DNA from: Chiloscyllium plagiosum
Taxonomy: Eukaryota
Assembly (NCBI RefSeq): GCF_004010195.1
Contig: NC_057751.1
Coordinates: forward strand, 7,902,137 to 7,964,136
Length of the DNA stretch: 62,000 nt
Direction: 5' to 3'
The notes under the pieces were generated by a model. It ran no database searches. It was not told the origin of the DNA and saw only the letters and a program-made list of their open reading frames with translations. This document shows positions 1-62,000 of this stretch, piece after piece. Made by a program: the position numbers and the translations under genes. Numbering within the stretch: the stretch's first letter is position 1; each line of letters begins with the position of its first letter.

Positions 1-1744
1 ACAGCAAGCTGGACTAGTCTTTATGGAAAACTCTCAATTTCCTGTCCTGCAAATTAGGCTTCAGCTCTGTTCGCCATGCAGTCACACTGTCCTCCGAAAT
101 AATCATGCAAGTGTCTCAACAAATTGGCCGGGAAATGTGCTAACAGTGATGACTTTGCCAGCAAAGAGAGGCAGCCCATGAAGGAACAAAGAATATATAC
201 AACCTGCTATGATTCCTAAAACCCTTGATAGTCAAGATGCACGAGAGGACATGGGAATAACAAGGTCTATGGAGGCAACCAGAGAAAGGTGACGATATCC
301 CCTCTGAGACACAGGGCTGGAGATAGGTCGGAGGGGGAGTGATGGTGCCACACATCAGTAACATCTCAGTGCCAAATAACACACAATCACTCTAAAGACC
401 AGCTCTTGCCCTGGGAAAAGGGGATTTAAAATGCACCAAGGCAGTTACCCTACCTACATGTGACTCCAGGCCCACACGCACGTGCTCACCCTTGCAATTC
501 GTTCAATCCGAGAGAAATTGGAGAAATGAAGCAACAGCCAGTCACACCCAGACCCCACAAAATAATTTGTAGCCAGACAGTCGACATGTCACATCATACC
601 ATAACCTGAGGAATCACACTGTGCTTGACACATTGGCTCTGTTTCTCTCTCCACAGGTGTTGCCAGACCTACAGAGTTTCTCTGACATGGTCTGTGTATT
701 GGTTTCAGGTTTCCAGCATTCGCAGTGCTTTTTTTTGCTGACACTGTGTCGTGAAGTAATGGGGGGTGGGGCATGTCTTGTTGAATGACAGAGCAGACTT
801 GAGGGATTGAGTGTCCTTTTCCTGATCCCATAACTTCAATCCTGTGGTATATTCCAATATGGCCCACACCCAATCATGGTGCAGGGGAACAGCCTACGTT
901 CGTCATAGTCTTGCTGGTGCACTGTTGTTTAAACTATGTGCGTGGAGGAGCATTCACCCAACCTCAGGAAGGTTCATGGTATTCGGATATCTCTCACACA
1001 CGCGATCAGTTCTGAAGGTCTGGCTGGGTCCGATTCACCGAACCCTCTTGCACTTGCTGTTTCCTGTCCCGAGTCCAGGAGTTCAGGTCTTAGTCAGGTT
1101 AATTTCCACCCACCATTCACTGGAAGCTTCTGTCGATCAACTCAGCTTTGCTTCACCTGCCAAGTTACTCACCAAGCCTCTTCGCCCAAAATGTCTTTGA
1201 ATAAATTCACACTCGACCATCTTCGCCATGTACAAATCAGAGCACAACAGTCGGAAATTTATGCCATGTTTCTTTGAAATCATTTCATACTTAATATGAA
1301 TCGCTTTCCTCTCCCTGACATCTACTTGTCAATTGTTGAAGGGCCAGAGATGAATTTCAAATGCATTCAAATGCTAAAATGTATTTAAACTGCAGAGAAG
1401 TAATTAGTTGGGATAAACAGCAAGATGTCTTGATTAATCGCATTGTCCTATCAAAGTAAAAATGGCATTAAAAACTCCCCTCTGTGCTGGGAATCCATTT
1501 TCACGCAAATCATTCAAACTCTTGTGAAATAAGGCAAACATTTCTCCCAACCAGTTGGGCATCTGTAAACACACCGTCAACCCATCGAAAAGTACAGATA
1601 GATTTCACATGCTGTGCTTTCTTAAACAAATCATCTCCTTCCTCGTTCTGACCAGTGAAAATCATGCGATTCTGAACTGTTGACATTTCTGCTCAGCGAT
1701 CTCACTGTGAAGTTCACTCTGGTCTTATTGACAAAACTCACACT

Positions 1745-2535
1745 CGTCATAAACATTGGAATAGCATCATACAGCATAGAAAATGACTCTTCGGTCCAAC
1801 TTGCCCGAGGTTTCCCAGGTTCCCCAAACTAAACTCGTCTCATTTGCCTGCATCTGGCCCATATCCGTCTCAACCTTTTGAATTCATATACCTATACAAA
1901 TAACTTTAAATGCTGTAACTGTAGCTGCATCTGTCAGTTCCTCCGGCAGTTCATTCCACATACAATCCACCGTCTGTGTGAAAATGTTGCCCCTCAGGTC
2001 CTGTATAAATCTTTCTCCTCTCACCTTATAAAAATGCCATCTAGTTTTGAACTCCCCTATCCTGGGGAAAAGACCTTTGTTACTCACCTCATGTATTCCT
2101 CTCATGATTTTGTGCACCTCTATGAGGTCACACCTCAACCTATCCCAGCCTACCCAGCCTCTTGTTATAACTCAAACCCTCCAGTCCCAGTAACATACTT
2201 TCTGCACCCTTTCCAATCTAATAATATCTTCCCAATAGCAGAGCTATCAGAACTGCAGAGAATATTCTAAAAATGGCCTCATCAATGTCCTGTGCAGCTG
2301 CAACATGACATCCCAACTCCCTGCTGTGACCAATGAAGGCAAGCATGCTAAGTGCCTTCTTCGTCCCCTGTCAACTGTGATACAACTTTCAAGGAACTAT
2401 GGACCTTAATCCCTAGGTCTGTGCAAGACAACACTCATCAGGGCCTTAACATTCAGTGTTTAAGTCCTGCCCATGTTCATTCTTCCAAACAGCACAACCT
2501 TGCATTTATCTAAATTAAACTCCATCTGCCACAAG
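1745..2535 (-). mobile_element. CR1/HER1-like LINE 3' fragment
   Basis: DLIEVHKIMRG...LRGNIFTQ..WNELP C-terminal ORF2 motifs. Confidence 0.9.
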
Positions 2536-3097
2536 GTGATTACTGTACTTGAATATGGCTTTCACAAGTGCTTTGGTTTCACCCAATCACCATTCCACCA
2601 CTTGTGATCTATTCCCATGCATGGCATCATTTCCAAACATCCTTTCATTTGCTACATGACAACTTGGCAATGTTTGGCGAAAGCTTTGACAGGGACAGTG
2701 TAGACAGTCTGTCCAGTTTAGAATGTGTGTCTCGGAAGCGTTTGCTGGGGATACAAAGAGGGTCTTTTCCGCGACATCTCATCATTGGTCTTGGAGTGGG
2801 GACAGGTTTGAGGAAGCCCCACTCTGTATTTCACCCCAGCTCAGCCAGTCCCCGGGAGTGTTTGATGGAGCAGCTGGGGACAGGGCTTTGTTACACATCA
2901 TCCCTGAAGTTCACCTGATGGTTCTGAACACTGGATGAAATTATGAGCAAAGTACTGCATTCCTCAATATTAATATCCACAACTTTCCCCCTCAAAATTT
3001 TTAAAAATTGAAACTTTAAAGTAAACAGTCGAGTCAGTGAGAGGATACTACAACAAATATATTGAACCTGAATATAGAATTCTAAAAGAAATGATCA

Positions 3098-3103
3098 TTT
3101 ATT
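3098..3103 (-). promoter_or_regulatory. Polyadenylation signal AATAAA
   Basis: tttatt on + strand within AT-rich unique sequence downstream of the putative stop codon. Confidence 0.45.
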
Positions 3104-3363
3104 TGCTAACAAATGCGATAAGAAACAGGTTGTGAAAACAGAACAGTCACAGTGTCGCTTCATTATTACCTGCCATGACTTAACTTCCTTTTTCTTTCCT
3201 ATTCCATCAGTCTCATCCGTTTGTTATTATTTCCACACTTCACGTGTCCTTGTCTAGTCTCAGAGCAAGACTGATGAACTGATGCCAATTACTGTCAACT
3301 CCATTGACGTCTTTGACTTGTGATCGTTGTCCACCGGGACCTTGCTTGAAACGGGCCACCTCG

Positions 3364-3383
3364 TTAAACTTCAAGTACAGGAG
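3364..3383 (-). CDS. Putative terminal coding exon of unidentified minus-strand gene ((A)PVLEV*)
   Basis: Strong acceptor tctctctctcctgacag|CT; phase-1 entry matches exon 4750-4878; TAA at 3364-3366; AATAAA about 260 nt downstream. Confidence 0.55.
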
Positions 3384-3689
3384 CTGTCAGGAGAGAGAGA
3401 CAGCATTCACTTTCATTGAGCCTCGGGCCAGAGCCCAGGAGCGCAAGAAAAGGAACCACCCTACCACGTGGGTAACCTTGAGCAACATTCATTCAAATGA
3501 GACTGTTCCTTCCAGGTTCAGCCCAGAAGCGTTACAATCACCAAACTCAGGCTAAATTACCTTAACCAAGTTATTTGAATGGGGGGTGGGGGGAAATGTT
3601 TGAAAGCACCAAGCATAGTCTTGCGGAAAATATTTCCTCGGTCATACTTTTTTTTTTGTCACACCACCTGCTTCAACAATGGGGGAGTT

Positions 3690-4012
3690 AGAGTCATAGA
3701 GCTGCACAGCACAGAGACAGAGCCTTGGGTTCCACTCATCCACGCCGACCAGATATCCTAAATTAATCTCGTCCCATTTGCCAGCCCTTGGCCCACATCC
3801 CTCTAATCCCTTCCTATTCATAAACCCATTTGGATGCCTTTTAAATATTGTAATTGTACCAGCCTCCACCACTTCCTCTAGCGGCTCATTCCATGCACGC
3901 ACCACCCACTGCATGAAAACGTTGCCCCTCAGGTCCCTATTAAATCGTTCCCCTCTCATCTTAAACCCATGCCCTCTAGTTCTGGACTTCCCCAACCTGG
4001 GGAAAAGACATT
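3690..4012 (-). mobile_element. CR1/HER1-like LINE 3' fragment
   Basis: SRTRGHGFKMRGERFNRDLRGNVFMQWVVRAWNE. Confidence 0.9.
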
Positions 4013-4749
4013 AGCTGTATTCTCAGTTCCTGTTGCTCTGTTATGAACAATTTGTCACTCTCTCAGTACATTTTCATTGGATTGGGACTCAGACTCTGTC
4101 ACCCTTTCCTTATCCAGCTCAAAACGTTGGCTGCTTACCCCCTTTCCTGTCAATCTTAATTCTCTGAGAATTCAGCCTGGATCTGCTCCATGACCACCTC
4201 CTCGTGCCTCATCTCAAGCCCTAGCCTATCTTGCACAACCTCAGTGGTGTCACAGGCTCGGAGCTCCTGTCCTTCAAAAGAAAAGTGCAAAACAACTCTT
4301 CTGAAAAGCTGCAGGTCTCTTCTCGCAAGCAGCGAAATTTAGCAGAAATATTAAAAAATAAATAAAACATCAGGCGACCTGGTTAAATAATTCACAAAAT
4401 CTATTTTATTTTGACGTGGATTCCTTGCAGCGCTGTCACTTTGTAAATAAAAGATGCAGCTTCTGACAACATCGCACTGCAAATGTACTTCTGGTCTTCA
4501 TTCTCATGTCCTGTGGGATGCATTGCCATGATCCTGGCTTCTGTACACATCTGACATTTGCTCAGAGACAGTAGCCTGCAAGGGTTGGTGAAATCTGAAG
4601 AAGATCCGCAACTTTGATTCACCGTTTCCCCTTGGCCAAAGGTTGCCTGCTTAATTACTGTGGCATAGCTGCAGGGCTTAGCGCTCACTGACAGGGCAAG
4701 AAATCTGATTCCAGCAGCTCAAAGCCATGGCAACGGAGTCCCCACGTAC

Positions 4750-4878
4750 CATCAGTGATGGTGCCGTTGTGGCCACTGATGAACCAGCTCCTCACGAGAG
4801 CTGCCAGCGTCCCAGTGGCTCTCCTCGATCCTTCTGATATCTGAGAGGGTTGAGGAGGCTGGAGTTGATGCCGAGGAG
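4750..4878 (-). CDS. Putative penultimate exon (PRHQLQPPQPSQISEGSRRATGTLAALVRSWFISGHNGTITD)
   Basis: gtgcag| acceptor, ATG|gtacgt donor, 129 nt, only the phase 1->1 frame is open; elevated GC/CpG. Confidence 0.55.
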
Positions 4879-6159
4879 CTGCACATCAGTGAGTATAAAC
4901 AGCACAGCGTGGGCGGAGTTAATTCAATCCAAATGACACCAGACTCCGCAACACTCAATGAGAACTCTCTGGGGGCTCTCACATGTGCACATGGGCATGA
5001 ACACATGAACAAAAGAGATACATCATGACCTAATCTAACTATAAATCAGACCCTGAGGGATCTATAATTCATACTCAGTATTGCTTCTCCTGGTCATGCA
5101 TAATAAATGGCATTACTCTGGATTCTAAACCCAAAGACAGCTCTTGACTTTGCCTTCTTTTCAACCAGACTCTAAAAACCCCAAAATTCATGGTGTGGCT
5201 TTGAACTACACGGTAAGAGATGAGCATTTTGGAGGGAGGGATGTCCTCATTGTGCTTCCCAAGTTTCTTTGCTTTATTCTCAAATCTGTGCAGTTGCATT
5301 GAGCAGTTCATCGGGCAGGATGTTTGTGGGCCAGAGGCAAGTGGCTATGGGGGAAGTTAGCCTGGAAATAAAACAGTCTTTCCGAATGTCATTAAAAGGT
5401 AGGACCTTGAACAATATTGCACTCCTGCGTCTTTCAGTTCACTGCAAACCTTCAGTCACCCATCTCCAACTCAGGTAAAGATGCTACGCAAGTTGAAAAT
5501 GGTGAGCGAGCAATCATTTATCCTGATACTCTGGATGAACAATACTGAATCTATTCTCGCAGTGAAACAGTTTCCACTTAAACTTTGCTTATGTTTTGTG
5601 GATTAGGTCTGATTAAGTCTAAATTCATGAGTTGAGCTCTATTCCTTTGCTGAAATTCAGGACCAACACTGTTTATGTGCATCTATGGACATCTTGGTGT
5701 CTCTGGGTTACATGTCAGGTTGTCCTGGTTAATCTAGGTCTGATGCTGAAGTAGCAACCACTGGTGGCTTCTGTTTGGGGCAGACTGGTGCCATGAAATG
5801 CCTTCTTCCTGCTGGTCTCTAGCCTCCCTAGAATCTCTGTGAAGAATGAACTGAAAATCTGTCTCAGCAAAACAGGCACGTCTGAGGTACCAAGCTAAGG
5901 TTCACGGTAGCCAGGTAAATATATACTGGGTTGCACGAACCCTGAAGCACATTAACTATAACAAACTCGAGGTAGAGAAGACATGTCTGTCTCTCCAAAG
6001 AGAGTGCCAACAGCCACTCCCTCCAAATGTAACTCTCTGAATGCAAGTGGCAAAACAGCCATGTACCATCCAGTGACTGTGTGACATCGCAGAATGGCTA
6101 GAGGTTCTACTCAGGGATTGGGTTAACACTTTCACAGCCATTTTCTACTGGGACTTTTA

Positions 6160-6481
6160 GTTCATCTGGGTGTCATTGGCTGGATCAGCATCTATTGGCC
6201 ATCCCTAATTGCCCAGAGGGTTGGTAAGAGGCAAATCCATTGTTGGGGGTTGGAGTCACATGAGGTCCAGACCAGGTAAAGACAGTACTTTCCTCCCACA
6301 AGGAACATGAGTGAACAAGATGGATTTTTCTGACATCAGACAATGGTTTCACGGTCATCACGAGATTCTGAACTCCATATTGTTGTTTAATTCATGGGGA
6401 GATTCATGTCGGAGCTCCTCATTACCTGGGAGCCTGGACAAACAATCCAGTGACAATACCTCTGTGCCGTTGCCTCCTCCC
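6160..6481 (-). mobile_element. Second tRNA-headed SINE family (family B)
   Basis: Homologous to 34655-35006 and 56376-56712. Confidence 0.75.
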
Positions 6482-7417
6482 TTAGACAATAGTCTTTGTC
6501 GCCTGGCTGGAGGTTTCCATGCAAGGATGTCACAGTCAAGATTGGTGGTTTGTTAGTACCTCACTTGGTTAGTGCAAGGTCTACCTTGGTTCAATCAAGA
6601 CAGTGGTTCGATCCTGAGACTGATCTGAGTGACTCCACCTCAGGAGGTTGTGCAGCATGAAGCCAGGGCAGCAAAAGACCACATTTTGAATGGGGTCATG
6701 CAAGAGCCAAGAAGCTGTTGCTTCCTCCTGTCAACGTTTACAGAATCTCAGCAAGGAAGTCAGAGCCTGTAGAAGAGGTGCTCAAATAGTGTGGGAGCGG
6801 GTCGGGGTGGGGGACACCTTGCGATCAGGATCTTGACATGCAATTTCCGCCTTCATTTAACAATCATGAAGCTAATTTCATGCTGTTATAACCTAAACCA
6901 GGGTTGTTGCTTCCACAATACTGCCAAGCCCCAAGTGACTATCATTAACCTTCATAAATTCAACTCTCATAAGAAACGTTTAATGCTGTTGTAACCAAGA
7001 GCAGTTCATTATAGCTGCTGCTCCTCTAAATTGCTTTCCTTGTTAAAAAAAAAAATCAGGGATCATGAATAATTCAAAGTCAGAGGCCGCAGCGAAAGCT
7101 TCTGACATGAAATATTTGTGGCCCAGTAACATTTAATAAGGGGGAAGAAAAATCAAACTGGTTGAGCAGAACAACCTGCAAATTCAAGGCTTAAGCTTTC
7201 AGAATTTCAGACTCGAGTCCATTCACCATCCTCCTTGCTGAAGGACATGCACCCATTGTCTCTATTCCTGCCCCAAACACCGACGTGTTGTTGTGTAACA
7301 GGAAGCCCCCATTCAAGTTACATCACTGCTTCCCTCAAGTATTGGAGCTGATTCCACCTTGGTACACACTTTCACATGTACCTGGAGATCGTCACTGTTG
7401 CTCAACCAGAGACCGCT

Positions 7418-8057
7418 CATAGAGTCTGAAACAGACCCTTCGGTCCAACGGTCCATGCTGAACACAATCCCAAACTAAACTAGACCAATCTGCCTGCTCC
7501 TGGCCCACATCCCTCCAAACCTTTCCTATTATGTAGTTATCTAAGTGACTTTTCAACATTGTAATTGTGCCCACATCCACCACTTCCGCAGCAATTTCAG
7601 ACCACACGCAAACCACCTTCTATGTAAAAATTTGCCTCTCATGTCTTTTTTAAATCTTTTACCTCACCTTAACAATATGACCCCTCATCTTAAAATCCCC
7701 CCTCATCCTGGGCAAAGGACATCTGCCATTAATGCTATCTGTAACCCCTCATTACTTTGTAAACTTCTATATGATCGCCTCTCAACCTACCATGCCCAAC
7801 TGAAAATAGTCCCAGCTTATCCAGACTTTCTTTACAGCTCAAACCTTCTATACCCGGCAACATCCTGGTAAATCTCTTCTGAACCCTCTCCACCTTTAAA
7901 ATATTCTTCCAGTAACTGAGTGACCAGAACTGGACACAATATTTCACAAGAGGCGTCGTAGATGTCCTGAACAACTTCAATATGACAGCCCAAGTCCTGT
8001 ACTCCAAGATCTGAGCGATGAAGGCAAATGTGCTAAACCCTTTCTTAACCACTCTGT
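7418..8057 (-). mobile_element. CR1/HER1-like LINE 3' fragment
   Basis: YCVQFWS...ERVQKRFTRMLPG...LRGDHIEVYKVMRG. Confidence 0.9.
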
Positions 8058-8139
8058 CATAAAAAAAACAGGAGAACTCCCAGCTTCCATATTTTTTGGA
8101 ATCGAGAGAAGAGAGAGAGAGGGAGAGGGAGAGAGAAAG

Positions 8140-8480
8140 ACATGGTGGTCCAGTGGTTAGCACTGTTGCCTCACAGCACCGGGGACCCGGGTTCATTTCC
8201 AGCCTCAAACGACTGTCTGCGTGGAGTTTGCACATTCTCCCCGTGTCTGCGTGGGTTTCCTCCTACAGTCTAAAGATGTGCAGGTTAGATGAATTGGCCA
8301 TGCTAAATTTGCCCATAGTGTTCAGGGATGTGTACGTTAGGTGGATTAGATAGGGGTAAATATAGAGTCATTGGGTAGTGGAATGGGTCCAGGTGGGATA
8401 CGTTTCAGAGGGTTGGTGTGGACTTGCTGGGCTGACGGGCCTGTCCCCACACAGTAGGGATTCCATGATTCTATTCTATG
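8140..8480 (+). mobile_element. HE1-type tRNA-derived V-SINE
   Basis: A/B boxes; gtggagtttgcacattctccccgtgtctgcgtgggttt core. Confidence 0.9.
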
Positions 8481-8550
8481 ACAGTGAAAGAGGGAACGCT
8501 AGCTCACTTTCATTGCAATGTCCCCAAACTCTTTGAACTACTTCAAAAGG

Positions 8551-8866
8551 GGACGGCACGGTGGCTCAGTGGTTAGCACTGCTACCTCACAGCACCAAGG
8601 TCCCAGGTTCGATTCCAGACTCAGGCAACTGTCTGTGTGGAGTTTGCACATTCTCCCCGTGTCTGCGTGGGTTTCCTCTGGCTGGTCCGGTTTCCTCCCA
8701 CAGTCCAAAGATGTGCAGGTCAGGTGAATTGGCCATACTAAATTGCCCATAGTGCGAGGTGCATTAGTCAGAGGGAAATGGGTCTGGGTGGGTTACTCTT
8801 CAGAGGGTCGGTGTGGACTGTTTGGGCCGAAGAGCCTGTTTCCACACTGTAGGAAATCTAATCTAA
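8551..8866 (+). mobile_element. HE1-type V-SINE
   Basis: Full head, core and (aatct)n tail. Confidence 0.9.
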
Positions 8867-8926
8867 TAAAAAGGAAGTGAGCAGAGTAAGCCAGCAAGTG
8901 GCAGGAGCAAAGCTGGGGGCTGATAC

Positions 8927-9047
8927 CAGCCCATCTCCTTGTAGCCACCATTCTCCCAAATCGTGCTCAAAGGAACTCAAAGTCTGCTGGTGAGCTGGTG
9001 CAATGGAACACACCCAAAGGCCCACATTGTGAATTATTAAACCCCTT
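8927..9047 (-). CDS. Possible exon (RGLIIHNVGLWVCSIAPAHQQTLSSFEHDLGEWWLQGDGL)
   Basis: Very strong polypyrimidine acceptor (ttttttcttcaccatcccatttcag|); phase-2 start matches exon 11945-12000; weak donor (gtatca), and phase-0 exit does not join exon 4878 directly. Confidence 0.25.
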
Positions 9048-9136
9048 CTGAAATGGGATGGTGAAGAAAAAAGACACAGTTAGGGAGAAGCTGGGGAATT
9101 CTCGAGGATGTGAAAGACATGATACAAATGCACAGA

Positions 9137-10370
9137 GAGTCATAGAGATGAACAGCATGGAAACAGACCCTTCGGTCCAACCCGTCCACGCCTACCAGAC
9201 ATCCCAACCTAATCTAGTCCCAGCTGCCAGCACCCGGCCCATATCCCTCCAAACCCTTCCTATTCATATACCCATCCAAATGCCTCTTAAATGCTGCAAC
9301 TGCACCAGCCTCCACCACATCCTCTGGCAGCTCATTCCATACACGTACCACCCTCTGCGTGAAAAAGTTGTCCCTTAAGTCTCTTTTATATCTTTCCCCT
9401 CTCACCTTAAATCTATGCCCTCTACCTCTGGACTCCCCGACCCCAGGGAAAAGACGTTGTCTATTTATCCTATCCATGCCCCTCATAATTTTGTAAACCT
9501 CTATAAGGTCACCCCTCAGCCTCCGACGCTCCAGGGAAAACAGTCTCAGCCTGTTCAGCCTCTCCCTGTAGATCCCCCAACCCTGGCAACATCCTTGTAA
9601 ATCTTTTCTGAACCCTNNNNNNNNNNNNNNNNNNNNNNNNNNNNNNNNNNNNNNNNNNNNNNNNNNNNNNNNNNNNNNNNNNNNNNNNNNNNNNNNNNNN
9701 NNNNNNNNNNNNNNNNNNNNNNNNNNNNNNNNNNNNNNNNNNCAAAATGCAGCACCTCGCATTTATCTGAATTAAACTCCATCTGCCACTTCTCAGCCCA
9801 TTGGCCCAACTGGTCCAGATCCTGTTGTAATCTGAGATAACCCTCTTCGCTGTCCACTACACCTCTAATTTTGGTGTCATCTGCAAACTTACTAACTGTA
9901 CCTCTTATGCTCGCATCCAAATCATTTATGTAAATGACAAAAGGTAGAGGGCCCAGCACCGATCCTTGTGGCACTCCACCGCTCACAGGCCTCCAGTCTG
10001 AAAAACAACCCTCCACCACCACCCTCTGTCTTCTACCTTTGAGCCAGTTCTGTATCCAAATGGCTAGTTCTCCCTGTATTCCATGAGATCTAACCTTGCT
10101 AATCAAGGTTAGATCTAATCTAACCTTCCCATGGGGAACCTTGTCCAATACCTTACTGAAGTCCATATGGATCATATCTACTGCTCTGCCCTAATCAATC
10201 TTCTTTGTTACTTCTTCAAAAAACTCAAGCAAGTTTGTGAGACATGATTTCCCACGCACAAAGCCATGTTGACTATCCCAAATCAGTCCTTGCCTTTACA
10301 AATACATGTACATCCTGTCCCTCAGGATTCCCTCCAACAATTTGCCCACCACCGAGGTCAGGCTCACCGG
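9137..10370 (-). mobile_element. Young CR1/HER1-like LINE (RT domain to 3' end, spans assembly gap)
   Basis: DFSKVLDKVPH...GVPQGSVLGP...KFADDTK...WQMEFN RT motifs. Confidence 0.95.
9617..9742. other. Assembly gap
   Basis: Run of N. Confidence 1.
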
Positions 10371-10412
10371 CTCATGGGTTCGATTCGCACAACTGTAGAT
10401 GGTGCAATTTGA

Positions 10413-10680
10413 TTAGATTAGATTAGATTAGATTAGATTACTTACAGTGTGGAAACAGGCCCTTCGGCCCNNNNNNNNNNNNNNNNNNNNNNNNNNNNNN
10501 NNNNNNNNNNNNNNNNNNNNNNNNNNNNNNNNNNNNNNNNNNNNNNNNNNNNNNNNNNNNNNNNNNNNNNNNNNNNNNNNNNNNNNNNNNNNNNNNNNNN
10601 NNNNNNNNNNNNNNNNNNNNNNCCCGGGTCTCTGGCGCTGTGAGGCAGCAGTGCTAACCACTGTGCCACCGTACCGCCCA
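10413..10680 (-). mobile_element. HE1-type V-SINE (spans gap)
   Basis: Head at 10623-10678; (attag)n tail. Confidence 0.85.
10471..10622. other. Assembly gap
   Basis: Run of N. Confidence 1.
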
Positions 10681-11944
10681 CATTTGAACCCAGTTAAATC
10701 TGGAAGAGTCTAATAATGACTATTGGAATCCATTGTTGATTGTTGGAAAAACTCATCTGGTTCACAAATGTCTTTTACGGAAGGAAATTGCCATCCTCAC
10801 CTGATCTGACCTCCATGTGATCCCAGATCCACAGCAATGTGTTTGGCTCTGAACTGCCCTCTGGGCAATTAGGGATGGGCAATAAATGAAGGCCTAGCCA
10901 GCGACACCCACACCCCTCGAGTGAATAAATAAAGGGACTCATTGGCAACAAGGCAAACTCAGAGACAAAGATTCTTACATGTAGTTCTCCAAACCAGGAG
11001 GAAAGCACATCAAGTGAAAATTCAGAGAAAGCAGAAGCTAGGAATCATTCACTGAAGCTCTCATATCTTCTGAGACCCAAACAGCTCATGACTGCTACAG
11101 CTAAAACAAAACTAGAAAGCCTGGTCTGAGACAGCTGGCCAAACCCATTCAGACTGTTTCCATTGTTCCAACATTGAAGAAAACCTTAAGGCCTCACACG
11201 TTGTTCATTTAAGCCGTCTCCAATAGCCAGTTTGGCATCTCTGCCTTTACAACCTTACTTCAAACAAAAACCCAAGGCAAAATGACTTTGCCTGGATGGG
11301 GGCAGCTCCAACAACACTCAAGCAGCTCGGCACCATCCAGAACACAGCAGCCCTATGCACATTCACTCCACGCACCACCCACGCACAGTAGCAGTCGTAC
11401 TATTTACAAGATGCAGCGCAGCAAATTGCCGTGTCTCCTTCGACATCAGCTTCCAAACTCGCAAGGGCAAGGCCAGCACACATGAGGGGACACTACCCCC
11501 AGCCAAGTTGGAAAAGTATCACTGTCCCATCAACATGACCAGGTGAAAACGGTGAAGGTAACTCCTTGACAGATCGGTGCACCCACACATCACCGGGACA
11601 GTGCCAGATTAAGGTACCAAAATCTTTTCAAGGGCTGATGAGATGGACAACGAACAATGTAAAGAAAGCAACAGAACTCATTTAATGAAAACACAATCCA
11701 CGGGAAAAAATAAGCTGACAGCTTGTCCCAGAACCTGTTGATCTGTAACAATAATTGAATCAGATATTCAGACCCTTGATTCAACAGCTAATGGGTTCAG
11801 TGAAAACCTAAGTCCAAGTGTTAATTTAATCACAGCAGGTCTTCATTCCTTCAGCTGGAACCACTGCAATTAAATTACATGGAAAATTTCCCAAAGAACT
11901 CCGAGAGGCTGATGTTATTTTTTTCACAATGCACAAGATATTAC

Positions 11945-12000
11945 CTTCTAAGTTTTGAAGGGGCAAAATTATTTAGAGGTTTTCTTTCCGTAATTTGGTC
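11945..12000 (-). CDS. Putative internal exon (DQITERKPLNNFAPSKLR)
   Basis: ctctgtgttccttgcacag| acceptor, AAG|gtaata donor, 56 nt, phase 0->2; continues the frame of exon 15553-15746. Confidence 0.5.
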
Positions 12001-12207
12001 CTGTGCAAGGAACACAGAGTGGAATCCCATGGAGAATAACAAAAAGACAAGGTTCATCCATGATCAGAGACTAGTGGCCTCCATTAAAGAGTCTTTTCCT
12101 TCCAAAGTTCACCTGTCCACATCTCTCAATTTTTCTCTCTGTCTCTCACACATCCACTGACTCTCAAACACAACAAATAACGTGTATTGGAAAACCCTAA
12201 GGTCGGT

Positions 12208-12550
12208 CATCATAGACTCTCTACAGTGTGGAAACAGGCCATTTGACCCAACAAGTCCACACCAACCCTCTGAAGAGTAACCCTTCCAAGCCCATTCCCC
12301 TACCTTATTACTCAACATTTACCCCTGACTAATGCACCCAACCTAACACACCCCTGAATACTATTGGCAATTTAGCATGGCCAATTCACCTGACCTGCAC
12401 ATCTTTGGATTGTGGGAGGAAACCGGAGCACCCAGAGTAAATCCACACAGACACAGAGAGAATGTGCAAACTCCACACAGTCGCCTGAGGTTGGAATCGA
12501 ACCTCAGGCGCTGTGAGGCAGCAGTGTTAACCACTAAGCCACCATGCCAA
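12208..12550 (-). mobile_element. HE1-type V-SINE
   Basis: Reverse complement of the core motif. Confidence 0.9.
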
Positions 12551-12904
12551 CCACCAAATTGTCTTTAGATTTGACCAAAGATACTGTTATTTGCGTTGCA
12601 AAGTTCAATAAACACATTCAGAGCACAGGCACAGATGGGATACAGAGTGAAGCTTCATCCACATTGCCTTTTACATGGGCAATGAATGGTTTCTGTTTTG
12701 CCCTCAAGGATCAGTACCACATGTTGTTGTCCATCCTGATCCACCATAAAATAGACTGTGGTGTACAATCACAGGCACTCTGTAGATAGAGCAAGGCAGC
12801 AGGTCTACAGACAGGCTCTCCAGAACCTCCCAGTTACCATTTATTGTCCTGTCTTAAAACATCATTGCTGCATGCATGGCACTTCTGCTGTAAAGTTTTT
12901 AATG

Positions 12905-13312
12905 TGACAGGGACATCACAGGGTTAGTTTCAGAGCATAGCTCCCTCTACGTTGTCCCCATGAAACACTCCCAGGACGGAGACAACACGGGGTTAGATGC
13001 AGGGTAAAGCTTCCTCCAATCTTTTCAACTGAAATCAAACTGGATGTGAAGCGTCCTCGACACTGTGCCCATCAAACACTCCAAGGACAAGAACAGCGTG
13101 GGCTAGACACAAAGCCAAGTTCCTCCTCCTCTCTTGACCTGAAAACAAAGCTTCCTCTTCACTGTCCCCATCAAACACCACCAGGACAGGGACAGCATGG
13201 GGTGAGGAAACCTCCATCCACACTGTCCCCATCAAAACTCCCAAGACTGGTGTAGCACAGGTTTCGATTCGAAGGAAAGCTCCCACTGCATTTTACAACT
13301 GAACACTCCCAC
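12905..13312 (+). repeat. Degenerate ~60-70 bp tandem repeat array
   Basis: About 5-6 units of cactgtccccatcaaacactcccaggacagggacagcacggggttagatacagagtaaagctccctcta; reverse relic at about 2675-2900. Confidence 0.75.
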
Positions 13313-14289
13313 CACTGAGTGGGATTTAGACTCCGCCCACACTGCCTCCCTCAGGCATTCCTGTTTCAATACAGATTGAAGTTTCCTTATTCTTTTGGGA
13401 CCTGGGACTGCTTCATTTGACAGCAACTGGTTCAAGTTAAGATTGAAATTCCTGGTTTTTGAGCTAACCCAGCGAAGAAGCAACAATCTTTTCCAAAGCC
13501 ATCGCAGGAAACAAGTGGGGACATCCCCAGACACCTTGAGACCAGCCACACCCTCAGAAGGGAATGCCTATTACAACAACAACAACCCACAATCAGGCTG
13601 CACCAACATTGCGATCACATGTCCCAGGGATGCAAATCACAGGTGGATTGTGGGATGGAATTTAAACTGAGTCACAGGAAGGCAGGTGGCCAAAAGCTGG
13701 TTGGAATAGACAGGTGTTGAAGCGCATCTTGGAAGATGAGAATGAGGAGGAGAGACTTCAGGAGGAGATTCCAGAGGTTGGGATGTAGGGTCCAATGGTA
13801 GAGTGGTGAAAATCAAAGATGGCACTCATGACCAGAAACATTAACAACTCTGCCAACTTGTGATCCAGGCCTGATTCCCCATTTAACATCATTACCCACC
13901 TGTCTTGGGGACTCAATGATCAAGTGAAATTGACTGTGCAAACCTATTTTGTGAAGGATGCTTGTAATCAGCACTCCATTTTTCCCCAAGTCAGTCTGGG
14001 CTCCATTTGAAGTTGCAGTATGACGACAGCCGCCTGACACACTTGCACCAATGGGCTCCTGATGGTCTCTGGTTTGGAAAAATTGCTCTGAAGCAAAATT
14101 GAAGATTTGATGCATTTCGGACATGCATTTACACTGGTGCAATTTTTTCTTAGCAGGGTTTGCCTCACGACTGATTAAAGAGGTTGTAAAAATGTCAAAA
14201 GACAGCAACATTAGGGACATGTAGTGTTGAAGGTTAAGACTCAAATAGCAGTGATCTCAGAGATCACACAGTGGAGAGACCTGAAGACT

Positions 14290-14625
14290 GGGGTGGCACA
14301 ATGGTTCACACTGCTCTCTCACACCACCAGGGACCCGGGTTCGATTCCACTCCCAGGCAACTGTGTGGAGTTTGCGCATTCTCCCCGTTACAGCGTGGGT
14401 TTCCTCTGGGTGCTCCAGTTCTCTCCCACAGTCTAAACATGTGCAAGTTAGGTGGATTGGCCATGCTAAATTGTCTGGAGTCTCCAGTGATGTGCAGGCT
14501 AGATGCTTTAGCCATGAGAAATGGAGGGTTACAGTGTAAGGGGGCAGGATGCTCTTTGGAGGGTCAGTGTGGACTCGATGGGCTGAATGGCCTGTTTCTA
14601 CACTGTAGGGACTCTATGGTTCTAA
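14290..14625 (+). mobile_element. HE1-type V-SINE
   Basis: Head and core motif. Confidence 0.9.
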
Positions 14626-14684
14626 CTCCATCAAACTCTCCACAGCAACGTAGACAGGGCATCTGACCTCTCCCGAAATAACTG

Positions 14685-14942
14685 GGTAGACAAGCAGGAG
14701 GCTGGAAGAACACAGCAAGCGATGCAGCATCAGGAGGTGGAGAAGTTAATGTTTCAGGTCTAACACTTCTTCAGGAGTCCTGATGCATTTGCACAAATGG
14801 GCTCCTGCTGGCCTCTGGTTTGCAAAATTTGCTCTGAAGAGCATTGACTTCTCTACCTCCTGATGCTTCCTGGCTTGCTGTGTTCTTGCAGCCTCCTGCT
14901 TGTCTACTCTGAATTCTAGCACTTGCAGTTTTTTTTTAAAAT
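14685..14942. mobile_element. Penelope-derived fold-back (inverted pLTR) element
   Basis: Inverted arms at about 14687-14751 and 14842-14907; degenerate HHR; imperfect 17-bp flanking direct repeat. Confidence 0.6.
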
Positions 14943-15552
14943 CTCTATCGAAATCACTGAGCTGGGTTCAAATCTGCATTGTGTCCATCTATAATTCCCC
15001 ATACCATAAAATCAAATAATGCAACCAGGATTTGACAAACGGAGATTGCAATAATGAAACAAATCATTGCACGGCCGAATTTGTGTGGGCACTTCTGCAG
15101 TGAAAGACGCAGCTCAACATTCCAACAGCAATTCAATGGTTTCTGTAGAAATTGTAACCTGTGTTCCAGCTGTTTTCACTTCACCAAGACAAGTACAGGT
15201 CCCATTCTCTACATGGGGGTGGGGGGGGCGGGCAGGAACTGAGGCAATGAGAAACAATTGGAAGCGCGTGTGTCGGCTGAGTCCAAACCTGTTCAGAGTC
15301 ATAGAGCATGGAAACTTTCCCTTCAGTCCAATCAATCCATGCCAACCATAATCCCAAATTAAACCAATCCTCTCTGCCTGCGCTTGGCCCACATCCCTTT
15401 AAACATTTCTTATTCATCCCCCAGTGTAATAAGGGTGACTATGAAAGAAGGAAAACTGAAGACCAAGTTTTGTGATCCTCAAAGTTCTCAATCAATTCAC
15501 AGAAAACTAACTTGCAAATCACTGCAATAACTAACAACAAGACCAGACTCAC

Positions 15553-15746
15553 CAAACAACGCACTAAAGCTCCTACGTGCACCATCTTCTCATGTATTGG
15601 AACAATTATCACATTAAGAAAATAATTAACATCACGAGTGACCCACATCTTTTCACCAAAGTAGATGAAGTGATGCATTCGCATATGAAACAGGATGCCA
15701 GAATACTGCGTATATTCCTTCCCTGCCAATATCTCAGATTCCCTTG
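15553..15746 (-). CDS. Putative internal exon (RESEILAGKEYTQYSGILFHMRMHHFIYFGEKMWVTRDVNYFLNVIIVPIHEKMVHVGALVRCL)
   Basis: ctctgtgtttcactgcttgcctgacag| acceptor, TTG|gtgagt donor, 194 nt; single open frame, phase 1->0; unique sequence. Confidence 0.65.
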
Positions 15747-16062
15747 CTGTCAGGCAAGCAGTGAAACACAGAGGTTCAGTGCTTCAAAAGGCCTATGATG
15801 TGCGTAAATCACCAGAAGTTATCTTGAATTTGGCTATTTGTTCAGAAATCTCACTGACAATCAAATAGTGAAACAATAATTAAAACCAAAATAAGACCCT
15901 TCAAATAAGCAAATTAAGTTTAACATCCTTACTTGGCTATTGCCTGATGACTGGTGAAATCTAGCCAGGATTCCAACCAACAGTGTCAATCTCTGGAAGA
16001 GTCGAGAGTGTATTGCTGGAAAAGCACAGCAGGTCAGGCAGCATCCGAGGAGCAGGAAAATC

Positions 16063-16090
16063 AACATTTCGGGCATAAACCCTTCATCAG
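16063..16090 (-). ncRNA. Minimal hammerhead motif, slightly mutated
   Basis: minus strand CTGATGA-A-GGGT-TTAT-GCCC-GAAA-TG-TT. Confidence 0.5.
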
Positions 16091-16112
16091 GCTTAGACCC
16101 AATTCCCGATTC

Positions 16113-16140
16113 CTGATGAAGGGCTTATGCCCGAAACGTC
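16113..16140 (+). ncRNA. Minimal type-I hammerhead ribozyme motif (Penelope pLTR type)
   Basis: CTGATGA-A-GGGC-TTAT-GCCC-GAAA-CG-TC. Confidence 0.7.
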
Positions 16141-16284
16141 AATTCTCCTGCTCCTCGGATGCTGCCTAACCTGCTGTGCTTTTCCAGCACTACACTCTCG
16201 ACTCTGATCTCCAGCATCTGCAGTCCTCACTGTCTCCCAATCTCTAGATTGATCCTTGTGCACTGTTGTTATAGACTAATTAAG

Positions 16285-16995
16285 TCAGAGTCATACAGCA
16301 CAGAAAAAGATTATTCAGTCCAACCAGTCCATGCTGACCATTATCCCAAATTAAACAAATCCCACCTGCCTGCGTTTGGCCCATATTACTCCAAACATTT
16401 CTTATTCATTTTCTTACCAGGTGTGTTTTAAATGCTCTAACTGTACCCGCATCCACCACTTCCTCTGGAAGTTCATTCCACACATGAACCACTGGCTAAA
16501 AAAATTGCCCCGTATGAATTTTTTCAGTCTTTCTATCCTCACTGTAAAAATATGCCCCCTCGTCATGAAATCCTCCACCCGAGGGACTCAACACCTGCCA
16601 TTCAAGTTGTCTATACCCCTCATAATTTTGTAAACTTTGATAAAGTCACCCCTAAACTCCTGATCACCAGGGAAACAAGTCCCAGCCTCTGCTGATTTAT
16701 GCACATTTCCTGGTAGCATTCTGATAAATCTCTTCTAAAGCCTCTCCAGCTTAATAATATCCTTCCCACAACAGGACAACCAGAATTGGACACAGCACTC
16801 CAGTAGATGCCTCACCAATGTCCTGTACAATCTCGACATGATGTCCCAACTCCTATACTCAAAGGTCTGAGCATTGAAGGCAAGCGTGCTGAACGCCTTC
16901 TTAACCACCCTGTCCACATGTCACACAAACTTCAAAGAATTATGTACCCAACCCCGTACGCCTCTCTGTTCTACAACAATGCTCAAGACCCTACT
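16285..16995 (-). mobile_element. CR1/HER1-like LINE 3' fragment
   Basis: RLYRTLVRHLLECCVQFWL; typical 3' tail. Confidence 0.9.
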
Positions 16996-17229
16996 TCTTA
17001 ACCAAGCTTCACAAATTCTCACAACAAAGTCCGAGTCGCTACATCATAAACAAGACTGAGGAAGATGGGCATGATATGCAGTCTCCAGCACAAAAAGGGG
17101 ACTGTTCTGTGCTGTGATTACGCCCTGCTTGAACCTCCAATATTTCATCTTAGCTGATGGGCAGAAACTCATATCCCAGTCCTGCGGGAAAGACGGAGAT
17201 GATGCCCAAGCATTTTGTCTTGTACTCAC

Positions 17230-17322
17230 GAGGACCAATGCAAGAATGCCAAAACCACAACAATTTCTTTCCTACAGTATAAGTTGTTGTGACAATCCAA
17301 AATTTGGCATTTTGCGTTAGTC
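17230..17322 (-). CDS. Putative internal exon (LTQNAKFWIVTTTYTVGKKLLWFWHSCIGP)
   Basis: catttcctcccgtcctcaccag| acceptor, CTC|gtgagt donor, 93 nt, phase 1->1; splices in frame to 15746. Confidence 0.6.
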
Positions 17323-17900
17323 CTGGTGAGGACGGGAGGAAATGCCCAAGCAACACGCCTCTGTTTTCAACAGTGTTCCAACTCTGTACCGCCAAGTGAC
17401 ATTGTATCCTCCTCCCTCAGTGCTCATGCCATAAAACCCACTGCTGTTGCTTTGTCTTCTTTGTGTTCAGAGGGCACAGTGAGGTGGAAAGGTGCAGCTG
17501 TAGCAACCAGGGACTCTCCTGGTCTGCACAGCCCTGGGTCACACACGGTGTTACAATCACTCATGGTGAACGCAGAGGTATGAAACCTGTACCACTCCAC
17601 TTGTTCTCAGGTTGCTGCACATCGCACGTGTTGGACTGGTTGGTGGGATAATCCTGCCAATTGGGAAACTGCCAAGACTGCTCCCACCAATCTGGAACAC
17701 AAGTGGAATTCATTCAGCTGTGAGGAGATGACCCAGCTGCAGCTTCGTGATGAAGCTGTTGGAAATTGGCCAGGTTCAGCTCATTTAGTCGCATTTCAGC
17801 TCTTTCCCAGCAAGGCAAGATGCTGGAGGACTTCACAGAAATGTACCCAAACCCCTCCCCTCCCCAGCACCCTCCAAACCTCCAACCCAATGCCAATCAT

Positions 17901-18207
17901 GGGCGGCATGGTGGCTCAGTGGTTCGCACTGCTGCCTCATAGTGCCAGAGATCCAGGTTTGATTCCCACCTCAGGCAACTGTGTGGAGTTTGCATGTTCT
18001 CCCCGTGTCTGCGTGGGTTTCCTCCCACAATCAAAAGATGTGCAGGTCAGGTGAATTAGCCATGCTAAATTGTCCATAGTGTTAGGTGCATTATTCAGAG
18101 GGAGATATAAGGTAGGGGAATGGGTCTGGGTGGGTTACTCTTCAGAGGGTCGGTGTGGACTTGTTGGGCCAAAGGGCCTGTTTCCACACTGTAGGGAATC
18201 TAATCTA
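17901..18207 (+). mobile_element. HE1-type V-SINE
   Basis: Head, core and tail. Confidence 0.9.
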
Positions 18208-18317
18208 AAAAAAAACCTTCCACAACCTGACCCAAAATCTCTGGGGTCAGCAGAGATGGACCATCATGTCCCTCATTGATTTTCACCTGCCCTGATCCTA
18301 TCTGGATGCATTGTGGC

Positions 18318-18512
18318 TCAGAACATGGAAAATTACAGCGCAGTACAGGCCCTTCAGCCCTCGATGTTGTGCCGACCTGTGAAATCAATCTGAAGCCCAG
18401 CTAACCTCCACTATTCCAGTTTCGTCTACATGTGTATCCAATGACCATTTAAATGCCCTTAAAGTTGGCACCCTGTTGCAGGCAGGGTGCTCCACACCCT
18501 TACTATTCTCTG
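18318..18512 (-). mobile_element. CR1 LINE 3' end fragment
   Basis: agaacatggaaaattacagc...ggcccttcagccc tail, same subfamily as 52810-53375. Confidence 0.7.
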
Positions 18513-18514
18513 AG

Positions 18515-19186
18515 TAACCTGGCATTGTCAGGCAACTGCTCTGCCCAGGACCATAGGAAACTACAGAGAGCTGTGAGCATCAGCCCATGCCAATCTTCCA
18601 TCTATGCTTCTCACTGTCTCAGAAAGGCAGCCAATATCATCAAACACCCCTCCCACCCTGGTCAAAATCACTTCCAACCTCTTCTGTTAGGCAGACGTGA
18701 GTTTGCGTTGGTCCTGGTGAGGACGGGAGGAAATGCCCAAGCAACACGCCTCTGTTTTCAACAGTGTTCCAATTCTGTACCGCCAAGTGACATTTGTATC
18801 CTCCTCCCTCAGTGCTCATGCCATAAAACCCACTGCTGTTGCTTTGTCTTCTTTGGGTTCATAGGGCAGTGAGGTGGAAAGGTGCAGCTGTAGCAACCAG
18901 GGACTCTCCTGGTCTGCACAGCCCTGGGTCACACACGGCTCAAACTCATGTATCGACAGGTTCTTCGAACAGCTTCTTCCCCACTGTTATTAGGCTTCTG
19001 AATGGTTCTCATAAATTTCAAATCTTATACTTATCTTGCTTTCAGTGCAGCTTCTCTGAAGCCATAAGATGATATTCCTCACTCTATGATCTTGGTATGA
19101 TGCGATCTACCTGTACTACCATGCAAAACAAAACATTTCACTGTACCTAGATACACAGGATAACAATAATTCAAATCAAATCAAAT
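18515..19186 (+). mobile_element. Rex1/Babar-like LINE 3' fragment containing a 237-bp insertion
   Basis: KAANIIKHPSHPG..FQPLLLGRR ... NSFFPTVIRLLN; (tcaaa)n tail. Confidence 0.75.
18702..18938 (+). repeat. Direct duplicate of 17311-17548
   Basis: 237 vs 238 bp, only a handful of differences. Confidence 0.95.
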
Positions 19187-21379
19187 TCTGAGCTTCACTG
19201 CTGGGATGCATGTCAGGGAGCACTATCCTCCATCGCTTAATAGACTTTTGGATGTTTATTCTCAGTGACTTGGTGTGCAAGGGGTAGAAGAAAGGATAAA
19301 ATCGGTACACAGTTCTGATGTTCGTTTGAAGATCTGGTGCAGGCACAATGGACTGAATGGTTCACTCTTGTGCCATAACATTTCCGTGACTATTCCTTGG
19401 CTAAATGTCCAGTGACCCAATCTCAGGAAGGCTCGCTGGGGGGACAAAAGAGAGGCTTGCCCCTCCGTAGCCCAGTTACATGATGCTAGGTTGTCCCAAA
19501 GAGCCTTACAGCCAAGTAAGAAGATTTGTGAGGCACAGTATCACTGTCACATGGAAAAAAAAATTGGCACCAAGTTTCCAAACAGCAAGCTCTGACAAAC
19601 AACAGCTCTGCTGTGACCAGGGTGTCTGCTTTCATGAAGGATGAAGGAGCCCATGCTGAGACACTTGCATCTTTTTCAGAATGTGCTACGGGACCCTCCA
19701 CACCCCTCGGCAGAACAGAAGGGGCCTTGGTTTAACACCTCATTCCAAGATTCCAAGTTCAAGTGCCCTGAGTGGTTCAACGTTCCCAGTCTCGATCATC
19801 GAGCCGGTTTCTGAACAATGACCACATGTGAAATAATCAACAGCTTAACCAAGTTCCACCTCCCTGAACCTGAACTCCTGGAACAAGCTGTGACAGCTCA
19901 CTGCGGTATTGATCTGCCGGTCTAAGCCTATGTAGCACTGTTTCACATGTGAAATTCAAGACTTTTCAGATCGAAGTCAGAGACTTTACTGAGTCATCCT
20001 GGATCATTCCTAAAACCTGACTCCTTTGTGGCCAATTTACATTCAGCTCGGCTTTCCTCCAATCTGAAAGATCTTTTTACATCTTTGCTGCAGCTCAAAT
20101 TACTCACAGAGACCAACTCAGTTATTTTCAGGTGCAGTCTGTGCCTTCATTATGCGATTTCATTAAAATTCCAGATTGTTAGCCAGTATCAACTGACTCA
20201 TACTCACATTCAACTCTCTTTCACATCGTCTCTTCCCAATTTCAGCTTGGTTCCTCTGTCAAGTGGCTTGCACTTTCACAGTGCAGAGCATCTTTGTGCA
20301 AGACACTTAATCACGTGCACCCTTACGCACAATGTGCGTACACTCACGCCCACCTTTTCTCCCCCAACATTCAAAGACAAAGATAGATGGATTTTTGAAC
20401 AGTAAAGGAATTATGGGTTATGGTGAGAGGGTGGGTAAGTGGAGCTGAGTCCACGAAAAGATCAACCATGATCTTATTGAAAGGCGGAGCAGGCTCGATG
20501 GGCCAGATGGCCTACTCCTGCTCCCAGTTCTGATGCAACCCAGAACCAATGTCAACTCTGCATGATCCATCTTGTTCGGGTGGGGGGAGGGGGGGGGGGG
20601 GGGGGAGGGGGGAATGCAACACGATAACTCTGGCGTTGGATCAAAGCTCGTAATCATTTCACACCAGAAGGTGACCCGAAGGGACACAGCTCAGAGGGTC
20701 TGTAGTAATTCACGTGTCGACGTCTGGGTGCATTCACAAATTTAAGGTGCTCTTCTGGTGGTTTAAAATGCGACATTTTCAGCCACGCTTTGCCCCAGGT
20801 TTACCTTTTGTTTTATAACGGGATGCTGCAATTAACGAAACTTCAAGTTGAGACCAAGTTTAAAGGAGAGACTCACAGTGATTAATTCCAAATCAGCAGT
20901 CACCCAGACTAGGGACACTCATTTACGGGAGTAAGTGACCAGAATGAGAATGAAGACCAGGCCTTCGGCTCATCACGCCTGTGCCAACACAAGAGCCCAA
21001 GAGATCCAATTCATAAATCCTGTCCGCTGCATCAAGACGAGGGGGGACTTTGACACGATGAACGGACTGGACTGGGAATATGGGGGGAGAATGTTTGCTT
21101 TCATTGCACAGAAAAGCTAAAACCAGGAGGCATTAAATGCAACACCTCAGGGTCATTTATTGTTATCGATACATTCAGTCATGGGGTGTGGATATAGTTG
21201 GCAAGGCCAGCAATTTGTGCCCATCCATAAATGCCCGAACTGAACTGAGTGACCCACTGGGCCGTGTCAAAATGCAGTTGAGAATCAACAACACTGCTGT
21301 GGGTCTGGAGTGACATGGAGATCAGACCAGGTGAGGACCGCAGACTTCCTTCCCTGAAGGGCATCGGCAAAGCAGATGA

Positions 21380-21790
21380 ACATAAGGACAATAGAAATAG
21401 GAGACGGAGTAGGCACCCGGCTCATCGTGCCTGCTCCGCCATTCAATAAGATCATAACTGATCTTTTCGTGGACTGAGCTCTATGTCCCCACCCGCTCCC
21501 CATGACCCTGAACCCCTTTGCTGCTTCACTGGGCAGTGAATTCCACAGATTCCTCCTCAACTCAGTCCTAAATCTGCCCCCTTGTCCTAGTTTCACCCAC
21601 CAGTGGAAACAAGCTCCCTGCTTCTACCTTGTCTATTCCCTTCATAATTTTATATCCTTCTGTAAGGTCCCTCCCATTCTTCTAAATTCCAATGAGTATC
21701 ACCCCAGTCTCTCCTCGTAAGACAACCCTCTCAATTCTAGACTCAACCAAGCGAACCTCCTCCAGTGCAAGTATATCCCTTCTCAAGTAA
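21380..21790 (-). mobile_element. CR1 LINE 3' fragment
   Basis: FRTELRRNLWNSLP; ggagtaggc...cctgctccgccattcaataagatcat tail. Confidence 0.8.
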
Positions 21791-22019
21791 GATGGGCTCT
21801 TAAAAATTCAGAATAATCTTCAATTCCATCAGCTGCCAACACCATGGGATTAGATCGCAGTATGTCTATGACAGCATTAACCAGATCTCCTGACATTTTC
21901 ATTACTCCGACGCCTGGCAGGGAAGGAGAAGGAGAAACTTCTCAACCAAGAGAGTGGCAAGGATCTGAAAGACAATGACCACAGGCTGCTGCGACTGAAA
22001 TTATAAAACAAAAACTAGG

Positions 22020-22125
22020 TTCCAACCAACCTGTTTGGAGGCGTTATTACGCACCTCTGGAACAGGTGGGACTTGAACCCAGGTCTCCCACCTCAGAGGT
22101 AGGGAAACAACCACAACACCACAAT
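22020..22125 (-). mobile_element. Short tRNA-headed SINE relic (family C; others near 22430, 26620, 29715)
   Basis: gggacttgaacccagg...tcagaggtaggga motif repeated at four loci. Confidence 0.55.
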
Positions 22126-22579
22126 AGAAGGGTGACATACTTTCAAAAGACAAGTATACGAGAGAACAGCAGACATTGAGAAAGATGGGCTGAAAGGCAG
22201 ATGTAAGTCAAGCGAAATGGAACAAGATGTTTCTGCAAAATAACAGCAGCAACGGCACAGATACGTGATGTTATTGTGTTTAATTCTCCTAATAGGATAC
22301 TAAGTACTGAGGAGTTGAAGGTAACAAGGCAAACAGCTGTTGGAAATTAATTAGTTAATTCCATTAAAACTGAAAGTCGCCAATGGACTGTTTGATCCCA
22401 ACGTAATTTAGTTCTTATTGTTTTTTCAGTTATTGCCTTGGGAGCATTGCAGAGGGGTCATGAGGTCCAGGTTCAAGTCCCCGCTTCCCCAGAGTAGTGT
22501 CATAACCTGCCCAATGAAAAGTAATTCGTGAAATGAATTTGCAGAGGCAGCATACAGACTCTTACAGGCTATTGGGCAG

Positions 22580-22840
22580 AGGAAGGAGGTCGTGGAATGG
22601 GTATGCAGGTATCACGTGGGGAGTCAGGGATTGATTTTGGAGGCTGCAGGGAGATTGGGAGGAGATTGGGGAACGGGAAGAGATTCGGCGTGATGGGGGA
22701 AGATGTTGGGCTTTGGGTAAGAGATTGGGTGGGGATGGGGAGAGATTGGAGGGATGGGGAGAGACTGAGTTGGGGAAGATGAGGTTAAGCATGTCTGGGG
22801 GTGGATAGGGGGGAGAGTTGGGGGGATGGAAAGGAGGAGG
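22580..22840 (+). repeat. G-rich low-complexity tract (ggagattggg-like units)
   Basis: Repeated gagattggg/ggggat. Confidence 0.6.
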
Positions 22841-23071
22841 CGATATAGTGGAGAATGCATGCCCTCATACAACTCTGTGTCCTCCTCTCCTGAAAACTGC
22901 ACAGGATGGTGGGTGCGGGAGGGATACGAGGAGAAGGGTGGTCAGGGAAAACGCATGTCAGACAAGCAAAAGTATTTGGAGAATATTTCACTCATGACTC
23001 CTGACTGCCCAAAGCCTGTCCACCATCCATAAGGTACAAGTCGGCAGTGTGATGGAATATTCCTCACTTGC

Positions 23072-23436
23072 AGGCATATTGACGTTTGGAGCATGAGCTC
23101 TTTGCCAAGAATGTAAGGGAGGAAGAGAAGTTCTTCAAGGGAGGCATTATTGGAAAAGGCTTCGCAGCAAGGTCATACTCAACAAGGAGAAAGTGAGGAC
23201 TGCAGATGCTGGAGATCAGAGTCGAAAAGTGTGATGCTGGAAAAGCACAGCCGGTCAGGCAGCATCCGAAGAACAGGATAATAAACGTTTCGAGCATAAG
23301 CTCTTCGTCAGCTCTTCATTGAGCTCAGGCTCTGAAAGTCGACCCTGCTGCTCCTTAGATGCTGCCTGGCCGGCTGTGCTTTTCCACCCTTTTCGACTCT
23401 GATGTCCAGCATCTGCAGGCCTCACCTTTTCCTCAG
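23072..23436. mobile_element. Penelope-derived element inserted into a LINE
   Basis: Inverted pLTR arms and HHR; TSD attcc(t/c)cacttgc at 23059-23071 and 23437-23449. Confidence 0.7.
23284..23311 (-). ncRNA. Minimal hammerhead motif
   Basis: minus strand CTGACGA-A-GAGC-TTAT-GCTC-GAAA-CG-TT; stem II compensatory relative to GGGC/GCCC. Confidence 0.65.
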
Positions 23437-24789
23437 ATTCCCCACTTGCCTGGATGGTCACAGCTCCAACAACACTCAAGAAGTGTTGTTGACACCATCC
23501 GGGACAAAGCAGCCCGCGGGATTGGCACCACATCCACAAACATCCACTCCCTCCACAGCCGACGCTCAGTAGCAGCAGTTGTGTACCACGTACAAGATAC
23601 GCTGCAGAAATTCACCAAGGCTCCTGAGACAGTACCTCCCAAAGACATGACCACTTACATCTAGGAGGGCAAGGGCAACAGATGTTTGGGAGCACCACCA
23701 CCTGCTAGATCACCTTCAAGCCATTCGCCATCCTGATTTGGAAAGGTATCGCCGATCCTTCAGTGCCGTTAGGTCAAAATCCTCCCTAGCAGCACTGTGT
23801 GGGTGTCCAAACATCACGAGGACTTGGAATTTCAAGAAGAACTATTCAACTTTTCAAGGGAAATTCAGAATGGTATCTAAATGTTGCCTGAGTTTGCAAG
23901 TGCCATGTCCCGTGACAGAATTGTTAAGCACTTTGCCGATGTGACTTTAGATAATGCTGCAACTTTGAGTGCTCCTTATCAGCGAGCTCCCTAGAGCTTT
24001 GTCTTTCAATCATTCAGAGCCTAATCTTACAGCAAGGCCCAAATCAGTAAACTGGTCCCACCTTGGTTCATTAAACCTGGATCAAATCCTCAGTCAATGT
24101 AACAAATAATTTGCATCTAAAAACAAACAAGGAGTATAATTAATTCTAATTACATTTGCGAGCACTCAGGCTCATGAACAGTAATTGTGGAGCATTTTCG
24201 TTTTTCACTAGATGAGTCACACCTGCTCCAAGTTTCGGTACGCTCAGCAGAGGGTCAACGCAACCACGCAACACAGGGGCACCGTTCATTATGTGAAATT
24301 CCACATCAATAAGAGAGGGGTCAACCACTACTGGGAGATGGTGCACACCATTGGAAATGGCTGATTGAGCGTGAAGCAATTTTTTTTTACTCTCTCAAGT
24401 GGAACAGCCAAGCGGATCAGCGACACAAGGTGGAAGATCCAAGCTATGAAAAGGTTTCTGCCTCTGTTGGCAAAGCTGGGTAAGGGTCCGACATACTATT
24501 TCTATTTCTCAAGGGGAAATGGGAAGATGCCATCTAGTCCTCAAATCACAGACTGGACAGTTAACGAAGGAGGCCACTCTGACAGTCCAGGTCATGCCAG
24601 CTACTTTGAAAATCAGCTTTTCCCTTAAGTCTGCTAGTGTTTCACTTTGGGAGGCGAACCCTATCCAGGACCTGGGCAAGAGCGGACTCAATGATAATGT
24701 TGAGAGGACTGGGAAGGGAGGAGATGGTCCGGCAGAGTCTGAGAGCGCGTGTGCAGGCGCTGAGCTAGAAATAGATATTGTTGAGAGGT

Positions 24790-25220
24790 CCAGGGTCCTG
24801 AACATCCAAGTGAATTGCAGGCTCTCCAATGTCAGTGCCCTCTCTCAGCAGCCAGTGGCCAGTCAGCTGGGTTGGGTGGTCCATGTCATAGATACTCCTG
24901 ACTCTCAAAAGCAAGCTCTCTGCTCTGAGCTTCACCAAGGTTACCAAGAGAGGCAGAGGAAATGCTTTGGGGATGTCCTCAAACCCTTCCTGGGAAAAGA
25001 AAACAGAGTTCTGAGGAATCTATTATCCTGGACCTCCAGAACTGTTAGAAAAGGATTCAGTCCCTCACAGCCACAATGTGCGCTTATGCCAAGTCCAGGT
25101 GGAGGCCAAGAACAGCGACAGAAACATGAACCGCCCATCACACCCGTCCCAAGTGCATGTATCTGCTGTCGGACTGTTTGGTCAGCTCATCCTGTAACCC
25201 GCGCAGGTACATGGGTGAAG
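24790..25220 (+). mobile_element. Degenerate RTE-clade LINE C-terminal fragment
   Basis: QLGWVVHVI..PDSQKQALCSELHQG..QRKCFGDVLK resembles the RTE motif QLRWxGHVxRMPxxRxPKxxxYxEL...RKRxKDxLK. Confidence 0.7.
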
Positions 25221-25974
25221 TAAATGTCAGGAAGAACAGCAGGCAGAAATTCTCCGGGAGGAGTTGATTCCGAAGCCGACACGACATCAAAAGCAGCTGA
25301 AGCCTCGATCACTCTCAAGGTCCCCAAGCAGGGCTCTATATTCACAGCTGCTGAACATCATAGTTGCTGCTGATGGGGGGATCATTTGCAAATATTTGCT
25401 GATTTTATGATCATGACCTCGCTGGCAGTGCTGATCCCAGTACAGCTGATGATGCTGCAGGCCATATGCTCTGCACGCCAGCACACGCCAAGATCATGCA
25501 AAATGCATCAGCAGCTCAAAGGGGAGAAGATGTATTACAAGACGCTGCCTAAATTTGTTTCCTGTGCAAAGGGGATGTCTGTCACCTCTATGCTCAGCCT
25601 CTGATCTCCCTCCGGGTTATCCTGTGCATCATCAAGAATATCAGCTACATGGAGCTCAGGGGGTGAACACCCAGCTAATGGAGCTCTTTGCAAGTGAATC
25701 CAGTGGATTGGTCACTAGGTTTATAATCTGGGATGACATGGTGCCCAGTGTGACCCAACGCAGGAGGGGAAACCTGCATTGTCTGCTCTCTGAAAAGAGC
25801 GTTCGGTGCAAAGGGGCAAGAAAAAGAGCAGCCATCAAAAGTAACAAGTCACATTTGTCAAACACCTTTAACATTCAAAAGAACACCCCCGAGGTATCTC
25901 AAAATCTCACCATCTGGATCAAAGCCAGATGGTGAACTGTATGAAATAGGATCCAATTATTTTATAAAATAATG

Positions 25975-26410
25975 AAAGAGCTGCGGAAGCATCCCGTTTT
26001 CTGCTTGGGGACCCTGCAGCGTTCAGGGCTCAATACTGAGTTCAACAACTTCAGGGCTTGAGCTCTCCCATGTCCTTACCCCTGTCCCCCTCACAACAGG
26101 CCGAGTCATCACATGGCCCGCTGTTACACACAACCCAATGTTAGCCACTAACAGTCTCCATTAATAGCTATTCACTCTCCCGGTCAGATTGTTATCCACT
26201 CCTTGAGTCAAACTGTTCCTCTCTCTCACTTTGGGTTCTCTTCCACCTTAACTCCTTAACCCCCACCCTAGCTTCCACGTACAAACCGATACTTTCTGAG
26301 CTCCCATCAGCTCTGAGGAAGGGTTGGTCACTCAACCCGAAACGTTAACTCAGATTTATCTCCACAGATGCTGCCGGACTTGCTGAGGTTTTGTACCAAT
26401 TCTTTCGTAT
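25975..26410 (+). mobile_element. Penelope-like element 3' end (GIY-YIG C-terminus plus pLTR)
   Basis: HPVFCLGTLQRSGLNTEFNNFRA* resembles the PLE ORF end; followed by an HHR-bearing pLTR. Confidence 0.65.
26313..26347 (+). ncRNA. Minimal hammerhead motif
   Basis: CTGAGGA-A-GGGTTG-GTCACT-CAACCC-GAAA-CG-TT. Confidence 0.65.
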
Positions 26411-26790
26411 GTTATTTAACACTTATATTTGCAAAAGTGGTGGAGAAAACATGTCACATTGTGTTTCCAGTCAATTTTTGAGTTTTTCTTTTTGTAAATG
26501 ACTTTTTTTCTTGGCTCCCTGCATGACAGATCAATCCTTGGGTTGGACTTGATCTGTCTATGTACAAGGGTGAAGCTTTGAAAATCTCTGCTTCCAACCT
26601 ACTGTCCCAGCTAAATCTGAGGTATTTTGAACCACCTGACTGGACAATCTGACTCTTAAATCCAGGGACAGATGGAACATGAACCCGAAACTTCTGGGTC
26701 AGAGGTCAGGACATGACGACTGCATCACAAGATCCTTTTCTGACTCTCTATACTATATGATCCCAGATTTAAACCGAATATTACCCATTC

Positions 26791-26818
26791 CTGGTGAAGG
26801 GCTTACGCCCGAAACGTC
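26791..26818 (+). ncRNA. Hammerhead motif with core mutation (CTGGTGA)
   Basis: CTGGTGA-A-GGGC-TTAC-GCCC-GAAA-CG-TC in a pLTR relic at about 26785-26905. Confidence 0.45.
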
Positions 26819-28139
26819 GACTCTCCTACTCCTGACCTGCTGTGCTTTTCCAGCGACACACTTTTCGACTCCTGATGTCCAGCATCTACAGTCCTCATTT
26901 TCTCTCATCACCAAGGATACAATAAAGAAGCCGATTCCACTCCGTGCCAAAATTGCGTGACAACAGGAAATGCAAGGACTGCTGATCGACCGCTCAGTCA
27001 ATTCTGGTTGGGGGGGGGGGGGGGGGGGGATTGGCAGGAGCACCTTTAAGGAGTAGACGGAGACAAAGAAATGCAAAACAAGGCCAAGGAAGTGAAATCC
27101 AGAAACGAAAATCCAGGCAGCCGAAGGTGGCGGTCAGAGCGACTAAACTCGGTGGTGGTGGCAGGGTGGGGGAGGGGGGTTTGGTGCAGTGGTGGGGACT
27201 TGGCTGGCTGGCAGATGTAGACTTGGGAGGGTGGTCAGGCTGAAGGATCTCACAGAACCGGGGAGTTAGGAAGACCATGGAGCAGATGGAAACAAGCACA
27301 AGAATTAAAATCAGCAATACAAGAAAGGTACAATTTGTTGGCTTGGAGTTGCATTTCCTGCACTCTTCGGGAGATTTTGGCTGAGACCCTGCGAGCTACC
27401 AAGCTCCGACACATTCTCTCTCTCTCTCTTTCTCTCACACACACAGTGCCCAGTCGATGCAACATACATTATCAGCTATCCACTCTATCCTCAGAGATAC
27501 AGAGCTTTGCGTGAACTGCTGGAGAGCTGCCACTTCTATCCCCTCCTTACAACTTCAACTTATAATCAAACATAAGACAGAGAAATTGGCCTTTCGGCCC
27601 ATCAAGTTTGCGCTGTCATGCAGTGAGACCGTCTTTAACTCCACTTTCCTGCCTCTTGCTCATAACCCTCGACTTCTCTACTGATTCAAATCAGTTTATA
27701 ACAGCGGGCAGTTTTGGGGATGCTCATGTTCACTTTTTGGGGGGGCAGTGATTTCAACTTGCAACACTTGCTGCAATTGACCCAGCACTGAGGAAAAGCT
27801 CCTGCCCAAAATAAAATTCAATGCTTTTCCTCAACATTCACAAGCGTCACGTCACAATGAAAAAAAAGCACAGGTTCTGGTAGAAAGCCCAGTATTGATT
27901 TACCAAATACTGTAATCTCATACACTCTGATAGAATTCAATTTATCTCAGCTCGGTCATCTGCAGAATATATGACAATGGCAAGAAGCTTTGCTAAGAAC
28001 CAAAAATTGATTTTTCTCTCAATAATACAAGTCAAATATCTTTCATGTCACTCTTTTCTTCCTTCATTCTATCCTTTCCCTTATCCATGAGAAAAATAAA
28101 ATGCTGTACTGCTGGTTTCATATGGGAGAGAACATCCCC

Positions 28140-28480
28140 TGACGGGTGGCACTGTGCCTCAATGTTAGCACGGCAGCCTCACGGTGCCAGGGACCCGGGT
28201 TCAATTCCAATACTCCTGCGACTGACCGTGTGTAGTTTGCACCTTCTCCCCGTGCCTGCGTGGGTTTCCTCCGGGTGCTCCAGTTTCCTCCCACAGTCTG
28301 AAGATGTGCAGGTTAGGTGCTAAATTGCCCTGTAGTGTGTGCAGGTGAGGTGCATTAGCCATGGGAAATGCAGAGCTGCAGGGTTAGGGAAGGGGTTGGG
28401 GTTTGGGTGGGATGGTCTTCGGAGGGGGCGGTGAGGGCTCGATGGGCGGAATGGCCCACTTCCACACTGTAGGGAATCAA
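28140..28480 (+). mobile_element. HE1-type V-SINE
   Basis: Head and core motif. Confidence 0.85.
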
Positions 28481-29383
28481 TTCCACGACAAGGTCTCGTT
28501 ATCTACCGGCGAGAAATTGAGGGATGTTTCCAGCCCATGTGTTCTTTCATTGGGTGTGTTTGAACCACTCTGCCACTTCCAAAGCAGGGACTTGCGATCA
28601 ATCTGATTACTGAGGTCCCTCGAGATTTACACTCTGGCAAGTGGCCAGCAACAGGCTTGTTAAATATAACTCTACAGAGAGGGTTGGCAGGACAGACATC
28701 TTACAGAAATTCAGCAGGCTCTGGTTCATGTTGTATGCTCCTTCTAGTGGCTGTGTCACTCCCTATATCCTGCCTTAGAACACCAATAAAATTTCATAAA
28801 GAGCCTCTGGGGGGGATGGAATTAACTTCAGGTCTGACCGACTCACGAGAGAACATGGACAATTGGGAGATGGTTGGCACCTCTGACAAGTACAAAGTGT
28901 CAGAACTGATTTTGAAAACAGCATCATCTTCACTCGTCGCCTGGCTCCATGCCTTATTTCATTTTCACCGGCGTAGAGACTTTGTGAGAGGAACAAGCAA
29001 AACATATTATCTGCAAGCTCTCAACTAATCTTGGAGGGCAAATCAAAGCCACTCAGATCTGGAACAGGCTGTTCACACTCCTGAGCAGATGCTATCTGCG
29101 TGTTCAAACCAGCTGTTTTGTTGCTCATCAGACAGCTCAAGAAATAATTTCAATTTCTGCCACGCTGACTTTGCCTCCAACAATCACACTGATCTCAATT
29201 GCCTGCCTCAGTAACTCAATGCTCTTCTTCTCCAGTGAATTGTAACACCCAACTTACCCCGAGCTTCCCTCAGAATATAAAGAAATCACAGTCAGCTGCA
29301 AGTGAAATGAGGAGCGTAAGAACTTACCTCCCTGAGACCAGGACAAAAGTTCAGCACGGGTGAAATTATTGCATTTGAGTTAC

Positions 29384-29497
29384 CTTTGGAGATGTTGACA
29401 ATGGCTTGACCCCAGCTTTGGGTTTTTGCCATCTAAGAACCCCAGGCCCAAGGTTCTGTCTCATGTCAGGAAAATTAGCTTGGTTCGATGAAGGAAA
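29384..29497 (-). CDS. Candidate exon (FPSSNQANFPDMRQNLGPGVLRWQKPKAGVKPLSTSPK)
   Basis: ctcctttttgctccctcgtaattggcacag| acceptor, AAG|gtaact donor, 114 nt, only frame 0 open. Confidence 0.35.
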
Positions 29498-30111
29498 CTG
29501 TGCCAATTACGAGGGAGCAAAAAGGAGACGCCATCAGGATATTTGCGAACAATCGCTCACTCGGCTGAGTATGCCGCACTCTCTCCTCCCTACCACACAT
29601 CTCATTTCTCTGCTCGCCTAAGGGCTTTGTAATATTTGTGTGAAAGATGAACCACAAGTAACAGACATCAGCTGAGGTGCTAAGATGAACTATTAGATAT
29701 TTTCTCATCAACAACCTGTTCAGAGGTGGTATGATACAGCTCGGAAGAAGGTGGGACGTAAAGCCAAGCTTCCTGGCTCAGAGTAGGGACACTACCGCTG
29801 CACCACAACAGCACCAAACATGGACTTCAGTCCACCTTTGCTCTGACATTCAGATGGCAGTGCAGTGGTGGCACCACACAGAGTCAAACACTAGACTGTC
29901 TCCAAAAACAGATACCTGTAACTCCCCAAGCACTGCCTGATAACCCACAGAGTGGCAGTTTTAGATATTTAGAGAAGGCAGGGCTTCCATTCCAGTCGCT
30001 CAAATGACCCTTCCACATCCATGACCATATACAGCACATCGCTGACTCACAGGTTGTGAAAGAGATTTGCGTAAACCCATTTACACGGTCACTCATGATG
30101 CAGAACTCAAG

Positions 30112-30450
30112 ATGCTGCACTGTCAGAGGTGCTGTCTTTTAGATAAAAGGTCAAACTGATGCCCCATTGGCCCTGTCTGGTGAATTCCACAGAGACGCAA
30201 GATTCCACAGCATAGGTGGAAGAACTGTAGAGCAGTTATCACAGTTATCCTGGTCCAACACTCACCCCTCAATCAATCACCAGAGATTACCTGGCGATTG
30301 TCGCATGTACTGTGCGTGGGAGCTTGCTGGGTGCAAATTGGTTTCCACGTTTCGGACAATACAACAGGTAAACATTGCAACAAAGATACTGTGTTGGCTT
30401 TAAAGACTGGCAGGAAATGCTGAGCTTGTGAAAAGTTCCTGACAAGTTCA
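30112..30450 (+). mobile_element. Deu-domain SINE relic (SacSINE1/AmnSINE1-like)
   Basis: gctgcactgtcagaggtgc...gtgggagcttgctgggtgcaaattgg...tacaacagg resembles the Deu core. Confidence 0.55.
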
Positions 30451-30654
30451 GATGTTTGTTCCTTCTTCCACCTGAACCTTTCAAACTTATTTCCTGAATA
30501 TTAGCGTTCCAGACATCTACCACTCTCTCCTCACAGTGGTGAAATCTGCACCAGGTGTAGCTCCTCCTGACTTCGCTGTAGAAACACTTTGCTAGCATGT
30601 CCCTGTACTTTGGGTCAAAGGTCAGCAAATGCATTTATGACAGAAAATAAGTCA

Positions 30655-30967
30655 CGGCGCTGTCAGATACTTCAGCATTTTCTGATACCGATGGAGGGGT
30701 TTCAAATTGTCTCCCAGAATCTCTCAGGCAAATGTAAAATATCCCACAATATGATGTGAAGAAGAACAGAGGGTTAATCTCCGGAGTCCCCGGCCAAGTT
30801 TAATCCTTGGACTGACATCACACCTTATTTGTTAATGTTGCTTTCTGTGATCTTGCTATGCATAAATCAGCAGTCATGACATTTCAAAGGGACCTCACTG
30901 CTTGGAGAACATTTTGAGATATCCCAAGGATATGAAAGATGTCATATCAATGGAAGTTCCTTCTTTC
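30655..30967 (+). mobile_element. Deu-domain SINE relic
   Basis: gaagaagaacagaggg...cggccaa...atcttgctatgcataaat...tgaaagatgtcatat. Confidence 0.5.
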
Positions 30968-31099
30968 AGGCTTAGGAAAGCACCCACGTTCTATTAGTTT
31001 TCAACAGCTGGCCATCCACTTATTCGAAATCATTCTCAGAACGTTGAAGACATCGTGTCACTGCTGAAACATAGGAGAAGCAGTTTTCCCAATATCCTG

Positions 31100-31442
31100 G
31101 ATGAATCATACAATCCCTACAGTTTGGAAACAGGCCATTCGGCTCAAAAAGTCCACACCAACCTTCCAAAGAGTAACCCACCCAGAACTATTCCCCTTGA
31201 TTTACCCCTTACTAATGCACCTACTCTACACATCCCAGAACACTATGGACAATTTAGCACGGTCACTTCACCTGACCTGCACATCTTTGGATTGTGGGAG
31301 AAAACTGGAACACCTGGAGGAAACCCATACAGACACGGGGAGAATGTGCAAACTCCACACAGACAGTCGACGGAGGCTGAAATCGAACCCGGGTCCCGGG
31401 CGCTGTCAGGCAGCAGTGCTAACCAATAAGCTACCGTGCCGC
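31100..31442 (-). mobile_element. HE1-type V-SINE
   Basis: Reverse complement of head and core. Confidence 0.9.
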
Positions 31443-32313
31443 TCTAATCTCCAAAAAACTGCTCCGAGATTGACTGATCATTCTGCTGTTCCTATATACA
31501 TCAACTCTCTTCTGCACTCCCTGCACACTGGCAGTGATGTGCTGCACTCCATTCCCCCTCAAGAGCTGAGAGACATGTCTCAGAGATACGATTATCTGCC
31601 ATCTAAATGCAATGCTTCCTTTTGATTATTCTTCTAGAAACAAGAAGCCTGCCCCCAATCCTCCTCTCCTTTCTTTTATTCAGTAATAGCACATTCAATT
31701 TTCAAAAGAACAGAGGAAGCCCCAGCTCCTTTAGTCTCTAATCTGTGCATCTCGGTCGGAAAATAATGGAGCTGGGCAGAAATAAGGCTAGGCAGGCGGT
31801 GATCGACTAAGATGAAAACAGACACATAAAGACGTGACAAAAGCCACCCACAGAGTTTGTAGAACAAGGTCAGGTAACTGAAGTCTTTTTCAGAGTGTGA
31901 ACAGCACAGATTGCAAAACCACTGAGGCCTCTCATTTTCTTTTTGAAGTGAAGGACAAAACACGCAGGGTGCCTGTCACTGGGAGAAATTGAGAGCTGAT
32001 GGGTCTGGGTGTGCAATGGCTTCCTGCTGTACCTTGTCAAATTACACAAGAAACAAGTGCCCTGCCAGACATGGACAAGTATGATGCATGCAGTTCAAGT
32101 CTGAACACTGCTAAACAGCCCCGTCAGTTATATCAGAGCTTGTAACCAATTGAAATATCATTGTTTAGACCAATACACTTGCTCAACCTACACTAGAGAA
32201 AGGAACACAAGGGTCAGCCCTTTAAGGCTGTTCCACCACTCAATGGAATGTTGGGTGATCTGTTACATCACAGCCTCCCCAACGGCCACAGGTGGCAAAA
32301 ACTCGATTTCTCA

Positions 32314-32497
32314 TGTAGGTTTGCTCGCTGAGCTGGGAGGTTCATTTCCAGACGTTTCATCACCCTACTAGGTAACCTCTTCAGTGGGCCTGTTACCTAG
32401 TAGGGTGACGAAACGTCTGGAAATGAACCTCCCAGCTCAGCGAGCAAACCTACATCCAGAACCTCAGCCTGAGCTACAAATCTTCTCAAAACTCGCT
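32314..32497. mobile_element. Young Penelope-derived fold-back element
   Basis: Near-perfect ~64-bp inverted arms (about 32313-32376 and 32393-32455); exact 14-bp TSD aactcgatttctca at 32300-32313 and 32498-32511. Confidence 0.8.
32348..32387 (-). ncRNA. Minimal hammerhead motif with intact short stem I
   Basis: minus strand CCA-CTGAAGA-G-GTTACC-TAGTAG-GGTGAT-GAAA-CG-TC-TGG. Confidence 0.7.
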
Positions 32498-32902
32498 AAC
32501 TCGATTTCTCAGACAGAGCAGCGTGCATCCATCCTATATCTCTTGTCACATGTTGTAATAACTCATCTGATCGACTGATGTCCTTCAGGGAAAAAAGTTG
32601 TCTGTCCTGGCCTGATTTGCCGCACACATGACTCCAGGCTCACAGCAACTTGATTGACATCATATTGCCCTTTTTGCGATGAGAGTTAACAAAGAACAAT
32701 ATTTGCTCTCCAAGACTGCAGTGACACATTTTGCCCTTCCATACTAAAACTGCCTTCACTTACAGGATCCATATCCCTCAATTCTCCTCCTATTCATGTA
32801 TTCGTCCAGGTGCTTCTTGAATACTGCTATTGTGTCTGCTTCCACCACTGCCTCTAGCAGCGTGTTCCAGGCACAGAATTGGGCAATATATGCTGGCCTT
32901 GT

Positions 32903-33270
32903 TGGGAGGCGATGACCTAGTGGCAGAATCACTAGACTATTAATGCAAAAACTGAGATGATGTTCCGGGGACTTGGGTTTGAATGCTGCTACGGTAGATG
33001 GGGGAATCGGAATTTGATGAAAACAAAATCTGGAATAAAGAGTCTACCAATGGCCATGAAACCATTGCTGATTGTCAGAAAAGCCCCTTTTGCTCATGAA
33101 TGCCTTTCAGGGAAGGAAATCTGCCATCCTCACCTGGTCTGGCCCACATCTGACTCCAGACACATTGTGATCTGTTCTCTGGAATGGCCTAGTAAGGCAC
33201 TCAGTTCAGGGGAAGCGAGGAACGGGCAATAATTGCAGGCTAGTAAGCAAACCCCACAGCCCATGAGTAA
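32903..33270 (+). mobile_element. Family B SINE
   Basis: gggaggcgatgacctagtgg head through gggcaataa tail. Confidence 0.8.
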
Positions 33271-33397
33271 ATTTTTAAAAAGCCAGCACTGTCCACCTTC
33301 CCATAAATGACTCAAAATGAAACTGTTGCATTGCAGCTGATGCCACCTTCCGCATTTGTTAAATCATGTTCAGAGCTCACTCTATCATCCAGCCAAA

Positions 33398-33563
33398 TCA
33401 GAAGTCTCACGACACTAGGTTACACCCCAACAGGTGACTTCACCTTATGAAAGAGCAACACTCCACAAGCCTGTGATTTTAAATAAACCTGTTGAAGTGT
33501 AACTTGGTGTCATGAGACTTCTGACTTTGTCCATCCCAGCCTAACACCAGCATCTCTACATCA
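33398..33563. mobile_element. Older fold-back element, probably Penelope-derived
   Basis: Inverted arms agaagtctcacgacac / gtgtcatgagacttct; degenerate HHR-like core; homologous to 59706-60520. Confidence 0.5.
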
Positions 33564-33756
33564 TGGCCTTGCAAACTGGCTAAATGTTTGAAACCATCTC
33601 TAGGAGACTTACAAAGTCCAGAAATCACCTGATATTGACAAGTACAGATGACAGTATGGTTTAATTGACTGTCTGTGTGGAAATGAACCCTTACCTTCAT
33701 ACTGAGGATACATTAGACCATATCGTGTGGCATTGGCACAGTGCAAAATGAGACAG

Positions 33757-34361
33757 TGTTATGGACCAGGCCAGACTCCCTCAAAACATTTCAAGAAAGT
33801 AGTCCAGACACTAGCTTTCTCATTATTTTGAGCAGGTGTATAGTGGATATTCCAGGAGTGATGCAGCTGGTCAAACCACTTCGCTTTAAACAAAACACAG
33901 AATTTGTGTCCACGAATGAAACACAAAGAGAACAGAATATCGAATAACTTATCCGATCCGAAAACCGAACCGATGATCCCAATTTAATGATGCTGTTCCA
34001 AATACTTTCAGCAATCCCCAGAAAGACTCTTGGCAGAAAAGGTAAAACCAACACAGGCTCTTAGAGGAGAGATGTCAGAGAGAGGGAGGATTAGCGTGGA
34101 CCTGCTTCTTTCGGTCCAGCAGCTTTTAAAACTGGTTGACCACTTTCAGTGAATAGCCAGACTGCCAAAACCAAAGCAAACCAGAGAAAAGCTGAGCTGG
34201 GAGAACTGGCCACTCCCCTTTCACTGTACAAGTGTTTTTTTTTAAACTTAAAAGCCTTTTGCCTGAAGCAGAATCAAATTGTCCCTGAAACCGTTCAAAC
34301 CCAGACTTTCCGGAACCTGATCTCCTGGGGAAAAAAACAAGGATAAGATAACTTTGTTACG
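33757..34361 (-). mobile_element. Solo LTR (Gypsy-like)
   Basis: About 605 bp; termini tgttatgg...ttgttac; homologous in reverse orientation to 59878-60487; no clear TSD. Confidence 0.6.
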
Positions 34362-34654
34362 AGGAGCAGCACTATCAGAGCAGATATCAAATAGATTGAA
34401 CAACCAGAGATGAAATATATATGGAGGTACTGCGGGCCATGAGCAGCAGTAGAACTGTAGTCAATCTGTAACCTTATGGCTTGACATATCCCAAACTCTA
34501 CCATGACCACCAAACCTTGGTTCAATGAGAAGTGCAGCATCAGCATATCTCAAAGCGAGGTGCCACCCTTATGAAGTTTCAGCACAGGTCTACATGTATG
34601 CTGAGCAGCAGGCAATAGATTGAGCGACTCAATCCCACAACCAACTTTATTCTA

Positions 34655-35006
34655 TTTATTCATGGGATGAGGGTGGTACTGGCTGGGCAGCATTTACTGT
34701 CCATCCCTAAATGCCCAGGGAACAGTTAAGTGCCAAACACATTATTTTGCGTCTGGAGTCACATGTACGCTAGAACAAGTAAGGATGGCAGTTTTCTTCC
34801 CGAAAGGATATTAGCGAACCAGACGGGTTTTTCCTGACAATCAACAACGGGTTTCATTGTCGTCATTAGACTCTTAATTCCACATTTTTACTGAATTCAA
34901 ATTCCACCATCTGCCACGGCTGGATTTGAACTCAGGCTGCCAAAGCATTATCTGGATCTCTGAGTTAACAGCCCGGCAACAACACAATTAAGCCATCGCC
35001 TCCCCC
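34655..35006 (-). mobile_element. Family B SINE
   Basis: Full-length reverse copy. Confidence 0.85.
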
Positions 35007-35299
35007 TTGACTCTATCAAAACTTTACAGACCTGCCACAAACACTCATGCATGGTGGTGGACAATTAAACAACTCGCTGGTGAAACTTGTCAAACTGGGA
35101 GAGTTCGCTCCTCTTCCAAGATCAGAACCCCACCTTCTTCATCAAGTACCTCTAGGCCATGAGTGCTCAGTGACTGAGGCGGGACAGTGCTCGTAATGGA
35201 CTGCCACAGGAGGTGGTAGAAAGAGCTCGGTTTAACAGGCATGAATAGGCAGCAAATAGAGAGATATAGACCATGTTGAGGCAAGGGGTTTTTAGTTTA

Positions 35300-35620
35300 G
35301 AAAATTCACATCCACCATCCCTGCAACTCTCCAAACTAGCACCTCTCCCCAAAGCTGGCCTCTAACGCATTCCAAATCATTTCACTCTGCTGTTGGTGAA
35401 CATGCTATCAAATGTCTCGGCCCCAAGCTCTGAAACGGTCTGCCTGATATTCCCTGCCTCCTAATCTCACTCTCCTCCTACTAACACCCAGATCTCTGAT
35501 GAAGCATTTCATCTCCTGACCTAATATTTCCTTCTGTAGCAAGATGTCACACTTTGCTTTACAACGTCCCTGTGAGGCATGCTGGGATGTTTCCCAACAT
35601 TAAAGTGCTATATCAAGAGG
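35300..35620 (+). mobile_element. Old L2-like LINE 3' end
   Basis: ggccccaagctctg...cctgtgaggcatgctgggatgttt...taaagtgctatat; similar relic at 51230-51540. Confidence 0.5.
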
Positions 35621-35844
35621 AATTCTTGCTCCTGCTTTGAAGACAGCAATGCCCGCGGGGTAGGGTGCAAGTGTCAAACAGAAAGACTAGACGTGCATTG
35701 ACAGCAGAGTTGATCCTGAATCTATACAGACTTCAGACAGGCGAGTCAGGGTAACAATGTACAACAGAGAAACCATGTATGCAAAGTACATGTCACATAA
35801 AAGCTCTCAAACAGGCTTGCTGATTCTAAGCTTTTTTGTTTAAA

Positions 35845-36190
35845 TTCATTCATGGAATGAGCACATCTCTGGCTCCGCCAGCATTTATTGCCTGACCCGA
35901 ATTGCCCAGAGAGTAGTTAAGAGTCAATCACATTGTTGTGGGTCTGGAGTCACATTTAGGATAGATCAGGTAAGGAAGGCAGTTTCCTTCCCGAACGGAA
36001 CCAGATGGATTTTTCAGACAATGAATAATGAATTCACAGTTACCAGTAGATTTTGAATTACCAACTTTGTTTTTAATTGAATTCAAATTGCACCAATTGC
36101 CACGGCGGGATTTGAACCCCGGTCCCCGAACGTTACCGGGGTCTCTGGATTAACAGTCCAGTCATAATCCTACTAGGCCATTGCCTCCCC
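35845..36190 (-). mobile_element. Family B SINE
   Basis: Full-length reverse copy. Confidence 0.85.
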
Positions 36191-36889
36191 AAGTTCCATG
36201 TATCCAGTTCTTGAATTGGTTAAAAATGAAAGACAAATCCTTACAGATGCAGAAAACATGATCACCTGCGTAGTTAATTGAGCGGGTGGATCTACTGCAG
36301 TCATATCTTTGTTGCTGGGAATAGAACATTTGCAACAACTACGCTGAAGACATTCAACAGCGTTCCACACTAAGTTCAACAAAGTCTGCTTTTCCTTTTC
36401 CATGAAGCGACAGCAATTTCAAGCAAAGAAAGAGGCCAAGTTAACCCAAATAGTCAGTGCTAATGCTTGTGTCTCATTAACCTCCCATCTCCCTCATCCA
36501 ATTCAATCAGCAGAACCCTCTGCTATTAAGTCACTCATAGGCTTAACCAGCCTTTCTGGAAATGTATTCGCCTTATTTTCTTTGTCCTTTGAGAGCTAGT
36601 GAATCTTCCATTCTTGTCCCTTGCTGCTTCAAGATGATTCTCCCAAAACAACCATGTGACTTCTTATGCTTTGCTCTTCTGACGACTGGAAGTAATGTCT
36701 GGGCTGCATTTAAACCACCGTTCAAAAGAAATTCAATTCTAAGACTTCACGTTGGCCAAGCCATCATTTCCACACCAGCTGAGATCAACAGGAAGGTGAT
36801 CTTGCCCCTCCCCGGTGTGTGGCACCCTCAGGTTAAAGTACAACCAGCCGTCTCTCTCTCTCTCACGAAAGATGGCAGACAGCTGTACC

Positions 36890-37565
36890 AGACAGAACAG
36901 TACAGCACGGGAACAGGCCCATTTGCCCACAATGTTGTGCTGAGCATGAAGTCAAATTAAACTAATCTCTTCAGCCTATACTTGGTCCATACCCCTTCAT
37001 TCTTTAAACACCCCTATTGCATCTGCCTCCACCACCATCCATGGAAGCGTGTTCCACTCTCCGCGTAAAAAAAACCTGTCCCTCACATCTCCTTTGAATT
37101 TTTCCCCTCTCATTTTAAATGCATTGTATGAGACATTTCAACTCTGAGAAAAATATTCTGACCATCAACCCTGTCTCTGCCTCATGAGCTTCCCTCAAGT
37201 CTCCTCTCAACCTCTGCCACTCCAGAGAAAACAACTTGAGTTTTTCTAGCTTCTCCCAATAGTTCATACTGTCTAACCCAGGCAGCATCCTGGTAAACCT
37301 CTTCTGCACCCTCTTGAAAGCCTCCACATCCTTCCAGTAATGTGGCAACCAGAACTGAACACCAAGTGCGGCCGAACCAAAGTCTTTATAAAGCTGCAAT
37401 ATGACATCCTGACTCTTGTACTCAATTCCCCGACCATTAAAGGCAAGCATGCCATATGCCTTCTTTACCGCCCTTTCTACTGGCATGGTCACCTTCAGGG
37501 AGCTACAGACTTGAAATTCAAGATCCCTCTGTACATTGATGCTGTTCAGGGTCCTGCCCTTATCT
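36890..37565 (-). mobile_element. CR1 LINE 3' fragment
   Basis: KKAYGMLAFNGRGIEYKSQDVILQLYK...RVQKRFTRMLPG. Confidence 0.9.
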
Positions 37566-37699
37566 GGGACCAAGACAACTTCAACTTAGTCACTGCAGAA
37601 TTTTGCGTGATACTTCATGATGTGCCGAAGTTAATTTGCCAATTAGTCACCACTTTTTAAAAGATAAAATCTTTTGCCATGACTGCACATCTCCATTCA

Positions 37700-38107
37700 A
37701 GAGCAACGCAGCAGGTGCAGCAAGTAGTGAAGAAAGCTAATCGCATGCTGGCCTTCGTAACAAGAGGGATTGAGTATAGAAGCAAAGAGGTTCTTCTGCA
37801 GCTGTACAGGGCCCTGGTGAGACCGCACCTGGAATATTGTGTGCAGTTCTGGTCTCCAAATTTGAGGAAAAACATTCTGGCTATTGGGGGAGTGCAGGGT
37901 AGGTTCACGAGGTCAATTGCCCCAGAAGGGAGTGGAGGCCCAGTTTCTGGATTCGTTTAAGAAAAGAGTTGAATAGTGGAATCAAGGATTATGGAGATAA
38001 GGCAGGAACAGGAAACTGATTGAGGATGATCAGCCATGATCATAATGAATGGTGGTGCAGGCTCGAAGGGCAGAATGGCCTACTCCTGCACCTATTGTCT
38101 ATTGTCT
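37700..38107 (+). mobile_element. CR1 LINE fragment with internal deletion
   Basis: KKANRMLAFVTRGIEYRSKEVLLQLYRALVRPHLEYCVQFWSP joined to 3' tail. Confidence 0.9.
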
Positions 38108-39111
38108 AAAATACTTTTCAACTTGAAAAAACTGTCTTCATTTTGCCCTGATTTTGCAGTTGAAAATGTCCATACTTCTGACAATGGATAGCATCACAGA
38201 AGCATGTTAATTAAGGCAACTGAACAATATCCCTTTCACTCCAAAGTCCTCTGTTGATATGTGTTGAAGCATCTCCACATGACCAGCAACTTCTGACCCA
38301 ACGAGAACAGAATTCCTTTTAATCTTTTTAGTAAACTGCGGGGAAAATTGTACATTGCAAATCAATCTAATGTTTGCAAAATGCCCAGATGATAACAATG
38401 TGTACAGATTATGGCAGTGGAGCTAATTTGGATGACGATATGTTTGAGGACCTCTTCCATAAAGCAAGTTGCTTGTTCAAGCAGTTCTCTGGTATCTACA
38501 TTTTCGCTCAACCTTGGGATGCAGTGGATTTCTGTATACTGACACAAACTTACAAAACTCACGCCAGGACAGGGAAATGGACATTGGCTCAGTTTCAAGA
38601 TCTGTTCTAGGATTGCTCAGTGGGTAGATTTGTTGTCAGACACTCAGGAACTACGGTTCTAGGTAAGCGCAGTTTCGCTCCATAACATCACATATTACAC
38701 TCAAGACTGTTAATTCCTGTTAGCCATGTGCTTCAATGGTCTATCATGTACCAGAAGTGAATACAATGCTCCTGGAATTCTTACAGCAGAAGTCAGTGGG
38801 GGTGAGCAACAAAAATAAAAAAATTACCTTTGTGCAGCATCTTAAAAACAACATGTTCAAAAATGAGTCAGAGGACCAAGGGTCCACAAGATGTTGCACC
38901 AAATCATATGAGGAGACAGATGATTCTGCTATGCTGCTTGAGTGTGGTATGAGAGGAGGGCTGGAAAACAAGTGGAGTCTTGTATGACAGTTTACAGAAA
39001 TATGGTTAAATGCCAGCTATGTCCAGGTCATGTAGGTGCAGGGGCTAACAATCCAGAAGAAGTCCCATGATCTCAGATCACTCCCCAGTAACGACATAGG
39101 CTTTCTTTGTA

Positions 39112-39460
39112 AGGCAGGCAATGATGTCGTGAGATTATCGCCGGACTATTAATCCAGAGACCTGGGTCATATTTGGGAACCTGCCTTTGAATGCAGCGAT
39201 GACAGATGGTACAATTCGAATTCAATAGTAATCTGGAGACAGGAGTTTGTTGATCAACATGAAAGTATTCTCCATTGTCAGAAAAACCCATCTGGTTCAC
39301 TGATGTCCTTTCGGAACAAAACCTGCAACCCTTACCTGTTCTGGCCTACATGTGACTCCAGGCCCACGGCTATGTGGTTGACTCTCAACTATCATCTGAG
39401 CAATTAGGAATGGGCAATCAATGCTGGCCAAGCCAGTGACACCCACAATCCATGAATGAA
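39112..39460 (+). mobile_element. Family B SINE
   Basis: Full-length copy. Confidence 0.85.
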
Positions 39461-39911
39461 TGCATAATTTTACAAATTCAGATTAATCCTTTGCACGAGG
39501 ATGACCAAAGGCTAGGTCCATGATGTTAGTTTTTAGGGAAAGTTATGGTTTGACTAACAAATTCCCAAGGTTTAGGCAAAGGGAGCTGAAGGTATGGCCA
39601 TCAGATGTTGAGCAAAGAAGGGCAGATACAGATCAAGGAGACTTGATTCAATGGAATGAAAATATTCAGAGGAGGAGGAAATGAAGGGGGGCTTGTGGTG
39701 TTTGACACCAGGGAGCAAGTCAAAAGTAAGGATGAGGATTTTGCAATAACTGCGTTGTTGGGAAAGGAATCAATGTCTATCAGGGTGACAGGTGAGACAT
39801 GGGATCTGGGCAGCAGAATGTGGGCTCAGATTTATGCAAGTTGCAAGTTATAGAAGGCCATTCATAAGGACATTGGAATAACTAAGGTTTGAATGAAGAA
39901 AGTCATGGGCA

Positions 39912-40272
39912 ACAGTTTCAATGTCAAATGGTTCATAGAATCCCTGCAGTGTGCAAGCAGATCATTCATCTCATCGAGTCCACACCAAATCTGCAAAAAG
40001 CATCCCACCCAGACCCACCCCACTATCCCTGTAACCCCACAATTCCCATGGCTAATCCACCCAGGCTGCACATCCCTGGACACCATGGGGCAATTTTTCA
40101 CAACCAGTCCACCTAAACTGCACATCTTCGGACTGTGGGTGGAAACTAGAGCACCCAGACAAGATGCACAGAGAATGTGCAAACTCCACACTGACACTTG
40201 CCCAAGGTTAGGATCGAACCCAGCTCCCCGCAACTGCGAGGCAGCAGTGCTAACCACTGAGCCAACATGCCA
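39912..40272 (-). mobile_element. HE1-type V-SINE
   Basis: Reverse complement of head and core. Confidence 0.85.
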
Positions 40273-41384
40273 GCCACGGCAGCAGAGACAATGGACGAGT
40301 TTATAGACGTTTGATCTTTTCCCTCTACAGGTGCATCCCGGACATGATTGATCTGCTGTCTTTGGACATACCACGTGTGAGCCAAGGAAGCCTCAAAAAC
40401 CTCTTTCATTGTGGCTTTTAACTAATTTGGAATGCGTATAGGGAAACTTCTGTTGGAATCTTTTGTTGCAGCACATGTCCCATGGCATTGTCAAAGTGAA
40501 TCAAAGGACAACAGTTCTGTAACAATATTTTTTGCCACATCAGAGACAATAGCAAGGATATTCATTGCAATGACAGACTGAGTCACATACCATTTCTATT
40601 AAATGACATTCTAGAATTTTTACTGTCTCTGGAGACTGAGCTCCATTATCCCCTGAAAATTGTAACTGATTGGACATTACTTTATATTCTATCCCCATAC
40701 CTGTGTACCTACTTTTTATTTCCTTCCAGATTGAGAACCGAGAATGCATCATCAAGTGGAACAGACTTTATGTTTTAACCCCTTCATGGTCCCACCCAGA
40801 CCACCTTTCCACCAGCAACAACTGGAAGTTCAGTGGCACCGTTAATGAACTGAGATGTCCCAAGGTCTGTTAAAGGAGCATCAGCCACTGAAATTTGTCT
40901 GTAAGCCACCCAACGAAACGAGGACAGCAAACATCTTGTTCAAAGGGAGAACTTCGAAGAACGTCTCAGAAGCGGGGATCAAGACAGAAATGCAGAAAGC
41001 TTGGGGAGAGTTTTTAGAGAGTTTAAGACTGGGGCAGATGAGAAGGCACAAGCGACAGTGGGGTTGGAGGAGGTGTACAGAGGTGGGGAGGTGGATGAGG
41101 TGTTGGTGGGTTTGCAAACAAGGGCGTGAACGTCAAAGTTCAGCATGGCAGCCACTGTTGAACAGTGACCTCTCGAACACCACGTCTCACCCTGCACCCC
41201 ATTAATGGCAGCCGTGCCTCATTCTGTTATCTGACAGCTATGATTTCAATGCATGACTGTTGTGTGTTGACACAGGACTTGCGCCTTTGCTTATGCGTTT
41301 CTAACATGGGGATGGTCAGTTTCTGCAATCTGTACTTGCTGCTGCTAATAGAGCCTTAGGGTGGAATACACATTGGACAATTTT

Positions 41385-41840
41385 CAGTCAAGTAGGCAGG
41401 TAGCATTGAGGTGGTGGGGAGGTTGCAGAAGGATTTAGACAGGTGAGAAGAATGGGCAAAGAAGTGGCAGATGGAGTACAACGTGGGAATGTGTTTGGTC
41501 AAGCACCTTGGTAGGACGCAAAGAGGCATGGACTATTTTCTAAATGGGGAGAAAATTCAGAAGCCTGAAGTGCAAAGAGATTTGGGAGTTTTAGTCCAGG
41601 ATTCTCTCAGGGTAAACTCAGCCAGAGAGCAATGGAATTCACTGCTAAATAAGGCTGTGGAGGCCAGGTCATTGAGTACATTTAAGACGGAGATAGATAG
41701 GTTCTTGATTGCAAAGGGGATCAAGGGTTTCGGGGAGATTACGGGAGAATGGAGTTGAGAAACTTATCAGCCATGATTGAATGGTGGGACAGGCTTGATG
41801 GGCTGAGTGGCCTAATTTCTGCTCCTTCGTCTTATGGTCT
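41385..41840 (+). mobile_element. CR1 LINE fragment
   Basis: WQMEYNVGMC...QRDLGVLVQDSL...FKTEIDRFL. Confidence 0.85.
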
Positions 41841-41990
41841 TAAGAGTGAGAAAGGCGTTGTTACTTTCAATTGGTTCAGTCGATCCACTGCTACATCATA
41901 ATTTAGGCTCTGCGCTTGGAAAAACTGCCAGTCCTGCTTCATGTCAGCTGGCAGTGAGTGACGAAAAGTTGTAGACATTGTCATCACTTT

Positions 41991-42107
41991 CTGGATCAGT
42001 GGTGCTGGAAGAGCACAGCAATTCAGGCAGCATCCGAAGACAGGCAAAATCGACGTTTCGGGCAAAAGCCGAAGGGTTTCCAGCATCTGCAGTCATTGTT
42101 TTTACCT
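41991..42107. mobile_element. Internally deleted Penelope-derived element
   Basis: pLTR sequence with a half HHR; exact 15-bp TSD cattgtcatcacttt at 41976-41990 and 42108-42122. Confidence 0.7.
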
Positions 42108-43608
42108 CATTGTCATCACTTTGCCAAGGCTTCATCATCAGCCTGTTTAGTCATTCTTTCCCAGTGTCTTTCTGCAACTTGTAATCCCAGATCCCTCTCC
42201 TGCCACCATCTTCTGTACTCACAGGAGACAACAGCATGGTGTCAACTGTGTATTTAATGATTCATTTGGAGGATCATTTGCCCAAGATGTGGGGTGCAGC
42301 CTGGTCCAAGTCACATGAATGAAGCAGACTGGAAAGGACACCTGTATATAATTCCAGTTCAAGTCAAACAATGACCGAAGTTTGCTTCTTTGGTGCAATG
42401 TCCATCTTTTTGCTCCTGTGATATCTGTGAGAAATAATTGTCATGCATTCATACATTAAAGATGCTTTATAAATTGCAAGGCCACGGTTCTGTTGTTCAG
42501 TCAATATATCCTGCAGCCTTTAATGGGAGAACAGCTAATGTTGGGAGCACCTTGGGATTGACATCTGTTCAAGTAGCTTCGAATGCTTGCACGCTTTTTG
42601 TCGGGGCAAGTACTTAACTTTCTCAACAACAAAGACTTTAATCGTAAAAGCATTCTGAAGGTTTTCTTTCCTGAATAGAGAGATGGGCCAGAGCTGCTGT
42701 CTTCAATTTGTGTCACTATTGTGTACAACTGTGGTTGTTGTGGCACATACTGATGACCATGAAAACTCACAGCTATTGCATGATTCATTGAAACTGATGG
42801 ATTAGCCCTGATCAATTTACTGTTTCAGGTGTCACTTGTGCTTGCCAGATTGGCAATGAGAAAAGTCGTCTTTCTGTCTGGATTGGGAACACTGAATTTT
42901 CAAACATAGAAGAGCTGCGGACATGGCAAGGGAGAGGGGTTGCAGTGAGCTCAAGGGACCTTCAAAGTTAAGCGCAGTGCATAGGTTAGTACCCTCTTCA
43001 TTGGGGCTTCTTGTTTCTGGGTTTCTTGTTGGATCAGCACAAGTGAAGGTTCAGTTTGAACTTCTCAAATTTCGAGTTCATTCTCAAGGCCTGGGAAGTC
43101 GGGGCAGGGGGTTGGTGGTGATGGTGGCGGTCACAGACCTGTTCTGGGGAAGTCATGGCTCTTCAAGCCTGCGCACCATTTCACCGACCCGTCCATTGAT
43201 GTGTTGCTGGGGTCTGAAGTTGTAGGTGTATGGGATAGCTGTGAAGGTGGTGATTGGACGCTCCTCGGGAGGTCAGCAACAGGAACGAAGAGTCAGACTC
43301 CAGTATTTCACGTGGAGCGCAGTTTGAAGATCAAAGTCGGGGAGGAAAAATGAGCATCATTTTCGCCAACATCCGCAAACCCTCTCCCAACACTGTCTTC
43401 ACGAACTTCTTCCAACACGTCAATCCTCAGAACAACGTAGCTTGCACATCTTGCTCCCAGACGCAAATCAAATCCCCAAGACTGCACAGTGTCAACCTCA
43501 CCTTCAAAGTGTATAGTGCAACCTTCCGGCAGAACTACGGTGAGCAATCCTTCAACACAGCAGGCAAAAAAATGAGCAGCCATGGGAACTGGGTCTTCAT
43601 TCTGATTA

Positions 43609-43781
43609 CAGAGAAACCTTGATTATCCGAAGTACAGAGGCAGGTACTACTTTGTTCGGTTAATTGAATGCTGGATAATCGAATGCTGGATAACATAGTT
43701 AGCCAAGCATTGGGACCTTGTGATCTTGCCGGATAATCCAAAATTTGGTGAATCGAATGCCAGATAATCAAGTTTCTTCCA
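43609..43781. mobile_element. TcMar/Tigger-like MITE
   Basis: Imperfect TIRs cagagaaaccttgattatccg / cagataatcaagtttcttcca flanked by TA. Confidence 0.6.
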
Positions 43782-44134
43782 TACTCCCAGTTATTTCTTT
43801 GACCATGGCCGAGATTGGTTTTGCTCATGAATTATCCATGATAACCTACAGGGTCCCCACCATTGAAGTCAGCAATAGTACCACAAAACTCAAGTGAATG
43901 ACCCATGTGACTTAAAACCTACCCGTCACAAGAGGCAGTGAAGGTTTCACGTCAATGGCCTTCTGCACTTTGCTGTCATGTGCAGGTTGGTGGTTGGGAA
44001 CCAGCTTCATGATCCAACAGGAATTTCACTTGGTATTGTGCACCCAGTCCTCTGTCAACTGCACCATGCCCACCATACAGGACCTTGTGGCACATTGGTA
44101 GTGTCCAGAGTTCTGGACCAGGAGATCCAAGTGC

Positions 44135-44750
44135 CATAAGACCATAAGAAATATGAGGAGGAGTAATCCATTCTACCCCTCGAGCCTGCTCTGCCATTCA
44201 ATTGGATCACGGCTGACCCAACATTGCTAATTCCATTTTCCTGCTTTTTCCCCATAACCCTCAATTGTCCGAGTGGTCAAGGAATTATTTCGTACTTAAA
44301 CATACGCAAGGACTCTGCTCCCACGGCTTTCTATGGCAAGGAGCTGTAAAGTCTCCCAACCCTCACAGAAGAAATTCCTCCTCGCTGCTGTCTTAAATTA
44401 ATGGGCCTTTATTCCCAGAGACAATGTCCTCTGGTCCTAGACTCTCCCATGAGAGCTAACATCCTATCAACCCTTTAAGAATCCTACACGGTTCAATGAG
44501 ATCACCTCTCAATCTTCTAAACTCCCACGAGTAGAGTCCCAAGCTGTTTGGCCTTTGCTCATAGGACAATCCTTCCACACCAGGGAACACACAAGTGAAT
44601 GTTCTCTGATATGCCTCCAAGGAAATGTTATCTTTCCTTAAATAAGGGGACCAAAACTGTTCATAGTACTCCAGATGTGGCTTCACTAGCACCTTGCACA
44701 GTTGCATGAAGACTTCCCTACACTTGTACTTCAACTCACTTGAAACCAGA
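44135..44750 (-). mobile_element. CR1 LINE 3' fragment
   Basis: LVKPHLEYYEQFWSPYLRKD...RRLRGDLIE. Confidence 0.9.
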
Positions 44751-44814
44751 GTCAATCTGCTCCAGAGAAAGGTAATAACATCTCCGAACAGGGCGAAAAG
44801 AATACGTCTGACCT

Positions 44815-45065
44815 ATTCAGGACTTGAGCTTCCCCATGGGTTTATGTATGGACTGGGTAAATGGAAAGCAGCTGTTAATGCTTGTCGAGAGGTCAATAAC
44901 AAAGGGACATAATTTTGAAGTGTAAGGCAAGAGGTTTAGAGGAGATCTGAGGAAAAATGTTTTCACCCAGTGGGTAATGGAGGTCTGGAAGGCATTGTCT
45001 GGGAGAGTAGATAAGGTGGAAACTTCTAAACCTTTAAAAAGGTTTGGATGCAAACTTGAAATGCC
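44815..45065 (+). mobile_element. CR1 LINE fragment
   Basis: gaggtttagaggagatctgaggaaaaatgttttcacccagtgggt 3' ORF2 segment. Confidence 0.75.
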
Positions 45066-45094
45066 ATAGCTTAACGTGGGAAAGTAAGACTCAT

Positions 45095-45410
45095 GCCTGG
45101 GACCCGGGTTCGATTCCAGCCTCCGATGACGGTCTGCGTAGAGATTGCACGCTCTTCCCGTGTCTGCATGGGTTTCCTCTGGGTGCTCCGGTTCCCTCCC
45201 ACAGTCCAAAGACGTGCAGCTCAGTTGGACTGACCATGCTAAATTGTCCATAGTGTCCAGGGAAGTTGTTGGCTGGGTGGATTAGCCATGGGAAACGTAG
45301 GTTTACTGGAATAGCATAGATGGGTGGGTCTGGGTTGGATGCTGTTCAGCGGTCTGTGTGGACTCAATGGGTCAAATGGCCTGCTTCCAGACTGTGGGGA
45401 TTCTATGATT
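45095..45410 (+). mobile_element. HE1-type V-SINE, 5'-truncated
   Basis: B box gggttcgattcc followed by core. Confidence 0.85.
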
Positions 45411-45814
45411 GTACACAATGATAAAATTCCACCCCCAATTGAGGGTGGCTCAACCCACCAATGGCTGACCCGAAATATTGTGCACATTTTAACTAGGTCA
45501 CAAAAGGTTGGTGAGGTTTTTGGTTGTCCTGCATAGAGAAATTAACCTCTTTCACAAAATGAAACACGTCACTTTTTAATCCCCTTCAGTTCTGAGGGAG
45601 AGTCCCGTTCAATTTAAGATGTCAAACTGTTTCTTTCTCCACAGATACTGCCAGACCTGCAGAGGTGCTGTCGCACTTTCTGCTTCGACAACAAAATAAC
45701 TCCTTATAGTACTGTAATCATCTTCTGTACCCTGCTTACATCTTCAAACTTCTTTCTGCACAGAGGAGGCCACTCAGCCCTTCGAGTCTGCAGCACATGA
45801 AATACAGGATTCCA

Positions 45815-46318
45815 ATTTGATTTGTTTGATTTGACTTATTATTGTCAAGAGTACCAAGTTACAGTGAAAAGAGTTGTTTTACGTGCTTACAAGCAGATTG
45901 TACGAGCATATGGATCAGGGTAATGGAACAGAACACAGCATATAGAGTTAAAGTTGCCGAGAAGGTAGAGAGAGAGAGATCAACATTAACATTAAATAGG
46001 TCCATACAAATGTCTGGTAACAGTGAGAAAGAAGCAGCTCTAGAATTGGTTTGTACGTGTGGACAAATGTTTATACCTTCTGCCCAACGGAAGAGGGTGA
46101 AAGAGAGTATAAATGGCCTGGGAGGGATCTTTGATCATGTTGGTTGCTTTCCCAGTGCTGTGGAAAGTGTAAACAGAGTCAATGGATGGGAGGCTGGTTT
46201 GTGTGATGGACTAGACTGGACTGTGTTCACAACTCTGTGTAGGTTCTTTTGGTCTTGGGCAACTGACATTCCACACTGTGATGCATCCAGGTAGGATGCT
46301 TTCTGTGGTGCATCTATA
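45815..46318 (-). mobile_element. Rex1/Babar-like LINE 3' fragment
   Basis: Reverse complement resembles 18515-19186; (tttga)n tail. Confidence 0.65.
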
Positions 46319-48823
46319 AAGATTTCTCACAAGTCTGGCCCTTGGTTCTTGCTGCTAACCTCCTGAGTTGTCTACACCTGCACTGTTTCGATATGGGTAT
46401 AGGGAGTGCGCAGGAACGTGGAGTTGATGCTAAAGTGAGTTCAGCCATGATCTTACTAAACAGCAGAGCAGGCCTGCTCCTCCTCTGAATTCTTGCGACC
46501 ACTTGTTGGTCATGAACAACATTACAACACTCAATGACAGAGAACTGGGAAAGCAAAACACTCAACAAATAGGAGAACGGAGCAATCGCCTTTGTTTCAC
46601 ATCAGAGTGGGGTCAAGGTTTTCAGATTGCTCACCAACTGTTAATATTAAGTTAACAAGAGCAAGTCTGACCCTGTTCCCACCTCATATTCTCAAGCTCT
46701 CCAGCAGGGACAGCAGGCTAAATGCGACCTGATCACAATCCCAGACAAAATCAGCTCTGACCCTTTGGACTGGATAGCTCTTGCAGTGCCTCTGCTGCAG
46801 AAACTGAACCGTCAGAACTTGACAGCATTCAAAATCCCTTCCAATACAGCATGACATTTGAGTGCTTTTGGTATGGATGTAGATAGATAACCACAAATAG
46901 TTGACAGCTGCATTCAAATCTCATTCTAACTCCCCTAATGGGCTTTGTAAGTGCACAGATCCTGAGATAACTTTGCCTTGATGTTACCAGGCCACTGTGT
47001 GGTTTGGAGCCTGTAACAATTCAGCCTGGGCACTTATAATGGACACGCTTGATGGATCTACATTTTCTAGCTCTGTATCAGGCACACGTATTGCAGATAT
47101 GAAATTGAAAATTACAGGGAATCTGACCTGCTTGTGGAAAGGTTATTGCATCTGATTTTAGCAGCCGGCAGAGTTCAGCAATTGAAATCAGTGGTTATTT
47201 CTCGAATGCTTTGTCCTGAAGCACAAGGAAGAAGGTCTGCATAGCTCCCATCCCCCTCTACACCTCTGTTGCCACCCCTGGATTCCTGAAGAAAGGTTAT
47301 ATCAAAATGTTGACTTCTCTACCTCCTCATGCTGGTTTGCTTGCTGTGTTCTTCCAGCCTCCTGCTTGTCCACCATGTTTGAAACCACCCTCTCTCTTTT
47401 TCTCATCTCTCCCTCTTCCTCTCGCATTACCACCTCGCAGTGGATTAAAGGTTGACAAGTCTGATCTCAGCTTCTCCTGCAGCCATCATAGCACTTCAAT
47501 TACACACTGCGTTCAATGACAGGTGAAACATCCAAGGTTTCTGGTGTTGATCACTGTCCACTCATCTCAGCGGGTGGAATGGTCCTCTTGACGTGTCCGA
47601 CATTGAACAAAACCAGGTGGAGATTTGGGGACAGAGTGTGGCGAGAGAGCGGATTGTTCAATTTTCCTGCCACTTTGCCTGTCCCACTACTCATCATATG
47701 AGATTGCACCAACCTTACAGTCAGAAGAGGAGGAGAAATCAGTACCAGCATCTGAACAACCACAATGGGCTGAAGAGCCTCATTGTGAATAGAAACTGCA
47801 ACCATTATTTGAAACAACCGGACAACATTCATCATGCTGATTCATGCATGACAAGTTGAACTCTGACGCACGAAGACTGCACTCCACAGGGTCACAGTTT
47901 CCGGAGTGGACTGGGGCTAACTGCGCTGAGGGATGCAAAGATCAGAAGGGAACGGATGACAAATTTCATTCATCATGGGTCATGAATTGGAGCCGAACAA
48001 AAGTGAAAGCACAGCTCAAAACAAAAGAAAACAAGAAAACTACCACACAGTCTGCAACTCGATGATAAGGCTGAAGCATTTCAAAATAAAGCCACAGGCA
48101 ATACAAGTCAGTTAGGCACCCGTTCCAATGAGGAGGAATTCTGCCAATAGAATTAATTGCTGGAAATTGCATTTTTGCTCAATCTTTGCAAAACCGAGAG
48201 ATGCCCAAGTACATCCAAACATGGTGATGTTGCCTTGTCCCCTGTCTCACATGTTGGTGCCTCACATGTCCCAATGCTGTCAGCAATGAGGTATTGATTA
48301 TTGGCTTTGTCTGAAAGATTGCAAGATGATTTGCAAGTTCCCACTGTCAGCAGGCCATGCCTGGCTTCTGTTATTGGTCACACTGAAATATGACAGCTAT
48401 TCACTGGCCAAGGGCACCTCTAAATTTGGCTGGAAAACTAAATACAGAATCTCGCATTGCTCCGCCACACTGGCACACACCTCTGAGGCATTCCATTTAT
48501 CTATGTTTCCCTTTCAAGTGAATATCATTTTGCAGACTTCATAAGAATAAGACACCAACAGAATTGAAAAATGCAGATGGAAGCAAATGCATACCTCAAA
48601 AGCAATCTGACTTGCTCTTCACTGTCGGAAACTTCAATACAATTCCGTCTGTGCTTTATTTTCTGAAAAGATTGTGTATCATGGACAGGCAAGACAGAAC
48701 ACCACAACACACAATCACTCAACCTGAACTATCAACATCTCTCTCCAACTGCACCTGCTGACTCCGCCCACCTCCCCCAAAGCTATGGCACACATGCTGT
48801 CCCCTCCACACTTCACTTCAGCT

Positions 48824-48854
48824 CTGATGAAGTGTCAGCGATACTTGAAACATT
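48824..48854 (+). ncRNA. Degenerate hammerhead motif in pLTR relic
   Basis: CTGATGA-AGTGTC-AGC-GATACTT-GAAA-CATT followed by a pLTR-type tail. Confidence 0.4.
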
Positions 48855-49332
48855 AGTCCGCTCTCTCTCTCTATGGATGCTGTCCGACCAGCTGTCATTT
48901 CCAGCACTTCTTGTTTTCAATGCAGAGTCCAGCATCTTCAATAATTTGTTCCTAACAAAACATACTTTCTTGGATTTTGGGGAAAAGACCTGGAATTATT
49001 TGGTTTAAATTTTCATTGTTCTTGAAACAAAAAGCAGTGGAGTGAATGTTTCTGGACGCAGGAATGTAGTTTGGGGACAGGAGAGTTTGTACCAGGCCAT
49101 TGTGCACATATAACTCACATCTTTGGAAGATCAAGTTTCGAATGAGTTACGTTGCAATAGAGAGTGCACCTGAAATGACCCTAACTGAATGCTTTGGGAC
49201 ATCTTTATATCTCAAAAGGCAAATTGTAAGTGCAAGTTCTTTCTCTCCCCTTCTCTGTTCATTTGTTAATGCAAAGCATCTCTCACAACTTCTGGTTTTT
49301 TGTCAGCGAAGAAGTCTGACAATGCATTAGAC

Positions 49333-49645
49333 TGGAGTCGAAAAGTGTGGCACTGGAAAAAGCTCAGCAGGTCAGGCAGCATCCGAGGAGCTAGACAGTC
49401 ATTGTTTCATTCATTAATTCCTGATGAAGAGCTTATGCCTGAGAAGTTGACTCTCCTGCTCCTGAAGAAGGGCTAATGCCCGAAACGTCGATTCTCCTGT
49501 TCCCTAGATGCTGCCTGACCTGCTGCGCTTTTCCAGCAACACATTTCCATCTCCTGCTCCTCCAATGCTGCCTGACCTGCGTGTGCTTTTTCCAACGCCA
49601 CACATTTTGACTCTGACTCTCCAGCAACTGCAGTTCTCACTTGCT
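49333..49645. mobile_element. Penelope-derived element with inverted and tandem pLTR segments
   Basis: One inverted arm followed by repeated ctcctgctcc...gctgcctgacctgc segments; two HHR motifs. Confidence 0.65.
49462..49489 (+). ncRNA. Minimal hammerhead motif (second of a tandem pair; degenerate first copy at 49421)
   Basis: CTGAAGA-A-GGGC-TAAT-GCCC-GAAA-CG-TC. Confidence 0.65.
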
Positions 49646-49649
49646 CCTG

Positions 49650-50260
49650 ATGCATTACATTGGGAAAGGGGAAATGCAATGAGATCTGGGTGCCATCATG
49701 CACCAGTCGCTTAAAGCAAGCATCGAGGTGCAGCGAGCAGTGAAGAAGGCAAATGGTATATTGGCTTCTGTAGTGTAAGGATTTGAGATAGAGTAAATAG
49801 ACAAGGTCTTTCCTCCAGGGTAGGGTTGTCAGGGTTTTGGGGGCATTAGTGAATGGAGAAAGACTTAAAAGGGACCTAAGGGGCAACTTTTTCATGCAGC
49901 GGGTGATGCATGGATGGAATGAACTGCCAGAGGAAGTGGTGGAGGCTGATTACAATTACAGCATTTAGAAGGCATCTGGATGGGTACATGCATAGGAAGG
50001 GTTTAGTGTGGTCTGGGCCAAATGGGACAAGATTAATTTAGGCTAAGTGGTCGACATGGACAAGATGGACCGAAGGGCCTGCATCCGTGCTGTGCATCTC
50101 TATGGCAGAGGTAGGGATGTCTTGCTGCAGTTGCACAGGGCTTTGGTGAGGCTACACCTGGAGTATTGTTTTTTTGGTCTCAATATCCGAGGAAACGTGT
50201 TCTGACTGTGCAGCGAGTGCAACAAAGATTTACCAGACTGAGTACTGGGATGGCAGAACT
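49650..50260 (+). mobile_element. Rearranged CR1 LINE fragments
   Basis: Scrambled ORF2 C-terminal pieces and 3' tail. Confidence 0.8.
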
Positions 50261-50264
50261 GACA

Positions 50265-50750
50265 CAGAACATAGAACAGTACAGCACAGTACGGGCCTTT
50301 TGGCCCTCGAGGCTGTGCCAACCTTTTATCCTATTCCAAGATCTTCAGCCATGATGCGATCCCTGATTAACAGTGCCACTCCCCCACTTCTTTCACCTCG
50401 CTCCCTATTCCTTTTGAAACATCTAAACCCCAGAACATCCAACAACCTTTCCTGCCCCTGTGACATCCAAGTCTCTGTAATGGCCACAACATCATAGTTC
50501 CAAGCACTAACCCATGCCCTAAGTTCATCACCCGTATTCCCGGTACCTCTTGCATTAAAACAGCCCAGTTCTGCCACTTCACCAATCACACTGACTGAAA
50601 CTTTTCCCTATCAACTGTCTATCCCTCCCCACAGATTCTCTGTAAGCTGTATTTGACTGTTCATGAGCCACGCCATCCTCAGATCCGTAGATCCGATTCC
50701 CAACCCACCCGCCAAACTAGTTTAAACCCTCCTGAAGAGCTCTAGTACAG
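50265..50750 (-). mobile_element. CR1 LINE: APE endonuclease N-terminus fused to 3' tail
   Basis: FNARG...DELRAWVSAWNYDVVAITETW...FKRNR...GGVALLIRD, directly joined to the 3' end. Confidence 0.85.
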
Positions 50751-51651
50751 TGAGGGGTTGGATTGGTTCAGGACGATATTCACTGGAGTTCATAATAATG
50801 AGGAAGGGATCTCATTGAAATCCAGCAGGATTAGACAGGGCAAGTTCGTGAAGGATGTTCCCACTGAGAGGGAAGCCCAGGACCGGAAGGGGCGACGGGG
50901 GGAGGGGGCAAGTCACAGTCTAAAGACATGGACAACATAATTTAGAACAAAGACGAGGAGAAATTTCTTCATCCAGAGAGTGGCTGAGGCTGTGGAATTG
51001 AGGCTGAGACACTGAATGATTCCAAAACGGAGTTGGGGATAGTTCATAGGGCCACAGGGATCAGAAGGTACAAGGAGAAACTGGGAATAAAGTACTGAGT
51101 TTAATGTTCAAATTGAATGGTGCACAAGGTTCGAAGAGCCGAATGAGTGACTCCAGCTCCAATTCTTTTCATTGCTGTGCCTCAATTTTATTAGAACCTG
51201 AGTCATTTTCCATTCCCTCCATCATTTTACCTGTTCTGTCATCTGCAACCTCCTGAATGCCTCCAACATATCTGGGTTCCTTCATTTCTTGCACACTTTT
51301 GATTTTAACTATTCCATTTTTGGCAAACTCCCAAAATATCTCCCTCCACCTCTGCCCACCTCATGCTTCTATTTCTTCAAGATGCTCCTTCGAACTTCCT
51401 GCTTTGACAAAATTGTGGTCAGCATGTCCCCAAGAGACTCTGCAGTCAAATTTTGTTCCAAAATATTCTGTGAAGCACCGTGGGGACATGCTGTTATGCA
51501 AATGTCCACAGACGAATGCAAGATGTAATGTTGCTTCATCCAAGTTGCCCATCTTCTCGAGAGGAGTCAACGTGAAGGTGGTATTCTTCGCAAAATTCTG
51601 AGTAGAGTGCAGGTTGTCATGAAGATGTGTCAGGGTTCTCACACTATTTAC

Positions 51652-51688
51652 CTCTGTACTCTGACTCTGTTCAAGTGTTGTTTCAGCT
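51652..51688 (-). CDS. Candidate small exon (ELKQHLNRVRVQ)
   Basis: gatcttcag| acceptor, GAG|gtaaat donor, 37 nt; phase-1 entry compatible with 52051-52164. Confidence 0.25.
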
Positions 51689-52050
51689 CTGAAGATCATG
51701 TTTAAAAACATGGCACGTAAAAGTACTGCCAAAGTTGTCTTCCTGATGTCCACCACTCAGTTCATGCAAGACCCTTGCGACTTTCTTGACAGTCGGCACT
51801 CAGCCAGTGATATTGAGAATTAGTACCGTTCAAGTACTAATTAGCCACTTGCCCCATGACATGTACATCTTCTCTCTTCCTAGCAGACCCCCTCTGCTGG
51901 TATATATAGCCAACAAAGTACACAACGCAATTTTCAACACGTTACCATCCGTGACCTGTTACAAATCTCGAGGAACTACACTGGAGTGAGTCTGTCCCTT
52001 CGATAGAGATGGAGTAAGGGGGGGTGGCACTACCACTGAGAAAATCTCAC

Positions 52051-52164
52051 CAGAAATAAAATGAAAAGCAGCGGTGAAAGTTCTGAAGTGATGTTTTGGC
52101 CGGGTTGACGAGGGATTGTCTGGCATTCTGTCTGCGACTGAAGTAATGAGCTCCTGGAGATGAT
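52051..52164 (-). CDS. Candidate exon (HLQELITSVADRMPDNPSSTRPKHHFRTFTAAFHFIS in phase 1)
   Basis: ttttttaattgtcttccag| acceptor, CTG|gtgaga donor, 114 nt; frames 0 and 1 both open; unique sequence. Confidence 0.45.
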
Positions 52165-52809
52165 CTGGAAGACAATTAAAAAACTGACTGCAGACAGCAG
52201 ATCAACCCAGTTTATATGCATTGAATATGAAACCCAGAGGCCATTTTAAAAACAAAAATCAATGATCTGTTTTGAGTTGACTGTGGAAATCCTTTATATA
52301 AGTTCTTTTGAACAAAATTTATGCTGAGTTGTTGTAAAATATAAATCTCTCACATGACTGTTGACCCAGAATGATTATATTTTTATCTCCCTTTCATCTC
52401 CGGACAGTTCTGAAATTTTGTGCTCATCAAGTCAGCAATGCAGATTTCGACAAACGGAACTCTTTCCCATTTTTTTGGCATCAGTTGTCAACAGCCACCA
52501 AAACATTCCATGGTCGTGCACAGCATGTGTTACCTCTCACAGTCTCACAACCTCAGATGATGCATCCCCTGCTCCAACACCCTTCCCTGCCAAATCACTC
52601 CTTCCCCAGTTCCTGAAGAAGGTAAATTCTCAAACAGTTGCATCTCCTCCCCATCCCCTGAGAAGCTCTTGGCATCCGTTCAGGCTGGTCTTTTGTCATG
52701 TACAATCGTACCACATTCCAAGTTTGTGAAAATCTGCCCCATTTGGCGAGATTGATCAGTGACTGAAGCCCGCATTAGTACATTTCGTATTGTTGTACAG
52801 GGTAGCACA

Positions 52810-53375
52810 CATAGAACACAGAACATGCAACAATACCATGCAGAACAGGCCCTCGATGTTGCGCCGACCTGTGAACTAATCTAAGCCCATAGCCCTACAC
52901 TATCCCATCATCATCCATGTGCTTATCCAAGGACTGTTTAAATGCCCCTAATGTGGCTGAGTTCACTACATTGGCAGGCAGGACATTCCATGTCCTTACC
53001 CTTCTCTGAGTAAAGAACCTGCCTCTGAAGTCTGTCTTAAAATCTATCACCCCTCAATTTGCAGCTATGCTCCCTCTTACAAGCCAACATCATCCTAGAA
53101 AAAGGACTCTCACTGTCCACCCTATCTAATCCTCTGATCATCTTGTATGTCTCTACCAAAACACCTCTTCGCCTTCTTCTCTCCAATGAGAACAGACCCA
53201 AGTCCCTCAGCCTTTCCTCATATGACCTTCCCTTCCAGACCAGGTAACATCCTGGTAAATCTCCTCTGCACCTTTTCCAATACTTCCACATCCTTCCTGT
53301 AATTGGGGGGAGGGGGGGACCAGAACTGTACACAATATTCCAAGCGAGGCCACACTAACGTTTTGTACACACAGT
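52810..53375 (-). mobile_element. CR1 LINE 3' fragment
   Basis: YKTLVWPRLEYCVQFWSP...SYEERLRDLGLFSLERRR. Confidence 0.9.
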
Positions 53376-56375
53376 TGTGACGGATCCCGCCCTCGGTTCC
53401 CAATCTTTTATATTCGGCCATATTCCTAAGGCAGGGAAATCTGAGCATCAATTGATCTTGGCAGAACTGGTCTGGAGTCAGGCATACCTGGAGTGGAAGG
53501 AAGTTCCTGGTCATTCCTTGCCCGGTTGTCAGGCAAAAATCCAAGGAAGTAGCACAGCAGAGAACATCCTCAATAGCAAGAGAAGAAGGTGCCATTTATG
53601 AGGAACAAACCCCTTTATCAGTCCTTGTACTGTTAATATCAGATACCTGATGTCCAGCTTCCCCTCACTACAGCATTATCAATGCGGCCCTCTCAACAGC
53701 TTCCATCCTGTAAAGTGAATCTACCAAAATGAGGAAGAGCAGGTCAAAGGTCAGTATCTGTTCAAGATGCTCCCACAGTGACCATGTGTCACCAGATGTT
53801 GACAATCATAGGCTGTGGGAATTTTTGGTTCAACACTCTTGGAATATGAAGCTGACATCAGTCACGGTGAGCAAAAGACTTTATTCTCGATTACTGCAAA
53901 AGCTCATCATGTTCCTTCACGGGTGGAAATTCGTGTTCATGACCCTCTTGTGACAAGAGAGTGACAAATCAGAAGGTTGGCTCTGAATTACCCTCTGAAA
54001 AGGCTGAGCAAACTACTCACTACAAAGGCAGTCAAGGATGGGCAATGATTGCTGACCTTGCCCGTGACATGAACATCCCGAGGAGGAAGTAAGAAAAAAG
54101 AATCAAGTCAACCAAATCCAGGAATACAAACTTACCACCAGTCAGAAAGCATACAGCGGACCATAATGAACAGAGAACAGTTCATTCTCTCCCAGTTGGG
54201 CAATTGCATCAGTAAAATTGAACTCACAGGTGTCCATTAGGCACAGTGCTCAGTTAAACATCAATATGAATGGCATAAGATGCAGAGGGATACCAGGAAA
54301 TACTTCTGATAGGGTGAGGTTCTGTGATGTGGATTACATTGTCTGAAAGGATGGTGGACACAAACTCCACAGTAACATTCAAAAGAGAACTGGAAGACAA
54401 TGGAGATAGTAACATTGACAGGTCCAATGGTAAGAGGAATGGGACTAACTGGAGAAATCCAACTGAGATCCAGAATAGGTACCATATTTTAAGGATCGAC
54501 TTGAGGCAGACAGCTTTTTTAATCACGCAGGGAGTCAAAGGTTATGGGAGAAAAGCAGGAAGCTGGAGCTGAGGATTATCAGATCATCTCACTGAATGGC
54601 AGGGGAGATTCAAGAGGTTGAATGGCCAGCATTTATTGCTGCATCCCTAATTACCCAGAAGGCAGTTAAGAATCAACCACATTGCTCTAGGTCTGGAGTC
54701 ACATGTGGGCCACACCAAGTAAGGTTTCCTTCTCTGAAAGCCATTACATGTCCACCTCACCCTTATCCACAAATGTCGATTTTAAGAATGCACTGAGCTC
54801 AACTCCCAAAGCTTGCACTTTCTTACTGGTCCATGGCAAGAAATGGTTGCTCAGACTTGACAGGCCAGATTATCTGCTTCCATGATCGGATATTGTATGA
54901 GTCCATGAGTTACTGTGAAGTGTTGACTCCCTGCACTATGTCAGAGGGCAGTTCAGAAAGTCAAACAGGTACATCAGATTAAGCAAGCAAGGTAGATTTC
55001 CTTTCTTGAATGGCTTGGGTGAACCAGATTTTGTTTTAACTTAGGGCAATTGATTCTCATTTCACTGTTCATAGCTTCCTTCGGCATCTGGATTTATGAG
55101 TAGAAGTTAAATTCCACCAGCTCTCATCACAAGATTTGCATGTATAATCCCAGAATATAAGCCTCAGCTTTTGGACTGCAAGTCCAATGGTGTGTGCATC
55201 TGCCATGGTCTTTTCTGTTGCACCATGAAGCAACTGTTCCCCTGTGAATCTTCATATAACGTCAACAAGAAATCAATGTTTTTACATTCAACACCTCTTC
55301 CACCAAAATCAAGGCTTCTCTTCACCTTCATTGACTTGTTGCCCAATAACTTTTATCGTTTTCCTTTCCTTTTCTGGACTTCTCCTTGCACCATGTATTA
55401 TTTCAGATCTTTCTGCATTAAACTGAATTCCTGCACATCAAGTTCGACGTGCGCAGAATAAACTGATAAATGTTTTGGCTTATCAACCCCATAATCACAA
55501 TTGTATTTTAAGTAAGAGAAAATACATCACATATTAAACAGGTAGATGTAACAGCGAGAAGGAGACAGCCAAATCAATATGGAGAGACATCAGTTAATGA
55601 TAACAAGGGCTAAGCATCAGCGGCTCAAGGTGAACAAACAGATAGTGGGCTCATTAGCTGAATGAAAGAAGCTGCAAGGAATTGCAATGCGATAAATCAA
55701 ACCACCTTCAATATCAAACAAATGCAACTGGGATAGCACAGGGTTGAAGGTACAAACAACTGCAGAAGATAAATGACTTTTCTTCAAATGACAACAGGGT
55801 ACAAGGGAGGAAAGTGTGCAAGTCTTGTATAGACTGTGATCCCCATGAATTTGTAACATCAGGGCCTTGATACAAGTCACTGCCTTTCTGATGTTGGAGC
55901 AGAGTCTTCCAGTCTCAAGGTACTTCTAACTCGATGACTTATGCCTGGTACATAATGGAAAGGCTCTGGAGAGTCAGGAAGGCAGTTACGCACACAGAAC
56001 TGACAATCTCTGACCCGATCCTCTGGTCATTGTATTTCTGGAGTTGGCCCAGTTCAGTTTCTGGTCCATCCTGTGAGGACTTGTACTGTTGAAGAAAATG
56101 ATGATGGGACCATCAATCAAGGTTGAGGAGAGATGATTTGATTCCCACAGTCCAAACATGCGCATGTTTCCCTGTGACCATTTATTCCTGCACTGGTTAC
56201 AAATCTGTCTATCTCAGCCTTGAAAATATTTAACAACCAAATCTCGACAGCCCTTCGAGGTAAAGAATTCCCTTTCTTACCTTGTTAACTCAAATTTATT
56301 TGGTTTGTTCTAAACCATGGAATCTTGAGATTTTACTCTCTTCCCAAACTTGGTTGACATTCCAGACGTGAACAT

Positions 56376-56712
56376 GGGGAAGCAATAGCCTAGCGGGATC
56401 ATTACAGACTGCTAATCCAGAGACCCAGTTTATGTTCTGGGGACCTGGGTTCGAATCCTACTAAGGCAGATGGTGAAATTTGAAGAAATAAACACCTGGA
56501 ATTAAGAATCTAATGATGACCATGAATCCATTGTCGATTGTCGTAAAAATCCCATCGAGTTCACTCAGGTCCTTTAGGGAAGGAAACTGCCATCTTTACG
56601 TGTGACTCCAGACCCACAGCAATGTGGTTGACTCTTAACTGCCCTCTGGGCAATTAGGAATGGGCAATAAATGCTGAGCTTGGCAGCAATACCCTCATCC
56701 TGTAAATAAACG
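56376..56712 (+). mobile_element. Family B SINE
   Basis: A/B boxes (tagcctagcgg, ggttcgaatcc) and body. Confidence 0.85.
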
Positions 56713-57780
56713 AAAAAAAAATGTGGAACCTGATGCTCAATCAAAATGCTCGACAACGGAGGGAATATTTGCTTGTTGAAGGGTAGTTATTGTTGTCATG
56801 TAGGCAAGAGCACTATCAATTCAGACATGTACTACTGTCCAATAGCAGTTGGATTATCTGCTCCCTCACGGCGTCAATTAAGGGATCAATATCAGCCAGA
56901 TCACAAGCGGTGAGGACCACTGCATCTCTCAGAAATAGTGCCGTGGGATCCTCAGAGCCATCTGAGAGATCGAATGGGATCTCAGTTGAACAAGCATGAA
57001 GAGAAAGCAGGAATGGGGTAATGAAATTGTACAGCCATGATCACATTGAATGGTGGTGCAGGCTCGAAGGGTCAAAGGGCCGACTCCTGCACCTATTTTT
57101 CCAGTGTTTCTACGTTTCGCCTCACTTGAAAATGGCAAAACCGACACACCGTGGAGTACAGGCTCAGGTCAGCGGAACTGGAACCCATCACCACCTGGTT
57201 CACAAGTGACATCGAGTGAACCACGGTGAGGTCAAGTATCTGGGATGAAACACATCAGGCCAACGATCAGTCGAGGAGGAAGTTTCCACAGGGAGCGAGT
57301 GACTCCAGCCTGGAGGGATGTCCATTTGGATCAGAACAGGCGCAGGACACGATTTCGAGTGTGACGAGCTCCGTAGCAGAATAGACCACCCTGAGCCAGC
57401 ATCCGGACCCGCAGGGTTTCAGAAGAATCCACCCAGCTGAGGTTCTGGCAGATGTCAAGGCGAATCTCAGGAAAGCAGGAGAGATAGAGGTGACAAACAT
57501 ATAAGTGTCGCCGGGTGGATTGATTCTACGCCCGTCAGACTCAGAAAAGTGAAAGGAACTCATCAGCCACCTCAGTAATCCACAAAACTGGCCCATAGTT
57601 TGGACCGATTCATCACGAAGGGTGAGGCCGCACAAGAACTGAACGGTCACTGATGTTTCCTCTCCTTTTCACGTCCAAAGCAGGAATCTCATTACATCCC
57701 CTGGTGGGATTTTACTCTGAAAACAACAAATGTTTGGATATCACATGGGTTCAGGCAGCATCCATGGAGACACAGTAAGT

Positions 57781-57812
57781 TAACGTTTCGAGTCTAGATG
57801 ACTCTTCATCAG
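57781..57812 (-). ncRNA. Minimal hammerhead motif
   Basis: minus strand CTGATGA-A-GAGTC-ATCTA-GACTC-GAAA-CG-TT. Confidence 0.7.
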
Positions 57813-57949
57813 AGCTGAAGCGTGGAGGGGGTACCACTAATGCAATAGTGAGTGAGTGTGGGGAGAATGGTGGTTGTCATCATACCCTACTAATTTAAAG
57901 TTCGGCATTTTCTAATGACCCCAACAGGGCATTTGACTTGTATCACAAC

Positions 57950-58585
57950 TCCCCTCACCTCTGTCCAAGGCCCCAAGGGATCCTTCCACATCCGCCAGAA
58001 GTTTACCTGTACATCTACCAATGTCATCTACTGCACCCGTTGCACCCGGTGTGGTCTGCTCTACATCAGGGAGACAGACGCCTTCTTGTGGACTATTTCA
58101 GAGAACATCTCTGGGACACCCGCACCTGCCAACCCCACCACCCTGTGGCTGAAAACTTCAACTCCCCCTCCCAGTCAGCTAAGGACATGCAGGTCCTGCA
58201 CCCCCTCCATTACCAAACTGTTTCCATCCGTCGCCTGGACGAAAGATGCCTCACATTCCACCTGAGGACCCTGCAACCACACGGGATAAAAGTGGTTTTC
58301 AACATGTTCCTCATTTCCCCTCTCCCCACATTATCTCAGTCCCACGACTCCAATGCCGCACTGCTCTCTGGACCTGTCCATCACCGCGCCCCATCCCCCC
58401 CAACCCCGACCTATCACCTTCATCCACCTATCACTTTCTCAGCGTCCTTCCGCCCCACCTCCACCCATTTACCTCTCAGCCCTGGCCCACAATCCTCATT
58501 CTTGATGAAAGGCTTATGCCCAAAACGTCGATTCTCCTGCTCCTTGGATGCTGCCTGACCTGCTGTGCTTTCCAGCAACACGCTG
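57950..58585 (+). mobile_element. Penelope-like retroelement 3' fragment (GIY-YIG endonuclease plus pLTR)
   Basis: FTCTSTNVIYCTRCTRCGLLYIRET...FREHL...PVAENFN...LRTLQPHGIK, frameshifted; pLTR with mutated HHR at 58501-58529. Confidence 0.85.
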
Positions 58586-59877
58586 CTTTGTTCTGCCAAA
58601 CACTATGTGCCATTTCAATAGCTGTTAACTCTCTGCAAAACTACCGTCTGCTTTGAATATTCAAAACGGTGGCCATAATTTTGAAGACCTCCCTGGTGCC
58701 ACTGCAAAGGACTCGAGGACAGAGCTTGCACAAGTCTTCTTTCATCATCCACACACACTCTCACATGATGGGATTGCCCACGGCGTAACACAGAAGTCAG
58801 CCCACTCAGATTGCCCTGTGTTCTCGACGTCAGACCAGTTGAGCCCTACTCCCAGCTTATTCCACATCCCTGCAACCTTTACCTACATCTCTTGACAAGC
58901 ACAGGCTCCATGAGGTCTGCCACACCAGCATCAGATCACCCAGAACTGGGCCCTGGGTCTGTGGTTCATTCCTTCTGTGGATAGAGGTGCATTCAATAAA
59001 ATCACCCATGTTCACACACCGAGTGCTGACCCTGTCTTATGACAGAGGTCAGGTACACAGCAAGCCAGAATGAACAGTGAAGGAGAAAGTGGGGGAATAT
59101 AGAGGGGAAACAGTAGAAAAGCAATGCAACACCAGAGTTTCCAAAGTCAATTGGTAATAATGAGTTGTAATGTAAATGTGACAATCCATCTCCATCAGGA
59201 GATTGAATCTGGAGACTCAAACTGCAACCTCTATGAAAGCAAAAACATATTTAAGTCATTGGCCTTTCTGTATAAAAATGTCACATTCCCCTGTAGAACA
59301 AATTTGTATTCTTCAAGAAAACTTGATTAAATTCAGTGCGTCGCACCATCTTTTTTTATCTCATTGCTAACAGTGAGATAATTATTATCTCTGGGCATCA
59401 GAGAGTTGTGTGAGGTCTAATTCCCAAGCCTACAGTTAAACATTGGTTCATTAAATCAATCTAATAGCTAAGTGCTTGTCTTTTTTATTATTCTGAAAAT
59501 ATACTGAAACCTTCAAGTTTGAATAACAAGCAAATCAGGCCACATTCCTGTCAGGATGGCTGTTTTCCACAAGATCTGAAGTGCATCTCTCCGGTTTCGA
59601 TCCACAAAAATCAATAACGTTCAGGATTATCTGCCTAAGGATTGGAGAAAGTCTTCACAAAGCTGCAGCGAAAGACATCTTCTTTAGTCTATGTCCAACA
59701 ATTGGTCAGAAGTCACATGACACCAGGTTACTGCCCAGCAGGTTTATGTGAAATCACAAGCTTTCCGAGTGCTGCTCCTTTGTCCAGTGGAGTCAGAAAG
59801 CGCTCCAAAAGCTTACGATTTCAACGAAACCTGCTGGACAATACCCCGGTATCATATGACTTCTGACCTTGCCCACC

Positions 59878-60487
59878 TGTCACAAAGCTGGTCCTTTTTT
59901 CTCAAGAATACTGCGTCCTTGGTTTCTTTCAGAAGGGTCGTAAACAGGCCAGGATTCAAAATGTCTGGGTTTGGTCGAGAGATGAAAGGCCTTTTTGTTT
60001 ATACATAAACAGATGAGTCTTTAGGTCAAAGCTCTTATGTTTTCAGAAGTAACCTGTATAAGACAAGGGAGCGTGGCCAGCTCTCTAGCTGAGCAGTTCA
60101 GTTTTGAACTTTATCTCAGAGTTCAGCAGTGGGCTGTGTGGAAACAGGCTGCTCGACTCTCTCTCCTTCTGCCCTTCTAACTTTGACCTTTGTTTCATTT
60201 TTACTGTCTTTGAGGGGTTTGTTTATTGGGACTGTTGTGCATATTCAGAACAGCATAGTTAAGTCTAGGTTGGATAGACTGAGGTCAGTAGGTGTTCTTT
60301 ATGCTGTTCTTTGTATTTCATTTCATAATTTTGTGAATAAATTTTTGTCTGTTTTAAAACCTGACGGTCAACCCAGCTAACTTACTCCAGATAATTTTCA
60401 GTGTACACTTACCAAAACAAACTGCAAAGTTACGGTCTGGGCTGCCTGCTTAACAATGTTTTGAGTGGTCTGGCCTAGTCCATATCA
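59878..60487 (+). mobile_element. Solo LTR (Gypsy-like)
   Basis: TG...CA termini, exact 4-bp TSD cacc, internal AATAAA near 60336. Confidence 0.8.
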
Positions 60488-60686
60488 CACCCCAGTCCAA
60501 CACCAGCACCTCCACATCATACATCCCACACAGGACAACACCTACTGCATTTTGGTAACAAAAAATAAGAGCACAGATCATGTTGAAGGTGATGATTTAC
60601 TTCAATGAACATCTCCATTTGAGAAAAGGATTTTGTTAACAAGGCCAGCATTTGTTGACTATCCTTCATCATTGTTGTGGTTCTGT

Positions 60687-60950
60687 TCGGATGAATGCCA
60701 TGCCTCTAGGAGTTCCCTGGCTGTTCTCTGTCTGGCTTGCCCTGTGATAGTAGTGTTGTCCCAGTCGAATTCATGTTGCTTGTTGTCTGTGTGTGTGGCT
60801 ACTAAGGATAGCTGGTCGTGTCGTTTCGTGGCTAGTTGATGTTCATGTATGCGGATTGTTAGCTGTCTTCCTGTTTGTCCTATATAGTGATTAGTGCAGT
60901 CCTTGCATGGTATTCGTCTTGCTCATATTGGGTATCGGGTCCTTCGTTCT
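60687..60950 (-). mobile_element. Penelope-like GIY-YIG endonuclease fragment (second family)
   Basis: Minus-strand translation IPCKDCTNHYIGQTGRQLTIRIHEHQLATKRHDQLSLVATHTDNKQHEFDWDNTTITGQARQRTARELLEAWHS. Confidence 0.85.
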
Positions 60951-61554
60951 GGATGATCCTTCATCATCCTGAGGATGGTGATGGGGCGTCACCTTCTTTA
61001 ATTACTTGCTGCCCCGTGCATCAATGTTGTGTTGTCACAATGAGAGAGAAACGTTCTGACACAGCGTCAGTGCAGCAACAAGTGATACAGCTCCAAGTCA
61101 GGGTAGTCTGTGGCTTGAAGGATGTTGTATGGAGTCTGCCAATCAATCGCTCATCCACTGTGAATGAGTTCATTTGAATCACTGAGACACAGTCCTGGTC
61201 ACCAAATAGAGACCGCAGCAAACATTGTGATTTCTGGCTCCGTGCATCATGAAACCAGCAGGCAGAGTCACAACATTGTATACATACAGCACAAGGAGTC
61301 CTTCAAGGTGGACTCTCTTAAAGTCAAGACACACAAGACAAGAGGATGTAACTTCCACAGAGGGAACACTGGCTTTGGAAGGCTGAGGAGCAAACTGGAT
61401 GTGTGACTGTTCAGTTCAAGGGTACCCCACCCTCAACTCGACTCATTTTCTCAATGCACTGCAGTGGGATGTGAGTTTACACAGCACAGTGAACGCCTTG
61501 ACACCAATCCTGTAATGTCATTACTGAAGCACATCGCCCACCGGAAGCTCAAAT

Positions 61555-61900
61555 TTTTTTATTCACTCAGGGGATGTGGGCAGCTCTGGCTAGGCCAGCA
61601 TTTATTGCCCACTCCTGACAGCCTAGAGGGCAGTTAAGAGTCAACCACATTGCTGTGGGTCTGGAGTCACATGCAGGCCAGACCAGGTAAGCACGGCAGA
61701 TTTTCTTACCTAAAGGAGGTCAGTGAACCAGACGGGTTCTTACAACAATCAACATTGGGTTCACACTCATCACCAGAATATTAATTCCAGTTTTTTAATC
61801 ATCCACCTGCCTTGCTGGGGTTTGAACCCGGGTTCCCAAAACATTAGCTGAGTTACTGGATTAATCGTCTCGTGATTATACCACTAGGCCATTGCCACCC
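61555..61900 (-). mobile_element. Family B SINE
   Basis: Full-length reverse copy. Confidence 0.85.
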
Positions 61901-62000
61901 ACAAATTCTTCTGTCATGTTTGGGGGGGATGAAGTACTGAACATTCCTCTGACTTCTGGAAGGGGACAGGCATTGAGCATGAAGCTCAATTTTAATCTCA

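Follow-up and report, generated by a model that had tools for sequence, protein, structure and literature searches.

The window analysed here, a 62,000-nucleotide stretch of Chiloscyllium plagiosum DNA (NC_057751.1, 7,902,137 to 7,964,136), contains 6 exact and 11 decayed minimal hammerhead motifs, which we name by the position of C3. All six cores that a sequence-only reading had called are real and are exact to CUGANGA-R-helix II-GAAACGU-H. On the plus strand, 16113 (16109..16144, site after C16140; helix II GGGC/GCCC) lacks the first pair of helix I and forms the right arm of a fold-back, 26313 (26309..26350) is a solo copy with a 7-bp helix II, and 49462 (49458..49493) lies in a partial tandem where its native 5' helix I arm has been replaced. 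On the minus strand, 23311 (23280..23315; helix II GAGC/GCUC) lost its 5' helix I arm at a doublet junction, 32384 (32348..32387; 7-bp helix II), which belongs to an unrelated lineage, forms the left arm of a near-perfect fold-back, and 57812 (57778..57816; 5-bp helix II) is the only exact copy on this strand outside a same-family fold-back.

To measure the chance level, we scanned 40 dinucleotide shuffles of the window and found no exact cores and a mean of 0.05 one-mismatch cores; when two mismatches were allowed, the null already reached 2.1 matches. When we required only the two boxes, 8–40 nt apart, and did not demand pairing between them, 10 sites remained in the window. Six of these carry ACGU and all six close helix II, with 4, 7, 4, 5, 7 and 4 pairs, as had been claimed for a stem II that differs yet always pairs; the chance of this per ACGU site is 0.0008–0.046, for sites that are not all independent. 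The palindromic ACGU stands in place of helix III in all six exact cores, again as first read, and helix II spans 4–7 bp. G10.1-C11.1 is a G-C pair in five of the six; 32384 has G-U there, and G-C in its partner arm. One unpaired purine lies between A9 and helix II in every exact core; the sequence-only reading had the boxes right but omitted this base, and a canonical descriptor without it gives no matches in the window. The check that it proposed with Rfam likewise held in part: the descriptor scan succeeds once the extra purine is included, but the Rfam hammerhead covariance models find no match in the window at E ≤ 10 to these minimal forms without helix III. Rfam matches to mir-642 and mir-5897 at 32327–32441 fall below the gathering score and were rejected as reflecting the fold-back there.

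The five mutated copies of that reading are all present, one of them starting at 58502 rather than 58501. In 16090 (minus strand) the palindrome ACGU has become AUGU; on the plus strand, 26791 (a solo stub, 26786..26904) has the core change A6G, 48824 (solo, 48814..48921) has the palindrome ACAU and a broken helix II, 49421 has a broken GAAA box, and 58502 carries C3U, G10.1A and G12A. Further decayed copies are 14774 on the minus strand and 14834 on the plus strand, the plus-strand solo stub 47286 (47277..47377), the old plus-strand stubs 45593 (45583..45666; E 2.6e-6) and 606 (605..679; E 0.003; outside the span first described, 14,685 to 58,585), and 23107, a minus-strand decayed core without a tail (23070..23113; E 0.048). 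Divergence affects 10 of 28 cells at CpG positions of the tail and 28 of 337 at other tail positions. Outside CpG, the core diverges in 2 of 60 cells as compared to 28 of 337 for the tail (p=0.29), a difference that is not significant among copies whose choice for a recognisable core biases the comparison.

The cores sit in 100–130-nt repeats that are most likely 3' stubs of Penelope-like elements (PLEs), and one tail is common to 20 related stubs in the window. The 3' ends of the stubs fall into two classes, one about +75 to +101 and the other +111 to +124 relative to C3. The 5' ends of 13 of 16 pieces lie from –16 to +31 of C3, seven of these from –5 to 0, and no 5' end coincides with the cut site. 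Inverted doublets with their tails facing out occupy six loci, and four of the six are flanked by target-site duplications (TSDs) of 8–15 bp, whereas random placements reach 8 bp in 1.8% and 11 bp in none. The doublet of 16090 and 16113 (15987..16245) has arms 93% complementary over 94 nt and an 8-bp direct repeat on both sides. The doublet at 32300..32511 has arms that are 98% identical, a right arm 42 nt longer and a 14-bp TSD (32300–32313, 32498–32511), and one without a full core (41976..42122) has a 15-bp TSD (41976, 42108). At 49322..49657, an inverted arm adjoins a partial tandem of three pieces (the decayed 49421, the exact 49462 and 49551, which is only a tail) with an 8-bp direct repeat outside; this is the only tandem in the window, with periods of 41 and 57 nt and one exact core. 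For the remaining two, 23186..23432 (23311 plus a copy that starts in helix II) and the older 14681..14912 (decayed cores 14774 and 14834), no TSD was found, nor for nine non-doublet intervals; boundaries are uncertain in both groups. In four of the six doublets the 3' ends of the two arms differ by at least 23 nt. Truncation at the 5' end, partial tandem and inverted copies, an optional tail and variable TSDs, all PLE traits, are present in the window.

One stub type runs upstream into a PLE open reading frame. The stub of 58502 lies in a C-rich 3' UTR with a tail (58313..58598, plus strand) that directly follows the 5'-truncated remnant of a GIY-YIG endonuclease (57936..58312, plus strand; one frameshift near 58077–58080). 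This remnant has 348 relatives at E ≤ 0.001, the named matches being stingray and whale shark; Pfam GIY-YIG is found in 9 of the 10 relatives scanned and RVT_1 also in 6 of 10 (E ≤ 0.01). With a profile, both halves of the endonuclease map to 57936–58312, at iE 4e-25 and 7e-15. A Cx2-6CxxC linker precedes GIY-YIG in 55 of 86 informative relatives, and the window's own linker has decayed. Direct Pfam and word-indexed protein searches with the window's GIY-YIG remnants gave no match, and no PLE reverse transcriptase (RT) domain was found in the window, where the copy is 5'-truncated. In an atlas search, PF26215 clusters scored 0.92, a lead only. A possible endonuclease C-terminal end (25972..26055, plus strand) lies about 260 nt upstream of 26313 (tblastn E 5e-4, from 1 of 149 queries; profile iE 0.12), and no such endonuclease was seen in the window upstream of the 32384 stub. 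A single subfamily is firmly linked to a PLE reading frame; the link is weak for 26313 and absent for 32384, for which architecture suggests a PLE origin. The first identification of the motifs as minimal type-I hammerheads of PLEs is borne out by the cores, the shared tails and an upstream GIY-YIG remnant whose relatives combine RT and GIY-YIG. The window stretch, whole or in part, occurs in 20 of 24 listed sequencing runs, none of these an RNA run.

Helix I is weak in most copies. The main subfamily has two pairs plus a mismatch (65% of cells paired), and in one of the two commonest types the mismatch falls at pair 3 and is U-U or U-C (8 of 10 copies). In 26313 and 57812 helix I has one pair plus a C-A mismatch at pair 2, and in 32384 it has three contiguous pairs. 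The GGGC/GAGC type and the type with a longer helix II have a common 3' tail, and only 32384 has an unrelated one, so two independent lineages are represented; the earlier count of at least three families holds for subfamilies and is cut to two for independent lineages. The claim of a co-varying stem II divides in the same way. Between subfamilies there are compensatory G-C, A-U and U-A changes at helix II pairs 2 and 4, counted by anchoring on the boxes because MAFFT placed 32384 wrongly when all families were aligned together. Inside the largest subfamily covariation is not significant: a single helix II pair has changes on both sides of the stem, and 235 of 500 shuffles are as high for pairs (14 of 500 for score).

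Minimal hammerheads of this kind have been described in the pseudo-LTRs of metazoan PLEs (Cervera and de la Pena, 2014, PMC4209133). Like those, the window's motifs are type I with helix III reduced to the ACGU palindrome, an extra base after A9 and G10.1-C11.1, and they share the presence of several families per genome, mostly as solo truncated copies, and opposite-strand pairs 100–700 bp apart. They differ in that cartilaginous fish are absent from the 56 representatives listed there, and in helix I, where the helices listed mostly have 2–6 contiguous pairs and the two commonest window types have a fixed mismatch. Their density, about one exact core per 10 kb in the window, compares with per-genome counts given there of about 4,000 in coelacanth and about 9,000 in Xenopus. 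In vitro, the monomers are described as inactive and the dimers as weak. In Neptune-type PLEs (Craig et al., 2021, PMC8557442), there are a C-terminal GIY-YIG, a 3' hammerhead, 5' truncation, partial tandems, an inverted 5'-truncated copy and an optional 30–40-bp tail, all as seen here, and the Cx2-6CxxC linker in relatives of the remnant agrees; however, the window has a decayed linker and no RT, and its family may be of either the Neptune or the Nematis clade. The Poseidon element PAc of Anolis (Frangieh et al., 2024, PMC11167929) carries two internal RT start sites downstream of its hammerhead, nicks and extends both target strands and uses uncut RNA as template; its hammerhead is reported to depend on protein and to be unnecessary for insertion, and it left no cut ends in RNA-seq. 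The two start sites and double-strand nicking of PAc fit the stub lengths and doublets of the window, and our two 3'-end classes and unequal arms match both these start sites and the optional Neptune tail. PAc belongs to a different clade from the main window family.

Taken together, these data indicate that the hammerheads lie in short repeats that are very probably dead, 5'-truncated 3' ends of PLEs, and that they likely have no cutting role in situ. The exact cores, the shared tails, the stub type that continues into a PLE endonuclease and the tails-out doublets with TSDs are direct observations. According to the preferred reading, a PLE protein would nick the target DNA and reverse transcription would begin at either of two positions in the RNA tail, 75–125 nt downstream of the core, on a template that the ribozyme has not cut. 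Synthesis would usually halt on reaching the hammerhead fold or close to it, so that a 100–130-nt stub remains; inverted doublets may arise by priming from both target strands or by fold-back. In the master element, tandem pseudo-LTRs may supply the two halves of a ribozyme dimer that works slowly and with the help of protein, and the scattered stubs would decay afterwards, fastest at CpG. Several findings count against this explanation: conservation is no stronger in the core than in the tail, the reading-frame link is firm in a single subfamily, no PLE RT domain lies in the window, TSDs were not found for two doublets and the nine non-doublet intervals, and three exact copies are predicted to keep helix II in context. 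Chance matches to a short motif are vanishingly improbable: the lack of an Rfam hammerhead and the two-mismatch null would allow them, but six exact cores as compared to none in shuffles, the membership of every one in a repeat family and six of six closed helices refute a chance origin. An identity of the stubs as SINE-like or retrozyme-like mini-elements, headed by a ribozyme and moving non-autonomously as 110–130-nt units with PLE proteins, is in our view unlikely. The clustering of 5' ends around the core (from –5 to 0 in 7 of 16) and the excess of stubs over ORF-bearing copies in the window fit such a unit, and animal retrozymes have been proposed to be non-autonomous PLE derivatives (PMC7229834; bioRxiv 10.64898/2026.07.22.740005). 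However, the 5' ends range over –16 to +31 and farther, and the 58502 copy extends upstream into an ORF. The non-LTR retrozymes described in these sources share type I hammerheads and PLE ancestry, and are reported in one chondrichthyan, but they form tandem arrays with a hammerhead in every unit. No such array of 170–400-nt units exists in the window, and identity with retrozymes is rejected, the sole tandem being one of 41- and 57-nt partial repeats.

The sequence-only reading had also proposed that minus-strand copies within a host pre-mRNA pair as double hammerheads and cut it, which we regard as very unlikely. Three exact cores are indeed on the minus strand, the skew of non-repeat DNA weakly fits minus-strand transcription (plus-strand GC –0.038, AT +0.037; block bootstrap intervals exclude zero), and conserved intronic hammerheads are known in amniotes (PMC6155905). 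The latter (RECK and others) are also type I and in non-coding DNA, but as described they are single-copy and canonical, whereas those of the window are multicopy, minimal and decaying. Against the proposal, we found no host exon. Pfam searches of 148 ORFs (about 143 of the 321 low-repeat ORFs of at least 55 aa, mostly the longest, plus a few others) returned only remnants of LINE RT and endonuclease and three sub-threshold matches, 55 further pieces gave no host exon, and no convincing one came from two crude scans of splice and codon signals. The four minus-strand copies concerned are 7.2, 9.1 and 25.4 kb apart. In 23311 the native 5' arm of helix I is missing and in 16090 the palindrome, and for 16090 and 32384 the probability of helix II in context is 0.00, each being predicted to be sequestered by the fold-back that contains it. 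Of 12 cross-combinations, none pairs helix I at its first two positions, and the three heterodimers of exact cores reach –2.9 to –7.7 kcal/mol as compared to –16.5 to –18.4 kcal/mol for separate monomers, in an energy model that also penalises true hammerheads (best homodimer –17.1 vs –20.2 kcal/mol). There is also no strand depletion (exact cores three plus and three minus; solo copies seven plus and two minus, p=0.18). It is likely that the motifs do not cut host RNA, because predictions place most of them inside hairpins or leave them unable to form proper pairs. Copies 49462, 26313 and 57812 are predicted to keep helix II in context (P 0.6–0.99), so the inactivity of the genomic copies is itself a prediction. 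Cleavage of host pre-mRNA would matter much more, and it has almost no support in the window.

PLE minimal hammerheads are known from cnidarians to reptiles, and the window extends them, at high density, to a shark-like genome. Within the mostly open-access literature searched, we found no paper on shark PLE hammerheads and none on twin priming in PLEs. The doublets with clean TSDs and unequal tails offer a large natural sample for how PLEs complete integration, and the mismatch fixed in helix I is relevant to the question of whether PLE ribozymes have to cut at all. It is conceivable, though doubtful, that the shark-type Penelope hammerhead is a folded landmark more than a cutter: the fixed helix I mismatch would keep the template uncut, the fold would stop RT and set the 110–130-nt unit, and two-nick priming, with the TSD outside two outward-facing unequal tails, would build fold-backs that seed long dsRNA hairpins about every 10 kb of host transcript. 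If true, this would make the doublets a genomic read-out of the unsolved second-strand step in PLE integration.

We found that all six hammerhead cores proposed in the sequence-only reading are exact, at 16113+, 26313+, 49462+, 23311-, 32384- and 57812- (each copy is named by its C3 position and strand). In 6/6, CUGANGA precedes a single unpaired purine and helix II, after which come GAAACGU and any base but G. A null of 40 dinucleotide shuffles of the window gave 0 exact, 0.05 one-mismatch and 2.1 two-mismatch matches. A descriptor omitting the extra purine gave zero matches in the window; an extra base between A9 and helix II is a stated trait of the minimal hammerheads of Penelope-like elements (PLEs) (PMC4209133). 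When pairing was not required, both boxes were found 8–40 nt apart at 10 sites in the window, and the six that carry ACGU all close helix II with 4–7 pairs (chance of closure per site under spacer shuffling, 0.0008–0.046). The five mutated copies proposed alongside the cores are present, as are six further decayed copies, and no Rfam hammerhead model matched the window (E<=10). At 14834-14850 (+), the cleavage-site region comes almost at once after CUGAAGA; helix II and GAAA look skipped or deleted.

The hammerhead motifs of the window are real but ordinary, and they belong to the minimal type-I class of Cervera and de la Peña (2014; PMC4209133), for which solo truncated copies and opposite-strand pairs are also reported. 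The window differs from those published examples by host lineage, by density (an exact core roughly every 10 kb) and by a fixed helix I mismatch. We found no paper on shark or elasmobranch PLE hammerheads in the literature text available, PMC6155905 included. A retrozyme array was rejected, there being no such tandem array in the window; a retrozyme preprint (bioRxiv 10.64898/2026.07.22.740005) lists one chondrichthyan sampled. No feature of the window copies points to a domesticated intronic ribozyme.

With a family profile built from 12 seeds, we found 20 related pieces in the window that share one common downstream tail. Because the tail at the 32384 locus, the sole copy of its kind in the window, is unrelated to the others, the suggested three or more ribozyme-bearing families hold as at least three subfamilies, but the lineages shown number at least two. 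The common-tail set includes a 4-bp helix II type (GGGC/GCCC, variant GAGC/GCUC), a 5–7-bp type (26313, 48824, 57812) and, as an older variant, 14774 and 47286. Covariation of stem II, also suggested, is seen between subfamilies, with compensatory changes at pair 2 (G-C, A-U, U-A) and pair 4 (C-G, U-A, A-U), but is not significant within the largest subfamily (10 rows), where helix II is 89% paired, just one pair is altered on both sides and shuffle controls are unconvincing. Helix I is weak in this subfamily (65% paired; pair 3 open in 8/10 rows), and pair 2 is a C-A mismatch in 26313 and 57812; published representatives mostly have 2–6 contiguous helix I pairs (PMC4209133).

An ORF remnant at 57936-58312 lies ~190 nt upstream of the decayed hammerhead copy 58502, and 348 relatives were found for its first half (E<=0.001). 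Ten relatives, picked by length, were scanned against Pfam; GIY-YIG was found in 9/10 and RVT_1 as well in 6/10. A profile from 149/150 relatives among the matches listed (one 4395-aa protein was excluded) mapped both endonuclease halves on the remnant, with a single frameshift between them. Among the matches listed, 55/86 informative relatives have the linker Cx2-6CxxC, attributed to Neptune and Nematis by Craig et al. (2021; PMC8557442), and the named matches, a stingray and the whale shark, point to a cartilaginous fish as the likely source of the window. Upstream of 26313 there is a possible endonuclease C-terminus (weak match; E 5e-4 with one query, profile iE 0.12). For 32384, which has no ORF link within the window, we infer a PLE origin from its architecture.

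The window also holds a ~300-bp insertion at 60661-60967 (-), with a second, different PLE GIY-YIG remnant at 60698-60913 (iE 1e-9), a 12-bp direct repeat on either side (60661, 60956), no hammerhead and no tail; this is an internal PLE fragment inserted lacking the usual 3' end. LINE reverse transcriptase and endonuclease remnants are numerous and mostly on the minus strand (for example 9555-10190 -, 37115-37585 -, 50329-50607 - and 8599-8872 +), and there are several SINE-like families. Decayed protein-like frames at 57300-57620, 43000-43620 and 24450-25220 have no Pfam match and look like old retroelement ORF remnants. Approximately 24% of the window is self-repeated, and there are two runs of N (9617-9742 and 10471-10622).

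Six loci (14.7k, 16k, 23.2k, 32.3k, 42k and 49.3k) are doublets, in which two stub copies are inverted with tails outward. In 4/6, direct repeats of 14, 15, 8 and 8 bp lie outside both tails; no repeat longer than 6 bp was found at the remaining 11 of the 15 intervals examined, and among random placements 1.8% reached 8 bp and not one reached 11 bp. The stub 3' ends form two groups and arm lengths differ by at least 23 nt in 4/6 doublets. This resembles PLEs, which have an inverted, 5'-truncated copy and a 30-40-bp tail that is optional (PMC8557442), and an anole PLE with two internal sites of RT initiation, where both target strands are nicked and extended (PMC11167929). Among 16 aligned pieces, 13 start within –16 to +31 of C3 and 7 within –5 to 0, and 0/16 start precisely at the cut site (ends are accurate to a few bases). 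Any copy that covers the cut site must derive from uncut or rejoined RNA; the anole element likewise uses uncut RNA as template (PMC11167929). Decay is fastest at CpG positions (CpG o/e 0.34), and the CpGs within the hammerhead include those of the ACGU palindrome and C11.1-G12.

The proposal that minus-strand copies pair as double hammerheads within a host pre-mRNA and cleave it is not supported. A weak strand skew of non-repeat DNA agrees with minus-strand transcription, so a long intron is possible; however, a crude, partial exon search found no host exon in the window, and no strand depletion of copies is seen there. Folding predicts that the hairpins (fold-backs) of their own doublets bury 16090 and 32384 (helix II probability 0.00), and the same is predicted for 16113 on the opposite strand. 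The palindrome is lost in 16090 and the native 5' arm in 23311, and minus-strand copies are 7–25 kb apart. When the four minus-strand copies were cross-combined, the 5' arm of one against the 3' arm of the other, both first helix I positions were paired in 0/12. Three heterodimers of exact cores are predicted to score far worse than their monomers, by folding energies that penalise genuine hammerheads as well; for that reason, and because 26313, 49462 and 57812 are predicted to retain helix II in their sequence context, inactivity of the window copies is a prediction only. Published minimal hammerheads are inactive as monomers and weak as dimers (PMC4209133).

A head-to-head pair at 57716-58598 joins two different subfamilies, the 57812- stub and the copy 58502+ that carries the endonuclease, with tails outward; a search for its target-site duplication found none. 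Were this pair the product of a single event, priming on two RNAs would be favoured; we found no paper on twin priming in PLEs in the literature text available. The fold-back at 32327-32441 resembles a miRNA-precursor hairpin (mir-642 model, 62 bits, under the gathering threshold of 90), and loci of this kind may serve as editing substrates or be mistaken for miRNAs in annotation.
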